Shown here: positions 1 to 64,000 of the stretch, one piece after another
Position numbering within the stretch: position 1 is the first letter of the stretch
Layout: each line of letters starts with the position of its first letter
Assembly: GCA_039586095.1 (NCBI GenBank)
Contig: JBDHLB010000009.1
Span: 2,160-66,159 of the forward strand
Length of the DNA stretch: 64,000 nucleotides
Direction of reading: 5' to 3'
Origin: Gemmatimonadota bacterium
Lineage (GTDB): Bacteria > Gemmatimonadota > Gemmatimonadetes > Palauibacterales > Palauibacteraceae
Translations under genes and position numbers: made by a program
Notes under the pieces: generated by a model
Database searches by the model: none
What the model was told of the DNA's origin: nothing
The model's input: only the letters and a program-made list of their open reading frames with translations

Positions 1-17
1 CGAGCACTCGCTGCGCG

Positions 18-698
18 CTAGCTCTCCGCGGGCGGCCTGCGGTCCGCGGCTCGGATCGCGGCGGCGATCTCGCGGCTGAGCCTGGCGAGCACGCGGCTCT
101 GCGCAGCGACCGCGGCAGTCGTCCCCGTGGAGCCAGCCGGTTCTTCCAGCTGCATCTTGCGTCGCAGTAGCTCCCGGCCCGTCCCTCCGTCCTTCAGCAT
201 CCATCGCCCCATGAGTAGTACGACGCCGAGCCGGTCTCTCTCGAATCGGGATACGCTCAGCTCGATCGCGTAGTCGAGCGCGGTCGAGGAATGCCACGGG
301 TGCTCATAGAACCGTTCGGTGCCCAGCAGGGCGGAGAGGTTCTCCACCAGCGTCTCCTGCACGCTCTCGGGAAACGGTTCCGCCCACCACTCCTCGTTGG
401 AGATGTCGACCTGATGGTCCGACAGACGCGTCACCAGGGCGCTGCGGGCCAGATAGTCGGGGAATACGATCGGCCCGATCCCGATCGCCAGATCAGGTGT
501 CGGCGCGCCGAGGGTCTCGCCGGGCTCCAACTCGCCCGGCATCTGCATCTCATCGAGCGAGCTGAGTACGTAGAAGGTGGAGGTGTCCGGCTGTGGTCCG
601 AAGCCACAGGCGCCGGCGACCAGCCAGAGAAGGATGGCCGTGCCGGGCACGAGGTTGGCGGCCCTCGCAGTCTTCATTCGCTGGCTTCCCTGGCTCAT
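18..698 (-). CDS. Mla/Mce-operon auxiliary lipoprotein (DUF330 / YmbA-PqiC-like)
   Basis: Same frame as track ORF 18..1346, but started at ATG 698, which forms an ATGA overlap with the mlaD stop at 695-697 (alternative ATG at 677). The N-terminus MSQGSQRMKTARAANLVPGTAILLWLVAGAC is a signal peptide plus lipobox. It is the last gene of the Mla/Mce operon. The upstream ~215 codons of the track ORF are Arg/Gly-rich and overlap mlaD, so I treat them as artefact. Confidence 0.65.
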   Translation of the reverse strand: MSQGSQRMKTARAANLVPGTAILLWLVAGACGFGPQPDTSTFYVLSSLDEMQMPGELEPGETLGAPTPDLAIGIGPIVFPDYLARSALVTRLSDHQVDISNEEWWAEPFPESVQETLVENLSALLGTERFYEHPWHSSTALDYAIELSVSRFERDRLGVVLLMGRWMLKDGGTGRELLRRKMQLEEPAGSTGTTAAVAAQSRVLARLSREIAAAIRAADRRPPAES

Positions 699-1687
699 TG
701 TTCTTCCCTCGTGGGCTTGCCGCGTATCAGTGAGCTCGGGTTTCTCTCGAGGCTTTCGGCCAACGAGCGCAGCGACCGCGCCGTGGAGGCTAGATCTGTC
801 AGCGCCTGCTCGAGCTGGAACGTGAGGGGCGAGCCGGGCTCGATCACCGCGCGCACGCTCTCGAGCGTCGTGCGCAACTCTCCGAGGGTGGCGGCGGCAC
901 TGTCCGTCGCGGCCGTGTGACTGGTGCGAAGCGGAGCAAGGGTCGTGTCGACCGAGACCATGAGCGAGCGGGCCTCCGCGAGCGTCCCGCGTAGCTCGTC
1001 GACGCCTTCGGAAACCGAGGCGATCGCCCGGCTCATGTCGTCCGAGCTCACGAACTCGCGCACCCCGGAGAATGTTCCCGTGAGCGCGTCGACGAACGGT
1101 TCGACCTCGATCGCGGAGATCACCGCCAGGATCTTTTCGATCTGTTCCTGGATCTCCCGGAACTCGGTTTGCAGCGTCGGAACTTCTGGATACGGGAGAT
1201 CCGGTCCCCCGACGAACACGGCCTCTCGATCCGGATAGACGTCGAGGTCGAGAAAGAGCCGTCCGGTGACCAGGCTTTCGACGCCCAAGCGGGCCCTCAG
1301 TCCATTCTGGTGGATTAGTGTATCGAGCACCGCGGGGTCCTCCCAATTGCGCCTGGGAACGCCGCCCCGCGCGCGGATCTTGTCGATGTCCAGTTCCCAG
1401 ATCACGGGAATGGAGAAGTCCCCCACCAGACCCTCCTCGAGATTGAGGCGGATCTCCTTCACCTCGCCGATCTCCACACCTCTGAAGCGGACGGGCGCCC
1501 CCGGGGCCAAGCCCGAGACGGATCCGTCGAAGAAGGACACCACGGTCAGGGAGTCCCGGAAAAGCCGCCCGGAGCCGAACACCACCAGCGCGATCACCAT
1601 CAGACCGACCGCTACCAGCACGAAGGCGCCGACCAGTCGTGGGTTCGCCCGGCTAGCCATCCGCATCCTCCCCGCCGTCGAACGCAC
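695..1687 (-). CDS. mlaD: MlaD/Mce-family periplasmic substrate-binding component
   Basis: N-terminal TM anchor LVGAFVLVAVGLMVIALVVFG, followed by an MCE-like core (GAPVRFRGVEIGEVKEIRL) and a long helical C-terminus. It sits between the ABC ATPase and the lipoprotein. The start is uncertain: 1687, 1666 and 1660 are all in frame. Confidence 0.85.
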   Translation of the reverse strand: MRSTAGRMRMASRANPRLVGAFVLVAVGLMVIALVVFGSGRLFRDSLTVVSFFDGSVSGLAPGAPVRFRGVEIGEVKEIRLNLEEGLVGDFSIPVIWELDIDKIRARGGVPRRNWEDPAVLDTLIHQNGLRARLGVESLVTGRLFLDLDVYPDREAVFVGGPDLPYPEVPTLQTEFREIQEQIEKILAVISAIEVEPFVDALTGTFSGVREFVSSDDMSRAIASVSEGVDELRGTLAEARSLMVSVDTTLAPLRTSHTAATDSAAATLGELRTTLESVRAVIEPGSPLTFQLEQALTDLASTARSLRSLAESLERNPSSLIRGKPTREEQ

Positions 1688-2474
1688 CGCGCGTCAGAAA
1701 GCGGCGAAGCATGGGATTGTCAGTCCGGTCGCGTAGCTCTTCTGGAGGGCCTGCCGCGATCATGGTTTTCGTCTCCGGGTCGAGGAAGACGCAGTTCGTG
1801 CCTATGGCGAAGATACTCGGGAGCTCGTGAGATACGATAACGACCGTAGCCCCGAGGCTGTCTCGGAGCTCGCGGATCAGATCGTCCAGCCGTCGGGAGC
1901 TCAGCGGGTCGAGCCCCGCCGAAGGCTCGTCGACGAAGAGTATGTCTGGATCCAGAGCCATCGCGCGGGCAAGTGCGGCCCGCTTCTGCATTCCCCCGCT
2001 TATTTCGGCCGGATAGAAGTCCTCGAAGCCCTTGAGGCCGACCAGGGCCAGCTTCATGGATGCCACCTCCTGGATATCCTCCGGATCCAGGTCGGTGAAC
2101 TCCTCGAGCGGGACGGCCACGTTCTCGGCCAACGTCATCGAACTCCACAACGCTCCGCTCTGGTAAAGCACGCCGAACCGCTGGAGCAACTCGTGCTTCC
2201 GCTCCGGCGTGGCCAGGGAGATGTTCTCTCCATCAATGAGGACCTCGCCTTCCGCCGGGTCGTGGAGCCCGATCATGTGCCGCATGAGCGTGCTCTTTCC
2301 CGAGCCCGATCCCCCGATGATGAAGAAGATGTCGCCCCGGCGAACGCGGAAGTTGAGATCCCGCATCAGAACAAAGCTCCCGTAAGCCATCGTGAGGCTT
2401 CGAACGACGATGTGGTCCCCGTCGGCCCCGCGCTCCGGCGGTCGATCCGCTGGGTTTGCGCCCCATTCGTGCAC
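1653..2474 (-). CDS. mlaF: ABC transporter ATP-binding protein, MlaF-like
   Basis: Walker A GGSGSGKST, ABC signature ISGGMQKRAALARA and Walker B ILFVDEPSAGLDP. It begins 1 nt after the permease stop. Confidence 0.9.
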   Translation of the reverse strand: MHEWGANPADRPPERGADGDHIVVRSLTMAYGSFVLMRDLNFRVRRGDIFFIIGGSGSGKSTLMRHMIGLHDPAEGEVLIDGENISLATPERKHELLQRFGVLYQSGALWSSMTLAENVAVPLEEFTDLDPEDIQEVASMKLALVGLKGFEDFYPAEISGGMQKRAALARAMALDPDILFVDEPSAGLDPLSSRRLDDLIRELRDSLGATVVIVSHELPSIFAIGTNCVFLDPETKTMIAAGPPEELRDRTDNPMLRRFLTRGAFDGGEDADG

Positions 2475-2475
2475 G

Positions 2476-3609
2476 TCAGATCTCCAGCACGTAGAACACG
2501 AACTGAAACACGCCGGCCGCCGCGATGATCGCCACGATCGAAGTCACGACCGCAGCGGTGGCCGCATCACCCACGCCGGAAGAGCTTCGCTCCGCCTGCA
2601 TGCCCCGCAGGCATCCCGCAAGTGCGACCAGCAGCCCATAGACGGCACCCTTTAGCACGCCGCCCAGCACATCGCCGACGGAGATCGCCGAGACGGTCTG
2701 CTGCACGTACGCAAGGCCGTTGATGCCCAGCATCGTCGTTCCGACCACGCCTCCGCCGAGAATGCCCACGAAGTCGGAGTAGACGGTAAGAAGCGGCAGC
2801 ATGGTGAACAGAGCGATGACCCGCGGGATCACCAGATACTCCATCGGCGAGATTCCCATCGTGGTCAGCGCATCGATCTCCTGGGTCACCTTCATGCTGC
2901 CGAGCTGCGCGGCGTATGCGGCACCGCTCCTCCCCGCCATGACAATCGCGGTGATCAGCGCCGCCATGTCGCGGACCATGGCGACGCCGACCAGATCAGC
3001 CACGTAGATCGTCGCCCCGAACTGACGCAGCTGAATGGCTCCGACAAATGCCAGGATGAGTCCGAGCAGGAAGGCGACAAGAGTGACGATCGGCAGCGCC
3101 TCCGCACCGGCCTGTTGGATCATCTCCCACAGATCGACCCGGCGAAACCGCGCCCGCCCGCCGAGCGCCTTGAGGAACGCCAGCGTGGCCGCACCCAGGA
3201 AATCCAGGCCCTCGGTGAACGACCGGCCGGCCGAGATGGTGACAGAGCCGATCCGATCGAGAACTGGCGGCTCGCCGTGCGGACCCCGCGTATCCTCGTG
3301 CTCCGGGACAGCCTCTGCGAGGGCCAGGAGCCGCAGTACGCCGTCGGGAAGAGCAGCGCGATCCACGTCGATACCACGTTCTCGCCCCAGATCCGAGATC
3401 CGCGACACCAGTGTGAGCAGGCTGCTGTCCCAGCCTGTGAGCCCCGCCGTGTCGAAGGAGATCCGATGGATCTGCGGATACTCCGCAAGGGTTTGCCCCA
3501 CGATCTCAGCGGAGGGAAGGGAGCCCTGCAGGCTCCAGTTTCCAGCCAGCTCGACCACCAGTGTCCGGTCGTCGGGTCTGTCGAGCCCTATTCGGGCTGA
3601 ATCTTCCAT
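2476..3609 (-). CDS. mlaE: MlaE-family ABC permease with N-terminal STAS (MlaB-like) domain
   Basis: The C-terminal ~260 aa form a multi-TM MlaE-like permease (EALPIVTLVAFLLGLILAFVGAIQL...MKVTQEIDALTTMGISP). The N-terminal ~110 aa look like a STAS / anti-sigma-antagonist fold (LVVELAGNWSL...ISFDTAGLTGWDSSLLTLV). Confidence 0.85.
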   Translation of the reverse strand: MEDSARIGLDRPDDRTLVVELAGNWSLQGSLPSAEIVGQTLAEYPQIHRISFDTAGLTGWDSSLLTLVSRISDLGRERGIDVDRAALPDGVLRLLALAEAVPEHEDTRGPHGEPPVLDRIGSVTISAGRSFTEGLDFLGAATLAFLKALGGRARFRRVDLWEMIQQAGAEALPIVTLVAFLLGLILAFVGAIQLRQFGATIYVADLVGVAMVRDMAALITAIVMAGRSGAAYAAQLGSMKVTQEIDALTTMGISPMEYLVIPRVIALFTMLPLLTVYSDFVGILGGGVVGTTMLGINGLAYVQQTVSAISVGDVLGGVLKGAVYGLLVALAGCLRGMQAERSSSGVGDAATAAVVTSIVAIIAAAGVFQFVFYVLEI

Positions 3610-3698
3610 ATTCGCGGCGGCATCAAAATCGATCCCAACAGCAACGGTCCGGGGGCTCGAGTAAGGTGGGTTGCCGGTCAGTTGCGATCCACAGGTAA

Positions 3699-3998
3699 TC
3701 AGCCAGCGCGGCGCAGGACTTCCGACTCGAGCCGATCCCCCAGGCGATCCTTCTCAACCTCCAGATCATAGCCGGTTTGAAGGTCGAGCCAGAATCGCTC
3801 CGATGTTCCAAAGTAGCGAGACAATCGTAGGGCCGTATCGGCGGTCACCGCCCGCTTGCCGTGGACGATCTCGTTGATGCGGCGTGGAGGCACGCTGATG
3901 TCCTTCGCCAGGCGATACTGGCTGAGCTCCAACGGCCCCAGGAACTCCTCGAGCAATACCTCGCCGGGATGAATACGAGGCAACTTATTGGCCGGCAT
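3699..3998 (-). CDS. higA: HigA-family antitoxin (XRE-type HTH)
   Basis: MPANKLPRIHPGEVLLEEFLGPLELSQYRLAKDISVPPRRINEIVHGKRAVTADTALRLSRYFGTSERFWLDLQ matches the HigA/VapI antidote signature. It lies 9 nt downstream of the toxin gene. Confidence 0.9.
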   Translation of the reverse strand: MPANKLPRIHPGEVLLEEFLGPLELSQYRLAKDISVPPRRINEIVHGKRAVTADTALRLSRYFGTSERFWLDLQTGYDLEVEKDRLGDRLESEVLRRAG

Positions 3999-4007
3999 CA
4001 GGCTCTC

Positions 4008-4286
4008 CTAGTCGTAGTCGACGATTTCGACATCGTATGCGTTTCCTGACCGCCAGCGGAAGCAGATCCGCCATTGCCTGTTGATCCGAATGCTGTACTG
4101 ACCCTCACGGTCGCCGCTGAGCTTCTCGAGGCGGTTTCCGGGAGGCGCGCGCAGGTCGTCGAGGGTCGCTGCCGCGTCAAGCATCCGCAGCTTTCGCAAC
4201 GCAATTCGCGGAGCGTCTGGACCCAGCTTCTTGATTGGCCTTCGTTCGAATAGACGCTCGGTGTCGCGGTCTCGAAAGCCCTTCAT
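4008..4286 (-). CDS. higB: HigB-family toxin (RelE/ParE superfamily, plasmid maintenance system killer)
   Basis: MKGFRDRDTERLF...LDAAATLDDLRAPPGNRLEKLSGDREGQYSIRINRQWRICFRW is typical of HigB. The toxin precedes the antitoxin, which is the HigBA order. I start it at ATG 4286; the track start at 4289 is a GTG one codon upstream. Confidence 0.9.
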   Translation of the reverse strand: MKGFRDRDTERLFERRPIKKLGPDAPRIALRKLRMLDAAATLDDLRAPPGNRLEKLSGDREGQYSIRINRQWRICFRWRSGNAYDVEIVDYD

Positions 4287-4296
4287 CACAGTGACA

Positions 4297-4330
4297 ATAA
4301 CGCGACGCGTTATAATAACGTCAAGCGTTA
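4297..4330. promoter_or_regulatory. Putative higBA operator: two TAACG...CGTTA palindromes in an AT-rich promoter patch
   Basis: ATAACGCG-A-CGCGTTAT at 4297..4313 is a perfect inverted repeat. TAACG-tcaag-CGTTA at 4316..4330 is a second one. Both lie 11-44 nt upstream of the higB start, in the only clearly AT-rich stretch nearby (gtgacaataacgcgacgcgttataataacg). Confidence 0.5.
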
Positions 4331-4463
4331 AGTTCGGGTATCGGAGAGGGAGGAAGGGCGCAAACGCACCATGCTCTTGCCACTGGACAAGCGGCTTTCC
4401 TAAGGTTCGTATTAGCTTTGGAGGAGCCTTGAATCTCGTGTACCTACCTCGCGGTGCGACGCT

Positions 4464-6023
4464 GTGCGATGCCTGCCTTACATGAGGGTTTCACCGATGA
4501 GTCTCTGTATTCTTCCATCTGATCGCGCCGCACCGACTGTCCGAATTGCTCGAACTCACCAGGTCACTCGAAACCTGACCGCTGTAGCTGTCTTCACATA
4601 CTTGGCCGCCTTCATCGGAGTCTCATCTGGTGGCGCTCAGGAGACTGCCCAGCAGCCCGAGGACACGCGAGCGGTCCTCGTGACGGGCACCAGCTCCGGA
4701 ATCGGGCTACGGATCACCGAGGTCCTCTCGGAGAACGGATTCTTCGTCTATGCCGGGGCTCGTAAGGCGGAAGATCTGGCCCGACTGGACGCGATGGAAA
4801 ACGTGAAGGCGGTCCGTCTGGACGTGACGATCCAGAGCGAGATCGATGCGGCGGTCGAGCTGATAGCGGCCGAAGGAAGGGGGCTCTACGGTCTGATCAA
4901 CAACGCCGGCGTGGCCGTGATGGGCCCTCTGATCGAGTTGTCGGAAGAGGATATGGCCTTACAGCTCGACGTGAATCTCCTCGGGCCGTACCGCGTGACG
5001 AAAGCGTTCGCCGATCTGCTCATCGAGAGCGGGGGCCGGGTCATGACGGTCAGTTCCATCGCCGGGATTCTGACAGGCCCGTTCAGCGGTGCGTACAGCA
5101 TGAGCAAGCACGGGGTCGAGGCCTATATCGACGCCCTGGCGGCCGAGCTTGCTCGCTTCGATGTGACGGTGGGTGTCGTCGAGCCCGGCAACTACAGGTC
5201 GCAGATCCTGGCCTCAATGGTGAGGCGCATGGAGGAGCGAGGCTATTCGGCCGAGAATTCCAGATACGGTTCGATGCTCGACCTCATCACCGGCCCGCTC
5301 GATCGATCCCAGTACGAGGTCCCCGACGATGTCGCCCTGGCGGTGCTCGATTTCCTGTCCAGCGATTCGCCGAAGCGTCGCTACATGGTCGTGCCGAATC
5401 AGTTCGAGGCCATGATCACCATCAGGCAGGCCATACAGGAGCTGGTGCAGCTCAACGAAGGGCACGCGTTTACGTACAGCCGGGACGAATTGGTCCAGAT
5501 GCTGGATGAGGCGTTGGCCGAGTCACGGCCCCCTGCTTCGGAATCGGCTTCGGAGTCCGCCCGGGCGCCTGCGGGTATGGGCCTGCAACAGGCGGCGCTC
5601 ACGGGGAATCTCGAGGCGGTCCGAGAGCACATCGAGGCCGGAGCGGACCTGAACCAGAGGGAGCCGATGGGAGGCTCGAGTCCTCTGATGGTCGCCGCGA
5701 CGTTTGGCCACACGGACGTGGCGAAGGCGTTGATCGAGGCGGGCGCCGACATCGACCAGCAGAACAACGAGGGATCGACCGCACTCCTCGCCGCCGCCTT
5801 TCTCTGCCGCACGGAGATCGTCGCGGCCCTGTTGGAAGCGGGGGCCGACAAGAGCATCAGGAACAACGCCGGATCCACGGCGCTGGACGTCGTGACGGTT
5901 CCATTCGAGGAAGCGAGGAACATGTACGACTTCATCGGAGAGGCCCTCGCGCCCTTCGGACTGGAGCTGGACTACGACCGGCTCGAGACGACCCGCCCGA
6001 AGATCGCGGAAATGTTGCGGTAG
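4464..6023 (+). CDS. Short-chain dehydrogenase/reductase fused to C-terminal ankyrin repeats
   Basis: SDR motifs are TGTSSGIG (cofactor binding), INNAGVA and the catalytic YSMSKHG (YxxxK). The C-terminus holds at least 3 ankyrin repeats (SPLMVAATFGHTDVAKALIEAGADID, STALLAAAFLCRTEIVAALLEAGADKS). There is an N-terminal hydrophobic segment, LTAVAVFTYLAAFIGVSSGGAQE. The start is uncertain: GTG 4464, ATG 4482 or ATG 4497. Confidence 0.85.
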   Translation: MRCLPYMRVSPMSLCILPSDRAAPTVRIARTHQVTRNLTAVAVFTYLAAFIGVSSGGAQETAQQPEDTRAVLVTGTSSGIGLRITEVLSENGFFVYAGARKAEDLARLDAMENVKAVRLDVTIQSEIDAAVELIAAEGRGLYGLINNAGVAVMGPLIELSEEDMALQLDVNLLGPYRVTKAFADLLIESGGRVMTVSSIAGILTGPFSGAYSMSKHGVEAYIDALAAELARFDVTVGVVEPGNYRSQILASMVRRMEERGYSAENSRYGSMLDLITGPLDRSQYEVPDDVALAVLDFLSSDSPKRRYMVVPNQFEAMITIRQAIQELVQLNEGHAFTYSRDELVQMLDEALAESRPPASESASESARAPAGMGLQQAALTGNLEAVREHIEAGADLNQREPMGGSSPLMVAATFGHTDVAKALIEAGADIDQQNNEGSTALLAAAFLCRTEIVAALLEAGADKSIRNNAGSTALDVVTVPFEEARNMYDFIGEALAPFGLELDYDRLETTRPKIAEMLR

Positions 6024-6038
6024 CGCGCTCGTCGTCCG

Positions 6039-6695
6039 TCACGCCCCGTGCGAGCGGCCCTTTTGAATCGGGCGTGCCGGGCCATACGAGAAGAGCCAGA
6101 CTCGGCCGAACTGGTTTGGCGCGACCTCGAGGCCGGTGGCCAGGTGGTAATCGAGCCCTTGCAGCACCGAGCGAAGGTAACGGCGAAGCAGCGGTAGCAG
6201 GTGCCAGCGATACAGAGCCCACCTCAAGGCCGAGGGATAGCCGAGGAAGGCGCTGGGCCAAATGCTGATGGCGAGCGCACTTTGTCCTTCGCCGGTGTCC
6301 ACAAGCTCCCACCGGACGCGGCTGAGTGGCCACTCGGAGTTCCCGATCTCGAGTTCGTACCCGTGTCCTTCATCCCAGACCGTAAAACGTCGGTGGAGGA
6401 CCAATCCACTAAGGTAGCGGATCGTGTCCTGCGCACCGACACCGGGCCAGGCGGCGACCCGATTGTCGGCACAAAACGGATGATACCGGTTCACGACTCC
6501 CGGGGTGGCCATGATCTCCCATACCCGCGCGGCGGTGGCCCGCATCTTACCCGTCACCACAGCGGGCTTCCCTCCGGGGTCCGGGCTGTCAGCGCGCTGC
6601 CGCTCTACTACCGGCGCAGCTCGACACTCTAGCAGCTCGGGCACATCGGACGGGCGGGCCACCCGGGACCGAACGATCCCTGCCGAGGCGTTCAT
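6039..6695 (-). CDS. SRPBCC/START-like (polyketide-cyclase fold) domain protein
   Basis: Length and pattern fit SRPBCC proteins: RATAARVWEIMATPGVVNRYHP...RRFTVWDEGHGYELEIG...RVRWELVDTGEGQSALAISIW. This is weak, pattern-level evidence only, and the start is uncertain. Confidence 0.5.
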   Translation of the reverse strand: MNASAGIVRSRVARPSDVPELLECRAAPVVERQRADSPDPGGKPAVVTGKMRATAARVWEIMATPGVVNRYHPFCADNRVAAWPGVGAQDTIRYLSGLVLHRRFTVWDEGHGYELEIGNSEWPLSRVRWELVDTGEGQSALAISIWPSAFLGYPSALRWALYRWHLLPLLRRYLRSVLQGLDYHLATGLEVAPNQFGRVWLFSYGPARPIQKGRSHGA

Positions 6696-6754
6696 TTCCC
6701 CACCACCTCTCAGCGAACGTGTTCGTCAATAGAGTGAGAGACCCGCCGGAGCAC

Positions 6755-8473
6755 CTAGCGCGGCAAGGCCCTTGGCGTCTCAGCGCCAGTGAGGCGGTCT
6801 CGAGCGGAGTCACTGACGATATCCGCCAGGCGGCTGCTGAGCTCCTCCAGGTCGGTGCGCTTTGTCCGCGCTACGCCGCGAAAGATCGATCGGGCAAGCG
6901 TATACATTCCCCCGACCCACCCGGCCGCAAGCAGGAAGACTTCCACGCCGTAGCCCAGCACCCCCGTGGACAGGACTATGGCAATCGGCGGCACAGCCCC
7001 CGGACCCAGAACTACGGGGAAGACGGTCCACGCCAGTTCGTTGAGCCGCTCCTGCACGTGTATGCGCGTCTGCCCGCCGCGCGGAGTGACCCGCACTCGC
7101 ACCGCACGCCGCTTACCGAGGGTGGGCTTCACCGCGCTCCAGTGGACGGAGCGACCCAGTGTGTCCACCCTTCCTTCCGCCGAGAGCGTCGCCTGTACTT
7201 CTTCGACGATATCCTCGAACGCAGAGTCGCTCACCTCGCCGTCCACCATGCGTTCAGATGCGATCAGCGTCGGACCGCCGAGCCAGAGTCGAGCCGCAGA
7301 AGCGAACGCGTCGGCGCCCTCCCCGAACTCGCTGGGGGATTGAGCTGCCTTACCGAACTCCAGCCTGCGTGCCGCTCGTTCGATGCGCTCGGGCGAGATG
7401 CCGACGTCGGCGGCGATCTGCTGAATCGTCGCGAGCGACATTCCGCCTTCGGTCGGATGCGCCAACTCGTCTTCGGCCGCGCGCCGCACGATCTCCTCGA
7501 CTTCGGCGTCGCTGTATCGCCGGACGACGCCCGCCGCGCCCGGCCTTGGCACCTGGTCGGTCGCTACCGCACCGTCGGCCGCCGGAACTGAGCCTTCCCC
7601 CGCGCCGCCCAGGCGCTCCTCGCCCTCGCCGGCACCGTGCTCGGCTCGGAGGGCGAGCAGGAACGCGTCGATGTTCTCGAGCCGATCGCGCGCGCGCATG
7701 GCGAGTGCACCCACGAGGGCTCGTTCGACGGATCCGCCGAGTTGCTCCATGCGCGCCTGCAAGCGCTCCGGCAAGCCGACGAACTTACCGAGCTGTACCG
7801 ATTCTTCATCCGACTGCCACATGCTCGGCGGCTCGCCGAGCAACATCTCGTAGAGAACACACCCCAGGCTGTACACGTCCGTCCGGGCATCGAGATCACG
7901 CTCACCCACGGCTTGTTCGGGGCTCACGTATCCGGGGGTGCCCAGAGCCAGTCCGGTCCGGGTGAGCTTCTCGCCGCCGGCCGTGGTCAGAGCTCGTGCG
8001 ATGCCGAAATCCGCGACCATGGGATGGCCTTCGGCGAACAGGATGTTCTCCGGCTTGATGTCGCGGTGCAGGATGCCCTGGCGATGAGCGTAACTCAACG
8101 CGTCTCCGACGTCCTCCATGATGTCGAGGGCCGCCGACGTCTCGATACGTGTCTCACGGCGAAGGCGTCTGCGAAGCGACTCGCCGTCGATGAACGGCAT
8201 GACGTAGAAGAGGAACCCGGCCGCTTCTCCCGAATCATGAAGCGGGATGATGTGTGGGTGCGTGAGTCGCGCCGCGATCTCGATTTCCTTGAGGAAACGT
8301 TCCGCCCCGAGCGCTGCCGCGAGCGCCGGTTTGAGCACCTTGATGGCGACGTAGCGGCTGTGCCGCACGTCGCGGGCGAGGTACACGGTGGCCATACCGC
8401 CCTCGCCGATCTCTCGCTCGACTACATAGCGGTCACGGATTGCATCGCAGAAGGCTTCGGGAAGGTCGGACAT
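6755..8473 (-). CDS. Ser/Thr protein kinase with C-terminal membrane anchor
   Basis: Hanks kinase motifs are present: GEGGMATVY...VAIKVLKP, HRDIKPENILF, DFGIA and GTPGYVSPE. The C-terminus has hydrophobic helices (WTVFPVVLGPGAVPPIAIVLSTGVLGYGVEVFLLAAGWVGG). Confidence 0.9.
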   Translation of the reverse strand: MSDLPEAFCDAIRDRYVVEREIGEGGMATVYLARDVRHSRYVAIKVLKPALAAALGAERFLKEIEIAARLTHPHIIPLHDSGEAAGFLFYVMPFIDGESLRRRLRRETRIETSAALDIMEDVGDALSYAHRQGILHRDIKPENILFAEGHPMVADFGIARALTTAGGEKLTRTGLALGTPGYVSPEQAVGERDLDARTDVYSLGCVLYEMLLGEPPSMWQSDEESVQLGKFVGLPERLQARMEQLGGSVERALVGALAMRARDRLENIDAFLLALRAEHGAGEGEERLGGAGEGSVPAADGAVATDQVPRPGAAGVVRRYSDAEVEEIVRRAAEDELAHPTEGGMSLATIQQIAADVGISPERIERAARRLEFGKAAQSPSEFGEGADAFASAARLWLGGPTLIASERMVDGEVSDSAFEDIVEEVQATLSAEGRVDTLGRSVHWSAVKPTLGKRRAVRVRVTPRGGQTRIHVQERLNELAWTVFPVVLGPGAVPPIAIVLSTGVLGYGVEVFLLAAGWVGGMYTLARSIFRGVARTKRTDLEELSSRLADIVSDSARDRLTGAETPRALPR

Positions 8474-8613
8474 GCCGAAACATACGAGCGGAGGCGCACG
8501 ACCGTCACCTCCGCTCGTAAGCGCCCGGCACTAGCGCTTCAACGGGGTCCGAGCTGCCTCACCCGCCCATGCCGGGCCCCACACAATCCAACTCTTCCGC
8601 GCGATCCCACGGG

Positions 8614-10740
8614 TTACTCGAACTCTGGCTCGCGAAGCTCCCGAATATCGTCGGGCTCACCCACAATGCTCAAGCGGTCACCCAACTCGAGTATCGTGTC
8701 ACCGTGTGGCACGACGATGCGACCGTGCCGTCGGATCAGGGCCACCAGAGCGCTTCGAGGCAAATGCACGTCGCGCAGAGGTCGGCCGGCCAGGGCGGAC
8801 CACATACCATCCGGGTCGATCCGCAGCGTGACGAAACGATCGTGTCGGATGACCGCCGCACGAAGCGCGTTCTCTCCCTCGGCCGCATTCCAGTCGACCC
8901 AGAACTCTTTACTGTCGACCTGCTCCGCGATCGCTGCCAGCATCCGCAGGTGCTGGGCGTTGTCTCCTCGCGGGCTGACCAGGAAGAAGACGGCGTGGAC
9001 GGGTTCCGTGGAGTCCGGGGTGCGGTCCGGGTCGAGTTGTGCCTCGCCGCCGGGAGGAATGACAGGAATGCCCGTAAGGGAGCGGGCGAGCACGAGTTCC
9101 GGTCGCTCTGCGCCCGACGTGCGGAAGTGGGGTAGAGCGGCCCCGTGGGAGACCGGCGTAGCACCCGTCAGGCTGCCCCGGAGCAACTCCTCCGCGATGT
9201 GGTCTCTGCCGCCGCGCACCCGGTCAGCGAGTCGCTCGGCGGCCTCGCGCGTCGCCTCCTCGTAGGTCACCTCGCCGGCCAGATCGAGAACGAACGACCG
9301 GGCGACGACCTCTTCCAGCGGATCCTCCGCGCGCAGTCCTTTTTCCTTGAGGATGATCCGAAGCTCGCTATCCAGATCGACGTCTCGCCGTTGGCCCAGG
9401 CGCTCGAACCAGTGAAACACCGCGCCCTCACGCGTGATGTGAGCGCGAGCGTACCAGTGGTACCAGACGATCCCGACGGCCACGAGCGCTGCGGCAAACA
9501 GAATCGGGCCTATGCCCATGGCCGCGATGAGAAGAAACGGGGCTATGAAACCGACCACCTGGAGGAAGGGGTAAAGTGGCGCTCGATACCCGGGATCGTA
9601 GGCCGCCAGGCCGCTCTCCCGCATGATGATCACGGCCAGGCACAGAAGCGCGAACACGAGAAGCTGAAACGTGCTGGCCAGCTTGGCGACGCTGAGCACA
9701 TCCAGCGTCGACAGCGCGAGGATCGCGCACGCCACGGTGAGGAGGATCGCGAACGTCGGCGTTCGGAATCGGCCCAGATGACCCAGGAGCTCGGGCACCA
9801 GCCCGTCGCGCGCCATGGCCAGCGGATATCGAGACGCAGAGAGGATCGCCGCATTCGCGGCCGATGCCAGCGCGGCCAGCGCCGGTAGGATGATGGCCGG
9901 GATCAGGAGCCAGCGTGGTATGCGCGCGAAGATCGCGGCACCGGCACTGGCCACGGGTGTGAGGTCGCCGTGCAGGAGGTCGGGTTCGACCGTGGCCACC
10001 ATCAGAAAGACGCCGATCGCGTAGATCACGGCGGCGGTGAGCAGGGCGAGGATCATGCCCAGCGGAATGTTACGCTCCGGGTCCTTCACCTCCTCGGAGA
10101 GACTCGCCACTTTCGTGAGTCCCGCGTAAGAGATGAAGACGAGGCCGGCCGTAGCCGCCAGCCCTTCGACGCCCGTGGCGAAGAACGGCGTCATTCGGGC
10201 CTGGAGTGTGCCCTCTCGCCCGAGCTGCAACGCAGACAGCGAGCCACCGATCAGGAAGACCGCGAGGAAGCCGAGCACGGACAGCACCAGGTACCGTTGC
10301 ACTCGTCCCGATACGCCGGTGCCGAAGTACGCCAGGAGACCGACGAGCAGTGTCAGGCCGATCGCGACCGGTCGGTAGGGGAGGTGAACCAGGATCGCCA
10401 GGTAGGCCCCCAGACCGATCAGCGCGAACGCGGCTTTGAGCACAAGCACGAGCCACGTTCCGATCCCGCCGACCGTTCCGATGATCGGGCCCAGGCTCCG
10501 ATCGAGGAAGTAGTAGGTGCCCCCAGCCCGCGGCATGGCGGAGGCCAGCTCCGACTGGCTGAGCATCGCGGGGACCATCAGAGCGCTGCCCACGAGATAG
10601 GCGACGACCACGGCCGGACCGGCGATGGACGACGCCAGACCCGGGAGCAGGAAGAAGCCGGAGCTCAACATCGGTCCGAGCGCCAGCACGTAGACGTCCC
10701 GGAATTCCAGTGCTTTCTTCAGCCGAGTCTGGCTGTGCAT
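8614..10740 (-). CDS. APC-family amino acid/cation permease fused to PTS-EIIA(Ntr)-like and TrkA_C (RCK_C) domains
   Basis: Multi-TM APC core (YVLALGPMLSSGFFLLPG...MPRAGGTYYF). An EIIA type-2-like segment follows, with a His (VSHGAALPHFRTSG), and then TrkA_C (VALIRRHGRIVVPHGDTILELGDRLSIVGEPDDIREL). I start it at ATG 10740 (MHSQTRLKK); the track start at 10794 adds 18 Arg-rich codons. Confidence 0.8.
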   Translation of the reverse strand: MHSQTRLKKALEFRDVYVLALGPMLSSGFFLLPGLASSIAGPAVVVAYLVGSALMVPAMLSQSELASAMPRAGGTYYFLDRSLGPIIGTVGGIGTWLVLVLKAAFALIGLGAYLAILVHLPYRPVAIGLTLLVGLLAYFGTGVSGRVQRYLVLSVLGFLAVFLIGGSLSALQLGREGTLQARMTPFFATGVEGLAATAGLVFISYAGLTKVASLSEEVKDPERNIPLGMILALLTAAVIYAIGVFLMVATVEPDLLHGDLTPVASAGAAIFARIPRWLLIPAIILPALAALASAANAAILSASRYPLAMARDGLVPELLGHLGRFRTPTFAILLTVACAILALSTLDVLSVAKLASTFQLLVFALLCLAVIIMRESGLAAYDPGYRAPLYPFLQVVGFIAPFLLIAAMGIGPILFAAALVAVGIVWYHWYARAHITREGAVFHWFERLGQRRDVDLDSELRIILKEKGLRAEDPLEEVVARSFVLDLAGEVTYEEATREAAERLADRVRGGRDHIAEELLRGSLTGATPVSHGAALPHFRTSGAERPELVLARSLTGIPVIPPGGEAQLDPDRTPDSTEPVHAVFFLVSPRGDNAQHLRMLAAIAEQVDSKEFWVDWNAAEGENALRAAVIRHDRFVTLRIDPDGMWSALAGRPLRDVHLPRSALVALIRRHGRIVVPHGDTILELGDRLSIVGEPDDIRELREPEFE

Positions 10741-10972
10741 GCGAAGGTCAGCGCTCCGCTTCCCGGGGAGACGTCCTGCTCGAGTCGATCGCACACCCTA
10801 CGGAACCGGGACCGCGATTTCCAATCGAGATGTGCCAGCGGCAGCGAGCGTCAGTCACGGAGAGCGTCAGGTGCACAGAGCGAGGGACACCTGTTGTCAC
10901 GAGTGCGCCAGAATGAAAAGGTGATACGATTGGTGGTCGCGTTGCCACGCTGGACGGAATAGGAGCGAAACG

Positions 10973-12055
10973 GTGAAGATCGCAGTACTCGGCTCAGGGG
11001 CCGGTGGCACGGCCGTCGGCTTTGACTGGTCGGCGCACGGTCACGACGTATCCCTCTTCGACTTCGAGCCGTTCCCGGACAACGTGCGTCACATTGCCGA
11101 GTCCCGCCGAATCGAGGCCGAAGGCGATCTGCAGGGCTCAGCTCCGATCGCGTATGCCGGCCATGAGCTCGAAACGGTATTGCGCGGAGCCGAACTCGTG
11201 TTCGTGGTGGGCCCCGCGTTCGCGACACGACCCTTCGCGGCCGCGTGTGCCCCGCTGCTCGAGGCGGGGCAGGAGATCGTGGTGTGCCCCGGCTCCACGG
11301 GCGGTGCCCTGGCCTTCAAGCAGGCAGCCGGCCTCGAGGTCGCGTCGGACGAGGTCCGCGTGTCCGAAACCTCGACGCTCCCGTACGCCGTACGCCTCAC
11401 CGAGCCGGGGCGCATTCGCGTGTTTCTCAAGCTCTCCGGCGGCTTCTTCGTGGCGACGCTCCCCGCGCGGCACACCGCGCGAACGCTCGGCCTGCTGCAG
11501 ACGGTGTATCCCGGGCTCGAGCCGGCCCGCAACGTCCTCCAGACGACGCTCCAGAATGCGAACCCGGTGATCCACCCGGCCGTCACGCTGCTCAACACAG
11601 CGCTGCTCGAGCGCACGGGCGGCGACTTCCTCTTTTACGAAGAGGGTGTGACACCGGCGGTGGGGCGCTTGATCGAAGCGGTGGATCGGGAGAGGATCGC
11701 GATCGGGGAGGCTCTGGGGATCGAGGTCGTTCCCGATCCGGAGCTCAGTCTCCGACAGGGCTACATGACGGACGCCTCGTACGAGGACGGGTACCGCACG
11801 GCGCCCGGCTTCCGGGGGATCAAAGCCCAGTCGAGCCTCGATCACCGGTACCTCAACGAGGATGTGGGCTACGGGCTCGTGTTTCTCGCCGAGCTCGGGC
11901 GGCAGCTGCGCGTGGCGACCCCCGTCATGGACTCGGTGATCGCCCTCACGTCCCGGCTCATGAGCCGGGACTATCGTGCGGACGCGCCGCACACGCCCGC
12001 CACGCTCGGCATCGCGGGCCTGGACGCGCCCGCCCTGGTGGAGCGGGTGTCCTGA
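10973..12055 (+). CDS. NAD(P)-dependent opine (octopine/nopaline) dehydrogenase family protein
   Basis: N-terminal Rossmann motif MKIAVLGSGAGGTAVGFDW. The length and the C-terminal helical domain pattern (NANPVIHPAVTLLN...FLFYEEGVTPAVGRLIEAVDRERIAIGEALG) are typical of the family. Confidence 0.8.
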   Translation: MKIAVLGSGAGGTAVGFDWSAHGHDVSLFDFEPFPDNVRHIAESRRIEAEGDLQGSAPIAYAGHELETVLRGAELVFVVGPAFATRPFAAACAPLLEAGQEIVVCPGSTGGALAFKQAAGLEVASDEVRVSETSTLPYAVRLTEPGRIRVFLKLSGGFFVATLPARHTARTLGLLQTVYPGLEPARNVLQTTLQNANPVIHPAVTLLNTALLERTGGDFLFYEEGVTPAVGRLIEAVDRERIAIGEALGIEVVPDPELSLRQGYMTDASYEDGYRTAPGFRGIKAQSSLDHRYLNEDVGYGLVFLAELGRQLRVATPVMDSVIALTSRLMSRDYRADAPHTPATLGIAGLDAPALVERVS

Positions 12056-12058
12056 GCG

Positions 12059-12808
12059 TCAGTCCTCCGTCTGTTCCTGCTCGTCCTCATCAGGCGTCTG
12101 GATGAACGGCAAGCTCACGAAGAACTGGAAGACCGAGTTCCTGACGGCGTCACCCGGGTTGTCCTGGATGATGTCCGTCAGCCCCTGTGCGTAGCGGGCA
12201 TGTACGTTCAGCCCCTTTCCCGCACGGGCGTTGCCCAGGCTGTAGACCACTTCAAACGCCCAGCCGAAGTCGAACGTGTTCCAGCTCAGCTGCGACTCCT
12301 GGGCAAGCTGTAGCTCGTCGTCCTCCTGAATCTCCCTGTCGTAGACGTTGCTGGCTCCGGTCCGTATGCCGACGTACGGTCCCGTTCCCACCCTGAACTG
12401 GTCGGCCACCTGGTACTGTGCGATGACCGGAATGTCGATGTAGCTGAGGTCCATTCTGGACTCATCCGGGGGCGCGATGAGCTCATCCAGATCCGCGTTT
12501 CCTGTGGGGAGATACGGAATGTCGTTGGCCCCTTTTCGAGACAGCGGGGCGAACTCGGGCACCAGATACAGCCGATTACCCAGTTTGATCGTCGCCAGCA
12601 GGCCGAAATTGAATCCGAGACTCCGACTCGTGTCATCGAACCCGGAGATGTCGGCCAGGTTTGCGCCCGCCTTGAGGCTGAAGTGGAAGTTCTCACTGGC
12701 CACTTTGTCCCCGAACAGCAGCACGAGCAACGCTGCCTGGGCATTACACGGCGTCGCGTACAGGCACAACATGATGAGGCTAAGGCACAGCCACCTGAGC
12801 TTCTTCAT
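12059..12808 (-). CDS. Outer-membrane beta-barrel protein (OmpA-like barrel / porin family)
   Basis: Signal peptide MKKLRWLCLSLIMLCLYATPCNAQA. The body shows alternating amphipathic beta-strand patterns rich in aromatics and Gly (FNFGLLATIKL, RVGTGPYVGIRTG, WAFEVVYSLG, LNVHARYAQGL). It carries an unusual acidic tail, PDEDEQEQTED. Confidence 0.7.
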   Translation of the reverse strand: MKKLRWLCLSLIMLCLYATPCNAQAALLVLLFGDKVASENFHFSLKAGANLADISGFDDTSRSLGFNFGLLATIKLGNRLYLVPEFAPLSRKGANDIPYLPTGNADLDELIAPPDESRMDLSYIDIPVIAQYQVADQFRVGTGPYVGIRTGASNVYDREIQEDDELQLAQESQLSWNTFDFGWAFEVVYSLGNARAGKGLNVHARYAQGLTDIIQDNPGDAVRNSVFQFFVSLPFIQTPDEDEQEQTED

Positions 12809-12874
12809 CTCTTCTTGCCTCCGTTTCGTTGGATGTCGGCAGGGCTCGGCGCTCGAGCGAAGCCTCGAAGGGGT

Positions 12875-14182
12875 TCAGCCACCGGTGATGAAGGAGCGAT
12901 CGAGCGCTGCCACAGACGGTACGCCATGCAACTGCATCGCGAGACGGAGCTCAGCCCGCAGGATCTCCAGCACCTTCTCCACGCCTTCCTGGCCGAACGC
13001 GGCCAGGCCCCAGATGTACGGCCGGCCGATGCAGATGGCATCGGCGCCCAGGGCGAGCGCTTTGAGCACATCGGTGCCGCGGCGGAACCCACCATCGATG
13101 AGCACGGGAATTCGACCGCCTACGGCATCCACGACCTCCGGCAAGCTCTCGATCGTGCTCCGCCCGCTCGCCTCCGCCCGACCCCCGTGGTTCGAGACGA
13201 CGACGGCGTCCGCGCCGTACTCCACGCACCGCCGAGCGTCGTCGTCCCGGACGATTCCCTTCACGACGATCTGCATGTCGGTCGTGTCTCTGAGCCGCCC
13301 GATGAACTCCCAGGTCATGGACGGCGTGCCAAAGTAGACGCGGCTCATGTCGAGTCCGTCGAACATCGGCTTACGACGCAGCCACCCCGTCGGCATGTTC
13401 ATCGGATCGTCGTCCCCCGGTGCCGCCTCGTGGCATTCTTCGCAGTCGCGCGGGTCCTTCCGGATGTAGCGCTCCAGCGTCTCGCGATTGCTGTCGACGG
13501 GCAGATCGACTGTCAGCACCAGGGCCTGGCACCCGGCATCCTCGGCCCGGCGAACAAGCTTTTCGCCCACCGTCCAGCTCGACGTGGGATACAGCTGATA
13601 CCAGACGGGCCGGCTGCGAGCGGCGTTCACGTCCTCCACCGATGTCGTGGTGACCGTAGAGAGGATCTGGTGGTGGCCGGCCGCGGCCGAAGCCCGGGCC
13701 GCCGCGAGCTCTCCTTCGGCATGAAAGGCTTTCTGACTGCCGACCGGCGCGAGAACGATCGGCGTGTCCCATCGCTCACCCAGCAGATCCACGCTCAGGT
13801 CGATCTCGGACACGTCGACCAGCCTGCGCGCTCGCAGGTCGAAGCGCTCGAAGCCATCCCGGTTGGCCCGCAGCGTCTCGTCGCCATCCACGCCGGTGGC
13901 GAGATATCCGTAGTGTGCCGGCGGCAGGACCTGCTCGGCTACCGCCTGGAAATCGAACACGTTGATCGCGTCGTCCGGAGAGGCTATGCGGTCGGCCAGT
14001 TCCCGCACGACGTCCTCCGGGAGCTTCGACCCCCGCGGCGCGCCCTCCGGCACAGCGCCCTCCGGAAGCGTCCAGGCCGAATCCGGACTCGTACACGCCT
14101 GAAACCCGACCAACGACAGCAGCGGGCTGCCGGCGAGGAAACGGAGGAACGTGCGCCGGGATGGATACTTCATTTCGTCCAT
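12875..14182 (-). CDS. FMN-dependent alpha-hydroxy-acid oxidase/dehydrogenase (LldD/glycolate oxidase family) with Tat signal
   Basis: Family motifs VVSNHGGRAEASG, PVLIDGGFRRGTDVLKALALGA and the core TSSWTVGEKLVRRAEDAGCQALVLTVD. I start it at ATG 14182 (MDEMKYPSRRTFLRFLAGSP), which exposes a twin-arginine motif, SRRTFL. The track ORF extends 82 codons further upstream. Confidence 0.85.
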   Translation of the reverse strand: MDEMKYPSRRTFLRFLAGSPLLSLVGFQACTSPDSAWTLPEGAVPEGAPRGSKLPEDVVRELADRIASPDDAINVFDFQAVAEQVLPPAHYGYLATGVDGDETLRANRDGFERFDLRARRLVDVSEIDLSVDLLGERWDTPIVLAPVGSQKAFHAEGELAAARASAAAGHHQILSTVTTTSVEDVNAARSRPVWYQLYPTSSWTVGEKLVRRAEDAGCQALVLTVDLPVDSNRETLERYIRKDPRDCEECHEAAPGDDDPMNMPTGWLRRKPMFDGLDMSRVYFGTPSMTWEFIGRLRDTTDMQIVVKGIVRDDDARRCVEYGADAVVVSNHGGRAEASGRSTIESLPEVVDAVGGRIPVLIDGGFRRGTDVLKALALGADAICIGRPYIWGLAAFGQEGVEKVLEILRAELRLAMQLHGVPSVAALDRSFITGG

Positions 14183-14445
14183 TGTGGGTCTCCTGCCTGG
14201 ATCTCGTGCCTGGATCACCTGGTCGCGGCGAAGCCCCATGATGCGCAGACGCTCATGGCCGATGCCAGTCCGGGCAGCAGGCCTGCCATCCGTCCGAATC
14301 GACGCAGCCGTCACGCCCCGAAACGGCGGGACAGTCGAAAAATCATTAAACTGTATTGTCGTACCTTGAACACTCGCTGATCGCGAATCGACAGCGCATT
14401 CGCGTTTTCGTCCCGAGCAGGGCAACACGCCCGAGGAGATCGTGA

Positions 14446-15993
14446 TTGCGCAAGCTGCGAATCGGCATCATCGACCTGGTTGCCAAAACCCCCACAAAAG
14501 CCCTCTACGCCCGCGTGATGAACGCGAATCTGGCCAGCATCATGCCTCAGGTGCTCGGCGTCTGGTGCGAGGAGGAAGGGCATGAGGTGAGCCTGGTCTG
14601 CTACACGGGCTTCGAAGACCTGACCGAGGAGCTTCCGGACGACATCGATCTGCTGATCATCGGCGCGTTCTCGCAAGCGGCGCAGCTTTCCTACGCGATC
14701 AGCGCGATGTTCCGGGCACGGGGCGTGGTGACCTGCCTCGGCGGTCCCCATGCGCGCTGCTATCCGCAGGACGCGCAGAAGTACTTCGATTACGTCCTCG
14801 GGTTCACGGACCGGGATGTGTTGAGGGATGTACTGGACAACTGCACCGCGCACCGGCCGGTGGGCCGGCACCTGTCGGCGACCCAGCAGCCCCTGTCGCT
14901 TCCCGGCGTCCGCGCGCGCTGGAAGTTCATCGAGCCGACGCTGCGAAAGGCGCCGACCATCAAGATCGTCCCGATGCTCGGCAGCCTGGGCTGTCCCTAT
15001 TCATGCAGCTTCTGCATCGATTCCGAGGTCAAGTACCAGCCGCTCGATTTCGAGGAGATGAAGGAGGATCTCCGGTTCCTGCAGACGAAGATGAAGCGGC
15101 CGCGAGTAGGTTGGCACGACCCCAACTTCGGCGTGCGATTCGACGACTACATGGATGCGATCGAAGAAGCGGTCCCGCCGGGCGCGATCGACTTCATCGC
15201 AGAGAGCAGCCTGTCGCTTCTGTCCGAGCCGCACGTCGAGCGGCTGGCCAGAAACGGATTCAAGGCGTTACTGCCCGGGATCGAATCGTGGTACGACCTC
15301 GGAAACAAGTCGAAAACCGGAAAGAAGCAGGGCATCGAAAAAGTGGAGCAGGTCGCCGACCATGCGAACATGCTTCTGCGTCACGTGCCGTACCTGCAGA
15401 CGAACTTCGTGCTTGGACTCGACGGAGACGAGGGCCCGGAACCCTTCGAGTTGACCAAAAGGTTTCTGGATCGCTCGCCGGGCGCGTTCCCCGGCTTCTC
15501 GCTTCTGACAGCGTTCGGTGAGGCCGCCCCTCTCAACCTGGAGTATCAGAAGGACGACCGGGTGCTGAGCTTCCCCTTCCATTTCCTGAACAACCACTAC
15601 GCCATGAACGTCCGTCCCAGGAACTACGAGTGGCCGGAGTTCTACGATCACGTGATCGATCTCACCCGGTACAGCTTCTCCAGGAAGCGAGTGTGGCGCC
15701 GCTTGAAGGCGAACGACGGCGCGATCCCGAGTCTGATGAACGTCGTGCGCGCCATCTCATCGGAGGGTCGAGGCCGGATCGAGTTTTACAGCACCATCCG
15801 GGACAAGCTCGCGACGGACATCGGTTTCCGCGGCTATTTCGAGGGGGACACGGACGAGCTGCCGGACTTCTACCGTGATCGAGTCAGGGCCGATCTCGGA
15901 CCGTTCTGGGATTATCTGCCCGACGGAGCCATGCATCACGACCCGCATGCCTTCCTGAATGCGAACCGCGGGGCGAGAGCCCGCACGGCCTAA
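14446..15993 (+). CDS. B12-binding-domain radical SAM protein
   Basis: Radical SAM cluster motif CPYSCSFC (CxxxCxxC), preceded by an N-terminal Rossmann-like cobalamin-binding-type domain (LRIGIIDLV...DIDLLIIGAF). The start is TTG 14446, with GAGGAG 8 nt upstream. Confidence 0.8.
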   Translation: MRKLRIGIIDLVAKTPTKALYARVMNANLASIMPQVLGVWCEEEGHEVSLVCYTGFEDLTEELPDDIDLLIIGAFSQAAQLSYAISAMFRARGVVTCLGGPHARCYPQDAQKYFDYVLGFTDRDVLRDVLDNCTAHRPVGRHLSATQQPLSLPGVRARWKFIEPTLRKAPTIKIVPMLGSLGCPYSCSFCIDSEVKYQPLDFEEMKEDLRFLQTKMKRPRVGWHDPNFGVRFDDYMDAIEEAVPPGAIDFIAESSLSLLSEPHVERLARNGFKALLPGIESWYDLGNKSKTGKKQGIEKVEQVADHANMLLRHVPYLQTNFVLGLDGDEGPEPFELTKRFLDRSPGAFPGFSLLTAFGEAAPLNLEYQKDDRVLSFPFHFLNNHYAMNVRPRNYEWPEFYDHVIDLTRYSFSRKRVWRRLKANDGAIPSLMNVVRAISSEGRGRIEFYSTIRDKLATDIGFRGYFEGDTDELPDFYRDRVRADLGPFWDYLPDGAMHHDPHAFLNANRGARARTA

Positions 15994-16715
15994 CCAGCAT
16001 CGGGGTTCGGGAACCGCGCGACTTCCTCGCCCGCCTGATCGAGGACCCGCAGGGCCGGAGTCCCGTCAGCGGCCACTTCGAGGATCAGGCGTTCGCGTCC
16101 CTCGTCGTCGTTGAGCCGAAGTGACACCGATCCATTGTGGCTCTTCCCCAGGTAGAGGCGCGGATGCGCCGATTCGCGTTCCGCGAAGAACTCCGACAGT
16201 TCGACTTCCTGTTCGGCCTCGGGGAGCGTCTTCGTTCGTTCGACAAGCTGGATGAGCTCCTCGATCGAATAGTTGGGCCGGTCCCACACCGACAATCCCG
16301 CCTTCCGGTTTCCGCCGTCCTCGGAAGCGTTGAAGGTGAGCACCTGATCCTGTTCGTACTGGTCGAAGCTCAGGTGCCCGAACGCACTCACATTGCCGTC
16401 CGCGTCCTTCGCGCCCCCAAAGATCAGGCCGCCCTGCTCGGTGCCCTCGTCGTTGAAGAAGAGAATGCCCGCGGTGCTGCGACTGGGATGCTCGTACTCC
16501 GCGCCCTTTATGAGAATCCCGGGAAACAATGCCTTGCTGGAGAGAACCAGCCGGACCGTCCCGTCCGGCTCGACGACGTTGATCCGCTGCACTGCGATTT
16601 CCTCGAAGCTCTGCGTGCGGTTGCCCGCGAAGCCTGTCGACACGGTGAGCACGAGGACCGCAGTGAGGCAGGCGGAATAGATGGCAAAGAAGCGGTGTCC
16701 GAGACCGGGCTTCAA
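15990..16715 (-). CDS. Hypothetical exported/membrane-anchored protein
   Basis: 241-aa ORF with an N-terminal hydrophobic anchor, FFAIYSACLTAVLVLTVSTGFAG. Composition looks coding (not Arg-rich). I recognise no motif. It converges on the radical SAM gene with a 4-nt overlap. Confidence 0.55.
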   Translation of the reverse strand: MKPGLGHRFFAIYSACLTAVLVLTVSTGFAGNRTQSFEEIAVQRINVVEPDGTVRLVLSSKALFPGILIKGAEYEHPSRSTAGILFFNDEGTEQGGLIFGGAKDADGNVSAFGHLSFDQYEQDQVLTFNASEDGGNRKAGLSVWDRPNYSIEELIQLVERTKTLPEAEQEVELSEFFAERESAHPRLYLGKSHNGSVSLRLNDDEGRERLILEVAADGTPALRVLDQAGEEVARFPNPDAG

Positions 16716-17020
16716 GGGAGGACTCCTTTCACGCTAAACGTTTGCAATAGTGTGACTTCTCTCCATTCTAGAGACTCACGCCTCGCGCCGTAAGTAGCAA
16801 CCAGGCTTGCCGGTCGCGTATTTGGTCGTCGCTCTCACGGGCCTCGAGAGTTGCCCGAAGGCCCTTCACAGCGTAAGACTTTCCGTCATCTGCTCCACCC
16901 GACTTTGCACACGGATGGTTCTGCCTGGCTCTATAGACTGACGGTTCCGATTGACGAGCCGCGCCAGTCGCATGTGCTCGCTCGCACTCTAACAGCGTGG
17001 TACAACCGAGGGGGGCAATC

Positions 17021-18508
17021 ATGGATCGACGTGAGTTTTGTCGTGGGGCCATCGCCGCGGGGATGACAGCTGCGATCCCGGGACTGGCGGCTTGCGACCG
17101 CTGGACGCCGGGTGGCGACCGGGCACAGACGAGCATACGCGGACTCTCTCTCTCGGGCGAGGAGATCGAGCTCGAGCGAGCGGCCATCCAGGAATTCGCC
17201 GACAGCTTGACCGGTCCCGTTCTCCTCTCCGACCACCCGGACTACGACACGGCCCGACGCATCTGGAACGGCATGCACGACAGGCGCCCGGCGTTGATCG
17301 CGCGCTGCATGAACAGCCAGGACGTCAGCAACGCCGTGACTTTCGCGCGCGAGCGCGAGCTGCTTACCTCGGTGCGCGGCGGGGGTCACAGCTGGCCCGG
17401 CAAGTCCGTGGCCGATGACGGGCTGATGATCGATCTGTCGGCGATGAACCAGGTGACAGTGGACGCCGACGCGCAGCGAGCGTCCGCCGGGGGCGGGGCG
17501 CTGCTCGGTCAGCTCGACGCCACGACTCTGGACCAGGGCCTGGTCACGACGGCCGGTGTCGTCTCGCACACGGGGTGCGGCGGACTCACCCTCGGTGGCG
17601 GTTTTGGCCGTCTGAATCGCAGGCACGGCCTGACGATCGACAACGTGGTGGGCGCCGAGCTCGTTACGGCTGACGGCCAGGTTCGCCGGATCAGCGAGGA
17701 GCAGGACGCCGATCTGTTCTGGGCCATTCGGGGCGGCGGCGGGAATTTCGGTGTCGTCACTCAGTTCGAGTACCGGGTGCACCCCTTCGATCGGAACGTC
17801 CTCTCAGGGATGATCGTGTGGCCCATCGAGCAGGCGCGCGAAGTGCTCGACTTCTACGGCGACTGGTACGCCGGTCTGTCTGACGAGCTGTACGTCGGTC
17901 CGATCATTGCGACGCTGCCCGATGGCCAGGGCGTGCTCCTGATGGAGGTCGTATACGCCACAGATCCGTCGGCGGGAGAAAGAGAGCTCGCGCCGCTGCG
18001 GAGCGTGGGCAGCCCGCTGGATGACGGTGTTGTCGTGCAGGATTACACGGTCATGCAGACGAAGGAGGACGAGGCCTTCGGCCATGGCATCCGCTCCTAC
18101 GTGAAGAGCGGCATGGTAAAGGAGATCACGCCGGAGCTGATCGACGCGATGCTCGAGTCGTACGTGCAGGACCCGCGCCTCGCCATGTTCACGCACACTG
18201 CGGGCGGAGCTGTGGCGCGGGTCGACGAGCTCGCGACCGCGTTTCCACAGCGCAATGCCGAGACGATGCTCATCGTCGGAGGCGGGTGGACGGAACCGGC
18301 CGAAGACGAGGAAGCCATCGCAACGGCACGCGAGTGGTACTACCAGCTCGAGCCGTTCATGGGCGGCTACTACGACAACATCGATTTCGACGGGGCAGCA
18401 GGGAACTACGGCCCGGTCTACGAGCGTCTAAGCCAGATCAAGGGTCAGTACGACCCGATGAACCTGTTCCGGCTCAACAACAACGTGCAGCCGGCTGCGG
18501 GGGTCTGA
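17021..18508 (+). CDS. FAD-linked oxidase (PCMH-type FAD-binding + BBE domain), Tat lipoprotein
   Basis: The start MDRREFCRGAIAAGMTAAIPGLAAC combines a twin-arginine signal with a lipobox (LAAC). The FAD-binding motif VRGGGHSWPG and a BBE-type C-terminus (YGPVYERLSQIKGQYDPMNLFRLNNNVQP) are both present. Confidence 0.85.
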   Translation: MDRREFCRGAIAAGMTAAIPGLAACDRWTPGGDRAQTSIRGLSLSGEEIELERAAIQEFADSLTGPVLLSDHPDYDTARRIWNGMHDRRPALIARCMNSQDVSNAVTFARERELLTSVRGGGHSWPGKSVADDGLMIDLSAMNQVTVDADAQRASAGGGALLGQLDATTLDQGLVTTAGVVSHTGCGGLTLGGGFGRLNRRHGLTIDNVVGAELVTADGQVRRISEEQDADLFWAIRGGGGNFGVVTQFEYRVHPFDRNVLSGMIVWPIEQAREVLDFYGDWYAGLSDELYVGPIIATLPDGQGVLLMEVVYATDPSAGERELAPLRSVGSPLDDGVVVQDYTVMQTKEDEAFGHGIRSYVKSGMVKEITPELIDAMLESYVQDPRLAMFTHTAGGAVARVDELATAFPQRNAETMLIVGGGWTEPAEDEEAIATAREWYYQLEPFMGGYYDNIDFDGAAGNYGPVYERLSQIKGQYDPMNLFRLNNNVQPAAGV

Positions 18509-18536
18509 GCGGTCGCGGGTACGCGGCAGGGAATCG

Positions 18537-20849
18537 TCACACGCGCCGAAAGCCAGTACGGGGAAAGCGGCGTGAGCGTGACGGACGGCGGCTGATAAGC
18601 ACGAGCGGCACGTTCGTCTCGCGCGCGATAGCCAGCGGTAGCTCGCCGAGGCCCGCTCGGCCTCGTGCCAGCCGCGCGGACCCCATGACGACCATGTCGG
18701 CCTCGGCGGCGTGGCCGATGATCGACTGACGGCGATCCGAGGTGCAGTCCACGACGATCTCGTAGGGGCCCGCCGCCTCGTCGCGCGCCAGCGCTCGTAT
18801 CTGGCGCTCGGCCTGACCGCGTAGCTCGTCCGATACCGATTCCGGCAGCGTTCGCAGGTACGTCAGCGATCGCTCGCCCGAGCGAGAGAGGCTCGCGAGG
18901 AGACGAGCCCGCAGGTGGCTGTGATCGCGCCGGCCGCCAATCGGGACCAGGATCTTCCGAGCCTCGGACATGTGCCAGCGATGCGGTGCGCGCAGGATGA
19001 CCACGTCGGTGTCCAGCTCTGCCAGCAGGCCCTCGAGCCGAGCCTCGGTGTCGGGCGCGTTCAAGTCCGGTAGCCCCACCAGCACGGTCTCGCAACCGTG
19101 TCCGTCCGCCACCCGGGCGATCTCGCGCCATACGTCCGGCGCGATGGTGAACAGCGTCTCGGCGACCAGAGAGTGCTCGAGGCTGCGCTGCAGCGACTCG
19201 CCGAGCACGCCCTGCGCGTTCTGGAGAGCGGGATGTCGCTCGGCCAGATCGTCCAGTCCTGCCACCTCGGTTTGTATCTCGGATGGTGTTTCTACGCGTG
19301 CGCCCGGTACTGGTGCGGGCTCGGACGGCGTATGTACAACAGACAGGAGCAGCACGCGGCCCGTGCCGGGTGTCCGAAGCGTGACCGCCACATCGACGAG
19401 GCTCGCCGCGCTGGCCGGATTGGCGATCGGCACCAGTACCAGCGGGCTTCTGCCCCGCAGACGAGCCAGGTCAGGATCGCGCGCCTGGGCCGAAGCATCC
19501 GCCAGTCGGGCCCCGGGTGCGAACAGCGTCCAGTACAGAATCCCGCCCACGCCCAGCCACAGCGCGACGACCCAGCCCGCCTCGGGCACGGCAATCGCCT
19601 GGAAGGCCGCCAGACCCAGGCAGAGCAGCGAGCCGGCCACGGGGACGAGCGCGGACCGCCGCTGGCCGGCCTCGGGCTGAGCGGAACGTCGCCGCACGAG
19701 AAGCGCCGCCCAGTGCACGATCGTAAAGGCGATCAGGAAGATGAGACTCGAGGCGGCACCACCCACCGCCACGTTCCCTACGGCGATCGCGATGGCGGCC
19801 ACCATGGCACCCGTGACTGCGACGGCGACCGCGGGAACGCCGCTCGGCCCGTGTGTCTGCCCCATGCGGCGCGGCAGCGAACGGTCGCGGGCCATGGCGA
19901 AACCGACCCGCGAAGCGCCCAGAAGATTCGCACGCAGCGCGGTCACCATCGACAGCACACCCGCCGCGATCACGAGCCAGTAGCCGGCCGGGCCGAGGAA
20001 GCGCTCCGTGGCGTCCGCTACCAACCCTTCCGGGTTGGCCGCAGCGGCCTCCGCGATGCCTCCCTCCCCGGCCCCCACGGTCGCGAGCAGGAAGAGAAGG
20101 GGAAGGTAGATGGCGAGCGCGATCCCCAGAGACAGGTACATGGCTTGCGGCAAGTTGCGCTCCGGATCGCGCACCTCGCCGCCCACCGCCGCGATCAGGT
20201 CGAAGCCCTGGAGCGCGATGAACGTGTAGCCCATCGCCTGGATGACGCCGACCGGACCGGCCACGAGAAAGGGGCTCAACCGGTCCACGAGCTCCGACGG
20301 CGCGCCGCGGATCCACGCCACGAGCCCGGCTCCGATCAGAACAATGAAGACGATGACCTTGCCGACAGTCGCGCCGTTGCCGCCCCCACGGGTTCGTCGC
20401 AACAGGCTCGCCGCATACAACCCGATGGCCGCGACGGCGATGGCCACTCGCAGGTCGGGGCGTCGCAGCCAGTCCGACGAGACCTCGAGGTCCGCAAGCG
20501 CCCTGCCGACGCCTTCGGCGGCGAACGCGGCGAAGCCCAGCGCGTACAGCACTCCGGCCATGATCGAGGCGAACCAAACCACCCAACCCACCACGAAGGC
20601 GATCTCGATCGAGAAGACCTTCTTGGCGTAGGCGTAAATGCCCCCGGACTCGGGGAACCGCTTCGCCAGCTCGGCGAAGCTGGCCACCGTCAGGAAGGCG
20701 ATGCCGCCGTTGAGGGCGAAGGCGACGATGGCGCCGGGCCCGGCCGTCGCGAACGCGACACCCGCCAGGGCGAGGATGCCTCCGCCGACGATGGCACCCA
20801 CCCCGAGCGCGGTTGCCCCGAACAGGCCGATATGCCGGTCGCTCACCAT
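18537..20849 (-). CDS. APC-family permease fused to C-terminal tandem universal-stress-protein (Usp) domains
   Basis: APC core GLFGATALGVGAIVGGGILALAG...FPESGGIYAY. The C-terminus has Usp-like units (SPLVLVPIANP...; KILVPIGGR...ADMVVMGSARLARGRAGLGELPLAIARETNVPLVLISRR). Confidence 0.85.
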   Translation of the reverse strand: MVSDRHIGLFGATALGVGAIVGGGILALAGVAFATAGPGAIVAFALNGGIAFLTVASFAELAKRFPESGGIYAYAKKVFSIEIAFVVGWVVWFASIMAGVLYALGFAAFAAEGVGRALADLEVSSDWLRRPDLRVAIAVAAIGLYAASLLRRTRGGGNGATVGKVIVFIVLIGAGLVAWIRGAPSELVDRLSPFLVAGPVGVIQAMGYTFIALQGFDLIAAVGGEVRDPERNLPQAMYLSLGIALAIYLPLLFLLATVGAGEGGIAEAAAANPEGLVADATERFLGPAGYWLVIAAGVLSMVTALRANLLGASRVGFAMARDRSLPRRMGQTHGPSGVPAVAVAVTGAMVAAIAIAVGNVAVGGAASSLIFLIAFTIVHWAALLVRRRSAQPEAGQRRSALVPVAGSLLCLGLAAFQAIAVPEAGWVVALWLGVGGILYWTLFAPGARLADASAQARDPDLARLRGRSPLVLVPIANPASAASLVDVAVTLRTPGTGRVLLLSVVHTPSEPAPVPGARVETPSEIQTEVAGLDDLAERHPALQNAQGVLGESLQRSLEHSLVAETLFTIAPDVWREIARVADGHGCETVLVGLPDLNAPDTEARLEGLLAELDTDVVILRAPHRWHMSEARKILVPIGGRRDHSHLRARLLASLSRSGERSLTYLRTLPESVSDELRGQAERQIRALARDEAAGPYEIVVDCTSDRRQSIIGHAAEADMVVMGSARLARGRAGLGELPLAIARETNVPLVLISRRPSRSRRFPRTGFRRV

Positions 20850-20856
20850 GGCTTGT

Positions 20857-23136
20857 CTAGCCGAGAATCCTCTTTAGAAGGGATTTGATCGTGCCCTCGT
20901 AGCGCTTGACCAGCATGACGGAGGTTGGCGAGTAGCGGACCACTTTCGCGGCGATCTCGCCCACGAGGAGCGGTCGGAACAGCGGTTCCTTGGCCGCGCC
21001 CAGTACGACGAGATCGAAATCCCTGCCAGCCTTCGCGATCCCGCCCGCGACCGAGCCGGACTCGATGAGCTTCTTGTCGACGGCCACGCCACCGTCGAGC
21101 CGTGCGAGCGTCTTGTCGATCCACAGGTCCGCGTCGTCACGCTGCACCTGGGAAGCCTCGGGCGGCACGACATAGCACGCGGTCACGGTCATCTGCCTCG
21201 CTCTGGCGAGAATGCCGAGGTATTCGGCGGCCAATCTGGCGTGCGGGCCGCCGGCCGTCGGGAGCAGCGCGTTACGGAAACCGCTATCGCCCCTGATCTT
21301 GAGGAGCATGAGATCGCACGGTGCGTGACGGATCACGTGGTCGGCGACCTCACCGAACAGACGGTCCCGCGTGTTCGTGTAGCCCTTCCAGCCCATCAAG
21401 AGCAGATCCGCCCGGAGACGCCGTGCCGCGGAGAGGATGCCGTCATGCACGTGGTGGGCGATCACGACTTCCGTGTCGACATCGACGCCGTGCCGCTTGG
21501 CGCGCTCGTGGGCCAGGCGGAACAGACGATCCTTGTGGTGCAGGTAGCGCAGCCCCTCGTGGACCGGGAGCTGCCTGGGAACGTTCACCACCGCCAGGGC
21601 CACAATGTGTCCCCGGTGCTCACGGGCGATCGGCGCCGCCGTGTCGATCAGAACGTTCACCGTGTCGGGATTCGACAGCGGCACCAGCACGGAATACCCG
21701 CTGCGTATCTCGGCCGGTACGGCTCCCGGAACCAGCACCTGCGGCATCTCGTGCACGGCCTGCTTCTCGGAGTACGCGAAGTAGATGAGCAGTCCGAGCA
21801 CGATCCAGCCGATCGTCACGTACCAGGCGACCGGCTGGAACCGGAACTGATACAGCGCGAGAAACACGTTCAGCCCGAAACCCAGAATCGGTACGAGAGG
21901 ATAGAACGGCACCTTGTACCGACGCTCGATCTGGGGCGCCTTCCGCCGCAGAACAATCACCGAGAGGTTCACGAGGGCGAACGTGAGGAGAAAGATCAGG
22001 CTCGCGGCCGAGCCGACAGTCTCGATCGGCAGGGCAAGCGCCATGCCAAGCAGGATTACCCCGGTGACGATGATCGCCACGCGGGGAGTCCGCCGCTTCC
22101 GGTCGATCTTGGAGATCGGTTCGGGGAGCCAGGCGTCGCGTCCCATCGAAAAGGCGACCCTGGAAGCGGCCATCACGGTCGCGTTGAGTGCGGAGGTGGT
22201 CGACAGCAGGCCTCCGAACACGATGACCGCCACGCCGAAGGCCGGCATGAAATCCTCCGCGGCCCGGACGATCGCCGTCTCCTTGTACCGGCCCAGGAAC
22301 TGCCAGGTCGGAGTGTCACCCGCATCCACGGCGCCGAGCGACACGAACAGGATGAGCAGGTACATCGTGATCGCGATCGCGAGCGCGATGAAGGTCGCCC
22401 TGGGGATGTTCTTCTCGGGCTCCTTGATCTCCTCGGCGACCGTGGCGATGAGGTCGTAGCCCTCGAAGGCGATGAACGTGAGGCCCATCGCGACGAGAAC
22501 TCCACCGGCGCCCAGTGGGAAGAATGGCTGGAAGCTGTCCGCTGCGGCCCCAGGCTCCACCGCCACTCGCTTGAGGCCGTAAAAGATGAAGATCGACAGC
22601 ACGACGAGCTTGGACATCGTCAGGGCGTTCTCGGCGAAGCCGGTTACCTCGGTGCCGCGGGTGTTCAGCCGGACGAACAGGGCACCGACGATAACGGTGA
22701 CGAGTGCCACCGCCCCGCGATCCCCGAGGAGTTCCAGCGCTCCATGCCCGAACTCGGGCAGGTACTTGAGGAAAAACTCCCAGAAGTAGCCGGCGAAGCC
22801 CAGGGCGTAGAGGCTACACGCAACCGTGTAGGCGAACCACAGCATCCAGCCCGCAGTGAATCCCAGGGGTCCCGGAAAGGCCATGCGCACGAAGGAATAG
22901 CCACCGCCCGCTCGGGGGATTGCGGAGGCGAGCTCGGCGTACGCGAACGCGGTCAGCAAGGTCACGGCGCCGTTGAGCGCGAAGGCGAGGATCGACGCAG
23001 GCCCCGCCACGCCCGCGGCGATCCCCGTCAGAACGAAGATGCCTGCTCCGATCATGGCGCCGACACCGATCATCGTGGCGTCGAACAGGCCCAGATCGCG
23101 AGCGAACGTGACTTCCGACTTCTGGCTGTCGGCCAT
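20857..23136 (-). CDS. APC-family permease fused to C-terminal tandem Usp domains (paralog of the downstream gene)
   Basis: APC core GLFDATMIGVGAMIGAGIFVLTG...IPRAGGGYSF. The C-terminus has Usp units (YSVLVPLSNP...ADLLLMGWKG...APCDLMLLK; NALLPTAGGP...FDLVVLGAAKEP...SPTSVMLVKR). Only 7 nt separate it from the next APC-Usp gene. Confidence 0.85.
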   Translation of the reverse strand: MADSQKSEVTFARDLGLFDATMIGVGAMIGAGIFVLTGIAAGVAGPASILAFALNGAVTLLTAFAYAELASAIPRAGGGYSFVRMAFPGPLGFTAGWMLWFAYTVACSLYALGFAGYFWEFFLKYLPEFGHGALELLGDRGAVALVTVIVGALFVRLNTRGTEVTGFAENALTMSKLVVLSIFIFYGLKRVAVEPGAAADSFQPFFPLGAGGVLVAMGLTFIAFEGYDLIATVAEEIKEPEKNIPRATFIALAIAITMYLLILFVSLGAVDAGDTPTWQFLGRYKETAIVRAAEDFMPAFGVAVIVFGGLLSTTSALNATVMAASRVAFSMGRDAWLPEPISKIDRKRRTPRVAIIVTGVILLGMALALPIETVGSAASLIFLLTFALVNLSVIVLRRKAPQIERRYKVPFYPLVPILGFGLNVFLALYQFRFQPVAWYVTIGWIVLGLLIYFAYSEKQAVHEMPQVLVPGAVPAEIRSGYSVLVPLSNPDTVNVLIDTAAPIAREHRGHIVALAVVNVPRQLPVHEGLRYLHHKDRLFRLAHERAKRHGVDVDTEVVIAHHVHDGILSAARRLRADLLLMGWKGYTNTRDRLFGEVADHVIRHAPCDLMLLKIRGDSGFRNALLPTAGGPHARLAAEYLGILARARQMTVTACYVVPPEASQVQRDDADLWIDKTLARLDGGVAVDKKLIESGSVAGGIAKAGRDFDLVVLGAAKEPLFRPLLVGEIAAKVVRYSPTSVMLVKRYEGTIKSLLKRILG

Positions 23137-23291
23137 CCGGTCTACCGACTTCTAACAGCGGAGATCAGCGGTCGTGCATCCGCGCCAAGCTGCGGCGGGA
23201 TAAATGTCCGGCACATGCCGTCAATTGACAACGATAGGCACGCTTCCCTCAGCGCCTAACGCGCCCGAATCAGGCGCGCTCCCGTCTAGTC

Positions 23292-23807
23292 TCAGCCCGA
23301 CACCCTCCGTCGGAACGTCGAGCCCACGAAACGGACGAACACGAAGCCGGTCTGACAGATGTTCCCGATAAGCGCCGTCACGTAGAGGGCCGCGGGGTTC
23401 CCGATCGGGAGGTCCAGGAGCACGATGATGAGACTCGCCTGCTCGATGAACTCGATCGATGTGACGATGATGACGGCCAGTCGGTCGGGCTCGATTTCCT
23501 CTTGAACGGGCCGGTATCCCGAGACGAGCGCCCAGATGATTCCGTACCCGAAGACCAGAAACAGCCCACTGCTCACGCGCCAGGTCGTCTCGGGCTCCAG
23601 TCCGTAGCCCGACAGGCCGACCGGTACGAGCGCGGCGGCGATTCCGGCCACGCTGGACCCGATCACGAGGCGAAGCCGGAGCAGGTCGTGGATCGCCTGC
23701 CCCTGGATGCGCGTCCCCGGCCGGATGACGCTCACCAGCGCCGCGAAGCCGGCGAAGGCGGCGGCGATCTCGGCCAATGCCAGCAGCGTATCCGTGTTGT
23801 CGAGCAT
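23292..23807 (-). CDS. Small integral membrane protein (about 5 TM), third gene of the TPR/TIR operon
   Basis: 171 aa with five hydrophobic helices (LLALAEIAAAFAGFAALVSVI, LVIGSSVAGIAAALVPVGL, SSGLFLVFGYGIIWALVSGY, LAVIIVTSIEFIEQASLIIVLL, AALYVTALIGNICQTGFVFVRFV). The ATG is 6 nt after the TIR gene stop. No family recognised. Confidence 0.65.
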   Translation of the reverse strand: MLDNTDTLLALAEIAAAFAGFAALVSVIRPGTRIQGQAIHDLLRLRLVIGSSVAGIAAALVPVGLSGYGLEPETTWRVSSGLFLVFGYGIIWALVSGYRPVQEEIEPDRLAVIIVTSIEFIEQASLIIVLLDLPIGNPAALYVTALIGNICQTGFVFVRFVGSTFRRRVSG

Positions 23808-23813
23808 GTCTCT

Positions 23814-24848
23814 TCAGTCCCCCTGGCAAGTTTCCGTCTCGACGACGCGTCTTTCTTCGAGCTGACAGACGGCCTCACCGTCGAAACCGCAGGCCACGCC
23901 CGAAGCCGAGGCGGTGCAATCCCAGACTTGTGCTTCCGGACTGGCGGACGTGAGGCGAAACGAAGTCGTCGCCGCAAAGCCGCGACACAGTCGGTCGGCT
24001 TCGCGTCCTGCCCGCTCGAGAGCCACGGCCCGAGCCTCGGCTTCGCCTGCCTGGCGGTCTGTAGACGGGCCGACGTACAGGACGAGCCGCCGTTCGGACG
24101 GCTCCCACACCTCGGTCTGCATCACCTGGCGGGCCGCGATCAGGCTAGCGGCGGCTTCCCGGAACGCGCCTTCAGGGTACGCCTCGACGTGGTCGCGAAG
24201 AGCCTGACAGCTCCCTGGCTCGCGCGACTCCCATGCGAGGCGTTCCGCCTTCGTCGGCCGGCCGCCGAATCCCCAAGCGCCGCAAGCGTCGGAAACAAGG
24301 GGCTGGATTACGGGAATCGCACACAGCTGACTCTGAGCCGCGAAGAGATTGAAACCGAAGACGGCAGCGGTCGTGAGTCCGCTCGCGAGCGCCCCGTAGG
24401 TGATCCTCTGCATCAGCCGCTTTCGGGGCCCTCTGGGGGCGGGCACAACGGTTCCGGCAAGTCTTGCCCGCAGCGTGGCGCAAAGGTCTCGGAAGAAGGC
24501 ATTGCGGCGGCTGCCCCCCCACCGTCTCAGATCGATGGCCTGGATCTCTCCGAAGCCGAGCGGTGGATCCACCTTCTGCAGAAGCACGGGAACGATGATG
24601 CCGCGGGACTTGGCCCACCTCGCCTCCTCGCGCACGAACTCCCCTGCCGGTCCCACGCTGCTCTTCGTCCACAGGACGACGACGCACTTCGCCGTTTCCA
24701 ACGCGGACTCGATCTGTACGTGCCAGTTCTTTCCGCTGGGCAGATCCTCGTGAGACCAGACGCCGAAGCCCTCCGCCTGAAGGGCGCGGATCAACCGAGC
24801 GGCTCGCGCCCGATCGTCCTCTACGTAGGCAACGAAGATGTCGCTCAC
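23814..24848 (-). CDS. TIR-domain protein: N-terminal TIR_2 domain, one TM helix, C-terminal Cys-rich extracytoplasmic domain
   Basis: The TIR_2 pattern sits at the N-terminus: SDIFVAYVEDDRARAARLIRALQAEGFGVW...NWHVQIESALETAKCVVVLWTKSSVGPAGEFVREEARWAKSRGIIVPVLL. The TM helix is ITYGALASGLTTAAVFGFNLFAA. The C-terminal ~190 aa contain 8 Cys. There is no in-frame ATG before the TIR domain, so I use GTG 24848, which forms a GTGA overlap with the upstream gene's stop. The track ORF 23814..25301 runs further 5' inside the TPR gene. Confidence 0.8.
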   Translation of the reverse strand: MSDIFVAYVEDDRARAARLIRALQAEGFGVWSHEDLPSGKNWHVQIESALETAKCVVVLWTKSSVGPAGEFVREEARWAKSRGIIVPVLLQKVDPPLGFGEIQAIDLRRWGGSRRNAFFRDLCATLRARLAGTVVPAPRGPRKRLMQRITYGALASGLTTAAVFGFNLFAAQSQLCAIPVIQPLVSDACGAWGFGGRPTKAERLAWESREPGSCQALRDHVEAYPEGAFREAAASLIAARQVMQTEVWEPSERRLVLYVGPSTDRQAGEAEARAVALERAGREADRLCRGFAATTSFRLTSASPEAQVWDCTASASGVACGFDGEAVCQLEERRVVETETCQGD

Positions 24849-26770
24849 AGGCCCGCTCGCCGCTTCAGGCTGTCTGCTATCCACCGGTCGCGCGGGGTGA
24901 GGATGCCCAGCGCTTCCATCCGCTCCGCCACTTCGACGCCGCCCTCGGCGTATTCCTTCTCTCGCGTGAGCTCGAACATCTTCCCGTAGCTCATCAACAG
25001 GTCCCGCTGCCAGACGGCATTGACCGGATCCAGCTCGACCAGTCGCTCTCTGACCTCCAGCGAGGCGCGGAAGCTCTGCGCGGCGCCCACGCTGTCTTCC
25101 TGAACCACCAGTACAACGCCCAACAAGCTCCAAGTCGTGGCGAGATCTCGCTGCCAGCCTGCGTTTCCCGGGTCCGTCGCCGCCAGCCGCTCCTTGATCT
25201 CCAGCGATGTGCGGAGGTGATCCTCCGAGCCGGTGAAGTCCTCGAGCCACCCGAGTGCATCGGACGCGAGGTCGTGGGTGAGCGAGAGGCCCCACTGCCA
25301 TTGGGCGTTGCTAGGGTCCGTCGCCACCAACCGCTGCCCGATCTCGAGCGCCGCCTGATAACGCTCGAGCGCGCCGGAATAGTCCCCCTCGGCCTTGAGC
25401 GCGTTGCCCACCCGCTCGTGTGCGACCGCCAGGTCCCGCTGCCAGGACGAGTTGGTCGGATCCCTCGCGGCCAACCGTTGACGGATCCTGAGCGCCATGC
25501 GGTAGTTCCTGGCGGCGTCGGTGAAGCTCCGCTGTCTTTGCAGCACATCTCCCATGTCGATGTGGACGAAGGCCAGGTCCCGCTGCCAGATGCGGTTGCT
25601 CGGCTCGGTCGCCAGGAGTCGGCGCATGACCCTGAGCGCGGTCCGATGGGCTTCAAGCGCGCCGGACAGGTCACCCAGGCTCTCGAGCATCTGACCCACC
25701 CTGCCGTGAGAGACCACCAGACCGCGCTGTAAGTCGGCGTTGTCGGGAAACAGCGCGGCCAGGCGTTCTCGTATTTCGAGCGAGGCCTGGTAGCTGGCGA
25801 GCGCGCCCTGAAGGTCTCCCTGGTCCGCGAGGATTTGGCCTATCCGGCCGTGGTCGACCGTGACGTCGTTCAGCCGGCCCAGATCGTCGGAATCCGCCGC
25901 GGCCAGCCGTTCCTGGATCACCAGCGAGGCACGGTACTGCTCGAGCGCGTCATCCAGGTTGCCTTGATCTCGGAGGACGTCGCCGAGCTCGATGAGAGCG
26001 ATCGACCGCTCCCGGTCAGTCGCAGCCGTAGCGGTGGCTCGATCCGCTGCCTGCAGAGCCGCCGGGAGGTCCCCCGCGTCCGTGTAGAGCCGGCTCAACA
26101 CCACCCAGTCCCAGTAGACATCCGGGTCAAGCCCGGTGACTTCTTCGAAACGGGCGATCACTTCCGATGTCGAGAGCTTGAGGCGACTTCGAGCCTCGAG
26201 CGCCAGCATCGCGATCCGACGCCCCTCGACGGCGCTCTCGATGTCCATTCGTCGCCGACGGGCCGCGTCGCGGGCCGCACGCAGGTCGTCCAGCACCGCA
26301 AGTGCCCCGATCTCGTCTCCCGCGTTGAAGCGAGCTAGGGCGGCCGCACCTTCGGGGGTCGACGCGATGTCTTCCACCGCGTCTCTGAACACGGAGATCT
26401 CTTGGGCGTATGCTCGATCCTGCTCGGCCAGAGCGGCGACGAACTCCTCCTCCGCTGCCGTCAGCTCGGTCTGGAGGCGGGTGACGTCTTCGGCCCGGCC
26501 GCTTCGCGCGCTCTCCAGCTGGGCTCGCAGATTCTGGATCTCCTCTGCCTGCTGTCGAATCCGGGTATCCGCCGCGCGTGCAGCAGCGACCTGGGTGGCG
26601 GACGCGGCGTAGAGCGCCGCGGCGACCTCGGCACGCACGTCGACCTGGGCAACCTGGTTGGTGGGAGTCTGCCCCGAGAGCGTGCCTGGGGCGATGCAGA
26701 GCCATGTGACGCCAAGAACCGCGCTTGCGGCCGTCACGAGAGACAGCGGTCCAGGTTTGTTCGAGAGCAT
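24845..26770 (-). CDS. Membrane-anchored coiled-coil + TPR-repeat protein
   Basis: I start it at ATG 26770 (MLSNKPGPLSLVTAASAVLGVTWLCIAPG, a signal peptide or anchor). A coiled-coil segment follows (EEIQNLRAQLESARSGRAEDVTRLQTELTAAEEEF). Seven ~42-aa TPR-like units then recur with the pattern SLEIxERLAAxDPxNAxWQRDL...G. Confidence 0.8.
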   Translation of the reverse strand: MLSNKPGPLSLVTAASAVLGVTWLCIAPGTLSGQTPTNQVAQVDVRAEVAAALYAASATQVAAARAADTRIRQQAEEIQNLRAQLESARSGRAEDVTRLQTELTAAEEEFVAALAEQDRAYAQEISVFRDAVEDIASTPEGAAALARFNAGDEIGALAVLDDLRAARDAARRRRMDIESAVEGRRIAMLALEARSRLKLSTSEVIARFEEVTGLDPDVYWDWVVLSRLYTDAGDLPAALQAADRATATAATDRERSIALIELGDVLRDQGNLDDALEQYRASLVIQERLAAADSDDLGRLNDVTVDHGRIGQILADQGDLQGALASYQASLEIRERLAALFPDNADLQRGLVVSHGRVGQMLESLGDLSGALEAHRTALRVMRRLLATEPSNRIWQRDLAFVHIDMGDVLQRQRSFTDAARNYRMALRIRQRLAARDPTNSSWQRDLAVAHERVGNALKAEGDYSGALERYQAALEIGQRLVATDPSNAQWQWGLSLTHDLASDALGWLEDFTGSEDHLRTSLEIKERLAATDPGNAGWQRDLATTWSLLGVVLVVQEDSVGAAQSFRASLEVRERLVELDPVNAVWQRDLLMSYGKMFELTREKEYAEGGVEVAERMEALGILTPRDRWIADSLKRRAGL

Positions 26771-26896
26771 CTGACGAGTATGCAGGAGTGTCGGCTTACT
26801 CTCAACGTCAACTGGACGTCGGAGTGGTTGTGCATGTACGCTGGTAGACGCCGAATGAGGCCGATTCTTGCACTCCATAACCTGGGGAGGATCAGA

Positions 26897-27424
26897 ATGA
26901 AGCGGACAATCTTGCTCTGGAGCCTGGGCGGTCTACTGGCCCTGGCCGCCTGCGCGCAGCCAGCACCCGAGACGACGGAGACCGAAACGGCTGTCGTACA
27001 GGATACCGAAGCCGCCGAGGCCGCCATACGGGCCCTGGTTGACGAGTTTCTGGCCGGTTTCAACGCGGGCGATGCCGAGAGTCTGGCATCTCAATACGCA
27101 GAGGATGCCGTCCAGATGGCGCCGGACGGACCACCTACCGAGGGACCTGAGGCCATCGTCAGATCCATCGCGGAGTTCATGGCAGGGTACACAGCCACGC
27201 AGACCGCCACGGTCGACGAGGTGAGTGTGCACGGCGACATCGCCTTCGCCAGGGGAAGCTGGAACGTGCGCCAGACCCCTGTAGCGGGTGGAGAGGAAGA
27301 GGTCCGAAACGGCAAGTGGCTCACGATCTGTCAGCAACAGGCCGACGGCTCCTGGCAGGTCTGGCGGTGGATCTGGAACCAGGAAAGCGCGTCGATGGGA
27401 GAGGCGGCCACGGAGTCCATGTAG
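26897..27424 (+). CDS. SnoaL-like / DUF4440 (NTF2-fold) lipoprotein
   Basis: The ATG at 26897 is preceded by GGGGAGG. Signal peptide plus lipobox: MKRTILLWSLGGLLALAAC. NTF2-like pattern: IRALVDEFLAGFNAGDAESLASQYAEDAVQMAP...GKWLTICQQQADGSWQVWRWIWN. Confidence 0.75.
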   Translation: MKRTILLWSLGGLLALAACAQPAPETTETETAVVQDTEAAEAAIRALVDEFLAGFNAGDAESLASQYAEDAVQMAPDGPPTEGPEAIVRSIAEFMAGYTATQTATVDEVSVHGDIAFARGSWNVRQTPVAGGEEEVRNGKWLTICQQQADGSWQVWRWIWNQESASMGEAATESM

Positions 27425-27467
27425 CCGCCCCCGCCGTTCTAACTGTCAGAGAAGGGTCTGACGCGCC

Positions 27468-29318
27468 CTACGGAAAGGACACCGGGGCCTCGCCCGAGCA
27501 CTCGGCCGGGGTCTCGGGCGTCCACCCCGCGTTGCACACCTCGTATGTGAAGGTGCCCGAGACGTCCTTCCCCAGGTTGTCTGTATACGAGCCGGCGTTG
27601 TCCACGCCGAGCGCGATCGTCCCGCCGTTCCGCCACACGTCCACCAGGGGGCCGCCGCCTGTCCAGTCGAGGACGGCGCGCCAGTTCTTCCCCTTCTGAA
27701 CTTTCGTAACCTGGAAGACGCCGAACGGCGCCGGTGGGTCGCCGGTACCGGCCGCTGGCTCACGGTACGGACTGCACGGTGGCGACGCGTAGTCGGTGCC
27801 GTCCTCGAAGGCACCCGTGAGGCCGGTCACACAGAAACTGAAGCTGGTGGCGTTGCGGATCATGCCCGTTGTGAGTTCGACCATGCCGTCGCTGCCGGTC
27901 ACGCCCGACGAGGTGGCGTAGTCGGCACTTCCATCCACCTCCCATGAGCCGTTCACGGTAACGTCCGCGAGCGGATTCCCTCCGTCATCGACAGCTTGCA
28001 CGGTGACGGTGCCGCTGGCCCGCTTGTTCTTGTTCACCTTCACGGTCACGCCGCTGACCCACTGAACCGTCGCCGTCGTGCACGCACCGCCGGCGCACGG
28101 GTCGACCGGTGTGTTTCCGGAGTAGAGCAGCAGATTCGGCGAGCCGGCTCCCGCGTTCGAGACCACGTTCGACGTGGCCGAGCTCTGCATGGCCGCCCAG
28201 ACCTGCGCCGGAGACCAGTTCCGGTTGGCCTCGAGGTGGAGCGCCGCCACGCCCGCCACGTGCGGGGAGGCCATCGACGTCCCGCTCCAAGTGCCCGTTC
28301 CGTCGCCCATCACAGTCGACGTGATCGACGACCCCGGCGCGAAGATGTCGACACACGTGCCGTAGTTGGAGAACGAGCTGCGGGCGTCCGAGCTGGTGGT
28401 CGAGCCGACGGTAACGGCCTCCGGGGCGCTCGCAGGCGACTTGGTGCACGCGTCCCTGTTGTCGTTGCCGGCCGAGACGGCGAACGTCACGCCGGCCGCC
28501 ACGGCGTTGGCAATGGCGGCGTTCACGGATGAGCTGTAACCACCGCCGAGGCTCATGTTCGCCACGGCCGGGCGGGCATGGTTGTCCATCACCCACTCGA
28601 TTCCCGCGATGACGCCCGCATACGAACCGGAGCCGCCGCAACCGAGCACTCTCACGGAGACGATGTTGGCGTCCTTCGCCACCCCATAGTCCTTGCTGCC
28701 CACGGTCCCGGCCACGTGGGTGCCGTGCCCGTGGCAGTCTGACGCGTCGCTGTCGCCGTCGATGAAGTCCCAGCCGCTGGACAGCCGGGTGCCGAACTGG
28801 TCGGTCCGACCGAAGTCGATCCCCGTGTCGAGGATGTAGGCGTGCACGCCGGTCCCATCACCCGGTGGCACGTAGGAGCCGTCCAGCGGCAACGCCCGCT
28901 GATCGATTCGGTCCAGGCCCCACGAGCCAACCGTCGTCTGCACCACACCGTCCTGCTCGACGTAGGCGACGTTCGGGTTGCGCTGGATCGCGTCGATCGC
29001 CTGAGGCGGCAGGTTGCCCGCGAATCCCTTGAGCGCCCGGCTGTATGTGTACTGGATCGTGCCGCCGTGCGCTCCGACCAGGGCGCGCGCCAGACCCGGT
29101 GGATCGACAACGTCGTCCTGGAACACGACGATCCAGTCGTCCGGGCCGACCTCAGCCGTCTGGACTGTCGCCGCGAGCTCCACCGACCCATCCGGCTGAA
29201 GGGAAAGGGGATCGTCCTGACAGCCTGCGAAAGCGACCGCAACAGCCAGAAAGAAACCGCTGGAACGGCGCAAACGAAGCGTGCGATCTATGCGGGGCAC
29301 ATCGGGCAGCTGAGACAT
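27468..29318 (-). CDS. Subtilisin-like serine protease (peptidase S8, proteinase-K-like) lipoprotein with C-terminal extension domains
   Basis: The catalytic triad is present in context: AYILDTGID (Asp), HGTHVAGT (His) and [11 protein letters not shown] (Ser). An N-terminal I9-like propeptide is present ([10 protein letters not shown]...). I start it at ATG 29318, giving MSQLPDV...[12 protein letters not shown] with a lipobox. Confidence 0.9.
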
Positions 29319-29598
29319 GCGTCCTCCAACAGCTCGGGAGCGCTCTCCGGGGGGCAACCTGAAAAGCAACTGACAATAAAGGTGTGTCGCCAGTACCTGT
29401 CGGATATCAAGAGGGAGTGACGGATTCGCTACCTGCGCCAACCGGAGGTATCAGAGAGCTGAAGGCTGGAGCCGGTGGCCCGGCGGGGGTTGCTCGGCAC
29501 GCCTTCGGACAAGAACCTTTCGGCACGCCGCGCATGCCGAGACCAACTGGGGTCAGACTGTTGCGGTCTGTTCACGGCTCGCCCGGAGGTTCGATGAC

Positions 29599-30642
29599 GT
29601 GAGGTCCGCACCCGGGGAACGCCACGCTGCGGAAATGTCGGCGCTGCTCGACATGGGATTCGAGCCCGCCCGGCCCCTGCCGGAACGCATCGAAGACACG
29701 ATCCTGCCGTCCGGCGACCACAAGCTCGTGCTCGATCGGCGGGCCATGAGCACTCGCGTTTCGGTCGCTGCCATCCACGACTCCCGGTGCCTGTTGGAGG
29801 ATGCGGCCGGCCGTGCGTTCGAAAAGATGGACCTCCTGATTGGCCTCCTCGATCGGTTTGACGCCGCTTCAGCGGTGGGCGTGCTCAACGCCGAGGGAAG
29901 ACTCGCGGGTCCGCCGCCGGAGCTGACGCTGCTGCTCGATCGATCGGCCGCGGTCCACAGGGCGAGCGGCGGCGCTTTCGACGTCACGGTCCAGCCGCTC
30001 GTGGATCTGCAGAAGGAAGCCGAGGCGGACCCGGATTCGGTCGCCTGGCGGCATGCGCTCGAGACGGTCGGCGCGGATGCCGTGCAAGTCTCCGCCGCGC
30101 GAATCGCTCTCGAGAGGGACGGGATGGGCATCACGCTCGACGGGATCGCCAAAGGCTACATCGTGGATGCGATGGCCGCGGTGCTCGAAGCGCACGGCAT
30201 CGGCCGCTACCTGATCGACGCGGGAGGAGACATCCGGGCCTCCGGCGTTCGGGAGGACGACCTCCCCTGGCTGATCGCCGTCCGGGATCCCCGGCACGGC
30301 GGGATTTTCCCCTCGCCGCTGCGGATGGCGAAGGGAGCCGTCGCGACCTCCGGCGGCTACGAGGCCCGTCTCGATCCGGACGGATCCTGGCACCCCATCG
30401 TGAACTCCCGCACAGGCCGGTCGCCCGTCGACGTCCTGAGCGTGACCGTCGCGGGTCCCACCGCATTCGCCTCGGATGCGCTCGCCACCGCCGCGCTGCT
30501 GATGTCTCCGCGGCGGGGAGCGCGATTCATCGACGCCATGCCTGGGTTCGAGTGCATGGTAGTCGACGGGGAGGGCGAGAGGACGCTTTCGGCCGGCTGG
30601 CCGGACCACCAACAGCTGCACGAGCAGGAAGGCGTGAGATGA
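29599..30642 (+). CDS. apbE: FAD:protein FMN transferase (ApbE family)
   Basis: ApbE pattern: RRAMSTRVSVAAI...FDVTVQPLVDL...ITLDGIAKGYIVDAMAAVL...IDAGGDIRASG...AVATSGGYE. The start is uncertain (GTG 29599 or ATG 29635), and I see no obvious signal peptide. Confidence 0.8.
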   Translation: MRSAPGERHAAEMSALLDMGFEPARPLPERIEDTILPSGDHKLVLDRRAMSTRVSVAAIHDSRCLLEDAAGRAFEKMDLLIGLLDRFDAASAVGVLNAEGRLAGPPPELTLLLDRSAAVHRASGGAFDVTVQPLVDLQKEAEADPDSVAWRHALETVGADAVQVSAARIALERDGMGITLDGIAKGYIVDAMAAVLEAHGIGRYLIDAGGDIRASGVREDDLPWLIAVRDPRHGGIFPSPLRMAKGAVATSGGYEARLDPDGSWHPIVNSRTGRSPVDVLSVTVAGPTAFASDALATAALLMSPRRGARFIDAMPGFECMVVDGEGERTLSAGWPDHQQLHEQEGVR

Positions 30643-31142
30643 AATCGATCTACTCGGGTGCCCAGCTGACCGCGCTGGTGGTACTGCGGTTCGTCGTCGG
30701 GTGGCACTTCTTCTATGAGGGTCTTTCCAAACTCATCAACCCGTACTGGACGTCGGCCGGCTATCTGGAAAGCTCGGAGGGGTTCATGTCGGAGCTCTTC
30801 ATGGACCTGGCGTCCAATCCGGGCACATTGGCTGTCGTCGACCAATTGAACGTGTGGGGGTTGATCCTCGTCGGACTCGGTCTGATGCTGGGTGGGCTCA
30901 CACGCACGGCCACCGTGTTCGGGATCCTCATGCTCCTCCTCTACTACCTGGCCACGCCACCGTGGCCCGGGCTCGAGTACACGATACCGGCCGAGGGCGC
31001 CTACCTGATCATCAACAAGGTCTTGATCGAGCTCTGCGCGCTGCTGGTGACCCTATTCTTCCCCACGGGGCACATCGTCGGACTGGATCGTTTGCTGCGG
31101 TTGGCCCGCTCCCGACGCTCCGTGCAGGAATCCTACGCATGA
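30639..31142 (+). CDS. DoxX-family membrane protein
   Basis: MKSIYSGAQLTALVVLRFVVGWHFFYEGLSKL plus further TM helices fits DoxX. The start forms an ATGA overlap with the apbE stop (30639-30642). Confidence 0.7.
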   Translation: MKSIYSGAQLTALVVLRFVVGWHFFYEGLSKLINPYWTSAGYLESSEGFMSELFMDLASNPGTLAVVDQLNVWGLILVGLGLMLGGLTRTATVFGILMLLLYYLATPPWPGLEYTIPAEGAYLIINKVLIELCALLVTLFFPTGHIVGLDRLLRLARSRRSVQESYA

Positions 31143-31173
31143 TGCCCAGCCGAAACCCGCCGGAGGACGAACG

Positions 31174-32832
31174 ATGAACGATGACATTCATAACGGCGAC
31201 GAAGCGTTCGTCGATGAGGAGAACGTCGACGAGCCGGCCGATAGCGTGAAAGGAGAGCCGGCGGAGGAGCCCGCGGCAGGCCCGGGCGGAGTGGGACGCC
31301 GCGACGTCCTGAAGGCCCTGGCCACCGTCCCGGTGTTCGGCGCGCTGGGATATACGGCGCTGCGTCGCCGGGGACTGGACACCGATGAGCGCCGACGTCT
31401 CCTCGATGAGCTCGGGATCGAGGACGAGGGCGCGGGCCTGTTCTCGGAGCGCGAGACGCGCGTGCACCCGGAGACGGTCCGCGTCGGCATCATCGGATAC
31501 GGTCTCGAGGGAGAATACCTGGTGAGAAACCTGGGCTTCGCGCATCCGGATTGGCTCGAGGAGCGTCGCGCGGCCAAGGAGGAGGACCCACGCGACAACA
31601 GTCTGGAGGAGTGGCTCGCTCAGGAGAACCTGAACGTCGAGCTTACGGCCGTATGCGACGTGTTCGACGTCCGGGCCGAGAGGGCGATCATGGCTTCCAC
31701 CCAGCCGCTTCGACCGGGCGGAGATACCCGGCAGCTGAAACCGGCGAAGCGGTATCGTCATTTCGAGGACCTCATCACGTCGCCGGACGTGGACGCGGTC
31801 ATCATCGCTACCCCGGACCACTGGCACTCTCGGATCACCGTGGCCGCGGCCGAAATGGGCAAGCACGTGTACTGCGAGAAGTGCATGACCCGCACCGAGG
31901 ATGAGGTGTGGCCGATGGCCGACGCGGTGAAGAGCTCGGGAATCGTGTTCCAGCTCGGTCACCAAAACCGCCAGGTCGAGGCCCACGAAAAGGCCCGGCA
32001 GGTGATCCAGAAGGGTATCCTCGGACCCATCACCCTCGTCGAGACCACGACGAACCGAAACGACCCGTGGGGCGCCTGGGTGTGGGAGATCCACAAGGAG
32101 GGAAGCCCGCGCACGATCGATTGGGAGCTGTTTCAGGAGACGGCCGCGAACAAGGTCCCGTTCAGCCTCGAGCGCTTCTTCCGGTGGCGCTGCTGGTACG
32201 ATTACGGAACCGGTCTTTCGGGGGACCTCCTCTCGCACGAGTACGACGCGGTCAACCAGATCCTCGACCTCGGAATCCCGCACTCCGCGACCGCTTCGGG
32301 CGGCATCTACTTCTTCAAGGACGGACGCGACGTGCCGGATGTGTGGCAGGCCGTGCTCGAGTATCCGGACCGGGATCTGACGCTCGTGTACAGCGCCACC
32401 CTCGCCAACGGGTACAACCGGGGGATCCGGGTGATGGGGCACGACGCGACGATGGATGTCGGCGAGCAGCTCACGGTCACGCCGGACGGCACGTCCACCC
32501 GCTACGAGAAGATGCTGGAAGAGGGTCTCCTGAAGACGGATCGGCCGATGCTCACCTACCAGAGCGGCTTCAAGGGGGTGGACGCCGTGACGACGCCCAC
32601 GGAGGAGTACTTTGCGAGCCGCGGGCTCTTGTTCACGTACCGAGGCGGCCAGCGGGTGAGTACCCACTATCTGCACCTTCGGCAGTGGCTGGACTGCATC
32701 CGGTATGGCGAGAAGCCGAGCTGCGACATCGATCGCGGCATCGAGGAGGCGATCACCTGCCACATGGCCACGAAGTCGTACCTGGAGGGGCGCCGCGTCT
32801 ACTGGGACCCGACGGAGCGCAGGATCGTGTGA
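31174..32832 (+). CDS. Gfo/Idh/MocA-family oxidoreductase with Tat signal
   Basis: Twin-arginine region GRRDVLKALATVPVFGALG. Rossmann motif VRVGIIGYGLEGEYL, the family motif VIIATPDHWH and EKCMT (family EKP-like position). Confidence 0.85.
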   Translation: MNDDIHNGDEAFVDEENVDEPADSVKGEPAEEPAAGPGGVGRRDVLKALATVPVFGALGYTALRRRGLDTDERRRLLDELGIEDEGAGLFSERETRVHPETVRVGIIGYGLEGEYLVRNLGFAHPDWLEERRAAKEEDPRDNSLEEWLAQENLNVELTAVCDVFDVRAERAIMASTQPLRPGGDTRQLKPAKRYRHFEDLITSPDVDAVIIATPDHWHSRITVAAAEMGKHVYCEKCMTRTEDEVWPMADAVKSSGIVFQLGHQNRQVEAHEKARQVIQKGILGPITLVETTTNRNDPWGAWVWEIHKEGSPRTIDWELFQETAANKVPFSLERFFRWRCWYDYGTGLSGDLLSHEYDAVNQILDLGIPHSATASGGIYFFKDGRDVPDVWQAVLEYPDRDLTLVYSATLANGYNRGIRVMGHDATMDVGEQLTVTPDGTSTRYEKMLEEGLLKTDRPMLTYQSGFKGVDAVTTPTEEYFASRGLLFTYRGGQRVSTHYLHLRQWLDCIRYGEKPSCDIDRGIEEAITCHMATKSYLEGRRVYWDPTERRIV

Positions 32833-32842
32833 GGGCCGGCCG

Positions 32843-34108
32843 TTGAACGACGCGTCGAGCGGGCGGAGCTCGAGCCGGAAGTTCCAGCTCGGGGCCATGA
32901 TGTTTCTGCAGTACGCCATCTGGGGGGCATGGGCCCCCGTCCTCTCCTCCTACCTGCTCAACGACCAGGGCTTCAGCGGCGGGCAGGTCGGCTGGATTTA
33001 CGCGCTCCTGCCGCTCGCGACGATCGTCGCTCCGATGGTCGGCGGCCAGGTGGCGGATCGGTACTTTGCCACGGAGCGGGTGATCGGGTTCCTGGCACTG
33101 ACGGGCGGTCTCCTCCTCATGGTGGTCGCTCGCATGACGAGCTTCCCCGCGATGGTCGTCCTCATGCTCGTCTATTGCCTGCTCTACGCCCCCACTCTGG
33201 CCCTCACCAACTCGATCGCGATGATCAACCTCGAGGACTCCGAGAAGGAGTTCGGGGCGATCCGCGTCTGGGGGACGCTCGGGTGGATTGCCGCCGGTTG
33301 GATGCTGACCGGCTGGCGCTGGCTCGGTGAGAGCGACGCGCTTCCCGCCATGCAGGGCGACATGCTGCTGCTCGCGGGGGCGCTGTCGATCGTCATGGGT
33401 CTGCACTCGTTCGCCCTCCCGAAGACACCGCCTCAAAAGGAAGGCGTGCGCCCGTGGGCGTTCCTCGAGTCGCTGAAGATGCTGCGGGTGAAGGACTTCG
33501 CGATCTTCGTCGGGATCACGTTCGTCGTCGCCACCGAGCTCGAGTTCTACTACATCCTCACGGCTCCCTTCCTCGAGTCCGAAGCGATTGGAATCTCGAG
33601 CCGGAACGTTCCGGCGGTCATGACGATTGCGCAGTTCGCCGAGATCTTCGTGATGGCGTTCATGCTATCCTGGTCGCTGCAGAAGTACGGCATGCGTAGG
33701 ACCCTGGCGATCGGGGTGATCGCCTGGCCCATCCGCTACGTCGTCTTCGCGATCGGAAGCCCGACCTGGCTCGTCATCGCGTCGCTTACGCTGCACGGCT
33801 TCTGCTATGTTTTCTTCTTTGTGGCTGCGTTCATCTACGTGGACAAGTTGGCGCCGCCAGACATCCGAGCCTCCGCCCAGAGCCTGATCGCGATCATCGC
33901 CCTCGGGATGGGACGCTTCCTCGGAAGCCTGTTCGCCGGGGGGATCCGGGATCTCTTCACCACGGATGCCGGCACGAATTGGACGAACGTGTTCCTGGTG
34001 CCATGCGCGCTGACGACCCTCTGCGCCGTGGCTTTCCTACTGTTCTTCCGCGAGGAGTCGACGCCGGCTCTGGTCGAGGCAGAAACCCGAGACACACGAA
34101 CGGCTTGA
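32843..34108 (+). CDS. MFS transporter, nucleoside:H+ symporter (NHS)-like
   Basis: 12-TM MFS pattern: FLQYAIWGAWAPVLSSYL...GWIYALLPLATIVAPMVGGQVADRY. The start is uncertain: TTG 32843 lies just after the upstream stop, and ATG 32897 is the alternative. The 5' part of the track ORF overlaps the upstream gene. Confidence 0.75.
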   Translation: MNDASSGRSSSRKFQLGAMMFLQYAIWGAWAPVLSSYLLNDQGFSGGQVGWIYALLPLATIVAPMVGGQVADRYFATERVIGFLALTGGLLLMVVARMTSFPAMVVLMLVYCLLYAPTLALTNSIAMINLEDSEKEFGAIRVWGTLGWIAAGWMLTGWRWLGESDALPAMQGDMLLLAGALSIVMGLHSFALPKTPPQKEGVRPWAFLESLKMLRVKDFAIFVGITFVVATELEFYYILTAPFLESEAIGISSRNVPAVMTIAQFAEIFVMAFMLSWSLQKYGMRRTLAIGVIAWPIRYVVFAIGSPTWLVIASLTLHGFCYVFFFVAAFIYVDKLAPPDIRASAQSLIAIIALGMGRFLGSLFAGGIRDLFTTDAGTNWTNVFLVPCALTTLCAVAFLLFFREESTPALVEAETRDTRTA

Positions 34109-34117
34109 GAGAGATCC

Positions 34118-35371
34118 ATGGATAAAGATCGACTGGGCGTCGGATTCGTCGGCGGCGGGTTTGTGGCCCGCTTCCATATCCGTTCGTGGGTCGGAGTCCG
34201 GGACGCCGACGTGCTCGGCGTGGTCGGCGGGGCCGACCCGACCGCCGGGGAGGCGGCCGCCCTGGCCCGTGAGCTCGGCGTCGGCGACGCGAAGGCGTAC
34301 GACACGGTGACCGAGATGGTGGCCGACTCGGCAATCGACGCGATCTGGATTTGTGCCCCCAACTTCGCCCGCATCGAGGTGATGGAGGAGATCGCCGATG
34401 CGGTCGAGTCGGGGAAGGGTGAGCTGGTGGGCGTCGCGTGCGAGAAACCGCTCGGCCGCAACGCCGCGGAGGCCCGCCGCATGCTCGAGCTCGTCGAGGG
34501 TGCTGGCCTGCTCCACGGCTACCTGGAGAACCAGCTGTTTACGCCGGCGGTGGAGCGCGGCAAGGGCATCGTTTGGTCGAGGGGCGCCGCGCTCACCGGT
34601 CCGCCCTACCTTGCGCGCGCGGCCGAGGAGCACGCCGGCCCGCACATGCCGTGGTTCTGGGAGGGCGAGCTCCAGGGCGGTGGGGTGCTGAACGACATGA
34701 TGTGCCACTCGGTCGAGGTGGCCCGTTTTCTCCTCACCCCGCCCGGCGAGGCGCGGGACGCTCTGACGCCGGTGAAGGTGACCGCTCACACCAACTGCCT
34801 GAAGTGGCAGCGGCCCACGTACGCCGCCCGTCTCGCCGAGATGAGCGGCGGCAAGCTCGACTACGAGAACCGTCCGGCGGAAGACTACGCGCGCGGCGTC
34901 GTCGAGTACCGGGGGGCCGACGGCGGCCCCCGCGTCGTCGAGGTGAGCACGTCGTGGTGCTACGTGGGGGCCGGGCTCCGGCTCAGCATGGAGCTTCTCG
35001 GTCCGGAGTACGCTATGGAGATCAACTCCCTCGACCCCGGGCTCAAGGTGTTCCTGAGCCGCGAGGTGCGTGGCGACACCGGCGAGGACCTGGTCGAGAA
35101 GCAGAACGCGGAGACCGGCGTGATGCCGATCGTAGCCGACGAGGAAGCGGAGTACGGCTACACCGGCGAGAACCGCCACATGGTGCGGGCCTTCCGCGCG
35201 GGCCGCATGCCGGACGAGACGTTCGCCGATGGCTTGGCGGTGACGGAGCTCCTGATGACGGCCTACATGAGCGCCGAGCAGGAGCGCACTGTTCTCTTTC
35301 CGCCGCCCGAGCTGGAGACGTTCGTCCCGGCCGTCGCACGCGGCGAGTGGAACCCCGGAGGTGAAGCATGA
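34118..35371 (+). CDS. Gfo/Idh/MocA-family oxidoreductase (cytoplasmic)
   Basis: Rossmann motif LGVGFVGGGFVARFH plus IWICAPNFARIEV and CEKPLGRNAAEA. No signal peptide. Confidence 0.85.
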   Translation: MDKDRLGVGFVGGGFVARFHIRSWVGVRDADVLGVVGGADPTAGEAAALARELGVGDAKAYDTVTEMVADSAIDAIWICAPNFARIEVMEEIADAVESGKGELVGVACEKPLGRNAAEARRMLELVEGAGLLHGYLENQLFTPAVERGKGIVWSRGAALTGPPYLARAAEEHAGPHMPWFWEGELQGGGVLNDMMCHSVEVARFLLTPPGEARDALTPVKVTAHTNCLKWQRPTYAARLAEMSGGKLDYENRPAEDYARGVVEYRGADGGPRVVEVSTSWCYVGAGLRLSMELLGPEYAMEINSLDPGLKVFLSREVRGDTGEDLVEKQNAETGVMPIVADEEAEYGYTGENRHMVRAFRAGRMPDETFADGLAVTELLMTAYMSAEQERTVLFPPPELETFVPAVARGEWNPGGEA

Positions 35372-36111
35372 GGACGCGGGGGGTCCTGATCGCGGCCGTT
35401 ATTCTCGCCGTCGCGGTCATCGGCCTGATGATGTGGGAACGGAGTCAAGCGGAAGGCCCGACCACTGTGCCCGTACACGAGGAGCTCATGGGCCCGGACG
35501 CGGACGCACCGGTGGCTCGAATCACCGAAGAAGAGCTCGCACAGGGGTACGTTTCGCTCATTGCGGAAGGGGACGACGGCCGGTTCAACGAGCGCGGGTG
35601 GAACCACTACGGCCCCGGCCACTTCACCCTCGACCACGACACGGGAATCCTGACCTCGCACGGCGGCATGGGACTCCTGTGGTACGCGGACGAGACCTTT
35701 GGGGACTTTACACTCAGGCTCGAGTTCATGACGTCGGTGCACGAAGCGAACTCGGGGATATTCCTGCGTGTGCCCGGCATCCCGCTTAGCGATGACTATG
35801 TGTTCCACAGCTTCGAGGTTCAGATTGACGCGGCGGCCGCCGAGGGCATCCACCGCACCGGGGGCGTGTACGACGCCGCCGCTCCGAGCGAGAAGCGCGC
35901 GCGGCCTCCCGGCGAGTGGAACGAGATGGAGATCTCCTTTGTGGGCGACCGGATTACGGTCGATCTGAACGGCGCCCGGGTCCTGGACTGGGTGGCGGAG
36001 CCGCGCGGCAAGATCGAGGACTTCGCGGCCCGCGGGTACATCGGTCTGCAGAATCACGACCCGGCTTCCAGGGTCTACTTCCGGAACCTCCGGCTGAAGA
36101 AGCTGGACTGA
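35368..36111 (+). CDS. DUF1080 (3-keto-disaccharide hydrolase family, concanavalin-like fold) protein
   Basis: DUF1080 pattern: GDFTLRLEFMTSVHEANSGIFLRVP...FEVQIDAA...TGGVYD...EWNEMEISFVGDRITVDLNG...GYIGLQNHDPASRVYFRNLRLKKL. N-terminal TM anchor VLIAAVILAVAVIGLMMW. The start forms an ATGA overlap with the upstream stop. Confidence 0.85.
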   Translation: MRTRGVLIAAVILAVAVIGLMMWERSQAEGPTTVPVHEELMGPDADAPVARITEEELAQGYVSLIAEGDDGRFNERGWNHYGPGHFTLDHDTGILTSHGGMGLLWYADETFGDFTLRLEFMTSVHEANSGIFLRVPGIPLSDDYVFHSFEVQIDAAAAEGIHRTGGVYDAAAPSEKRARPPGEWNEMEISFVGDRITVDLNGARVLDWVAEPRGKIEDFAARGYIGLQNHDPASRVYFRNLRLKKLD

Positions 36112-36164
36112 GGGTCTCGGGCGTCCAACACGCGTTCCACACCTCGTATGCGTAGGTGCCCGAG
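36112..36164 (-). repeat. 53-bp copy of part of the 3' coding end of the S8 protease gene (partner 27509..27561)
   Basis: Hand alignment gives 48/53 identical bases (gggtctcgggcgtcca...cacacctcgtatg...aggtgcccgag). It begins immediately after the DUF1080 stop codon. It has no start codon of its own. Confidence 0.8.
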
Positions 36165-36190
36165 CGTTGATCACACCGTTCCGATCTGTG

Positions 36191-36246
36191 CTCCTCGCGC
36201 AGCGACTCCGTATCCCACCCCGCATCCTGCTCCTCCTGCTCGTGCT
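36191..36246 (-). repeat. 56-bp copy of part of the 3' coding end of the kefC-like gene (partner 40883..40938)
   Basis: Hand alignment gives 54/56 identical bases (ctcctcgcgcagcgactccgtatccca[c/g]cccgcatcc[t/c]gctcctcctgctcgtgct). On the minus strand it reads HEQEEQDAGWDTESLREE, against HEQEERDAGWDTESLREE at the KefC C-terminus. Confidence 0.85.
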
Positions 36247-36269
36247 TGCACGTGACCGGGCCGCGTCGG

Positions 36270-37436
36270 CTAGTAGTACGCGGTGAGACTCACGGTCAGC
36301 AGGCTTCCCTGGCGTGGCGCAAATCGAGGTTCACGGGAGGAGTCGCCCATGAAGATGCGGCCCTCGACGTCGAGGGTAAGGCGATCGGACAGGCGACGGC
36401 GCGCGCTGGCCTGAGCAATCCGGTTACCGGAACGGGTATCCGCGAACAGACCGGCACCGAGCCGTCCCTCGTGCAGGAGCAGCCGACCGCCCAGGTACAG
36501 ATCGTTCTCGTACGACGTGGTCGCCTCGGCGCCTCGGTCGTCGTACACGTACTCTGCGAACGCGCTGAGGTAGTCCGTGAAGGCGTACTCCGTCCCGCCG
36601 GCCGCTGCGGTATGGCTGCCGTACGCGGATCCGGCCGTCACAACCTCGGCCTTCCACAGCCAGGCGCCCGACGTCCACTGGAGATCCAGGCTGGTTCGAC
36701 TTGCCCTGTGATAGACGGGGATCAGAACAGCCGATCCGGCCGAGTCGATTCCCGCCTCGAAGCGCGGATCGCGGTCCCTGCCTCTGAAGTAGGCCACGCC
36801 GAGGTCGACAGCGCCCAGGCTATGGGACCAGCGTAAAGCGTAGTCGCGTCGGATGAGCGCGCGGTCCGAGTCATCTCTGGCCAGATCTTCGGTCACGGGG
36901 AGAGATGAATACAGGGTCCCCGCCGATCCATCGAACGGTCGTTCGCGAAACAGCGGCAACAGATAGAGCGCGAAGGTCCCCCAGTCGCTGAAGAAAGTGC
37001 CCCGGATCATCGGCTGACCGAGCTTCTCGTAGCCCGCGACGCTCCCGACCGGGTACCACTGATTGACGACGTCGACCACGCGCCGCGACTCAGCCACGCC
37101 CCAGTAGACTTCGGTCATTCCCGCCAGGAGCTCCCAGTCCCCCTTCGATATCGTCCACTTCGCCTGTCGGAGGTCCAATCGGGTGCGCTCCCCGGTCATG
37201 ACGTCGATTCGAAAGAAGGGCTCGAGCTCGAACCACTGATCGCCTTCGTCCCACTCGACGCTTCCAAGCGCATGCAGTACGAGACTCGCCTCCGGGTGCA
37301 CCAATCGAGAGGCGTCCGTCGGGTCGGTGAACAGGAAGGCCTCGGCCCTCACATCGGCCCTCCACTGTGCCAGCGCGGGGCAGGGCAGCAGTCCGACTCC
37401 CAAAGCCAGAAGACGCAGGAACGCGTGGCTCCGCAT
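36270..37436 (-). CDS. Outer-membrane beta-barrel protein (unknown family), third gene of the MMPL exporter operon
   Basis: Signal peptide MRSHAFLRLLALGVGLLPCPALAQ. The body is rich in aromatic/Gly beta-strand patterns, and the C-terminus ends ...LTVSLTAYY (aromatic, OMP beta-signal-like). Confidence 0.7.
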   Translation of the reverse strand: MRSHAFLRLLALGVGLLPCPALAQWRADVRAEAFLFTDPTDASRLVHPEASLVLHALGSVEWDEGDQWFELEPFFRIDVMTGERTRLDLRQAKWTISKGDWELLAGMTEVYWGVAESRRVVDVVNQWYPVGSVAGYEKLGQPMIRGTFFSDWGTFALYLLPLFRERPFDGSAGTLYSSLPVTEDLARDDSDRALIRRDYALRWSHSLGAVDLGVAYFRGRDRDPRFEAGIDSAGSAVLIPVYHRASRTSLDLQWTSGAWLWKAEVVTAGSAYGSHTAAAGGTEYAFTDYLSAFAEYVYDDRGAEATTSYENDLYLGGRLLLHEGRLGAGLFADTRSGNRIAQASARRRLSDRLTLDVEGRIFMGDSSREPRFAPRQGSLLTVSLTAYY

Positions 37437-37440
37437 GAGA

Positions 37441-38271
37441 TCATCCTGCCCGGTGCAGGCGATTGCGCTCGAAGTCGACGGCTGTCAGACCGGTTCCGAA
37501 CCGGTACTCGTGCCACAGAATGGTGGTGCTCTTCCCGGTCTGGTGGTTGGCCATCTCCATCTCCGCCGGCCGCCAGAACCGTCCCTCGTACCGGCGGAAG
37601 CCGTTCAGAAGAAGCGTCTTGAGCGGCTCGCCCTCCCGATCGAAGTAGTCGATCCGAAGGATCCGGTACTCCGCGCGATCGATCCACACGAGCTGGCGCC
37701 CGTAGCCGGAGTCCGGGTCCACGGGGACACGCTCGATGACCCGGCAGGCCATGTCTTCGACGGCGTCCTCGCCCTCGAATCGGTAGGTGTACTCGTCCAG
37801 CTTCTGCGAACCGATGTCCTCGTAGGAGAACTCGCTTCCCATGAAGGAGCCCGTCTGCGAGCTGGAGGCGATTCGCTTGACGCGCTTGAGCGCCGGCAGA
37901 TACAACCACTGGTCGTCGCTTCCAGCCGATTCCGAGTGCGTAAGGAGGGCTGTCCCCTGAAGATCACGCGGCTGGTCGATCACCAGCAGCGTCTTGTCGT
38001 CGCCGCCCTCGCCTTCCAGGACCCGCAGCGTCAGCCGTCGAGTCTTTTCTTGCCCGTGTCGGTTCCGGAGCACCATGGTCAACCGGGCTTCCATGTCCCC
38101 GTAGCCTCGGGCCCTTCGATCCGCTTCCTCCGCGATCGCGCGTCCGCGATCTTCCCGAGCCTGAGCCACCAGCGTGCCAGGCGCGACCACCGATCCGCCA
38201 AGAGTCAAGATGGACATCAAGAAGGTGAGGCCACGCATGCCCCCCGGGATTCCGTGCTCTTTCATGATCAT
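37441..38271 (-). CDS. Outer-membrane lipoprotein-sorting (LolA-fold) protein
   Basis: Signal peptide MRGLTFLMSILTLGGSVVAPGTLVAQ. Family-typical stretch QWLYLPALKRVKRIASSSQTGSFMGSEFSYEDI. It sits directly downstream of the MMPL/RND gene, which is a recurrent pairing. Confidence 0.75.
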   Translation of the reverse strand: MIMKEHGIPGGMRGLTFLMSILTLGGSVVAPGTLVAQAREDRGRAIAEEADRRARGYGDMEARLTMVLRNRHGQEKTRRLTLRVLEGEGGDDKTLLVIDQPRDLQGTALLTHSESAGSDDQWLYLPALKRVKRIASSSQTGSFMGSEFSYEDIGSQKLDEYTYRFEGEDAVEDMACRVIERVPVDPDSGYGRQLVWIDRAEYRILRIDYFDREGEPLKTLLLNGFRRYEGRFWRPAEMEMANHQTGKSTTILWHEYRFGTGLTAVDFERNRLHRAG

Positions 38272-38280
38272 GCCTCCCGC

Positions 38281-40650
38281 TCAAGCCGCTCTTCTCGACC
38301 TGTATCTCCGGGATCTGCCCTCTTCGCCTGCCTCTTGAGCCCTCCCGCGCGCCGTGGCCCTCGATGCGAAAACAGGTCGCCAGGCGCCGATGATCGACGG
38401 GAAGGCGAAGAGGTCAGCGGCAACGGCCGAAAGGGCACTGACGGCCGTCATCAAACCGACGAGAAACAGCACTTCGAACTGTGATGCCATGAGGAGCGAG
38501 AAGCCGGCTCCCACCACGACGGTGGTCATGAGGATGGCCGGTCCGGCATCCCGCACACTCTCTACGAGGGCGGATTTCAAGCACGCTCCGCCTCTCAAAG
38601 CCTGCTTGAAGCGACCCAGGAGATGGATCGTGTCGTCCGCCGCGATCCCGAAAGCGATCGAGAAGACGAGGATGGTCGACGGCTTGAGGTCGAACGAGCA
38701 CAGCCGCATGAGGCCCAGCAGCACCACCAGCGGGAACAGGTTCGGGAGCAACGCGACCAGGCCGTATTTCCAGGAACGGAACATGTAGATGAGGATCCCG
38801 GTGATCACGACCAGAGCGATGAGCAAGCTCGGCCCGAAGCTCTCGAGGATGCGCGCCTGATAGGATTGCAGCAGGTAAACCGTCCCTGTCGGTCGCGCCG
38901 TTCCGAGCGGGGGCGGGTCGTCGGCCAGGAAGCGATCGACCCGGTCGAGGAACGGGAGGATGACCACGGAGCCCTTGTCGCGCACCGTGACCAGCACCTG
39001 CGCCTCGCCGTCGTCCCGATGGTACACGTCGCGAGCGAAGTCCGGGTCCTGAAGCTCCGCCATGAACAGGAGCTGGCTGGTCTCTTCCGCCGTGGCCGGC
39101 AGCGAGAAACCCTCATCTTCCACCACAGCCTGTCTCAGCTGACCGATGTAGTCCGGCAGGGCGAGCGTGCTCACGACCAGGGGGTCTTGGCTCACGAATT
39201 CCTGGAATCTTCTCATCCAGGCCAGAGCCTCCGGGTCGTGCAGCGGCCCTCTTTCGTCTTCCCGCAGGTAGAGGTTTACCTGGAACAGACCATACCCGTT
39301 CTCCTCGATCCATCGGATGTCACTCAGGAGAGTCGACCGCGGCCGCAGGTCGTCCATGAGCAGCGTGTTCGTGCGCAGATTGGCGCCGGCCCCGAGCCCG
39401 AGCAGCCCAACGCCGAGAAAGGCGCCCATGGCCGCGCGTGAAGGGCGATTGGCGAGATAGACAGCGGCCTCCACGGTTCGCTCGATCCACCGGAGTTGAA
39501 GCCCGCGGTCGTTTCTCCGCCTGGCGGGAGCCGCGCTGAGCAGCACAGGCAAAGCCGTCATGCTGAAGGCGAACGCGGTCAAGATCGCCAGCGCGGTGAA
39601 CGCGCCGAACTCCATGACGATGCCGATCCGCGTGCCGACCAGGCTCAGGAATCCCACGGCGGTCGTGATGGACGTATAGAAACAGGGGACCACCAGATGG
39701 GAGAACGCGCGCACGACCGCGTCCCTGGCAGGCCGCCCCCGGCTGCGCTCTCCGCGAAAGCGGGCCAGAAGGTGGATGGAGTCGCTGACGCTCACCACGA
39801 GGACGATGATCGGGATGAAGCTCGTGAGGACGCTGATCGACATCCCCAGGAAGCCCATCACGCCGATCGTCACGACATACGCCGGGATCGCCGACGCCAG
39901 GCACAGGACGATCTGGGTGACGTCTCGGAAGAAGAGAAGCAGAATCAGGAAGAACAGCACAAAGCCGCCCCCGAGGAGCAGCCTCTGGTCCGATTCGAGC
40001 AGCTTCGGCAAGCGGGATCGGAAGACGGGAATGCCGCCGAGCGCGGTCTCCACGCCCTCGAGCTCGAGCGCCTCCAGCTTACCGGTGAGCGCTTCCTCGA
40101 TCCGTCGTCGCGAACGGTCGTCGGCAGTCCCCTCGTCCAGATACCCGTGGATGGCGAAGCTCGTCTGGTCCGCATTCCACAGGTAGCCGCGGTACAGGTT
40201 GTCGTCGCGATAACGCGCGAGCGTCTGCTTCACGTACTCGTCGGTGAGCGACTGCTGCTCGATCAGGGGGTGAATGCGGAGAGCCCGTTCTCCGTCCAAC
40301 TCCTCCGGCTCGGCGACGCTCACGCTGCCGATCCAGTGCACGTCGCGCAGCCCGACCGCTTCGAATTGGTGCGCCGCACGCTGCATGTCGCGGAAAAGTG
40401 CCACGCCGGGGGCGCGCGAGTCGCGCCAGACAAGGGAGAAGCGGAGGTCCTCCTTGGTGAACGCCTTCTTGTATTCGTCGAACGTCTGGCGGGACTCACC
40501 GCGAGCGGGGAAGAGCTGTTCGATCGTGTAGTCCACGCTCACCCGGCTGGCGCCGATCGTCGCAACCGTCAGCACGGCTGCGCCCGCCAGCAACACCGTC
40601 GGGCGATGCGCCAGCAACCACCTGAAGTAGCGCTCGTGTCTCTCGTTCAT
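38281..40650 (-). CDS. MMPL/RND-superfamily exporter (two 6-TM bundles)
   Basis: 789 aa with two hydrophobic blocks, each following a large soluble loop. SSD-like TM stretches are visible (LTSFIPIIVLVVSVSDSIHLL; ILVFSIAFGIAADDTIHLLGRF). Confidence 0.85.
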   Translation of the reverse strand: MNERHERYFRWLLAHRPTVLLAGAAVLTVATIGASRVSVDYTIEQLFPARGESRQTFDEYKKAFTKEDLRFSLVWRDSRAPGVALFRDMQRAAHQFEAVGLRDVHWIGSVSVAEPEELDGERALRIHPLIEQQSLTDEYVKQTLARYRDDNLYRGYLWNADQTSFAIHGYLDEGTADDRSRRRIEEALTGKLEALELEGVETALGGIPVFRSRLPKLLESDQRLLLGGGFVLFFLILLLFFRDVTQIVLCLASAIPAYVVTIGVMGFLGMSISVLTSFIPIIVLVVSVSDSIHLLARFRGERSRGRPARDAVVRAFSHLVVPCFYTSITTAVGFLSLVGTRIGIVMEFGAFTALAILTAFAFSMTALPVLLSAAPARRRNDRGLQLRWIERTVEAAVYLANRPSRAAMGAFLGVGLLGLGAGANLRTNTLLMDDLRPRSTLLSDIRWIEENGYGLFQVNLYLREDERGPLHDPEALAWMRRFQEFVSQDPLVVSTLALPDYIGQLRQAVVEDEGFSLPATAEETSQLLFMAELQDPDFARDVYHRDDGEAQVLVTVRDKGSVVILPFLDRVDRFLADDPPPLGTARPTGTVYLLQSYQARILESFGPSLLIALVVITGILIYMFRSWKYGLVALLPNLFPLVVLLGLMRLCSFDLKPSTILVFSIAFGIAADDTIHLLGRFKQALRGGACLKSALVESVRDAGPAILMTTVVVGAGFSLLMASQFEVLFLVGLMTAVSALSAVAADLFAFPSIIGAWRPVFASRATARGRAQEAGEEGRSRRYRSRRAA

Positions 40651-40765
40651 CGGGCTGCTCCCACGGATGAGGGACGCTCGCGAACGGGATTCTATTCCCG
40701 GCGGGTCAAGTAGCGGTCAAGCGAGGCCGGTCGGCTGCACGCATGTGCAGGAGTGTCGGTCAACG

Positions 40766-40850
40766 GGCGAATCGGCGGCGAATCGGCGGGCGTGTAGGCG
40801 GCGGATCGGTGGCGGGATCGGTGGCGGGATCGGTGGGCGTATCGACGGCG
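40766..40850. repeat. G-rich imperfect tandem repeat (~11-12-bp unit GCGGGATCGGTG)
   Basis: The sequence reads ggcgaatcggc ggcgaatcggcg ggcgtgtaggcg gcggatcggtg gcgggatcggtg gcgggatcggtg ggcgtatcgacg. The core at 40801..40839 is near-perfect. It lies between the kefC stop (40871) and the MMPL gene start (40650). Confidence 0.7.
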
Positions 40851-40870
40851 GTGAGCCGGCGGTGCAGCGA

Positions 40871-42784
40871 TTAGGTCCTGAACTCCTCGCGCAGCGACTC
40901 CGTATCCCAGCCCGCATCCCGCTCCTCCTGCTCGTGCTCGAGCTCCGAGAGCAGCAGCTCCTCGAGCGCCTGGATGCGCTCGCGCGCCGCGCTCGTGTAG
41001 GCTTTGCGGTCGTGACGGAGCTGTCCGAGGTCGCGCACGGATTCCTCGTCGTGCCGCAGGAACGTCTTGGCCGACCGATGGGCCTTGTAGGCGCGGATTC
41101 CTAGCAGTCGAAGGGCGTCGACCCCCATCCGCAACGATGTGTCGAGCGTCTCGCGGTAGACGTGGTCGACACCCTTGTCTCTCAGCTCGTACGCTTCGGG
41201 ACGCCCGATCGCCCGAACCAGCACGGTCAGGTGGGGAAAGTGCTTCTGAACACTGCGCAGGACGCTTAGCGCGTGTTCCTGCTCCTCGAGCGCGATGACC
41301 ATCAGGCGCGCCCGGTCGGCCCCGGCGGCCCGCAGGAGGTCGTAACGGGATGCATCGCCGTAGAACACCTCCAGGCCGAGGCGGCGCAGCGCATCCACCC
41401 GGTCGGAGTCGTACTCCAGGACCGTGGGCCGTATGCCGTTCGCGCGCAACAACCGTCCGACGGTGCTCCCGAAACGGCCGAAACCCGCGATGATCACCGG
41501 CCGATCCTCGTGCATGTCCTCCATATCGTCGGGCTCGCGCTCCACGCGCTCGCGCGTGCCCACGCGCGGCTGGAGAATACGCTCGTTCAGCAACATGAGG
41601 ACGGGGGTGAGCGCCATCGAGATCGCGACCACTGCGATGAGCGGGGCTGTGACATCGGTCGTGACGACCCCTGCCTGGGCGGCGAACGAGAGCAAAACGA
41701 ACGCGAACTCACCGCCCTGCGCCAGCGCGAGCGAGAAAATCAGGTTCTGATCGAGCCCCATCCGGCAGACGCGGCCGAGTCCGAGCAGCACGATGAGCTT
41801 GAGGATCACAAGACCGCCAACACACAGCGCGATGAAGCCGGGAGCGCTCCGGATCAGCTGGAAGTCCACCGACGCGCCCACGGCGATGAAGAACACGGCG
41901 AGGAGCAGCCCCTTGAAGGGGTCGATGTCGCTCTCCAGCTCGTGCCGGTACTCGTTGTTCGCCAGCACCACGCCCGCGACGAACGCGCCGAGGGCCGGGC
42001 TCAACCCGACCTCGGTCATGAGCAACGCCACCCCCAGAATCAGCAGCAGGGCCGCTGCCACGAAGAGCTCTCGCAGGCGGGTGGCCGCGATCACGCGGAA
42101 AATGGGCCGCAGCAAGTAGCGGCCACCGATCACGATGCCTAGGACGGCCGCCAGGACGATCAGCGTCTGCTCCCAACCCGCCAATCCGTCGATCCACTTG
42201 GTCGCCTCGGCGTGTCCGCCCGCTTCGGCTCCGTGCCCCCCGGCCAGGGCGCCGCCTCCCGGTGCGATCGCGAGGAGCGGGAAGAGAGCCAGCATCGGGA
42301 TCACCGCGATGTCCTGGAAGAGCAGCACGGAGAAAGCGCTCTGCCCGGCGTCGGTGTCCAGCAGGTTCTTCTCGTTGAGCGTCTGAAGGACGATCGCCGT
42401 CGAGGAGAGAGCGAGAGACATCCCGATCGCCAGCGCCGATTGCCACGCGAGCCCCACGAAATTCCCGATCAACGCGATGAGCACCGCGGTGACCACCACC
42501 TGGAGCCCTCCCGTGCCGAGAATCGGGCCCCTCAGCCTCCACAGAAGCCGGGGTTGCAGCTCGAGGCCGATCAGGAAGAGCATCATCACGACGCCGAACT
42601 CGGCGAAGTGCAGCACGTCTTCGCCCTCCTCGCCGATCAGTCCCAGCCCGAACGGTCCGATGATCATGCCGGCGATCAGATAGCCGAGGACCGAGCCCAG
42701 ACCCAGGCGCTTTGCGATCGGGACGGCGATGACGGCAGCCGCCAGGTAGACGAACGCCTGATAGAAGAGACCCTGTTCCGCCAT
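40871..42784 (-). CDS. kefC: Glutathione-regulated K+ efflux / CPA2 monovalent cation:proton antiporter (KefB/KefC-like) with TrkA_N domain
   Basis: CPA2 membrane domain (LGSVLGYLIAGMIIGPFGLG...). Cytoplasmic Rossmann motif VIIAGFGRFGSTVGRLL. It is paired with a KefG/KefF-like gene 4 nt upstream. Confidence 0.85.
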   Translation of the reverse strand: MAEQGLFYQAFVYLAAAVIAVPIAKRLGLGSVLGYLIAGMIIGPFGLGLIGEEGEDVLHFAEFGVVMMLFLIGLELQPRLLWRLRGPILGTGGLQVVVTAVLIALIGNFVGLAWQSALAIGMSLALSSTAIVLQTLNEKNLLDTDAGQSAFSVLLFQDIAVIPMLALFPLLAIAPGGGALAGGHGAEAGGHAEATKWIDGLAGWEQTLIVLAAVLGIVIGGRYLLRPIFRVIAATRLRELFVAAALLLILGVALLMTEVGLSPALGAFVAGVVLANNEYRHELESDIDPFKGLLLAVFFIAVGASVDFQLIRSAPGFIALCVGGLVILKLIVLLGLGRVCRMGLDQNLIFSLALAQGGEFAFVLLSFAAQAGVVTTDVTAPLIAVVAISMALTPVLMLLNERILQPRVGTRERVEREPDDMEDMHEDRPVIIAGFGRFGSTVGRLLRANGIRPTVLEYDSDRVDALRRLGLEVFYGDASRYDLLRAAGADRARLMVIALEEQEHALSVLRSVQKHFPHLTVLVRAIGRPEAYELRDKGVDHVYRETLDTSLRMGVDALRLLGIRAYKAHRSAKTFLRHDEESVRDLGQLRHDRKAYTSAARERIQALEELLLSELEHEQEERDAGWDTESLREEFRT

Positions 42785-42788
42785 TCGC

Positions 42789-43418
42789 CTACCTCGCTCG
42801 GCTCTTGATGACCGCGAACAGGTCGGCGTTCAACCGTCCCGCCGCGCGGGCCGCTTCCAGATCGACCGCCCCGTCCCGCAAGGCGATGAGCGTGCGACGG
42901 TAGTCATCGGCGTGAGATCGCAACTCCTCAGAGGTCATACCGTGCGTGCCGTGCACGACGAAGGGAGGCAGACAGTCCATGCCGCACAGCGTGGCCGTCT
43001 GCTCGATCGGCCGCAGCAACTCCGCGACCGTGTAACGGTTGTGCCCGCCCTGTCGGTAGGCGCTCTCCCGTCCCCCGGTCGTGATCACGCTCAAGAATTC
43101 CTTGCCTCGCAGCGCCTTGCCTTCATGCCCGTAGGCCCATCCATGCTCCAGCACGAGGTCCTGCCACTCCTTGAGGATGGCGGGCGTGCTGTACCAGAAC
43201 ATCGGGTGGTGGAAGATGATGAGGTCGTGTTCCAGGAGGCGCGCCTGCTCGGCCGGCACGTCGATGTCGAAATCGGGATACCGCTCGTACAGATCCCGGA
43301 AGGTGACCCCCTCGATGTCGGCCAGGCCCTCGATGAGCACACGGTTCACACGCGATTTCTCGAGCGCCGGGTGGGCGAAGAGGATCAGGATCTGTCTTTC
43401 GAATGCGCCGGGAGTCAT
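42789..43418 (-). CDS. kefG: KefG/KefF-like flavodoxin-fold NAD(P)H oxidoreductase (Kef ancillary subunit)
   Basis: I start it at ATG 43418. ILILFAHPALEKSRVNRVL...HDLIIFHHPMFWYSTPAILKEWQDLVLEHGWAYG is the typical KefG/KefF signature. Confidence 0.85.
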   Translation of the reverse strand: MTPGAFERQILILFAHPALEKSRVNRVLIEGLADIEGVTFRDLYERYPDFDIDVPAEQARLLEHDLIIFHHPMFWYSTPAILKEWQDLVLEHGWAYGHEGKALRGKEFLSVITTGGRESAYRQGGHNRYTVAELLRPIEQTATLCGMDCLPPFVVHGTHGMTSEELRSHADDYRRTLIALRDGAVDLEAARAAGRLNADLFAVIKSRAR

Positions 43419-43578
43419 GCCCGCCTTCGTGCCGTGTCCGGGTTCAGGAGCGCGACAAGATACACGGTGGCTGATTCGGGGCGAGGGCCGTGCCACGTTG
43501 CTCCGGCGAGCATCGACGCTGTAACCTGATCGGAGCTTCCACAGCAGCCCCGAACGCCCACACGAGAAGGGACCGATC

Positions 43579-45084
43579 ATGAATCGAAGCTTCTGGCGAT
43601 CCACCTTCCTGTTTCTCTCCCTCTCCCCACTGTGCCTCGCTCTCTGGCTGACTGCCGGCGTCTCCCGGCCGGGGATCGCTCAGGACGCGCCTCGCGAGCT
43701 GGCCGACCACCCGCGCGTGTCGGATGCGGTCCGAGTGTGGGAGGAATGGGTCGAGTATCAAGCGACGATGGATGCTGTTCCAGGGGTGTCGCTCGGCATC
43801 GTTCACGATCAGGAGCTCATCGCCGCCAGCGCATTCGGGTTCGCGAATCCGGAAGCCAGGCTGCCGGCGACGCCCGAGACCCTGTACAGCATCTGCTCGA
43901 TCTCGAAGCTCTTCACCAGCGTGGCCGTCATGCAGCAAAGGGACGAGGGCAGGCTGCGACTCGGCGATCCCGTGGCCGAGCATTTGCCGTGGTTCGCGAT
44001 CCAGGACGCCCATCCGGACGACGGGCCGATCACCATCGCCGGGATTCTCACGCACTCGGCCGGGCTGCCACGCGAGTCGGATTATCCGTACTGGACGGGT
44101 CCCGAGGGTTACCCGTTCCCGACCCACGAGGAGATCGTGGCGCGTATTGACGAACAGGCGACCCTGTACCCGTCTTCGCGATACTTCCAGTACTCCAACC
44201 TCGGGCTGACGCTCGCCGGTGAGATCGTTTCAACCGTCTCCGGACAGCCGTTCGACGAGTACGTTCGCGCCAGAATCCTCGATCCGCTGGACATGAAGAA
44301 CACGTTCACCGAGGTGCCGATCGACCTCCGGGGCACCCGGCTCGCGATCGGTCACACGGCGCGGAGGCGCGACGGGTCACGACCCGTCGCAGAGCCCTTC
44401 CAGACACGAGGGATCGCGCCGGCGGCCGGCTTCGCCTCCAACGTGGGTGACCTTGCGCGGTTCGCGATGTGGCAGAACCGCCTGCTGTCACAGGGAGGCG
44501 AGGAAGTCCTTCGGGCTTCGACGCTTCGAGAGATGCACCGGGTGTGGTGGGTGGATCCGGACTGGGAGACGACCTGGGGTCTGGGCTTTTCCGTGTCGCG
44601 CGAGGGCGACCGCACGTTTGTGAGTCACGGCGGCGGGTGCCCCGGCTATTACACGCACTTCCGGCTTGAGCCGAAGTCGAAGATCGCGGCGGTCGTGCTG
44701 ACCAACGCCATCGGCTCAGAGGTCGGGCTCTATACCCTGAGGGCGTTCGATCTGATCGCGCCGGCGATTGCGAAGGCGCTCGACGAGAAAGACGAAGTGC
44801 CCGAGCGAGATCCGGATCTCGACCGCTATACGGGAGTCTACGAGTCCATCTGGGGCCAGTCGGCGATCGTACGCTGGGAGGACGGACTCGCGTACGTGGG
44901 GCTGGGCAGCCGGGACCCGGCGAATGCGCTGTTCAAGCTGAAGGAGACGGGCGACCACACGTTTCGGCTGGTTCGCAAGGATGACGAGGACGTGCTGGGC
45001 CAGGAATTCGTATTCGAGGTCGCCGACGACGGCACCGTCACGCGGTACCTGACGCACAGCAACTGGTCGGCGAAGATTCGGTAG
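43579..45084 (+). CDS. Beta-lactamase-fold serine hydrolase (class C/esterase-like), secreted
   Basis: Signal peptide MNRSFWRSTFLFLSLSPLCLALWL. The SxxK nucleophile motif is in SICSISKLFTSVAVM, with YSNLG (YxN) downstream. Confidence 0.8.
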   Translation: MNRSFWRSTFLFLSLSPLCLALWLTAGVSRPGIAQDAPRELADHPRVSDAVRVWEEWVEYQATMDAVPGVSLGIVHDQELIAASAFGFANPEARLPATPETLYSICSISKLFTSVAVMQQRDEGRLRLGDPVAEHLPWFAIQDAHPDDGPITIAGILTHSAGLPRESDYPYWTGPEGYPFPTHEEIVARIDEQATLYPSSRYFQYSNLGLTLAGEIVSTVSGQPFDEYVRARILDPLDMKNTFTEVPIDLRGTRLAIGHTARRRDGSRPVAEPFQTRGIAPAAGFASNVGDLARFAMWQNRLLSQGGEEVLRASTLREMHRVWWVDPDWETTWGLGFSVSREGDRTFVSHGGGCPGYYTHFRLEPKSKIAAVVLTNAIGSEVGLYTLRAFDLIAPAIAKALDEKDEVPERDPDLDRYTGVYESIWGQSAIVRWEDGLAYVGLGSRDPANALFKLKETGDHTFRLVRKDDEDVLGQEFVFEVADDGTVTRYLTHSNWSAKIR

Positions 45085-45093
45085 AGGTGATCG

Positions 45094-46371
45094 ATGAAGG
45101 ACGAGCGAGCCCGTCGCGTACTCGGAGTGACGCCCGTTTCGGCCGTGCCGGTCTTGATGGCCGTCCTGCTGGTCGCCCCCTCCTTCGCGCGAGCCCAGGA
45201 AGCTGTGTACGTCCCGGCGCCCGGGGACACCTGGGAGCGTCGCGCACCCGAGGCAGTCGGGATGGACCCGGCGGGCGTTCAGGCCGCTGTCGGGTACGCG
45301 CTCGCACACGAGACGTCCGTGGCGCGCGACCAGGAATGGTCACAAACGCAGACCTTCGGGCGCGAGCCGTTCGGTCACGGCATCGGACCGTTTCGCGTAC
45401 GGGGCGGTGCCGCAGGACTGATTGTCCGCCACGGGTACATTGTGGCCGAGTGGGGCGACACGAGGCGTGTCGACATGACGCACAGCGTCACGAAGTCCTT
45501 TCTGTCGACGACGGTCGGACTCGCCTGGGAGGACGGCCTGATCCGGTCCCTCGATGACACCGTACGCGAGTACATGGCACCCATCGATGTGCCGGAGGGA
45601 GACGGAGAGCCGGGCGTAGACCGACTGGGGTTCGGGCGCCTCGACCCTGCCACGCTGTTCGAGTCCGAGCACAATCGGAGAATCACGTGGGAGCACCTCC
45701 TCCGTCAGAGCTCCGACTGGGAGGGCACGCTGTGGGGCAAGCCCGACTGGGCCGACCGGCCGGATCGGGACCCGGCAACCTGGAAGACCCGCGAGCGCCA
45801 CGAGCCGGGGACCGTCTACGAGTACAACGACACCAGGGTGAACCTTCTCTCTCTCTCGGCCCTCAATGTGTGGCGCCGTCCCCTCCCGCAGGTGCTGAAA
45901 GCGCGGGTCATGGATCCGATCGGTGCGTCACCAACCTGGCGCTGGCACGGGTACGACAACTCGTGGGTGACGATCGACGGCGTGCGTGTGCAGTCCGTAA
46001 GCGGGGGTGGGCATTGGGGAGGCGGCATGTTCATCAGTGCCCGCGATCAGGCCCGGTTCGGACTGTTCACACTGCGAAAAGGGCGTTGGGGCGACCGGCA
46101 GCTCGTGCGAGAGGAATGGTTCGCGTTAGCCACGACGCCCGGACCGGCAAACGGCGTGTACGGTTTTATGAACTACTTCTTGAACGTCCCGAGCGAGGAC
46201 GGTGAGAAGAGGTATCCCAGCGCGCCGGACTCGGCGTACGCCCATCTGGGCAACGGGACGAACATGGTGTACGTGGACCCGGAGAATGACCTGGTCGTCG
46301 TCGCGCGTTGGATCCCGCCACGCGACATCGACGGACTGCTGAACCTCGTGATTGGCTCGATCTCCGAGTAA
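45094..46371 (+). CDS. Beta-lactamase-fold serine hydrolase, secreted (second, divergent copy)
   Basis: Signal peptide VSAVPVLMAVLLVAPSFARAQEA. SxxK motif in THSVTKSFLSTTVGLA, with YEYNDT (YxN) downstream. It starts 10 nt after the previous gene. Confidence 0.75.
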   Translation: MKDERARRVLGVTPVSAVPVLMAVLLVAPSFARAQEAVYVPAPGDTWERRAPEAVGMDPAGVQAAVGYALAHETSVARDQEWSQTQTFGREPFGHGIGPFRVRGGAAGLIVRHGYIVAEWGDTRRVDMTHSVTKSFLSTTVGLAWEDGLIRSLDDTVREYMAPIDVPEGDGEPGVDRLGFGRLDPATLFESEHNRRITWEHLLRQSSDWEGTLWGKPDWADRPDRDPATWKTRERHEPGTVYEYNDTRVNLLSLSALNVWRRPLPQVLKARVMDPIGASPTWRWHGYDNSWVTIDGVRVQSVSGGGHWGGGMFISARDQARFGLFTLRKGRWGDRQLVREEWFALATTPGPANGVYGFMNYFLNVPSEDGEKRYPSAPDSAYAHLGNGTNMVYVDPENDLVVVARWIPPRDIDGLLNLVIGSISE

Positions 46372-46423
46372 ACGGCTCCAAACTTCGCGGGTAAGGCCGG
46401 CAGGCCTTCCGGACCGACTCCGA

Positions 46424-46873
46424 TCAGCGGAAGTCCTCCGCTGCGACCGTCGGAGTCCGCTCCCCTCGCCAGTAGCGCACTACATCCACGACGTCTATCG
46501 TCAGCGAGATCCCGTCCGCCGCGATCACAGCGAGCACCCACATCCCCAGCAGCGATCCCGTTCCGATGGTGCCCAGGCGAAACCACAGCCACGGCAGCAG
46601 CGGCACCCAGACCACGATGTGGCCGAGTCCCAGGAGGCGGACGAAGCCATACTGTCGGAAGATCGCCAACATGAGGATGAAGGCGACGGCCATGGCGGTG
46701 AGAACGAGCTGTCCCTCGACGCTCTCGAAGAAGAACAAGCCGCCCAGAACGTTGAGGGCGCCCAGGAAGGCGACCCAGGCGACCCATGCCGGCGGCAACG
46801 CTCGGAGGCTCGCCAGGAAGCCCCGGACAGTCCCGAAGAGAGAACGGCGGAGCGGGTTGGCAACGCGAATCAC
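46424..46873 (-). CDS. Small integral membrane protein (4 TM), unknown function
   Basis: 149 aa with hydrophobic helices (WVAWVAFLGALNVLGGLFFF, LVLTAMAVAFILMLAIF, LLGLGHIVVWVPLLPWLWF, LLGMWVLAVIAADGISL). No motif recognised. Confidence 0.55.
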   Translation of the reverse strand: MIRVANPLRRSLFGTVRGFLASLRALPPAWVAWVAFLGALNVLGGLFFFESVEGQLVLTAMAVAFILMLAIFRQYGFVRLLGLGHIVVWVPLLPWLWFRLGTIGTGSLLGMWVLAVIAADGISLTIDVVDVVRYWRGERTPTVAAEDFR

Positions 46874-46940
46874 GATGCGCTAACCCTGCTCCGCCGCACG
46901 CCGATCGACGGGACGCAGCCCCATCATTGGAGCGTCTCGA

Positions 46941-47657
46941 CTAGAACGTCGCGCGCCCTTTCAGCTCGAGAAGGACGAGCTCGAGCGGCTCCTCACCCAT
47001 GTTGGTCGGCAGGTGCGCCTCGGCGTCTACGCACTCTACCTGACCCGTGGTCCACGCCGGCATCTCCACCACCTCTCCATCCGGTTGCTCGAATGTTCCC
47101 GGCTGATCCATGAGGAAGATGGCGCAGTTCGCCGGGTGGTGGTGCATCACAGACGTCTCGCCGGGCTCATAGCGGATCCGAAGAACGCGCGCGACGTCGT
47201 TCTCGTACTCGACGGAGTAATGATCCGGGTCGGCCGTCACAGCGTCGGGATGCTCCGGCATCGCATCCGTTCCTGCCGTCGCCCCCTCCTTGAACTCGAT
47301 CAGGATGATGTCGGCGGTCGATTCGCCCGCATTTTGCGGTGCGTGGACTCCGGCTTCATAGCACTCGAACTCTCCAAAGGGTAACGACATCTCCATTTCG
47401 GCCCCCGCGGGATCCGTCATGCGCCAGGTCCCATCGTTCAACGGGATGCCGCAATGGAATGGATGCTCGTGCATCGCGGACTGCTCGCCCGGGCCGTAGG
47501 AGACACGTAGCAGGCGCACCGCATCATTCTCGAACTCGACCGAGTAATGATCCGGGTCCGCTGTCACCGCATCCGCGTATTCCTCTGGTGGCGGTGGCTC
47601 GCCGCAACCGAGCGCATAGACGACGGCGAAGATCGGGAGAAGCTTGACATGGCGCAT
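46941..47657 (-). CDS. Bicupin lipoprotein (two tandem cupin-like domains)
   Basis: I start it at ATG 47657: MRHVKLLPIFAVVYALGC (lipobox). There are two repeats: DAVTADPDHYSVEFENDAVRLLRVSYGPGEQSAMHEHP and DAVTADPDHYSVEYENDVARVLRIRYEPGETSVMHHHP. The duplication is also visible in the DNA (cgac[g/c]gagtaatgatccgggtc at about 47213 and 47537). Confidence 0.7.
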   Translation of the reverse strand: MRHVKLLPIFAVVYALGCGEPPPPEEYADAVTADPDHYSVEFENDAVRLLRVSYGPGEQSAMHEHPFHCGIPLNDGTWRMTDPAGAEMEMSLPFGEFECYEAGVHAPQNAGESTADIILIEFKEGATAGTDAMPEHPDAVTADPDHYSVEYENDVARVLRIRYEPGETSVMHHHPANCAIFLMDQPGTFEQPDGEVVEMPAWTTGQVECVDAEAHLPTNMGEEPLELVLLELKGRATF

Positions 47658-47862
47658 CCTGGACCTCCTGTGGCGGCAAAACGGGGGGACTCCCGGCTCG
47701 ATAGGCCGCGAACCCGCGAGTCTGATGCGCATGAGAGTGCACCGCGGGAGCGCCAATGGCAAGCCGATCGTCGAGGCGACGCGATTTGCGCTTTCGGATT
47801 CTACGTCTATCTTGCCGGCGCCCAAGCTCGTTCCGTCCATGCCTCACAGAAAGGATCCGAGG

Positions 47863-48612
47863 ATGAAGTGGAAGACACTGCTGTTGCCCGCAGTCGCCGT
47901 GCTCGCGTTCGCCGCACCCGTGCAGTCGCAGACCCTGATTGGCCAGTACTACCGCTGTAGCACCGCCGATGAGGGCGAGGCGGACTTTATCGTGAACGAA
48001 GTCTTCGAGGACGTCTTCGACAGCCACGTCGAGTCAGGTGAGCTGATCGGCTGGGGCTGGGTCGAGCACATGGCGGGAGGCCAGTGGCGAAGGATCTCCA
48101 CCATGACGGCGGAGAACCAGACTGCCGCCTGGGACGCGTGGGGATCGATCGTCGAGGACATCATGGACGACCACCCGAACGCATGGCACCGCTTCAACGA
48201 GATCTGCCCCTCGCACGACGATTACATCTGGAACATGGTCGCCACCTCGTCGCCCGAGGAAGCGGGCACCACGCCCGACATCTGGGCGTCGAGCTACTGG
48301 GTGTGCGATGAGACCGAGGAGGCGCGCGCCGACGAGCTCATGCAGCAGATGACCCCCGTGTTCGACAACCACATTGCCGCGGGCAACATTGGCGGATGGG
48401 GCTGGTACGAGCACGTGGTCGGAGGCCGGTTCCGCCGGCTGCTGACCCTCACCGAGGGAGAAGCCGCCAACATCCTCGAAGGCCGTGACCTGGTGATCGC
48501 GGATCTTCAGTTGCAGCACGCCGACGAGCTTGAAGAGTTCGGCAACATCTGCACCGGCCACGTCGACTACATCTGGGGGAACGCCGCCGAGGCTGACGAC
48601 GAGGACGACTAG
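47863..48612 (+). CDS. Secreted protein with two tandem ~115-aa repeats, unknown function
   Basis: The ATG at 47863 follows AAGGATCCGAGG. Signal peptide MKWKTLLLPAVAVLAFAAPVQSQ. The repeats are GELIGWGWVEHMAGGQWRRI...FNEICPSHDDYIWN and GNIGGWGWYEHVVGGRFRRL...FGNICTGHVDYIWG. It ends in an acidic tail, EADDEDD. Confidence 0.7.
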   Translation: MKWKTLLLPAVAVLAFAAPVQSQTLIGQYYRCSTADEGEADFIVNEVFEDVFDSHVESGELIGWGWVEHMAGGQWRRISTMTAENQTAAWDAWGSIVEDIMDDHPNAWHRFNEICPSHDDYIWNMVATSSPEEAGTTPDIWASSYWVCDETEEARADELMQQMTPVFDNHIAAGNIGGWGWYEHVVGGRFRRLLTLTEGEAANILEGRDLVIADLQLQHADELEEFGNICTGHVDYIWGNAAEADDEDD

Positions 48613-48688
48613 ACTGCATCGGGCAGGCGCTCCATGAGCGCCCCGCTCAAAAAGAAGCACTGGCGCCGACCGGCGCGCCCGACTAGGT

Positions 48689-48713
48689 GAAAGCCCGCTG
48701 ACGGCGGGCTTTC
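48689..48713 (+). terminator. Putative intrinsic terminator hairpin
   Basis: gaaagcccgc-tgacg-gcgggctttc is a perfect 10-bp stem with a 5-nt loop, 77 nt after the 47863..48612 stop. No clear T-tract follows, hence the modest confidence. Confidence 0.4.
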
Positions 48714-49010
48714 GCTTACCCGGGTCGAGGCCCGTGGATGTTTCCGGTCGGCAAGACGCCAGCCGGGTCCCTTTGACCGTCTGACTGTCGTCCCTGCGCG
48801 ACACGGATTCGAATTCGAGCACCACGGCGCCGCCGCGAGACACATGGGCACCAGTGTCCTCAACGTTAGTTTTCGTAACATCTTGTCAGTTTTGGCGCGC
48901 AACCGGCGGACAGCCAGGGCTGTCATGGCCTGCATATTGAAACACACGGCGCAAGCCCTCTCATGCTGCGACGAAAAACCGGTTTGGTGGCGTAAGGCTT
49001 GACAACCCGA

Positions 49011-50849
49011 ATGCAATTCACGGCCATGCGGCGTCTGACAGCCGCGACGGACCGACGCGTAGAAGAGCACGCAAAGCTCGCGGCCGAATTGGCGGACGCC
49101 GGGCGCTACGTCGAGGCGGAGCGTCAACGTGCGGCTGTCAGACGGCTCGTGCGCCAGAACCTCGAGGTATCGCCGCCAGATCCGCTGCTGCTGAACGACT
49201 ATGGCGTCGCGCTCGCCGAAGTCGGAGAGCTGGATCGCGCCATCGACTGTCTGGAGCGTGCTCACGCCGTAACACCGCGGGATCCGACTGTCCTGTTCAA
49301 CCTCGCCACCGCGCTCTGGCGGCGAGGACACTGCAGCGATGCCCGTCGCGCGGCCGCCCGGGCAAGACTCCTGGCGCCCGATGACACCGAGATCCGCAGC
49401 CTGGTGAATCGCATCCAGGGCACCCTGTCGGTATACGAACCCGATTTCCGCTTTTCGACGGACGCGGTCCCTGTGACGGCGGCCCGAAGGCTTGATCTGC
49501 GATCCGCCGAAATCTCTCCTCTTCATGTGCTTCGGGCGTCACTTCCGCACGTGAGCGCCGGGTATACCTTTCGCTCGCAGGAGCTCCTGGAGGGGCAGGA
49601 GGCGATCGGTCTGAGGCCCCTGGCCGTGACGGCGCCACTGTTCCCCGAGGACTGCTTCATCGATGGCGGGCAACCGCTCGACGTCGAGGACGTAGAAGGC
49701 GTTCGGTATCACCGATTGCGCATCCCCGGGGGGTTTGTCGCGGACCCGTCGGCAAACTCTCACTTTAAGGCAGAGTTCTATCGCGAAGAGATTCGGCAAC
49801 CTCTCGCTGAGTATCTCAGCCAGTATGCGGACGAGCTTTCGCGTCTCTGCGACCGGTTGGGACCGCACATCCTGCACAGCCACTCGGATCCCAAGAACGG
49901 CCTCGCGGCGGGTGCGGTGGCGTCGGCCAGGGGTATCCCCCATGTGTACGAGGTCCGCTACTTTCGTGAGGACGCTTCCGTGGCCAGAGGCAAACTGCCG
50001 CGCCACGCAGATCGATACCGGCTCGAGCGCGAGCTGGAAAGCCGTTGCTGTCGCGAAGCGGATGCCGTCGTGACGCTCTCACAGATCATGAGGGACGAGC
50101 TCGTCAGTCGAGGTGTGCAAGCAGACAAGATTTTCCTCGTCCCGAACGGTGCGAACGTCGAGCGCTTTCCTTTCACGAAGCAGCGGTGCCGTGGTCTGGA
50201 AAAGAGACTCGGGCTCGGGTCGGGTCCGGTGGTGGGTTACATCGGGAGTCTATCCACCTACGAGGGCGTGTCTGATCTCCTCACTTCCTTCCGCCTCATC
50301 GTGGACGCCATCCCTACAGCTCGTCTGCTCATCGTCGGGGGCGAGCGCGACGCCGAGGAAGCCTATCTGACGGCGAGCGATCTGGGGCTTGGCGATTCCG
50401 TAGTCTTTGCGGGCGTCGTCGATCGAAGTGAAATTCTGGACTACTACTCCGTGATTGACGTATTCGTCGTCCCCAGGCCTCCGGTGCGTGTATGCAAGAT
50501 GGTCACGCCCCTCAAGCTCTATGAGGCCATGGCCACAGGTCGCGCGGTCGTTGTGAGCGACGTGCCAGCCCTGCAGGAGATGATCACCGAAGGAGAGACG
50601 GCGGTCTCGTTCGAAGCGGGACGCCCGGATTCTCTCGCCGCCGTGTGCCTCGATCTGCTCGGCGATCCGGAGGGGCGAAGCGAGTTGGGTGCGAAGGCGG
50701 CGAGCTGGGTGCGCCAGCATCGCGATTGGACGACTGTTGCTCGAGGGTATCTCGACGCGTACGAGTACGCTTTCCAGGCTCGAGAACGCCGCGCCGTCAG
50801 GGCTTCGGAGAGCACCACGGTGACGCTGGCTGCGGGTCAACGCGGCTGA
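49011..50849 (+). CDS. TPR-domain + GT4-family (GT-B) glycosyltransferase fusion
   Basis: The N-terminal ~130 aa are TPR-like (NDYGVALAEVGELDRAIDCLERAHAVTPRDPTVLFNLATALWRRGHCSDA). The C-terminus carries the GT4 signature FVVPRPP...TPLKLYEAMATGRAVVVSDVPALQEMI (E-x7-E region). The start is ATG 49011 or TTG 48999. Confidence 0.8.
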   Translation: MQFTAMRRLTAATDRRVEEHAKLAAELADAGRYVEAERQRAAVRRLVRQNLEVSPPDPLLLNDYGVALAEVGELDRAIDCLERAHAVTPRDPTVLFNLATALWRRGHCSDARRAAARARLLAPDDTEIRSLVNRIQGTLSVYEPDFRFSTDAVPVTAARRLDLRSAEISPLHVLRASLPHVSAGYTFRSQELLEGQEAIGLRPLAVTAPLFPEDCFIDGGQPLDVEDVEGVRYHRLRIPGGFVADPSANSHFKAEFYREEIRQPLAEYLSQYADELSRLCDRLGPHILHSHSDPKNGLAAGAVASARGIPHVYEVRYFREDASVARGKLPRHADRYRLERELESRCCREADAVVTLSQIMRDELVSRGVQADKIFLVPNGANVERFPFTKQRCRGLEKRLGLGSGPVVGYIGSLSTYEGVSDLLTSFRLIVDAIPTARLLIVGGERDAEEAYLTASDLGLGDSVVFAGVVDRSEILDYYSVIDVFVVPRPPVRVCKMVTPLKLYEAMATGRAVVVSDVPALQEMITEGETAVSFEAGRPDSLAAVCLDLLGDPEGRSELGAKAASWVRQHRDWTTVARGYLDAYEYAFQARERRAVRASESTTVTLAAGQRG

Positions 50850-50888
50850 GGCCGGACTTCGGCCCAACCCCCGTCCGGCGGCTTCAGC

Positions 50889-51776
50889 TCACACGCAATC
50901 CGGCACCAGATCCTGCCACAGTCGGCCGAAATACTCATCGAAGAACGGGGTGAACCCGGCTCCGTTCCCGGGCGTCGTGGAAAACTCGTTGAACACGATC
51001 CGGTCCTCGGTGACGAAGAAATCGACGCGAACGTAGGTGCCGTACGAACGTCCGAGCCGAATCGCGTACTCCACCAGGTCGGGCAGCATTCGTGGAGCGG
51101 GGACCGGAGCCGCCGGCCGGAGCAACTCGGGCACGACCATGAAATCCGAAAACGGGTCCCAGTCTTCCGAATACACGCCATGCTCCGTTTCCGTCGCGAC
51201 AGCGCTACGGCGCATCCATTGAATAGCTCCGATGTGCTCGCCGAACGTATGCACCTTGGCCTCGAAGGGGAGCCCGCAGCCGTCCGGGTCGCCACTGATC
51301 ATCTCCTCGACCAGGATCGGGCCGTCGAGGAGCCGCATAATCGGCTTCCAGAGCAGCTCGCGCGCCGTATCACGCCGGAAGCGGGTCGAGCGTAGCAATT
51401 CCATGCCGTCGCAGACAACGAACACGGCCTGCCGCGAGTGCCCGAAACTGGCTCGAATCACGTATCTGTCCGGTAGCGCCTCCCACTCCAATCGGCTCAG
51501 GTCTCTCCCGCGCCAGTAGAGAACGGGGACCGGGATGCGGTGCCGAATGGCAAACTCGCGCGCATTCCACTTGTTGCTCAGCGAACGCTGCCAATGCCGG
51601 CAGCAGTGCCAGAGCCACTCGGGGTCGTGCCTGCGTCTCGCTGAATTGCGCTCCCACACCTGATGGAGGAAGTCGAGGTAGGTTCGGGGGCTTCCGAGGT
51701 CTCTGGGCTTCTGCCACCAGACCTCGAGTCGGCGCCGGAGGCGCTCCGAGTACGTCGGAAAGCCGAGGTCACTCAT
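50889..51776 (-). CDS. ATP-grasp-fold amidoligase, TupA-like
   Basis: The architecture and motifs parallel the TupA-like ATP-grasp family: NKWNAREFAIRHRIPVPVLYW...LPDRYVIRASFGHS...FEAKVHTFGEHIGAIQ...YVRVDFFVTEDRIVFNEFSTTPGNG. The start overlaps the upstream stop by 8 nt. Confidence 0.65.
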   Translation of the reverse strand: MSDLGFPTYSERLRRRLEVWWQKPRDLGSPRTYLDFLHQVWERNSARRRHDPEWLWHCCRHWQRSLSNKWNAREFAIRHRIPVPVLYWRGRDLSRLEWEALPDRYVIRASFGHSRQAVFVVCDGMELLRSTRFRRDTARELLWKPIMRLLDGPILVEEMISGDPDGCGLPFEAKVHTFGEHIGAIQWMRRSAVATETEHGVYSEDWDPFSDFMVVPELLRPAAPVPAPRMLPDLVEYAIRLGRSYGTYVRVDFFVTEDRIVFNEFSTTPGNGAGFTPFFDEYFGRLWQDLVPDCV

Positions 51777-52776
51777 GCCACGGCACTAATACCCCTAGCT
51801 CTGATGCGAGCTGCTCGAGGTCGCGGCGCTGCCGCTCGGTCAGCGGGATCCCGAGGCGCGACCACGCTTCCTCCCGCTCCGATTCGAGGCTTCCCGGCAC
51901 GTCCGAGCGGTCCAGTCCCGGCAAGGGCGGCATCGCGCGACTTTCCTCGATGATCTGCCGCACATCGGCCAGGAATGTATCGGCGTCGCCGATCAGGTCG
52001 GGGCGCAGGCCCAGCATGAGCAATCCATGCGTCGCCGCCGGGAACTTCCGATCAGCCTTGCGTCGCTCCCGCAGGTCACCTCCACCTTGGCCGGGCAACG
52101 TGCTGCCGAGCAAGCTGGCCGCGAAACGAAGCGACAGGCTCTTGATGACGGCTTCCGGAAACGCCGCCATGGCCGCTGGCAGTCGTCTGCTGTCACGGAA
52201 CGCGTTGGGATTCATGTCCACGACAATGGGCAATCCGCCGGACGGAATCGCGATGCACATCCCGGGTCCCGCGATCGCGTTCCAGATGGTGGCATCGGGT
52301 CGCGGTGCAGGTGGCCCTTCGTGCCTCGCGGCAAAGGAGAGCGTGATCAGGTTCTGTCTCAGCGCCATGCGCGCGTAGATGCCCAGACTCCCCACATGGC
52401 CATGGTTGCGGGTGGCCGCCACGAAGAGTCCGGTCTCCACGGCGCGAGCGATCAGCCTCTCCGTGGCCAGTCTGGCCACCAGTATGCCCGATCCGCCATC
52501 GCCGTCGAACACGGTCGCGACGGCGTCGTCGCGAGCCACGCGGGGCTCTGGGGTCGGGTTCAGCTGACCCTCCAAGTATTCCGTCACATAGCGACCGAGT
52601 TCCATGACGCCATGGCTGCGAATCCCGCGCAGGTCTACCTCCACCAGGCAGCCCGCGACAAGTGCAGCGTCTCGCTGCGGGACACCGGCCTGACGGAGCG
52701 CGTCGCACGCGAAACGCTGCAATGCTTCGGGCGGCACGCGGATCTCCGCGCCAGAGTCGCTCGCCGAGTCGCTCAC
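51769..52776 (-). CDS. Ldh_2-family (malate/L-lactate/sulfolactate-type) NAD(P)H oxidoreductase
   Basis: Ldh_2 pattern: LVEVDLRGIRSHGVMELGRYV...ATRNHGHVGSLGIYA. I favour GTG 52776, which forms a GTGA overlap with the GT2 stop. The track start at ATG 52827 would overlap GT2 by 55 nt. Confidence 0.7.
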   Translation of the reverse strand: MSDSASDSGAEIRVPPEALQRFACDALRQAGVPQRDAALVAGCLVEVDLRGIRSHGVMELGRYVTEYLEGQLNPTPEPRVARDDAVATVFDGDGGSGILVARLATERLIARAVETGLFVAATRNHGHVGSLGIYARMALRQNLITLSFAARHEGPPAPRPDATIWNAIAGPGMCIAIPSGGLPIVVDMNPNAFRDSRRLPAAMAAFPEAVIKSLSLRFAASLLGSTLPGQGGGDLRERRKADRKFPAATHGLLMLGLRPDLIGDADTFLADVRQIIEESRAMPPLPGLDRSDVPGSLESEREEAWSRLGIPLTERQRRDLEQLASELGVLVPWHE

Positions 52777-53912
52777 CGAGCCTCTCGGTCTGCGCCGGCC
52801 AGCGTTCGCGCGTGCCCGTTCGTGCACAGTCTCTCGACGCCCTCGACCAACGGTGTCACACCGGGATGAGTCTCGATCGCAGCGAGCATTTCCTCGAATC
52901 TCTTCATTGTCAGCACAGTGGATTCCGTCGCGTAGCCCTGCAGCGAGGCCAAGACACGAGAAACGTTCCCACCATTCGGTGACGGTTCACGGTCGCACGT
53001 GCGGTCCAGTAGATCGCGAGAGATCCAACCGTTTTGATCGAACAGGGCGAGGGGGATGAGGTTCCGGCACACGATCTTGACGGATTGACGGTGGAAGAAT
53101 CGGCCGGCCACCCAGCTTGGCAGATCGCGAGCTTCGGAGGGTCTCTCGAGGTCGATCTTCTCGTCCTGGTTGATATCTTTGCGCCGATAGTACTCCCTCG
53201 AGTAGAGCGACCACCGTAATAGATTCGTCTGGCTGTGCACGATTCTCCGCGCCGATGTCCACACGGGGATCGGATTCATGTATCCGCGGCCGCCTCGTGC
53301 CAGCGCGTACAGGGATAGCCGCAGCCCGAGCTCGGTCGTGGCCTCGGCCCGAGCGAAATACTGTCGCAGCGTGTCCGTCGCGTAGAAGCCGCAGCCAGCG
53401 TTCGCGAACCAGCCGAGCTGTCGCGCCAGCCGCCTGGAGACGAGGTCCACAGTGAGGTACGCATCGCGAAGACGCGGAGACTCATGAAGGTCTCGGTATG
53501 TGTAAGGGCTGAAGACGAAGCCGACGTCATCGGCCGCCTCCCGAAGAACGGCGGCCGCCGTGTGAATCCATCCCGGTGCGGCTGGCCGGCTGTCAGCATC
53601 CAGGAATCCCACGAATTCTGCCTCGAGCTGTTTCGCGCAGAACCGCGTGGCAGACTTCATCGCCTGGAACTTGCCGAGATGCGGCTCCTGAACATACCAC
53701 CACTCTCCCGACTGAACCTCGTCCAGGCCTCGCACGAACGCCCCAGACCCGTCGATCGAACCGTTGTCCAGGAACACCACGGCAGCGGCATGCGGCTGCT
53801 GCTTTCGAAGGGACTCGATGAAAGCCGGCAGACGCAAACGCTCGTTGTGGAACGGAACGACCAGCGCGTACGCGGAATCGTCCCGGCTCCGCAGCGTTTT
53901 CGGACTGCTCAT
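52773..53912 (-). CDS. GT2-family glycosyltransferase
   Basis: GT-A pattern: YALVVPFHNERLRLPAFIESL...VVFLDNGSIDGS...GFLDADSRP (DxD-like). I start it at ATG 53912 (MSSPK), which forms an ATGA overlap with the AsnB-like stop. Confidence 0.8.
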   Translation of the reverse strand: MSSPKTLRSRDDSAYALVVPFHNERLRLPAFIESLRKQQPHAAAVVFLDNGSIDGSGAFVRGLDEVQSGEWWYVQEPHLGKFQAMKSATRFCAKQLEAEFVGFLDADSRPAAPGWIHTAAAVLREAADDVGFVFSPYTYRDLHESPRLRDAYLTVDLVSRRLARQLGWFANAGCGFYATDTLRQYFARAEATTELGLRLSLYALARGGRGYMNPIPVWTSARRIVHSQTNLLRWSLYSREYYRRKDINQDEKIDLERPSEARDLPSWVAGRFFHRQSVKIVCRNLIPLALFDQNGWISRDLLDRTCDREPSPNGGNVSRVLASLQGYATESTVLTMKRFEEMLAAIETHPGVTPLVEGVERLCTNGHARTLAGADREAR

Positions 53913-55798
53913 TCGTCCGTCGAGCGCGACCTGTGCACGTACTCGCGCGCCTCCACGTATGTCTCGTGCACGAGCTTTCTCCACTGTTCCAGCGTGGCCA
54001 GGTAGCCGATGGTTCGCATGTCAGCGGGCTCAGGGCTGATCCTCCCCCCCAGCAGATTCTGGATGAAATGTCTTTGCAGCAGTCTTCGACTGACGCTGCC
54101 CTCCTCAGTGAACCAATCCCGCAGTGGCCCGCTTACCGTCCGCAGCAGGACTTGCCGCCGCACGGCATCGTGGGTGACGGGGGAGCCGCCTGAGCGCTCG
54201 GCCCGAACCGAGTCGACGAGGCGCGTGACCAGCGACAGCGCACGGGCGGATATACGGGCAGAGAATCCCCAGGATCTCGGGTCGGCGTATGCGGCCAGCG
54301 GAAGCACGTACTTGTGGTTGACAGGAAGCCACAGACTCTTCGGGGCGTATCGCCGGAGGATTGTCTTGTGCAGGGCCATCTCGTCCCCGATCGGCGCCGG
54401 CAGGGTGTACGCGAGCCGGGTGACCTGGGGGCTTTCGAAGGGCGCATGTACCGGTTCCAGCCAGCTCAACCCGACGGCGCCTCGAAACCGCGACCGTTCC
54501 CTCAGGTTGACGTAATCGAGGAGATCGCCGAGCAGCCTCGACCGTTCGGCGGCCTGCCTGACAGAGTCTTCGACGCGGGCGATAAGTCCGTCAGTCAGTC
54601 TCGCTTCGGTCCAGGGAAGCAACCGGACCCAGCGGTCAACGAGGAGGTCGCGAGCGGTCTCCGCTGACGTCGTCCGAAGGGCATCGCGGTCCAAGCCACA
54701 ATACGTGTAGCCTCTGAACGCTTCGCCGTGAGTACCGGAGAGCGTGGCACGTCTTCCTTTCGCACTGGGTAGCCTGTCAGCAGCTCGCTTGCCGTCTGCC
54801 ATACCGTTGGTGCCATATGAACGCAGTCGAAGGTGCATTCCGAAATCGTCGCTATCCGTTTCGGGCTCGACCCGTTTATGGGACAGCCCGTACCAGCCTG
54901 CGAGCTGGCGGCCGATTCGGACGTCGGGACTGTAGCGGCGCCCGGCCGTCGTGGCGATCAGCGTCTCGGGGGCGGCCACGGATAGGGCGAGCGCGAGTAC
55001 TGTGCGTGAATCGAGACCAGCGGTCAGGTCCAGCTCGACTCGTGGGTGGTGGCGACAAAAGGTGGCGATCTGAGCCCGCAGGATCTCTATGATCTCATCT
55101 CGTTGCGCTCTGACCGCACCTCGATCTGCCAGCTCGAGTCTCTCCCGCGGATCGAAGAGGCGCACTCCCTGTCGGGCTGCGATCTGCCCCTGTTGCCATT
55201 TCAAGACCCTCGCGGGGTCACAGCACTTGATCCCTTGTACGAGACTCCGCCCACCCAGCGAAAAATCCATCGAGAGGACCGATGCCGCGCTCAGCAGGTC
55301 GAGCTCCGGCTCGAGCAGTCCGCTTCCGATGATCGGCAGATCGTGGCTGGACACCACGAGTGCGTTTGGGAGGGTGAGGTATCGGAGGGGTCTTCGTCCG
55401 AGGAGATCGCCGATGATGTAGACGGCCTCCTCCTCCTTGGCAACGACCACGGCGCCGAAGTTACCGTCCAGCTCTTGTATCGAGTCCGGGCCGCCGCTTC
55501 TCCACGCCTCCGCGCACGCGCCGGCCGTCGATCTTCCAGGAACGCTCTGGCCGATCAGCACGCCGAACGCCAGTACGGCCAGGTCGCCCTCGATGTGCTG
55601 AGAGATCAGTTGGCTCAGCTGGCCGGTCGACGGCTGCAGACAGTACCAGCCACCACTCGGTCTCGTGCAATTCCACTGGTGACGGGCATACGAAACGTCG
55701 AGACGCGGCAACACGGTCGTGATGGCGTGCAGCGAGGTCTCGATCGGGACGGACCCCAATTGTGGTTCGTGTTCGAAGAAGGCCATGAACGCGTGCAA
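53909..55798 (-). CDS. Asparagine-synthetase-B-like ATP-dependent amide-forming enzyme lacking the N-terminal Cys nucleophile
   Basis: The central PP-loop-like segment VELDLTAGLDSRTVLAL corresponds to the SGGLDS motif of the AsnB synthetase domain. The N-terminus is MHAFMAFFEHEP rather than the MCG of glutamine-hydrolysing AsnB. Confidence 0.7.
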   Translation of the reverse strand: MHAFMAFFEHEPQLGSVPIETSLHAITTVLPRLDVSYARHQWNCTRPSGGWYCLQPSTGQLSQLISQHIEGDLAVLAFGVLIGQSVPGRSTAGACAEAWRSGGPDSIQELDGNFGAVVVAKEEEAVYIIGDLLGRRPLRYLTLPNALVVSSHDLPIIGSGLLEPELDLLSAASVLSMDFSLGGRSLVQGIKCCDPARVLKWQQGQIAARQGVRLFDPRERLELADRGAVRAQRDEIIEILRAQIATFCRHHPRVELDLTAGLDSRTVLALALSVAAPETLIATTAGRRYSPDVRIGRQLAGWYGLSHKRVEPETDSDDFGMHLRLRSYGTNGMADGKRAADRLPSAKGRRATLSGTHGEAFRGYTYCGLDRDALRTTSAETARDLLVDRWVRLLPWTEARLTDGLIARVEDSVRQAAERSRLLGDLLDYVNLRERSRFRGAVGLSWLEPVHAPFESPQVTRLAYTLPAPIGDEMALHKTILRRYAPKSLWLPVNHKYVLPLAAYADPRSWGFSARISARALSLVTRLVDSVRAERSGGSPVTHDAVRRQVLLRTVSGPLRDWFTEEGSVSRRLLQRHFIQNLLGGRISPEPADMRTIGYLATLEQWRKLVHETYVEAREYVHRSRSTDE

Positions 55799-56067
55799 AG
55801 CCGCTACCCCGTCCTGTTGTGCACACTCTGTGCGTCAAACCACACGCGACTCGCGGGAACTATCATTCTTCGCCAACCTGTGGCAACGTTGCTTGCTCGC
55901 ACTGGCCTCTGCCCGGCAATCGGAGGAGGCCGATAAAGAAGGGTCCTGTCAGATGAAACTGCAAGATAGGTACGAGGGGTGGTTGTGCGGGCTTCGAAGG
56001 GGTGGCGTGGCAGCGTCGCAACACAAACGAGCCTCGTGACGGGCAAAGGAACCATGGTACGTTGTCC

Positions 56068-57135
56068 ATGAGGTCGGATCTTTACCTTCCGTTCGTCGTC
56101 GGTCTCACGAAACGGGACTCCCGGGCGGTGAGCCGTCTCGTGTCGACCGCCGATTACGAGCCCGCTGGTCTCCTGGCGTTCGCCTATCGGAACGGCATTC
56201 CCGGCTATCTCTACGTGCTGCTCCGAGAAATGGAGCAGCTGGGGGCATTCCCCGACACGATGGTCGAGGAGTTGTACGGCTTCTACAGGGAGCGACAGCT
56301 GCCGACCTGTCGCCTGCTGACCGACGAGCTCGTCGAGGTCCGCGAGCGCTTGGAGTCGGCGGGCGTCGAGATCGTATACATCAAGGGGCCGTGTCTCGCT
56401 CAGCGCTTCTACGGTGATCCGAACGCACGGCTGTTTTGGGACAACGACCTCTTGGTGCGCGGGCGGAGTGGTGTGGAGCGGTGCGATGACGCGCTCCGTC
56501 AGTTCGGCTATCGGCGGAAGTCCAGTTTGCTGCCGGGCTACAAGCTGTCCATGCATTTCGCCCACGATTTCGAGTATGAGCGAGAGTGGAGGAGGTTGGA
56601 CCTCCACTGGCGACTTGCAGCCCATTACTCGTTCCGGGTCGATGAGGAACGCATGTGGTCGTCTCGCGAAACGCTGCTCCTGCGAGACCGGCCCTTCACG
56701 GTTCTTTCGGCGGAGTACGTTCTCGTGCTACTGCTGCTGGCTCTCTTCAACGACGGTCAGCGCGGCAAGCTCCGCGCAAAGGGAATGATCGACACGTACA
56801 TGGTTCTTGCATCTGTCCACGAGAAGTTGGATTGGGCGGGCTTCTTTGCCCGCCGCGAAGAGGAAAGGATCCTGAAGATCAGCTGTACGATGCTGAATCT
56901 GGTCCTGCATGCGTTCGACAGTCGGACCGAGTTTCCCGAGCTGACGAACCGACTCGATGCCCAGGCCGAACAGATCGGGCCGAGCGACCGCGAACACGCC
57001 TTGTGGCTTCTCGAACGATCGCACGGGTCGCTCGACAACAAGTTCTGGACCTTCCGATTGTACGATTCGAGCCTCTGGAAGGTGTTGCTCTGGTACGTGG
57101 CCTCACAGCCCATCAAGCAGGCGGTGTACCGGTGA
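56068..57135 (+). CDS. Uncharacterised nucleotidyltransferase family protein (NTP_transf_5-like)
   Basis: Family-like pattern: YIKGPCLAQRFYGDPNARLFWDNDLLVRGRSGVERCDDALRQFGY...LDLHWRL. The start is ATG 56068 or GTG 56002. Confidence 0.65.
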   Translation: MRSDLYLPFVVGLTKRDSRAVSRLVSTADYEPAGLLAFAYRNGIPGYLYVLLREMEQLGAFPDTMVEELYGFYRERQLPTCRLLTDELVEVRERLESAGVEIVYIKGPCLAQRFYGDPNARLFWDNDLLVRGRSGVERCDDALRQFGYRRKSSLLPGYKLSMHFAHDFEYEREWRRLDLHWRLAAHYSFRVDEERMWSSRETLLLRDRPFTVLSAEYVLVLLLLALFNDGQRGKLRAKGMIDTYMVLASVHEKLDWAGFFARREEERILKISCTMLNLVLHAFDSRTEFPELTNRLDAQAEQIGPSDREHALWLLERSHGSLDNKFWTFRLYDSSLWKVLLWYVASQPIKQAVYR

Positions 57136-59030
57136 AACGTTCTGGCCGCCGCAAGCAGGTCGACACACGCGCGGGGAGCGAGTGGACTCGAACCACCGAT
57201 CATGCCACCGCCTACTCGGACAAGCTCAAGTCGATCATTCCCACGGGGCGCTGGGCCCTGCGCCTGATCTACGCCACCAGCCCGTCCCTGCTTCTGGGGC
57301 TCGTCGCGCTGGTGTTCGTGCTGGGGCTGCTGCCGGCCGGCCTCGCCCTCACCGTGCGCGGCCTCGTGAACGCCGCGGTCGAAGTGCTCGACAATCCCGC
57401 TGTCGGTTTCAGCCCGATCCAGTTCTGGCTTCTGCTCGCCCTCCTCCTGTCCATCCTGGAGGCTGTCGGATTCAGCCTCGACACGTTCTTCAAGAAGCGT
57501 CTGGTCGATGAGCTGAACCTCAGGGTCAACAGCGATATCCTCAGTCATTCGTCCCGGCTCGATGTGGCTTTCTTCGAGGACCCGAGGGAACGGGACCTGA
57601 TCGCGCGGACCCGGCAGGACTCGGCCGGGCAGCTGGTCCGCTTCGTCACGGAGCTGCTTCGCGCCGCGACGAACCTGTTTCGTGCCGCTTCGCTGGTGAG
57701 CGTGCTCGCCTACATCGAGCCGCTGGTCCTGCTGGTGGTCCCCCCGTTTGCGATTCCGTTCCTTGCCTTCCAGTGGAAGCTGGCCCGAGAACGGTATGCG
57801 GAGCAGCACAGCCGGACGACAAAGCGGCGCTGGACGAGCTACTTCGTCAGCCTGATGACAGGTACCACGTCGGTGGGAGAGGTGAAGCTGTTGGGCATCG
57901 GGCCGCTGCTCATCAGAAGGTATCGGGAGCTCATGGAGGAGTTCCGCGTCCGCGATCGCCGCCTTCACCGGCGCAGTATGATCGGCGGCTCCGTGGCCGC
58001 CATCCTGGTGATTGTCGCCGTGTTCGCGATCTTCGTGCGCGTTGCCTACCGCGCCGTCCAGGGAGGGGCGAGCCTCGGGGATCTCGCCGTGTTCGCGGGC
58101 GCGACGGCCAGACTTCGGATCTCGCTCGACAACGCCATCGTCGCCGTGACCGTTGCTGCCGAGCAGGTCCTCTTCATCGCGAACCTCGAGAAGTTCCTGC
58201 AGGTCGAGCCACACGTCGCCAGAACAGGAGAGCGGGTGCCTCCGCTCGACCGAGGGGCAATCGAGCTCCGCGACGTCACGTTCGCCTACCCGGGCTCGAA
58301 GGATCCGGTGCTGCAGAACCTGTCCCTGGAGATCCGGCCAGGAGAGACACTGGCGATCGTGGGTGAGAACGGCGCCGGCAAATCGACGCTCGTCAAGCTT
58401 CTGGCCCGCTTCTACGATCCCGACGAGGGGCAGGTGCTGTTCGACGGAGTCGATCTCAAGGAAGTGTCCGTGGAGCACCTGCACCGTAGAATGGGGCTGG
58501 TCCTTCAGACGTTCGGCCGGTACGAGACCACCGTCGCGGAGAACATCGCATACGGCAATCTGGAGGATTTGCTGGAGGATCCCGCCCGGATCGAAGAACT
58601 GGCTCGTGCCGTGGGACTGGATCAGAAGATCGAGTCACTGGACGAGGGCTACGAGACGCACCTGGGCCGGATGTTCGGTACCGTGAACCTCTCCGGGGGT
58701 CAGTGGCAGAAGATCGCCGCGGCTCGGGCGCTGGCCCGGAACGCTTCGCTGCTCGTTCTCGACGAACCCACGTCGAATCTGGATGCGCGGGGAGAGCACG
58801 AGCTGTTCACTCGCTTCCGCGATATGGCCGCAGACAGAACGACTATCCTCATCTCGCACCGGTTCACCACGCTCAGCATGGCGGATCGGATCGCCGTCAT
58901 GGCGAACGGGCGGATCGTCGAGCTGGGCACGCACGAAGCGCTGTGCGCTCAGGGAGGCGTCTACGCCACGCTGTACGGTTTCTACGAGCAGCTCCTGCCC
59001 GAACACCGGCTGCTGGGTCAGAGCTCCTGA
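57132..59030 (+). CDS. ABC exporter, fused permease + ATPase (type I exporter fold)
   Basis: Six-TM N-terminal half, followed by Walker A GENGAGKST, signature LSGGQWQKIAAARAL, Walker B LLVLDEPTSNLD and H-loop ILISHR. I start it at GTG 57132, which forms a GTGA overlap with the upstream stop. The track ORF 56655..59030 extends 5' inside the upstream gene. Confidence 0.85.
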   Translation: MKRSGRRKQVDTRAGSEWTRTTDHATAYSDKLKSIIPTGRWALRLIYATSPSLLLGLVALVFVLGLLPAGLALTVRGLVNAAVEVLDNPAVGFSPIQFWLLLALLLSILEAVGFSLDTFFKKRLVDELNLRVNSDILSHSSRLDVAFFEDPRERDLIARTRQDSAGQLVRFVTELLRAATNLFRAASLVSVLAYIEPLVLLVVPPFAIPFLAFQWKLARERYAEQHSRTTKRRWTSYFVSLMTGTTSVGEVKLLGIGPLLIRRYRELMEEFRVRDRRLHRRSMIGGSVAAILVIVAVFAIFVRVAYRAVQGGASLGDLAVFAGATARLRISLDNAIVAVTVAAEQVLFIANLEKFLQVEPHVARTGERVPPLDRGAIELRDVTFAYPGSKDPVLQNLSLEIRPGETLAIVGENGAGKSTLVKLLARFYDPDEGQVLFDGVDLKEVSVEHLHRRMGLVLQTFGRYETTVAENIAYGNLEDLLEDPARIEELARAVGLDQKIESLDEGYETHLGRMFGTVNLSGGQWQKIAAARALARNASLLVLDEPTSNLDARGEHELFTRFRDMAADRTTILISHRFTTLSMADRIAVMANGRIVELGTHEALCAQGGVYATLYGFYEQLLPEHRLLGQSS

Positions 59031-60520
59031 CGCTGGACCTTGCCAGCGGCGCTGGTCGGCAGCTGTTCGCGAAATTCTATGACGCTCGGGACCTTGTAGT
59101 CCGCCAATCGATCGCGGCAGAGGGCGATCAACTCGTCTCGGCTGCACTCGCCTTTGGGCACCACGACGGCTCGCACCCGCTGATCTCCGTACGGCGTGTC
59201 CACGCCCGCGACGACCGCCTGCCCGACAGCGGGGTGACGCTCGAGGACCTGCTCGACTTCATAGGGATTGACCTTGTAGCCCCCGCAGTTGATGAAGAGC
59301 GACTTCCGCCCGATCAGGCAGATGTTGCCGTTTGCGTCCTTACGTCCGACGTCTCCGGGAAAGAAGAAGCCCCCCTGGAAAGCCTTGGCCGTCGCCTCGG
59401 GAAGGCCAGGGTACAAAGTCGTCGCCGCAGGGCTGCGGATCCCGATGTCGCCTTCCTCTCCCGGTACCGCCGGTGTGCCATCCTCGCCGAAGATCTCTAC
59501 CTCCACGCCCTCGATCGGGAGTCCTACCGACTCCAGTGACTCCCGCGGGTCGTCTGCCAGATTGAGAGCGATGGTCCCCGTCTCGCTCGAACCATAGAGC
59601 TGGCGCACGAACAGTCCATATCGATCGTTGAAGGCGACGCTGGCCGCCTGCGGAAGCGGGGCGCTCGAGCTGAAGCAGTGGCGCAGCGAAGAGAAATCGA
59701 CTGGCTCTGGCCACCGGCTCTCCGCCAGCACCTGAAACATGAACGGGACGCCGATGAAGATGTTGATCCGATGCTCCTCGATGGCGCGCGCCACGGACCG
59801 TCGCTCGTACCTGGGAAGTGGCACGAGCGTCGCCCCGGAGACCATCGACGCCAGCATGCTGCGCGTGAGGCCGTTCACGTGGGAAAACGGCGCCACGCCG
59901 ATCACGCGGACCTCCGGCGAAAAGCCGAGTGCCTTTGTAAGCCGATCCGTCTCGTACAACAGGTTGAAGTGCGTCCGAACGATTCGCTTCGGCTTCCCGG
60001 TACTGCCCGAAGAGTAGAGGTAGAGGACGGGGTCATCCGATGTCGCCGCCGCCTCCGACCAAGGTATCGCCTTTCCCTCGCCTTCACCCGAGGCATCCGG
60101 AGCATCGTCGTCGTCCACCTCGAACACGGCCTCGCGGTCCTCACCGCGGGCCGTCAGGAGTGCGGCCGTGCAGCGCTCGTGAAGATCCGCGTCCGTGATG
60201 AAGAACTCGACGCCCGCGTCGCCCAGCAACGACGCCATTTCCGTTTCGGTGAGCACCGGGTTGATCGGCACCACGACGCCTCCTGCGTGCGCGGTGGCGA
60301 AGAACGCCCGGATGAACGCCGGACCGTTGGGCAGGGCGATCGCGACCCTGGTCCCGGAGCCCGCGCCCGATTCGCGCAACCTGTTGGCCAGTTGAGCCAC
60401 GCCGCGTGCGAGCTCGCCGTACGTGATCGCATTCGACTTCCAGAGAATCGCCGGGTGCTGCGGATTCGCTTCCGCCGCAAGCCGGAAACGGTCGCCCAGG
60501 GTATTCGCGCTAGAACGCAT
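59018..60520 (-). CDS. AMP-dependent synthetase/ligase (acyl- or aminoacyl-carrier-protein ligase type)
   Basis: Adenylation motifs YLYSSGSTGKPKRIV, YGSSETG, GDVGRKDANGNICLIGRKS and GYKVNPYEVE, with a C-terminal GKVQR. It converges on the ABC exporter with a 13-nt overlap. Confidence 0.85.
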   Translation of the reverse strand: MRSSANTLGDRFRLAAEANPQHPAILWKSNAITYGELARGVAQLANRLRESGAGSGTRVAIALPNGPAFIRAFFATAHAGGVVVPINPVLTETEMASLLGDAGVEFFITDADLHERCTAALLTARGEDREAVFEVDDDDAPDASGEGEGKAIPWSEAAATSDDPVLYLYSSGSTGKPKRIVRTHFNLLYETDRLTKALGFSPEVRVIGVAPFSHVNGLTRSMLASMVSGATLVPLPRYERRSVARAIEEHRINIFIGVPFMFQVLAESRWPEPVDFSSLRHCFSSSAPLPQAASVAFNDRYGLFVRQLYGSSETGTIALNLADDPRESLESVGLPIEGVEVEIFGEDGTPAVPGEEGDIGIRSPAATTLYPGLPEATAKAFQGGFFFPGDVGRKDANGNICLIGRKSLFINCGGYKVNPYEVEQVLERHPAVGQAVVAGVDTPYGDQRVRAVVVPKGECSRDELIALCRDRLADYKVPSVIEFREQLPTSAAGKVQRQEL

Positions 60521-60824
60521 GCGATTCTCCCGTGGCAGCCACCGCCTCGATCTTGCGGCGCACCGCCTCCACGAGGGACCCGAAGCTCTCGAGGCTCTCG
60601 GCGAACTCCTCTGCCTCGAGAAACAGGTCGAACTCGTTCTCGATCCGTATCATCAGACTCACCGTGTCGAGGGAGCTGAGCCCGATCCCCTGACCCACGA
60701 TCGGCGTGTCCCGCTCGATCTCCTTCCACGACACGGCACCGCCCGTCTGCTCAGCCATGAGTTTTCTGAGCCGCTTCTCCAGATCCACAGGTCCGCCGCC
60801 TTCGTGCGGTACCGAATTGCTCAT
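60510..60824 (-). CDS. Acyl/peptidyl carrier protein
   Basis: 104 aa. The phosphopantetheine-attachment-like site is GQGIGLSSLDTVSLMIRIENEF. The start forms an ATGA overlap with the upstream stop (60821-60824), and its 3' end overlaps the ligase start by 11 nt. Confidence 0.75.
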   Translation of the reverse strand: MSNSVPHEGGGPVDLEKRLRKLMAEQTGGAVSWKEIERDTPIVGQGIGLSSLDTVSLMIRIENEFDLFLEAEEFAESLESFGSLVEAVRRKIEAVAATGESHAF

Positions 60825-61615
60825 GGGCTGTTTACAGACCGAGGGTCGACTTCTTTTCTGCGAAAGAAGCGAAGCTCGCCCTCCCTGTAGCACCGGTGAT
60901 GACGAGCGATGTAGGCCCTCACCGGGATCAGTTCCATCTCGGCGATTCCAGCCGCGACGTGTATCGTTGCGCCCTCGTCCCGGAGCCTCTTCAGCACGAT
61001 CTCCCTATTGCAGGTGATCTCAGGGTTGTGTCCGCGCGTCTCCATCCAGCGCTCATTCCCGTGCTCGTCGACGAGGAGCACGCGGACGTGACGTTTCGAG
61101 TACACATCGTGCTCCAGCGAGTCCTGCAGCAGGTGGTCCGCCAGGTGTCGGAACGTCATGAGACGTACGCCCAGGTTGAGAACCAGAGCCTCGCCCGCGT
61201 GCATGCGTTGAAAGGGCGAGTTCTCGTCGAACGGGGTGGGGCAGAGCTCGTGACCTTCCGTGAGCTCGGTGGCGCGAGCACCACGGGCGGCCACAGCGTG
61301 CGTGGCGTGCAGGCTTCTCCGAGTACCGGGCATGCGACGTAACAGCTCGGTCAGGAGTCCGGTCTGTGAGGGTGTGCGGTGCCAATCGAAACTCGGGCTA
61401 CTCGCCAGGTACACGGCCGACCGGCCCCGCATCGGATAGGTGGGCATGACCAGCGTGCCGCCCTCGCCGACGGCACCGCACAGGGCGTCGAGAAGCTGCA
61501 TGGGCGATTCTGCGACTGACGCCATCTTGCTCCATGAGCTGTGAACGAAGATGATCCGGTCCCTGAGCGGCAAGCGGTCCAATGCCTCGGAGAACAGGTC
61601 GGGACGACCGCTCAT
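60821..61615 (-). CDS. AAC(3)-family (Antibiotic_NAT fold) N-acyltransferase
   Basis: IIFVHSSWSKMASVAESPMQLLDALCGAVGEGGTLVMPTY...RTPSQTGLLTELLRRMPGTRRSLHATHAVAARG matches the aminoglycoside-3-N-acetyltransferase fold pattern. The start overlaps the upstream stop by 4 nt. Confidence 0.75.
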   Translation of the reverse strand: MSGRPDLFSEALDRLPLRDRIIFVHSSWSKMASVAESPMQLLDALCGAVGEGGTLVMPTYPMRGRSAVYLASSPSFDWHRTPSQTGLLTELLRRMPGTRRSLHATHAVAARGARATELTEGHELCPTPFDENSPFQRMHAGEALVLNLGVRLMTFRHLADHLLQDSLEHDVYSKRHVRVLLVDEHGNERWMETRGHNPEITCNREIVLKRLRDEGATIHVAAGIAEMELIPVRAYIARHHRCYREGELRFFRRKEVDPRSVNSP

Positions 61616-62805
61616 TGCGCCTCGGAGGCGCGGTCAGCTTCCGCTATTGGCGCGGCGCGGTCGAGGGCCACGCTGGCTCTCTTCTCCCGGACCGCCCGTG
61701 CTTCCCGGGCCTGTACCTCCATGACGTTCGCGTCCACCGCGAACTTGCACGCCCAGTTGGGCAGCCTGTTCGGCATGTAATCGCCGTCGATTGGCCACGA
61801 CCCGGCGACGCCGCCTCTCACACCGGGCGATCCCTCGAGCATGATCGTCCGCCGTACGTATCGGTTCGCCAGGAGCGCGGCATCCCGGTATTTCGAGTCG
61901 CCCGTGAAGTCATACAGCATGAACCAGCAGCAGGCGATCTGTGCCGTGCCCGTCAGGCAAGCCGAGTGAGCCGCCGCTCGCCAGGTCCGGTCCAGGCGAC
62001 CCGGTATGAAACCATCAGCGTCCATGACGCGAATCAGCGCATCGGCCGTTCGTCGCGCCGCTCTCAAGTACGCTTCCTCGGGCCGAAACCGATGGCCCTC
62101 CAGCACACCCCGCAAGGCATAAGCGATCGTGTGCGTCACCGGTCGCTCGAACGTCCGCAGGTCGCACGCTTCGAACCAGCCGTTCTCGAGCTGAAGGCCC
62201 AGCGCCCAGTCGATGTTCGCCCGGGCCGCTTCGGCGTATCCACGGTCCGGGTCGATGCGAGCCGCCTCGAACAGGCCCCAGCAAGTCTGAATTTCGTATG
62301 TCTTCGCCCCGGGCGCCGTAAACGCCGACGGATTCACCGACCATGCGCCATCGTCATCCTGCGTGTCGACGAGCCAATCCGCGGCCCGCCGCATCGACTG
62401 TCGGTAACGCGATCCCCACTCCTTCACGCCGGCCGCGAGACCGATGAGAATCTGCCCGGTATTGAAGGTGACAGGCACGACGGGCACGACCCCCATCCGA
62501 CCGCCTCGAAACGCCCCGCTCTCGAACTGGATCGAAACCAGCCAATCGAGCATACGACGCACTCGGTCACGCAACCCGCCGTCGCCCTTCCGGAGAGCGT
62601 GGTCGAGCAGGGTCGGAGCGATGTAGCCCGTCGTTTCCGGGTACGATGTGGACCACCCGTCCTCGCGGTGGAAGAAGCTCGCCACGCCCCCGTCGCCCGT
62701 CGCCGAGAAATCCTGGGCGCGGCACAGCCAGCTGATCCCTTCCTCGACGACCCGTCGAGCGCCCGGGTCGGAGGTGGGTGGCCTCGTCGTCTCAGATCCG
62801 TACAA
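61612..62805 (-). CDS. Terpenoid-cyclase/prenyltransferase-like alpha/alpha-barrel repeat protein
   Basis: QW-like units recur: WLVSIQFESGAFRGG, WLVDTQDDDGAWS and WALGLQLENGWFE. YPETTGYIAPTLL is also present. It has no LanC Zn-ligand motifs. The assignment is at fold level only. Confidence 0.6.
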   Translation of the reverse strand: MYGSETTRPPTSDPGARRVVEEGISWLCRAQDFSATGDGGVASFFHREDGWSTSYPETTGYIAPTLLDHALRKGDGGLRDRVRRMLDWLVSIQFESGAFRGGRMGVVPVVPVTFNTGQILIGLAAGVKEWGSRYRQSMRRAADWLVDTQDDDGAWSVNPSAFTAPGAKTYEIQTCWGLFEAARIDPDRGYAEAARANIDWALGLQLENGWFEACDLRTFERPVTHTIAYALRGVLEGHRFRPEEAYLRAARRTADALIRVMDADGFIPGRLDRTWRAAAHSACLTGTAQIACCWFMLYDFTGDSKYRDAALLANRYVRRTIMLEGSPGVRGGVAGSWPIDGDYMPNRLPNWACKFAVDANVMEVQAREARAVREKRASVALDRAAPIAEADRASEAQ

Positions 62806-62930
62806 TGTCTCTCCATCGTTTGCCAGAATCGTTCGTTTCCGGTCCAGAATCTGCGTTGGCCTGCTTCAGATGCCGCCGCTTCGTCATTGGCTGGCCTGGA
62901 TCCGGTCCCGAGGTCAGGAAAGCACATTCT

Positions 62931-64000
62931 ATGCCCAAATCGAGCCACACGCCCGAGGCCAGGAACCCCGATTCGGGCCAGATCTCCGCTCCCCTGACCG
63001 TCGTGTTCGCCGGCCACCTCCTCCACTTCGTGGATCCACTGATCGAGTATCTGCGGTCGGACCCGCAGTACAACGTGCTCGTCGACCTGTGGAAGGGGCA
63101 CCGATTTCACGACGAGGCTTCGAGCGAGCGTTGCGTGGCTGCGGCGGATGTCATCTTCTGCGAGTGGTGTCTGGGCAACGCCGTGTGGTACTCGAAGCGC
63201 AAGCGGGCCAACCAGAAGCTGCTCCTGCGCTTCCACCGACAGGAGTTCTTCGGACGTCCACGCACCAGATACGTTCCTCAGGTCGACTGGGAGGCCGTGG
63301 ATGCGGCCATTGCCATCGCGCCCCATTTCCGAGATGAGCTACGGTCCGCAGGACTGACGGAACGGGACAAGTTCCATTTCATCCCCAACCTGTTCGATAC
63401 CGGGCGCTTCGACCGACCGAAGCCGGCCGACGCCCGTTTCCGGATCGGTGTCGTCAAGTATGCGCCGATGCGCAAGCGACCTGACGTGGTGCTCCAGATC
63501 TTCGAGCGTCTCAAAGCTACGGAACCCCGATTTCAGCTCACCTTCATCGGCCGACGTCCCGAGCAAGTGGACTGGGTCTGGAACAAACCGGCCGAGCGGG
63601 CATTCGTGAACCAGTTTCTCCGGTCTGTGGAAGCGTCGCCACACCGATCGTCCATCTCGTTCGAGGACTACACGGATGACATGCCGGCCTGGTATTCACG
63701 GTTCGGCGTCATTCTCTCGACCAGCGACTCCGAGGGCTCGCACCAGGCCGTGGCAGAGGGTATGGCCTCTGGAGCCGTGCCGGTCATCCGCGACTGGCCT
63801 GGCGCCGACAGACTGTATCCGGCCCGCTACGTGTTCTCCGACGTCGAGCAGGCCACGCGGCAGATCCTTTGGGCCACGGATCCGGACCGCTTCCCGAAGC
63901 TGTCTCGATCCGTGAAGGAGTGGGCGTCCCGATTCGATACGAGTACCGTTGCGAAGCAGATTGTGCGGCTCTTTCACGAGCCCGGAGCTCGACCGGTGGA
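62931..64000 (+). CDS. GT4-like (GT-B) glycosyltransferase, 3'-truncated by the window end
   Basis: This gene is not in the supplied track because there is no stop codon before 64000. I translated by hand from ATG 62931: MPKSSHTPEARNPDSGQISAPLTVVFAGHLLHFVDPLIEYL...RIGVVKYAPMRKRPDVVLQIFERL...FGVILSTSDSEGSHQAVAEGMASGAVPVIRDWPG (E-x7-E-type motif). An AGGAAAG lies 9-15 nt upstream. Confidence 0.75.
   Translation, partial: MPKSSHTPEARNPDSGQISAPLTVVFAGHLLHFVDPLIEYLRSDPQYNVLVDLWKGHRFHDEASSERCVAAADVIFCEWCLGNAVWYSKRKRANQKLLLRFHRQEFFGRPRTRYVPQVDWEAVDAAIAIAPHFRDELRSAGLTERDKFHFIPNLFDTGRFDRPKPADARFRIGVVKYAPMRKRPDVVLQIFERLKATEPRFQLTFIGRRPEQVDWVWNKPAERAFVNQFLRSVEASPHRSSISFEDYTDDMPAWYSRFGVILSTSDSEGSHQAVAEGMASGAVPVIRDWPGADRLYPARYVFSDVEQATRQILWATDPDRFPKLSRSVKEWASRFDTSTVAKQIVRLFHEPGARPV

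Follow-up and report, generated by a model that had tools for sequence, protein, structure and literature searches.

A conserved two-gene cassette of an exported TPR protein and a membrane TIR protein: a candidate transmembrane receptor of diderm bacteria

We report that two adjacent genes of a Gemmatimonadota bacterium, g1 and g2, are, as judged by comparing homologous loci, a widely conserved and translationally coupled two-gene cassette, and that this module is unnamed. Its layout may be likened to that of a Toll-like receptor, with a secreted repeat protein and a membrane protein that would carry a Cys-rich domain outside and a TIR domain inside. We propose that g1-g2 could be an outside-in transmembrane receptor coupling periplasmic sensing to a cytoplasmic NADase or protease, a reading to which we give about an even chance of being correct. 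What is new here is the conservation of the cassette and the occurrence of CHAT or EAD1 domains in the place of the TIR on the same ectodomain.

The window (the whole 64,000-nucleotide stretch of DNA analysed) carries three co-directional, tightly packed open reading frames on the minus strand, to which all coordinates below refer. The first, g1 (24845..26770), read as encoding an exported partner protein, spans 641 aa from the ATG at 26770; g2 (23814..24848; 344 aa, GTG start) encodes a single-pass membrane protein according to its reading frame, sequence and Pfam matches; g3 (23292..23807; 171 aa) lies outside the conserved module. Direct reading of the DNA shows that the TGA closing g1 (24845-24847) and the GTG opening g2 (24846-24848) have GTGA at 24845..24848 in common, an overlap that implies translational coupling, and 6 nt separate the TGA of g2 from the ATG of g3; the packing described in an earlier sequence-only reading was recovered in full. 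A match to a sigma-70-like promoter consensus stands just 5' of the g1 ATG (26777..26805), but as evidence it is weak (9/12 matches; 2 sites in the region vs 0.5 expected). A sequence scan from g1 to the end of g3 found no minus-strand terminator-like site. In the window, the three genes have transporters, a protease and ApbE as neighbours.

In a set of 80 homologous loci only two families recurred, the TIR protein (in 60) and its partner (in 54). The N-domain of the partner adjoins the TIR gene on the same strand in 50 of 65 full loci, while three of the remaining 15 hold a divergent partner; in L045 and L048 the TIR protein has no partner. An NTGA overlap like that of g1 and g2, which is the usual arrangement of the cassette, was seen in 31 independent homologous loci. 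Relatives of the TIR protein occur in 263 species genomes, and the cassette spans many diderm phyla, with the best loci in Gemmatimonadota, Acidobacteriota, Nitrospira, ammonia oxidisers, Burkholderiales, Caulobacterales, Hyphomonadaceae, Steroidobacteraceae, Sphingomonadales and Rhodothermales. PADLOC returned only weak generic TIR matches and no match to a ThsB model, and neither PADLOC nor NCBIfam nor the literature consulted offered a named system corresponding to g1-g2. The earlier suspicion that the locus fits no known architecture therefore holds as far as named defence systems are concerned. Likewise, a STAND NTPase is absent from all three gene products by Pfam, and no ThsA-like partner is conserved, the nearest thing being a weak SLOG/SLATT-like neighbour in five loci.

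The g2 product is ordered as an N-terminal TIR domain, one transmembrane helix and a C-terminal Cys-rich ectodomain, and its homologues comprise >120 full-length clusters of about 344 aa at 47-74% identity (AF2 model of g2: mean pLDDT 84). As had been read from the sequence, a TIR_2 domain (PF13676; residues 4-122; 24483..24839), predicted to be cytoplasmic, occupies the extreme N-terminus, well above the Pfam cutoff (E 2.8e-20; 73.5 bits vs 28). Foldseek matched it to AbTir, SARM1, BtpA, PdTIR and SPARTA TIR domains, and a profile search of the PDB to BtTir, AbTir and PdTIR; sequence similarity to solved NADase TIRs covers the N-terminal half of the domain only. The candidate catalytic glutamate, Glu75 (codon 24624..24626), lies in the motif F71-V-R-E-E75-A at the start of helix alpha-C, which in the model begins at residue 74. 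The proposal of a Glu at the catalytic position gains from its conservation: Glu75 is kept in 40/40 homologues across phyla, and the BB-loop Gly and the motif around Glu75 are invariant in the same proportion. By motif and helix position, and by analogy with AbTir and SARM1, we take this site to fit the [W/F]xxxE motif of NADase TIRs. We infer that the g2 TIR is a candidate NAD+-cleaving enzyme centred on Glu75.

The sole hydrophobic 19-mer of g2 is its transmembrane helix (residues 153-171; 24336..24392), which is preceded by the R/K-rich stretch RGPRKRLMQR. Mean K/R content is 4.2 on the N-terminal side of the helix and 0.96 after it, and g2 is predicted to be a single-pass inner-membrane protein with its TIR facing the cytoplasm and its 8-Cys ectodomain the periplasm, in keeping with the earlier claim of one helix followed by an extracytoplasmic domain of eight Cys. 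All eight ectodomain Cys (176, 189, 214, 288, 311, 320, 328 and 341) are kept in the 40 homologues, and they probably form four disulfides. The AF2 model of this domain (residues 173-344; 23817..24332; pLDDT 92.4) shows a helical subdomain and, after it, a beta-alpha-beta-beta unit whose strands are very long; no PDB structure matched the fold significantly (best E 0.056), and BFVD gave no significant viral match (best E 0.019). In one relative, the Cys domain stands after Peptidase_M23 and OmpA domains, both periplasmic.

The predicted build of g1 is a signal peptide, a conserved helical N-domain, an array of 48-aa TPR units and a conserved C-terminal tail. A Sec signal peptide or N-terminal anchor is predicted at about residues 1-33 (26672..26770), with a hydrophobic segment at residues 9-27, and the 17 orthologue N-termini that we read all had a basic n-region, a hydrophobic h-region and an AxA-type site directly before a conserved VD..AEVAAALYAA motif. 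Both the proposed N-terminal signal or anchor and the extracytoplasmic location of the repeats are consistent with these features. The N-domain (about residues 41-214; 26129..26650) makes up the constant portion of the partner family: it has 69-71% identity with its Gemmatimonadota orthologues vs 43-57% for the repeats, finds matches of 30-66% identity in other phyla (tblastn) and was always accompanied by TPR tails in a family search, with no Pfam model found for it in a Pfam scan. The variable part is formed by seven TPR-like repeats (residues 263-598; 24977..25984) that align in register and match TPR_12 (6e-23), TPR_10 (2.5e-21) and other Pfam models. Seven repeats had indeed been counted before, but their period is 48 aa and not about 42 (BLOSUM autocorrelation peaks at lags 48 and 96, with values of 1.54 and 1.38). 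The shared W-Q-R-D-L motif is exact in four of the seven and reads W-Q-W-G-L in one; most repeats carry a D-P-x-N-x-x-W-Q-R-D-L motif. Partner length ranges from 333 to 1051 aa across loci, two Nitrospira contigs with an identical TIR protein have partners that differ by one 48-aa unit, and some loci hold two or three paralogous partner genes. Pfam detected no enzymatic domain in g1. From these sequences, g1 is predicted to go to the periplasm, and its TPR array varies in sequence and copy number.

The Cys-rich ectodomain defines a family of 396 representatives, mostly behind TIR domains. Elsewhere the transmembrane helix plus ectodomain follows CHAT (P0197, P0244), EAD1 (P0151), PIN+TIR or unknown domains, and among the alternative cytoplasmic domains scanned there was no match to kinase, cyclase or DNA-binding families, three being left without assignment. 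A homologous TPR partner (34% identity over 601 aa, E 4e-75) precedes the CHAT variant in L091, the one locus with enough flanking DNA on which partner retention by CHAT variants could be judged. It seems that outputs are exchangeable on a constant sensor, with CHAT or EAD1 replacing TIR on the same ectodomain. In ten alphaproteobacterial loci, a sister clade of the TIR subfamily joins TIR, transmembrane helix and periplasmic TPR in a single predicted chain, which lends Rosetta-stone-like support to the pairing of g1 with g2. In one EAD1 variant, a partner-like stretch of coiled coil lies cytoplasmic to the helix, in imperfect agreement with the receptor model.

In the mechanism that we envisage, the constant parts of the partner would dock on the g2 ectodomain, while the variable TPR array would sense a periplasmic cue, for example a component of a phage or predator, damage to the envelope or a ligand derived from peptidoglycan. 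This would alter the oligomeric state of the receptor and bring TIR domains together, switching on an NAD+-cleaving active site around Glu75, and depletion of NAD+ or production of an ADPR-type signal might then arrest growth or kill the cell. The output driven by that same ectodomain in sister systems would be a CHAT protease or an EAD1 adaptor.

Among other explanations, the sequence-only reading had seen in the locus a three-gene TPR/TIR/5-TM unit with the g3 product as a membrane effector activated by the TIR, an idea that the co-directional genes, the 6-nt gap after g2 and the uninterrupted g1-g3 stretch make natural, and Thoeris, CBASS and Pycsar include small multi-TM effectors. The synteny, however, speaks against it. 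Five hydrophobic segments are predicted in g3, in line with the five helices assigned to it, and it has no Pfam match; a g3 homologue is absent from 86/86 homologous loci with the TIR protein, including the two closest Gemmatimonadota relatives, L007 and L008 (73-74% identical). The g3 family (543 matches) is restricted to Gemmatimonadota and occurs in unrelated contexts: in three other genomes, its members follow a cytochrome c', MerR/B12 regulator or AttH gene, with no TIR or TPR gene nearby. We therefore consider the proposed effector to be an incidental neighbour and rejected g3 as a module member; as a conserved system, the three-gene arrangement is, by these comparisons, already refuted, and as an account of this locus it is highly improbable. 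A purely structural role, in which TIR and TPR domains mediate protein-protein assembly at the envelope and there is no NADase activity, was raised as a caveat in the same reading. GC-rich soil bacteria abound in TIR_2 and TPR domains, catalysis by g2 is a prediction, and the sequence likeness to solved NADase TIRs stops halfway through the domain. Yet a scaffold seems quite unlikely given the invariance of Glu75, the BB-loop Gly and the surrounding motif, structural matches that include at their best the active NADases AbTir and SARM1, and the ability of an enzymatic CHAT protease to stand in for the TIR.

It may also be that the same two-gene receptor serves physiological envelope or environmental signalling, with the TIR as one of several outputs available to a generic sensor in the periplasm; dormancy or NAD+ metabolism might, for example, be governed by nutrient, redox or cell-wall status. 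The cassette flanks, mostly housekeeping, agree with this (134 ORFs included 3 integrases, 2 PIN, 2 TPR-S and 1 Cas1), and the enrichment near defence islands considered in the sequence-only reading was not borne out, there being no clear signal in these 134 ORFs and the window's neighbours. The module is also chromosomal, without full-length homologues found in plasmids and phages, and its hosts are free-living bacteria of soil, water and wastewater. Against such a role, the alternative domains identified, CHAT and EAD1, are both typical of cell-death and conflict systems, whereas kinase, cyclase and DNA-binding families had no match among the domains scanned; the cassette is patchily spread with about 50% identity between phyla, partner genes are paralogous and vary in repeat number, and certain loci do adjoin integrases, VapB, CHAT/TPR-S, patatin or helicases. 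We regard a physiological role as somewhat unlikely. Thoeris (ThsB TIR plus ThsA-type effector, types I-XI) resembles g1-g2 in its small operon and in a TIR with a conserved Glu at the catalytic position, and the membrane TIR of g2 might similarly make a cADPR-type messenger for a separate effector located elsewhere or limited to some lineages. A membrane protein of 620-730 aa divergently adjoins the cassette in five Caulobacteraceae-type loci; all five match DUF4231 (best E 1.2e-5), three weakly match SLATT_3 and three the YAcAr SLOG family, a mix that resembles nucleotide-sensing pore-forming effectors and recalls the TM/SLATT effectors of Thoeris. This neighbour, however, is limited to 5 of about 60 loci, which come from related taxa, its SLATT_3 and YAcAr matches fall far under Pfam thresholds, DUF4231 reached 20.7 bits vs a cutoff of 24.7 in the one member with a returned score, and its profile found no PDB relative. 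The other loci conserve no effector gene, and the g2 TIR differs from Thoeris in its membrane anchor, periplasmic domain and exported TPR partner as well as in the lack of a ThsB match and defence-island signal, so that a Thoeris-like pathway appears unlikely.

Compared with other systems, the outside-in receptor proposed here has partial counterparts. BcTir/BcTpr of Bacillus cereus is also a two-gene operon of a TIR and a TPR protein and is reported to protect against phage (bioRxiv 10.1101/2023.05.26.542521). BcTpr has an NADase/glycosidase domain at its N-terminus, and the abstract makes no mention of secretion, a TM helix or a Cys-rich ectodomain, whereas g1 has a predicted signal peptide and no enzymatic domain. 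The conflict systems with swappable effectors of Kaur et al. (eLife 2020, 2021) use the same kinds of domain, TIR, CHAT (caspase-like peptidase) and EAD1, with TPR arrays as a variable part as in g1-g2; they centre on cytoplasmic NTPases (STAND, vWA-MoxR, GTPases), which g1-g2 lacks, and in term searches of both papers no TIR-TM-Cys-rich/exported TPR module came up.

Toll and Toll-like receptors and the IL-1R family, with which g2 shares only the TIR fold by homology, are likewise single-pass proteins that have their TIR in the cytoplasm and a disulfide-rich sensing part outside it (predicted for g2). The g2 protein is inverted, with its TIR N-terminal (type II), and its TIR is probably an enzyme and not an adaptor platform; the g1 repeats are TPR and not LRR or Ig, and usually belong to a separate secreted protein. 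Signalling from an envelope sensor to a cytoplasmic effector is also seen in Zorya, whose ZorAB is a motor-like 5:2 complex, and in Kiwa. These two are not known to have a TIR, TPR or Cys-rich ectodomain, and they share with g1-g2 the envelope-sensing concept while the proteins are unrelated. Solenoid repeats are involved in both Toll-like receptors and the g1-g2 module, the sister clade carries them in the same chain as the TIR, and clustering of TIR domains driven by the ectodomain would be expected for g2. As a minor observation, g3 physically adjoins g2 and may be co-transcribed with it.

Across genomes, the TPR partner gene g1 and the TIR-TM-Cys gene g2 constitute a conserved, translationally coupled two-gene cassette with an established domain content and with invariant Glu and Cys residues. 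In the window they are followed by a 5-TM gene, g3, and all three are co-directional minus-strand ORFs: g1 encodes 641 aa from the ATG at 26770 (24845-26770), g2 344 aa from a GTG start (23814-24848) and g3 171 aa (23292-23807). The sequence-only reading had placed them correctly, with a GTGA at 24845-24848 common to the g1 stop and the g2 start and with 6 nt between the g2 stop and the g3 ATG. The GC content is ~65% and base composition is uniform. More than 120 clusters of full-length g2 homologues (~344 aa, 47-74% identity to g2) were found, with source names that include Nitrospira, Caulobacteraceae, Dongiaceae and betaproteobacteria, and a scan of one genome per species recovered g2 relatives in 263 species. 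The best loci belong to Gemmatimonadota (73-74% identity), Acidobacteriota, Nitrospira, Nitrosospira/Nitrosomonas, Burkholderiales, Caulobacterales, Hyphomonadaceae, Steroidobacteraceae, Sphingomonadales and Rhodothermales, and a Chloroflexi MAG carries one degenerate copy. In 50 of the 65 loci with a full TIR-TM-Cys gene, the partner gene is its same-strand neighbour; among the other 15, eight have <2.2 kb of upstream DNA and three carry a divergent partner. A 4-nt NTGA stop/start overlap occurs in 31 loci from many phyla, and the window holds the complete arrangement: a predicted exported partner with the constant helical N-domain, an adjacent same-strand TIR-TM-8Cys gene and the NTGA overlap. 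This recurring adjacency and overlap point to conserved translational coupling, and the partner and the TIR protein probably form a stoichiometric complex. When the ORFs of 80 loci were clustered all against all, only the TIR protein (60 loci) and the partner (54 loci) recurred; the third-largest cluster, a candidate third conserved gene, lies across the TIR gene on the other strand and was put down to an antisense artefact.

The proposal that had joined all three genes in one TPR/TIR/5-TM signalling or abortive-infection operon did not survive a check of synteny in other genomes. No g3 homologue was detected by tblastn in any of 86 loci, including the two closest Gemmatimonadota loci. The gene itself, with five hydrophobic segments by hydropathy and no match in Pfam, is real: 543 homologues are 63-83% identical to it, and all of those bearing an organism name come from Gemmatimonadota. 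In three other genomes the gene just ahead of it encodes a cytochrome c', a MerR/B12-binding regulator or AttH, with no TIR or TPR gene nearby. We therefore exclude g3 as a component of the system and regard it as an incidental neighbour, since it is absent from the 86 loci and placed behind unrelated genes elsewhere. Members of its family lie 1-31 nt behind differing same-strand genes (in loci L087, L088 and L089, and behind the TIR gene in the window), and the family seems to be placed promiscuously, as the last gene of operons that are otherwise unrelated. Directly downstream of g3 are two tandem paralogues 8 nt apart on the minus strand (18537-20849 and 20857-23136), each an amino-acid permease fused to universal stress protein domains; besides these two genes, the neighbours in the window are a SnoaL lipoprotein, a subtilisin, ApbE and a nucleoside symporter.

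The TIR_2 domain that had been recognised at the N-terminus of g2 was borne out by Pfam (PF13676), which matched residues 4-122 to model positions 1-121 of 122 with 73.5 bits against a cutoff of 28, and by fold: Foldseek matched it to the TIR domains of AbTir, SARM1, BtpA, PdTIR and SPARTA, and the full-length g2 model returned TIR matches only. A Glu had also been noted at the catalytic position. This residue, Glu75, is invariant in 40 of 40 homologues within the motif F-V-R-[DE]-E-A (F71-V-R-E-E75-A in g2), and g2 has the [W/F]xxxE context of catalytic TIRs at the start of helix alpha-C, which begins at residue 74 in the AlphaFold2 model. By its motif we take it to correspond to the catalytic residues of AbTir and SARM1. 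A single-sequence search of the PDB with the g2 TIR gave no match, and a profile search against solved TIRs aligned the N-terminal half only (beta-A to beta-C), ending before Glu75; because this alignment stops at beta-C, the assignment of Glu75 as the catalytic Glu rests on its motif, its place at helix alpha-C and its invariance. We infer an enzymatic activity from these features and consider the g2 TIR a putative NADase.

Hydropathy gives g2 a single TM segment (residues 153-171). The protein begins its TIR domain at residue 4 without a signal peptide, and the 15 residues ahead of the TM helix contain on average 4.2 Lys and Arg, versus 0.96 after it. The K/R bias and the lack of a signal peptide thus predict a cytoplasmic TIR and a periplasmic Cys-rich ectodomain (residues 173-344), in agreement with the topology proposed at the outset. 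The eight Cys counted in this C-terminal domain were all found, and all are invariant in a 40-sequence alignment. AlphaFold2 modelled the whole of g2 with a pLDDT of 84 and the ectodomain alone with 92.4, in which four short helices precede a beta-alpha-beta-beta unit whose strands are 18-25 residues long. No significant match to this fold turned up in the PDB (best E 0.056, TM 0.2 or lower) or among the BFVD viral models. The 8-Cys ectodomain is a confidently modelled fold without a solved or viral structural relative.

In g1, several tandem HMM matches exceed the Pfam thresholds (TPR_12, 6e-23 and 81 bits; TPR_10, 2.5e-21 and 75 bits; TPR_2, 74 bits; TPR_1, 70 bits). The seven TPR units that had been counted are there, in register across residues 263-598, but their period is 48 aa (autocorrelation peaks at lags 48 and 96) and not the ~42 aa first estimated, a length unusual for TPR; a search for tandem repeats at the DNA level in g1 found none. 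Hydropathy showed a single N-terminal hydrophobic segment, and in each of the 17 orthologue N-termini read a basic n-region leads into a hydrophobic core, with an AxA-type site a few residues ahead of a conserved VD..AEVAAALYAA motif. By these features the partner N-termini are classic Sec signal peptides and the partner is predicted to be exported, consistent with the signal peptide or anchor and the extracytoplasmic location first suggested for g1. The order in the partner is signal peptide, constant helical N-domain (~175 aa), 48-aa TPR units and conserved tail, with from one to well over a dozen units and a total length of 333-1051 aa. Compared with its closest relatives, the window shows 69-71% identity in the N-domain and 65-77% in the TIR and Cys domains, but only 43-57% in the repeats. 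The N-domain, searched for on its own, matched only proteins with TPR tails, none of them bearing an informative name. Two Nitrospira contigs encoding an identical TIR protein have partners of 370 aa (L003:4892-6004) and 418 aa (L004:3502-4758), a difference of exactly one 48-aa unit, which is either a repeat-number polymorphism or a (short-read) assembly artefact. In some loci one TIR gene is accompanied by two or three partner paralogues, and in one Nitrospira locus these share only 24% identity beyond the N-domain.

With the ectodomain as query, an exhaustive search gave 396 representatives, mostly TIR fusions of ~340 aa, and also other domains N-terminal to the same TM and 8-Cys module: CHAT (proteins P0197 and P0244), EAD1 (P0151), PIN+TIR (P0142) and unknown ones. 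The contigs around P0197 and P0151 are short and one CHAT-variant contig is adequately long; on it, the gene ahead of CHAT encodes a 729-aa protein that aligns with g1 at 34% identity over 601 aa (E 4e-75) and shares its layout of signal peptide, N-domain, 48-aa repeats and tail. From this comparison of architectures, the ectodomain and the partner appear as the constant core and the cytoplasmic domain as exchangeable. P0151 (L092:2581-3927) also contains, on the N-terminal, presumably cytoplasmic, side of its TM helix, an 80-aa stretch resembling the partner coiled-coil 'FR..VEDIAST..GA.ALA' (pairwise E 2e-6), which may be a portable oligomerisation element. A 1768-aa multi-TM protein, P0160, a single representative with a predicted gene model, carries Peptidase_M23 and OmpA-like domains and ends in the last ~140 residues of the Cys domain, with six of the eight Cys; its layout thus links the Cys domain to periplasmic, peptidoglycan-associated modules. 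Finally, in ten alphaproteobacterial loci (L073-L077, L080-L082, L084 and L086; for example L077:734-2662 of Polymorphobacter arshaanensis DJ1R-1) the TIR subfamily occurs as a single ~640-aa chain of TIR, TM, periplasmic module and TPR repeats, in which the TIR has 45-53% identity and keeps the PLGFGEIQA and FVRDEA motifs, and the periplasmic module has the motif 'SIAVLPFANLSGD..QAYFSDG'. Its domain order predicts that this sister clade is a TIR receptor on a single polypeptide, with its solenoid in the periplasm. Taken together, these architectures link a membrane-anchored cytoplasmic TIR with periplasmic TPR sensing.

The cassette was compared with the TIR and repeat-sensor systems already known. 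Thoeris pairs a ThsB TIR gene with a conserved effector (SIR2-SLOG, Macro-TM, caspase-like, SLATT or others), whereas the cassette has none: the ThsA and ThsB models in PADLOC gave no match, only the TIR and partner families recur across loci, in keeping with the first impression that a ThsA-like partner is missing, and a SLOG/SLATT-like neighbour occurs in just five loci with weak scores. Those five Caulobacteraceae-type loci have, divergent from and adjoining the cassette, a membrane protein of 620-730 aa (L006:1294-3192, minus strand; L065:2026-3891; L025:905-3103; L028:2443-4359; L031:969-2849) with DUF4231 in five of five (best E 1.2e-5), weak SLATT_3 in three of five and weak YAcAr SLOG in three of five. 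It had no match in the PDB, may be a nucleotide-sensing pore-forming effector, and hints weakly at Thoeris-like signalling in this lineage. Avs, STAND and NLR-like proteins join a central P-loop NTPase to a repeat sensor, but Pfam, NCBIfam and PADLOC found no NACHT, NB-ARC or STAND NTPase in g1, g2 or g3, again as anticipated. CBASS and Pycsar have an adjacent CD-NTase or pyrimidine cyclase gene, which the cassette lacks; neither was present in the commonest families among 134 flanking ORFs or in the scanned window genes. The BcTir/BcTpr pair differs in that its NADase domain is reported to sit on the TPR protein BcTpr itself (bioRxiv 10.1101/2023.05.26.542521). PADLOC on the window proteins gave weak generic TIR/TPR matches only (E about 1e-5) and NCBIfam nothing meaningful for g1, g2 and g3, which led us to reject assignment to a known defence system, and literature term searches found no description of this architecture. 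The early view that it fits none of the known layouts thus holds for Thoeris, Avs/STAND and CBASS/Pycsar, and we classify the cassette as a variant of TIR-based conflict and signalling systems with an unusual and testable sensing side.

Outside-in TIR signalling is the defining layout of animal Toll-like and IL-1 receptors. A Toll-like receptor has an N-terminal LRR ectodomain, one TM helix and a C-terminal cytoplasmic TIR, while g2 has the reverse order with its TIR N-terminal, no LRR and an ectodomain without fold match; the resemblance is one of layout, by analogy only. A tentative reading, which we consider rather improbable when taken as a whole, is that the cassette follows a prokaryotic Toll-like-receptor logic, in which a secreted, fast-varying TPR co-receptor and the disulfide-rich, novel-fold ectodomain would recognise invaders or a damaged envelope from the periplasm and switch on a cytoplasmic TIR NADase by clustering it, or a CHAT protease in sister systems. 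The more general reading that we favour, at about even odds, is an outside-in receptor: the partner would dock on the ectodomain via its constant parts and the variable TPR array would sense a periplasmic cue; a changed oligomeric state would then turn on the NADase activity of the TIR (or the protease activity of CHAT), with growth arrest or death as the outcome. In this scheme the partner may be either a co-activator or an inhibitor, and the system may serve anti-phage defence or some other conflict or stress response. To our knowledge, the characterised bacterial TIR systems sense infection inside the cytoplasm, and periplasmic sensing in a conserved TIR family would differ from them in kind. 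If the Toll-like reading were true, bacteria would also use TIR for outside-in signalling, and the cassette would represent the first family of outside-in transmembrane TIR immune receptors to be described in them. The family spans hundreds of species, including the cultured Nitrosospira briensis Nsp8 (NZ_FOVJ01000012.1, within bases 16988-30159) and Hyphobacterium sp. SN044 (NZ_JAKKUV010000003.1, within bases 220889-235899); its two-gene cassette offers a test bed for ectodomain control of TIR enzymatic activity, and the swap of TIR, CHAT and EAD1 on a single sensor provides a natural experiment in effector modularity.

Cassette neighbours vary and are mostly housekeeping genes. By Pfam and PADLOC, the 134 flanking ORFs included only scattered integrase (three), PIN (two), TPR-S (two) and Cas1 (one) matches, and an association with defence islands was rejected; plasmid and phage records held no full-length g2 homologue. 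Individual loci stand beside integrases and VapB, beside CHAT/TPR-S together with caspase, or beside patatin or helicases. Just upstream of one Nitrospira cassette are a caspase Peptidase_C14 gene (L003:1-717) and a CHAT and TPR-S protein (L003:836-3856), which may form a local cluster of cell-death-type genes. One 516-aa protein, P0016, was called as a fusion of the last repeats and tail of the partner with the TIR protein, and probably arose from a frameshift or a miscalled gene where the two ORFs meet at the NTGA. Several genomes have two cassette copies (L051 and L065, on the same contig CAVPBP010000006.1; L025; L027/L052; L046/L062), some of them ~20 kb apart or oppositely oriented on the same locus.

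Follow-up and report, generated by a model that had tools for sequence, protein, structure and literature searches.

What product does the end of this stretch of Gemmatimonadota DNA make, and do its genes form a single pathway? The window (the whole 64,000-nt stretch that was analysed) closes with a group of genes that an earlier note, made from the sequence alone, had described as a 15-kb cluster of four units for glycan biosynthesis and tailoring. In Pfam and NCBIfam searches we found all 12 listed genes, each with the domain named in that note (Table 1); the overlaps of stops and starts were read directly from the sequence and agreed as well. In the minus-strand operon of the AsnB-like gene, the overlaps are ATGA (AsnB-like/GT2), GTGA (GT2/Ldh_2) and 8 nt (Ldh_2/ATP-grasp); in the second minus-strand operon they are ATGA (barrel/NAT), ATGA (NAT/ACP) and 11 nt (ACP/ligase); the plus-strand NTP_transf_5 and ABC genes share GTGA. 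Four genes start downstream of the start of the longest ORF: GT2, Ldh_2, ACP and NTP_transf_5 (longest ORF from 56002). The refined starts agree with independent gene calls in a second assembly of the same organism; independent calls gave the same length of Ldh_2, and 612 aa for TPR-GT4 (616 aa from TTG 48999, 612 aa from ATG 49011). The genes are real, as confirmed by these calls and by a close relative that has eight of the genes in unchanged order.

Table 1. Coordinates of features in the window
Feature	Position	Strand	Length and start	Support
TPR-repeat and GT4 glycosyltransferase (TPR-GT4)	48999/49011-50849	+		Glyco_trans_1_4 2e-25; TPR_19 2e-8 (Pfam)
TupA-like ATP-grasp, predicted carboxylate-amine amidoligase	50889-51776	-	295 aa	PF14305, 29.7 bits vs cutoff 25
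Ldh_2-family 2-oxo/2-hydroxy-acid oxidoreductase	51769-52776	-	335 aa, GTG 52776	PF02615, 5e-51
GT2 glycosyltransferase with C-terminal extension	52773-53912	-	379 aa, ATG 53912	PF00535, 1.3e-11
Cys-less divergent AsnB-superfamily protein, predicted ATP-dependent amide ligase	53909-55798	-	629 aa	weak Pfam (1e-4)
Divergent intergenic (promoter) region, AsnB-like operon vs NTP_transf_5-ABC pair	55799-56067			direct reading
NTP_transf_5 nucleotidyltransferase-fold protein	56068-57135	+	355 aa, ATG 56068	PF14907, 2.5e-33
ABCB/MsbA-like fused permease-ATPase exporter	57132-59030	+	632 aa	ABC_membrane + ABC_tran
FadD-like acyl-AMP-forming ligase	59018-60520	-	500 aa	AMP-binding 8e-79 + AMP-binding_C
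Stand-alone acyl carrier protein (ACP)	60510-60824	-	104 aa, ATG 60824	PP-binding 2.5e-4
AAC(3)-fold N-acyltransferase (Antibiotic_NAT; NAT)	60821-61615	-	264 aa	PF02522, 136.5 bits, 1.4e-39
Cytoplasmic (alpha/alpha)6-barrel, sugar-acting fold	61612-62805	-	397 aa	SQHop_cyclase_C 1e-8
Weak GT4-like glycosyltransferase (GT4b)	62928-64000, reaches window end	+		weak Pfam GT4 matches

This relative, L006, is the nearest one with a long contig, and 21 kb of it was compared. The eight shared genes (67-84% protein identity) run as GT4b, divergent from barrel-NAT-ACP-ligase, then ABC and NTP_transf_5 on the opposite strand, then the AsnB-like gene. The operon of ligase, carrier and N-acyltransferase is thus conserved, with the ligase 77% identical and the carrier orthologue again of 104 aa; GT4b must be near-complete, as its 357 translated codons match the 357-aa L006 orthologue. 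Past the counterpart of the window end, L006 encodes a heparinase II/III-like protein (Hepar_II_III), three GT4s and two GT2s, the extended locus having at least seven glycosyltransferases. The 15-kb cluster is therefore real, but it is not complete: the L006 locus continues for at least 10 kb more. Co-localisation, on which the earlier note had made its reading depend, holds for the core; even in the distant contig L001 five genes (TPR-GT4, GT4b, barrel, NAT and AsnB-like) stay together at 39-61% identity. GT4b is 74% identical to its L006 orthologue and 55% identical to its L001 counterpart, and in both contigs it is divergent from the barrel gene. The reading we favour, with a probability of roughly 60%, is that these genes form the variable end, rich in tailoring functions, of a larger locus of at least 25-30 kb that assembles a cell-surface or secreted glycan in a probably marine, high-GC host.

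As for a single pathway of four units, the conserved core stands, but the first unit and all but one of the second unit's four genes are absent from the nearest relatives. DNA homology to L006 ends at window position 53825 and restarts at 48615; the 5.2-kb block missing there carries TPR-GT4, ATP-grasp, Ldh_2 and GT2. Because of this absence, and because ATP-grasp homologues occur in unrelated contexts, the presumed pathway is a partly variable mosaic, and the four proteins of the block may act on a product other than that of the core. One could go further and take the core (GT4b, barrel-NAT-ACP-ligase, NTP_transf_5-ABC and AsnB-like) as one system and the block as a cassette gained or lost independently, with another substrate, or as merely adjacent. 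The break in homology would fit, and so would the fact that the order GT2-Ldh_2-grasp was found in no other locus; yet the GT2 start codon is coupled to the AsnB-like stop, and the first ∼28 GT2 codons are kept in relatives without the rest of the gene, which points to deletion there rather than insertion here. The ATP-grasp protein has 62 homologues, those named being from Gemmatimonadota. One of them, from a complete Gemmatimonadota genome, has unrelated neighbours and is paired with nothing but a 319-aa protein, as an independent cassette would predict; however, a 58% identical homologue is found in another glycan locus (L114) with GT2, GT4, NTP_transf_5 and ABC genes, in L001 a full-length TPR-GT4 homologue (55% identical) stands beside those of GT4b, barrel, NAT and AsnB-like, and the GC content of the block does not differ from that of the rest of the cluster. 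An independent block thus appears improbable, and we keep the reading of one tailoring-rich locus with variable gene content.

The conserved core pair is the barrel beside the AAC(3)-like N-acyltransferase. The barrel has >4000 homologues at 55-60% identity, and its relatives are encoded in at least 588 stretches of species-representative genomes. In Foldseek searches its AlphaFold2 model (pLDDT 92) matched best the GH88 unsaturated glucuronyl hydrolase and the cellobiose/glucose 2-epimerases (TM ∼0.70), and direct reading showed no signal peptide. The idea of a prenyltransferase or SQHop-type terpene enzyme, raised in the earlier note, was accordingly rejected, since the modelled fold is GH88/AGE-like and sugar-acting. 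Barrel genes are set in Wzx/Wzy and exosortase-type polysaccharide loci, with Wzx, Wzy_C, Bac_transf, UDP-glucose dehydrogenase, canonical AsnB and FemAB-like transferases, and with differing acyl-supply cassettes adjacent. In about one-third of 72 barrel loci, NAT is the immediate neighbour of the barrel gene; the NAT of the window falls below the cutoffs of all AAC(3) resistance families (75 vs 270), and its PDB homologues are AAC(3)-IV, FrbF and YokD. An AMP-ligase stands beside barrel-NAT in only about one-quarter of NAT-containing loci. The place of the ligase/ACP pair is taken in L001 by an FkbH/ACP/3HCDH/ACAD cassette; in a Ca. Scalindua locus (L009) barrel-NAT is followed by a PaaK-like ligase and a chorismate-utilising cassette. 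Such variety would be expected of a NAT whose acyl donors vary with the genes next to it, although AAC(3)-fold enzymes are known to take acyl-CoA, not acyl-ACP, as donor. In the window, the carrier protein has the serine motif GLSSLD and is matched by NCBIfam ACP models at ∼30 bits; every NCBIfam match of the ligase is below cutoff, including that to the exosortase-A-associated ligase TIGR03098 (233 vs 592). As exosortase-type EPS loci often have the barrel-NAT pair and the ligase/ACP theme, the remark that this is not a described pathway was only half right.

The AsnB-like protein belongs to a Cys-less family that is small and very divergent: at E<1e-30, a search of 1.84 billion gave 122 representatives. 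Its NCBIfam matches were weak, and a single-sequence search of the PDB gave no match; the family profile, however, matches human ASNS, TsnB9 and AsnB. The top Foldseek matches of the AlphaFold2 model (pLDDT 78.9, pTM 0.82) are TsnB9 (5e-18), then CarA, beta-lactam synthetase, ASNS and AsnB. Alignment and model thus agree with the proposed AsnB fold lacking the N-terminal Cys, the glutaminase nucleophile. In the closest 11 sequences this Cys is likewise absent and the motif LTAGxDSR is invariant; among 52 members L, G and R are invariant and T, A and D are kept in at least 90%. Use of ATP is unproven, as the PP-loop, TAGLDS, is non-canonical. Family members are located in polysaccharide operons, for example Wzz-Wzy-[AsnB-like]-GT4-Wzx-GT4 (L094); it runs in the same direction as Wzy and GT4 there, at close spacing, and likewise with barrel-NAT in L001.

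NTP_transf_5 scores 116 bits with PF14907 (cutoff 31.2), and its homologues keep the motif KGP...DxDLLV; in L005 and L006 it is 78% identical, with the ABC gene again downstream of it. MsbA is the best NCBIfam match of the exporter (290 bits, cutoff 602 not reached) and its best bacterial solved homologue (2e-64); a C39 peptidase domain is absent. The intergenic region upstream of the pair has one weak sigma-70-like match (minus strand, 55886-55859) and no conserved small ORF; it is itself not conserved in L006, and here the relatives have one gene more, of 326 aa.

The analysis shows gene content, folds, operon structure and where synteny is conserved or variable; which substrates are used, in what order the steps follow and how Ldh_2 relates to the ligase is inferred. 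The GT4 and GT2 enzymes (TPR-GT4, the terminal GT4 and those past the window) would assemble an oligosaccharide, bound to a lipid carrier, on the cytoplasmic side. The FadD-like ligase would adenylate a carboxylic acid, perhaps a 2-hydroxy acid from Ldh_2 (its closest solved structures, L-sulfolactate dehydrogenase 2x06 and malate dehydrogenase 1v9n, match the N-terminal half only), and load it on the carrier; the AAC(3)-fold enzyme would then use it to N-acylate an amino sugar. The barrel would act with it, its own step being possibly epimerisation or hydrolysis. The ATP-grasp and AsnB-like proteins might each use ATP to activate a carboxylate, most likely that at C6 of a uronic acid or one on an acyl side chain, and couple it to an amine, so that the glycan gains amide-linked decorations; without the Cys nucleophile the AsnB-like protein could not take ammonia from glutamine. 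The expected product would carry an amino sugar N-acylated from ACP and carboxylates amidated by one or both ligases. The MsbA-like protein would flip or export it, lipid-linked or free, and the translationally coupled NTP_transf_5 protein, one could guess, adds or prepares a further substituent.

Precedents exist for parts of this scheme. The link of TupA-like ATP-grasp proteins to uronic acids, mentioned in the earlier note, has biochemical backing: the C-terminal domain of C. jejuni HS:2 Cj1438 forms an amide at the glucuronate C6 carboxylate (PMC11800379). The window protein differs in being stand-alone rather than GT2-fused, and its alignment to PF14305 is confined to the C-terminal 56 residues. 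The Wbp/Vim pathway to the T9SS linking sugar of Porphyromonas and Tannerella combines N-re-acylation by a dedicated transferase with AsnB-type amidation of a diamino-uronic sugar and its aminoacylation, the AsnB homologue being a product of the glycan locus, and its authors see such genes in PEP-CTERM loci too (PMC7468200); but its transferase is FemAB/VimA-like and its AsnB canonical, and the Wbp genes, deacetylase and sorting system were not seen here. The tetronate cassette of V. cholerae O1 includes an ACP and an AMP-ligase-like protein. This cassette (VC0248-VC0252) is dedicated to supplying an unusual hydroxy-acyl group for perosamine N-acylation in an ABC-transporter-dependent O antigen (PMC3441752); it works with a Wzm/Wzt transporter and without an AAC(3)-fold transferase, barrel, AsnB-like or ATP-grasp protein.

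PEP-CTERM/exosortase A (XrtA)-type exopolysaccharide loci are those of Haft's TIGR030xx/TIGR04063 families. TPR-GT4 and the L006 GT4s score best against XrtA-system glycosyltransferase models (TPR-GT4 against TIGR04063, a PEP-CTERM/XrtA-system GT, with 322 bits), but all scores are below curated cutoffs (442 for TIGR04063). In Roseateles and Mitsuaria, barrel-NAT stands beside an acyl-CoA ligase, PLP decarboxylase and hydrolase that make up an exosortase-A-type set; the cultivable Roseateles subflavus APW6 and Mitsuaria sp. WAJ17 have, besides barrel, NAT and ligase, a Cys-less AsnB of another subgroup. The FemAB-like, AsnB, Wzy_C+DUF5935 and AAA_22 genes of barrel loci are typical of the XrtA type. 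On the other hand, the window and L006 have no exosortase, PEP-CTERM protein, PrsK/R/T or EpsI-type ATPase, the window's amidotransferase is without Cys, and NTP_transf_5, the MsbA-like exporter, Ldh_2 and the TupA-like ATP-grasp are outside the XrtA set.

The earlier note had seen no Wzx/Wzy or exosortase in the window, and the domain searches agree; nor did the window or the 21 kb of L006 show Wza, Wzc, Wzm/Wzt (or, in L006, Wzx and Wzy), a priming transferase, or DegT, UDP-glucose dehydrogenase and dehydratases for sugar-nucleotide, amino-sugar or uronic-acid synthesis. The lack of the precursor and priming genes weighs against the favoured reading. Absence of the polymer machinery would suit a small acylated glycoconjugate or glycolipid built on an amidated, N-acylated oligosaccharide and pumped out by the MsbA-like exporter in the manner of a Nod factor or glycolipid surfactant. 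The exporter is indeed of the lipid/amphiphile ABCB type, ligase, ACP, N-acyltransferase, GT2 and ABC protein together resemble Nod-factor logic, and L001 adds a sulfotransferase. However, the glycosyltransferases and the heparinase II/III-like protein of the extended locus, as well as the usual residence of the barrel and AsnB-like families in Wzx/Wzy polymer loci, make a small product rather unlikely in comparison with the larger surface or secreted glycan.

The two-domain AsnB fold is shared with TsnB9, beta-lactam synthetase, carbapenam synthetase and lasso cyclases, the best structural matches, and BLS, CarA and lasso cyclases have likewise lost the glutaminase Cys; but identity is 13-16%, the PP-loop here is TAGxDS vs SGGxDS, and the context is polysaccharide, not secondary-metabolite or RiPP. 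Similarly, the pseudomycoidin lasso cluster has, directly ahead of its ABC exporter gene, the gene for PsmN, an uncharacterised protein with a nucleotidyltransferase fold that is required, with its DxD residues, for hexose addition to a phosphate group (PMC6993621); the likeness seen is in fold and gene position, and PsmN acts on a phosphorylated peptide, whereas no kinase is encoded in the window. A lasso-peptide-like system, in which the AsnB-like protein cyclises a peptide before tailoring and export, is very improbable: lasso clusters do combine a Cys-less AsnB homologue and an ABC exporter, in Firmicutes also with an NTP transferase and HprK-like kinase, and can dispense with leader peptidases (PMC6993621), and distant relatives of our locus have an HprK-related kinase-like protein and a sulfotransferase, but the transglutaminase-like B protein and PqqD/RRE are absent (Pfam), the conserved precursor-sized ORF is lacking, the exporter has no peptide-specific features, and the place of AsnB-like genes beside barrel-NAT, Wzy and GT4 argues against it.

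The cluster is of an ordinary type, and several of its decorating enzymes represent conserved families, none of them characterised; it is one end of a larger cluster that probably builds and decorates a cell-surface or secreted sugar polymer.

We read the cluster at 48999-64000 as a locus for glycan assembly and tailoring, and assign this reading a probability of about 0.6; support is good for the general class but not for the individual substrates. In the proposed scheme an amino sugar would be N-acylated from the acyl carrier protein, two ATP-dependent ligases would form amides, and an MsbA-like flippase or exporter would move the product.

Real genes were told from the many long spurious ORFs by third-position GC and ORF length (the G+C content is 64-66% across the entire window). 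Pfam and NCBIfam scans recovered every domain named in the earlier note, and direct reading of the sequence bore out the stop/start overlaps of its operons: GTGA between the NTP_transf_5 and ABC genes and between GT2 and Ldh_2; ATGA between the AsnB-like gene and GT2, between the barrel and the N-acyltransferase of AAC(3) fold (NAT), and between NAT and the carrier protein; 8 nt between Ldh_2 and ATP-grasp and 11 nt between carrier protein and ligase. The convergent ends of the ABC gene and the ligase operon share 13 nt. A shorter second assembly from this organism stops within the AsnB-like gene; its independent calls for GT2 (379 aa), Ldh_2 (335 aa), ATP-grasp (295 aa) and TPR-GT4 (612 aa) equal the refined starts. 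Rfam and tRNA scans found no RNA genes in the window.

Features of the window with coordinates and strand
Feature	Coordinates	Strand	Remark
Short-chain dehydrogenase fused to ankyrin repeats	4416-6023	+	architecture uncommon in bacteria
Large amino-acid-permease fusion	8614-10797	-	
Octopine/nopaline dehydrogenase-like	10925-12055		redox run
FMN-dependent 2-hydroxy-acid dehydrogenase	12875-14467		redox run
Radical SAM protein	14446-15993		redox run
FAD/BBE oxidase	16955-18508		redox run
Large amino-acid-permease fusion	18537-20873	-	
Large amino-acid-permease fusion	20857-23151	-	
Conserved flanking gene	47644-48612	+	80% identical in relatives
TPR + GT4	48999/49011-50849	+	Pfam and NCBIfam
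TupA-like ATP-grasp	50889-51776	-	operon with AsnB-like, GT2, Ldh_2
Ldh_2	51769-52776	-	same operon as AsnB-like, GT2, ATP-grasp
GT2	52773-53912	-	same operon as AsnB-like, Ldh_2, ATP-grasp
AsnB-like	53909-55798	-	same operon as GT2, Ldh_2, ATP-grasp
NTP_transf_5	56068-57135	+	paired with ABC exporter
ABC exporter	57132-59030	+	paired with NTP_transf_5
AMP-binding ligase	59018-60520	-	operon with barrel, NAT, carrier protein
Carrier protein	60510-60824	-	operon with barrel, NAT, ligase
Antibiotic_NAT	60821-61615	-	operon with barrel, carrier protein, ligase
(alpha/alpha) barrel	61612-62805	-	operon with NAT, carrier protein, ligase
Weak GT4 (GT4b)	62928 to window end	+	Pfam/NCBIfam scans

The first 46 kb of the window (1-46 kb) encode unrelated transport and metabolic proteins. 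The redox gene run at 10925-18508 is unrelated to the cluster; one of the three permease fusions carries PTS_EIIA_2 and TrkA_C domains, and the other two, adjacent to each other, carry universal stress protein domains.

Among relatives with a long contig, the nearest (L006, a 21-kb locus of GCA_039587755.1) encodes proteins 67-84% identical to those of the window. There GT4b is divergent from barrel, NAT, carrier protein and ligase; the ABC and NTP_transf_5 genes follow on the opposite strand, then a 326-aa gene, the AsnB-like gene and a homologue of the flanking gene. This layout places the left boundary near 48.7-49.0 kb, where the earlier note had drawn it. Beyond GT4b the relative continues with a Hepar_II_III gene, a TIGR04063-like GT4, two further GT4 genes, a 317-aa gene and two GT2 genes; the locus therefore runs at least 10 kb past position 64000. 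The product of the flanking gene, which probably begins at MKWKTLL, contains an internal duplication (GWGWVEH... / GWGWYEH...) as well as a signal peptide; Pfam and NCBIfam gave no match to it.

Pfam and NCBIfam scans of the window ORFs upheld the absence of Wzx, Wzy, Wza/Wzc and exosortase stated earlier. With polymerase and export genes not seen so far, the product might be a small acylated glycoconjugate instead of a polymer, which we consider unlikely. Sugar-nucleotide modification genes and a priming transferase were likewise not found in the available sequence (the window and the 21-kb relative locus), which weakens all readings.

DNA homology to the relative spans the AsnB-like gene and 84 bp of GT2, stops at window position 53825 and resumes at 48615; a 5.2-kb block (most of GT2, Ldh_2, ATP-grasp and TPR-GT4) is thus missing from the relatives. 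Its absence there would suit a mosaic, in which an unrelated 5.2-kb cassette was joined to a conserved core. The retained start of GT2 favours a deletion in the relatives over a gain in the window. A mobile-element origin of the block was rejected, as there were no flanking repeats and no GC shift. In a distant marine contig (L001) we saw homologues side by side of TPR-GT4 (55% identity), GT4b (55%), the barrel (61%), NAT (48%) and the AsnB-like protein (39%), and thus a core conserved across large distances. The outcome that the earlier note had named as damaging, units scattered independently among genomes, did not hold for this co-localised core; it held in part for GT2, Ldh_2 and ATP-grasp. 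A mosaic seems to us improbable.

In the relatives, but not in the window, the 326-aa gene (L006:17188-18168) separates NTP_transf_5 from the AsnB-like gene. A 319-aa gene (L110:10881-11840) that comes after the ATP-grasp homologue of a complete Gemmatimonadota genome is 44% identical to it. The 326-aa product matched nothing in Pfam, NCBIfam or, by sequence, the PDB; because of its WLDCDVVF (DxD-like) motif it may be a divergent GT-A glycosyltransferase.

The barrel belongs to a widespread family: more than 4000 homologues are 55-60% identical to it, conservation at 50-60% identity reaches across at least 10 phyla, and at least 588 stretches of species-representative genomes encode relatives. 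The range includes Planctomycetota (Scalindua), Acidobacteriota, Nitrospirota, Gemmatimonadota, Chloroflexota, Bdellovibrionota and many Proteobacteria, the last with cultured carriers (Massilia, Janthinobacterium, Roseateles, Mitsuaria). In 72 non-redundant barrel loci, genes were called with a GC3-filtered caller and clustered, and the recurrent clusters annotated. The neighbours were Wzx (Polysacc_synt_3), Wzy_C with DUF5935, Bac_transf, UDP-glucose dehydrogenase, NAD-dependent epimerase, GT4s, canonical Cys-containing AsnB, FemAB-like Acetyltransf_6 and an AAA_22 ATPase; Wzx/Wzy and exosortase-type exopolysaccharide loci are composed in this way. Adjacent to the barrel lies NAT in about one-third of the 72 loci and a FemAB-like transferase in others; usually an N-acyl or aminoacyl transferase comes after the barrel.

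The nearest solved structures to the AlphaFold2 model of the barrel (pLDDT 92) were, by Foldseek, the GH88 unsaturated glucuronyl hydrolase, cellobiose/glucose 2-epimerases, YihS-type isomerases and GH76 (TM ~0.70). With these sugar-enzyme neighbours of the modelled fold and no signal peptide, the barrel is probably a cytoplasmic sugar-acting enzyme. No terpene cyclase appeared in the best 50 matches, which comprise GH88, AGE-type epimerases/isomerases and GH76, and the squalene-hopene cyclase NCBIfam model gave 35 bits against a cutoff of 322. The fold search thus ruled out a terpene cyclase or prenyltransferase; judged by the model, the Pfam label SQHop_cyclase_C is misleading. In the relative's biosynthetic locus a heparinase II/III-like gene (L006:6854-8818) lies two genes from this GH88/AGE-like barrel. 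Such a pairing of lyase-like and unsaturated-glucuronyl-hydrolase-like proteins might serve polymer trimming or C5-epimerisation.

NAT reached the fold family PF02522 at 136.5 bits and the NCBIfam AAC(3) resistance model NF033082 at only 75 bits (cutoff 270); these scores make it an enzyme of AAC(3) fold and not a resistance gene. Aminoglycoside resistance was ruled out on these scores, far under the family cutoffs, and on the operon shared with a carrier protein. Its solved relatives include the biosynthetic enzyme FrbF. The main argument for its function is the variety of cassettes that adjoin the barrel-NAT pair. In the window and its nearest relative we saw a FadD-like ligase with a carrier protein; in the marine contig a true FkbH domain (259.7 bits, above cutoff) with a carrier protein, 3-hydroxyacyl-CoA dehydrogenase and acyl-CoA dehydrogenase; in Ca. 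Scalindua (L009) a PaaK-like ligase with a class IV aminotransferase and a chorismate-binding enzyme; in Roseateles and Mitsuaria an exosortase-A-type ligase with a PLP decarboxylase and a hydrolase. NAT would thus install variable N-acyl groups. A ligase is nearby in only about one-quarter of NAT loci. The Scalindua cassette (L009:9902-16452, from a MAG) looks p-aminobenzoate-type and lies in a glycan locus of an anammox bacterium. Literature searches on Antibiotic_NAT with polysaccharide, and on exosortase with carrier protein and ligase, yielded nothing useful. A Dlt-type D-alanylation system was ruled out: Pfam found no MBOAT (DltB) or DltD domain in the window, and the ligase is FadD-like, not DltA-like.

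The AsnB-like protein scores only ~1e-4 in Pfam, and a single-sequence search gave no PDB match. A word-indexed search of 5.8 billion proteins returned 10 relatives; with E<1e-30 as the threshold an exhaustive search of 1.84 billion gave 122 representatives, and with E<1e-10 it gave 232. The family, with proteins of ~600-640 aa, is small and distinct. The N-terminus reads MHAFMAFFEHE, and none of 11 close homologues has an N-terminal Cys. In place of the SGGxDS PP-loop there is LTAGLDSR; LTAGxDSR is invariant among the closest 11 sequences, and in 52 members L, G and R are invariant and T, A and D are kept in at least 90%, a conservation suggesting that the loop is probably functional. The family profile matches human ASNS (3.7e-9), TsnB9 and AsnB across both domains, and Foldseek placed the predicted structure (pLDDT 78.9, pTM 0.82) with TsnB9 (5e-18), carbapenam synthetase CarA, beta-lactam synthetase BLS, ASNS and AsnB (range 5e-18 to 1e-11). 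These matches and the missing N-terminal Cys point to a two-domain AsnB-fold enzyme without the usual glutamine hydrolysis: the fold with its PP-loop ATP-pyrophosphatase domain is shared with class II (Ntn) amidotransferases such as AsnB, but the catalytic Cys is not.

A metagenome scan with the 11-sequence alignment gave 18 loci, two of them usefully long. In the marine contig the AsnB-like gene follows barrel-NAT at 24-bp spacing, and in locus L094 it is flanked by Wzy on one side and GT4/Wzx genes on the other; this context argues for glycans. Another AsnB subgroup that lacks the Cys was seen close to barrel-NAT in loci of Burkholderiales and of Rhodospirillaceae type (L018, L021, L046, L049, L056-L058, L065 and L074), in some of them near an exosortase-A-type ligase; its N-terminus is M-x-x-[FI]-A-G-I-V, not MCGI, and its SGGxDS loop is canonical.

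For the ATP-grasp protein the match to PF14305 (29.7 bits, cutoff 25) covers residues 229-284 only; homologues, mostly from Gemmatimonadota, bear the same precomputed Pfam assignment. TupA-like members are generally in surface-polysaccharide loci, and Cj1438C is the glucuronate C6 amidoligase of the C. jejuni capsule (PMC11800379). By that precedent the protein is predicted to form a uronic-acid amide. One homologue (L114) is part of a glycan locus that also encodes GT2, GT4, NTP_transf_5, an ABC protein and WbpB/D/E-like proteins; another, in the complete genome (L110), has an unrelated neighbourhood. For Ldh_2 the closest solved structures are L-sulfolactate dehydrogenase and malate dehydrogenase, which align with the N-terminal half only.

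A fused half-transporter of the ABCB/MsbA-like type is the sole ABC protein of the cluster; it has no peptidase domain, and MsbA is its best bacterial solved relative; Wzm/Wzt or KpsMT export, in contrast, uses a separate permease and ATPase. Its partner scores 116 bits against PF14907 (cutoff 31.2) and keeps the nucleotidyltransferase G...DxD motif, with KGP...WDxDLLV invariant in three homologues. The only functional data found for this kind of protein concern PsmN, likened to it here by description; the addition of hexose to a phosphorylated lasso peptide requires PsmN, whose gene lies directly before an ABC gene (PMC6993621). Literature searches on PF14907 and ScmC gave nothing useful.

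These shared families are what would speak for a lasso-like peptide system, a very improbable reading that we ruled out along with other RiPPs: Pfam found no transglutaminase-like B protein or PqqD (RRE) in any cluster ORF, the nearest relative does not share the small ORFs of the gap at 55.8-56.07 kb, leaving no conserved precursor, and family members occur in Wzx/Wzy operons. Distant relatives also have a 373-378-aa P-loop protein (L001:11897-14106; L114:1-1881 and 13406-14479 regions). The marine copy has a weak match to HprK-related kinase B (TIGR04355, E 1.7e-10, under the cutoff) and is 39% identical to the L114 copy; a sulfotransferase accompanies the former, NTP_transf_5 and an ABC exporter the latter. 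HprK-like, sulfotransferase, NTP_transf_5 and ABC proteins are accessory families of Firmicutes lasso clusters, here within glycan loci.

Among known systems, the locus resembles exosortase-type EPS loci but did not pass as one in the sequence screened. Pfam and NCBIfam found neither exosortase (XrtA/EpsH) nor PEP-CTERM proteins in the screened window ORFs or the called genes of the 21-kb relative locus, and every system-specific model scored under its cutoff (TIGR04063, TIGR03098 and TIGR03108: TPR-GT4 322 versus 442 bits, ligase 233 versus 592, AsnB-like 29 versus 817). The C. jejuni amidoligase (PMC11800379), the Wbp/Vim linking-sugar pathway (PMC7468200) and the V. cholerae O1 tetronate cassette (PMC3441752) are tailoring schemes alike in their working, but share no orthologous gene set with the locus.

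One could speculate that barrel-NAT, interchangeable acyl cassettes and Cys-less AsnB-type ligases form a widespread unrecognised module making one N-acylated or amidated 'special' residue in exosortase-type and related glycans, though we give this a low chance. That residue could, by analogy with the T9SS Wbp/Vim linking sugar, serve in attachment or recognition during sorting or export, a doubtful proposal. Equally conjectural, in this lineage the module might have recruited lasso tailoring families toward a glycan (NTP_transf_5 and the ABC exporter here; the HprK-like kinase and sulfotransferase in distant relatives).

As a class the cluster is unsurprising, since polysaccharide loci are common. 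Its value lies in three uncharacterised families in a readable context, the barrel with its NAT, the Cys-less TAGxDS AsnB-like family and NTP_transf_5 outside lasso clusters, here in a glycan setting; they are either widespread or distinctive, and they can be tested in bacteria already in culture. If barrel-NAT installs variable N-acyl groups, this would account for part of the chemical diversity among exopolysaccharides from the environment, such as those of activated-sludge floc formers and anammox bacteria, and cultivable Burkholderiales would offer testable targets.
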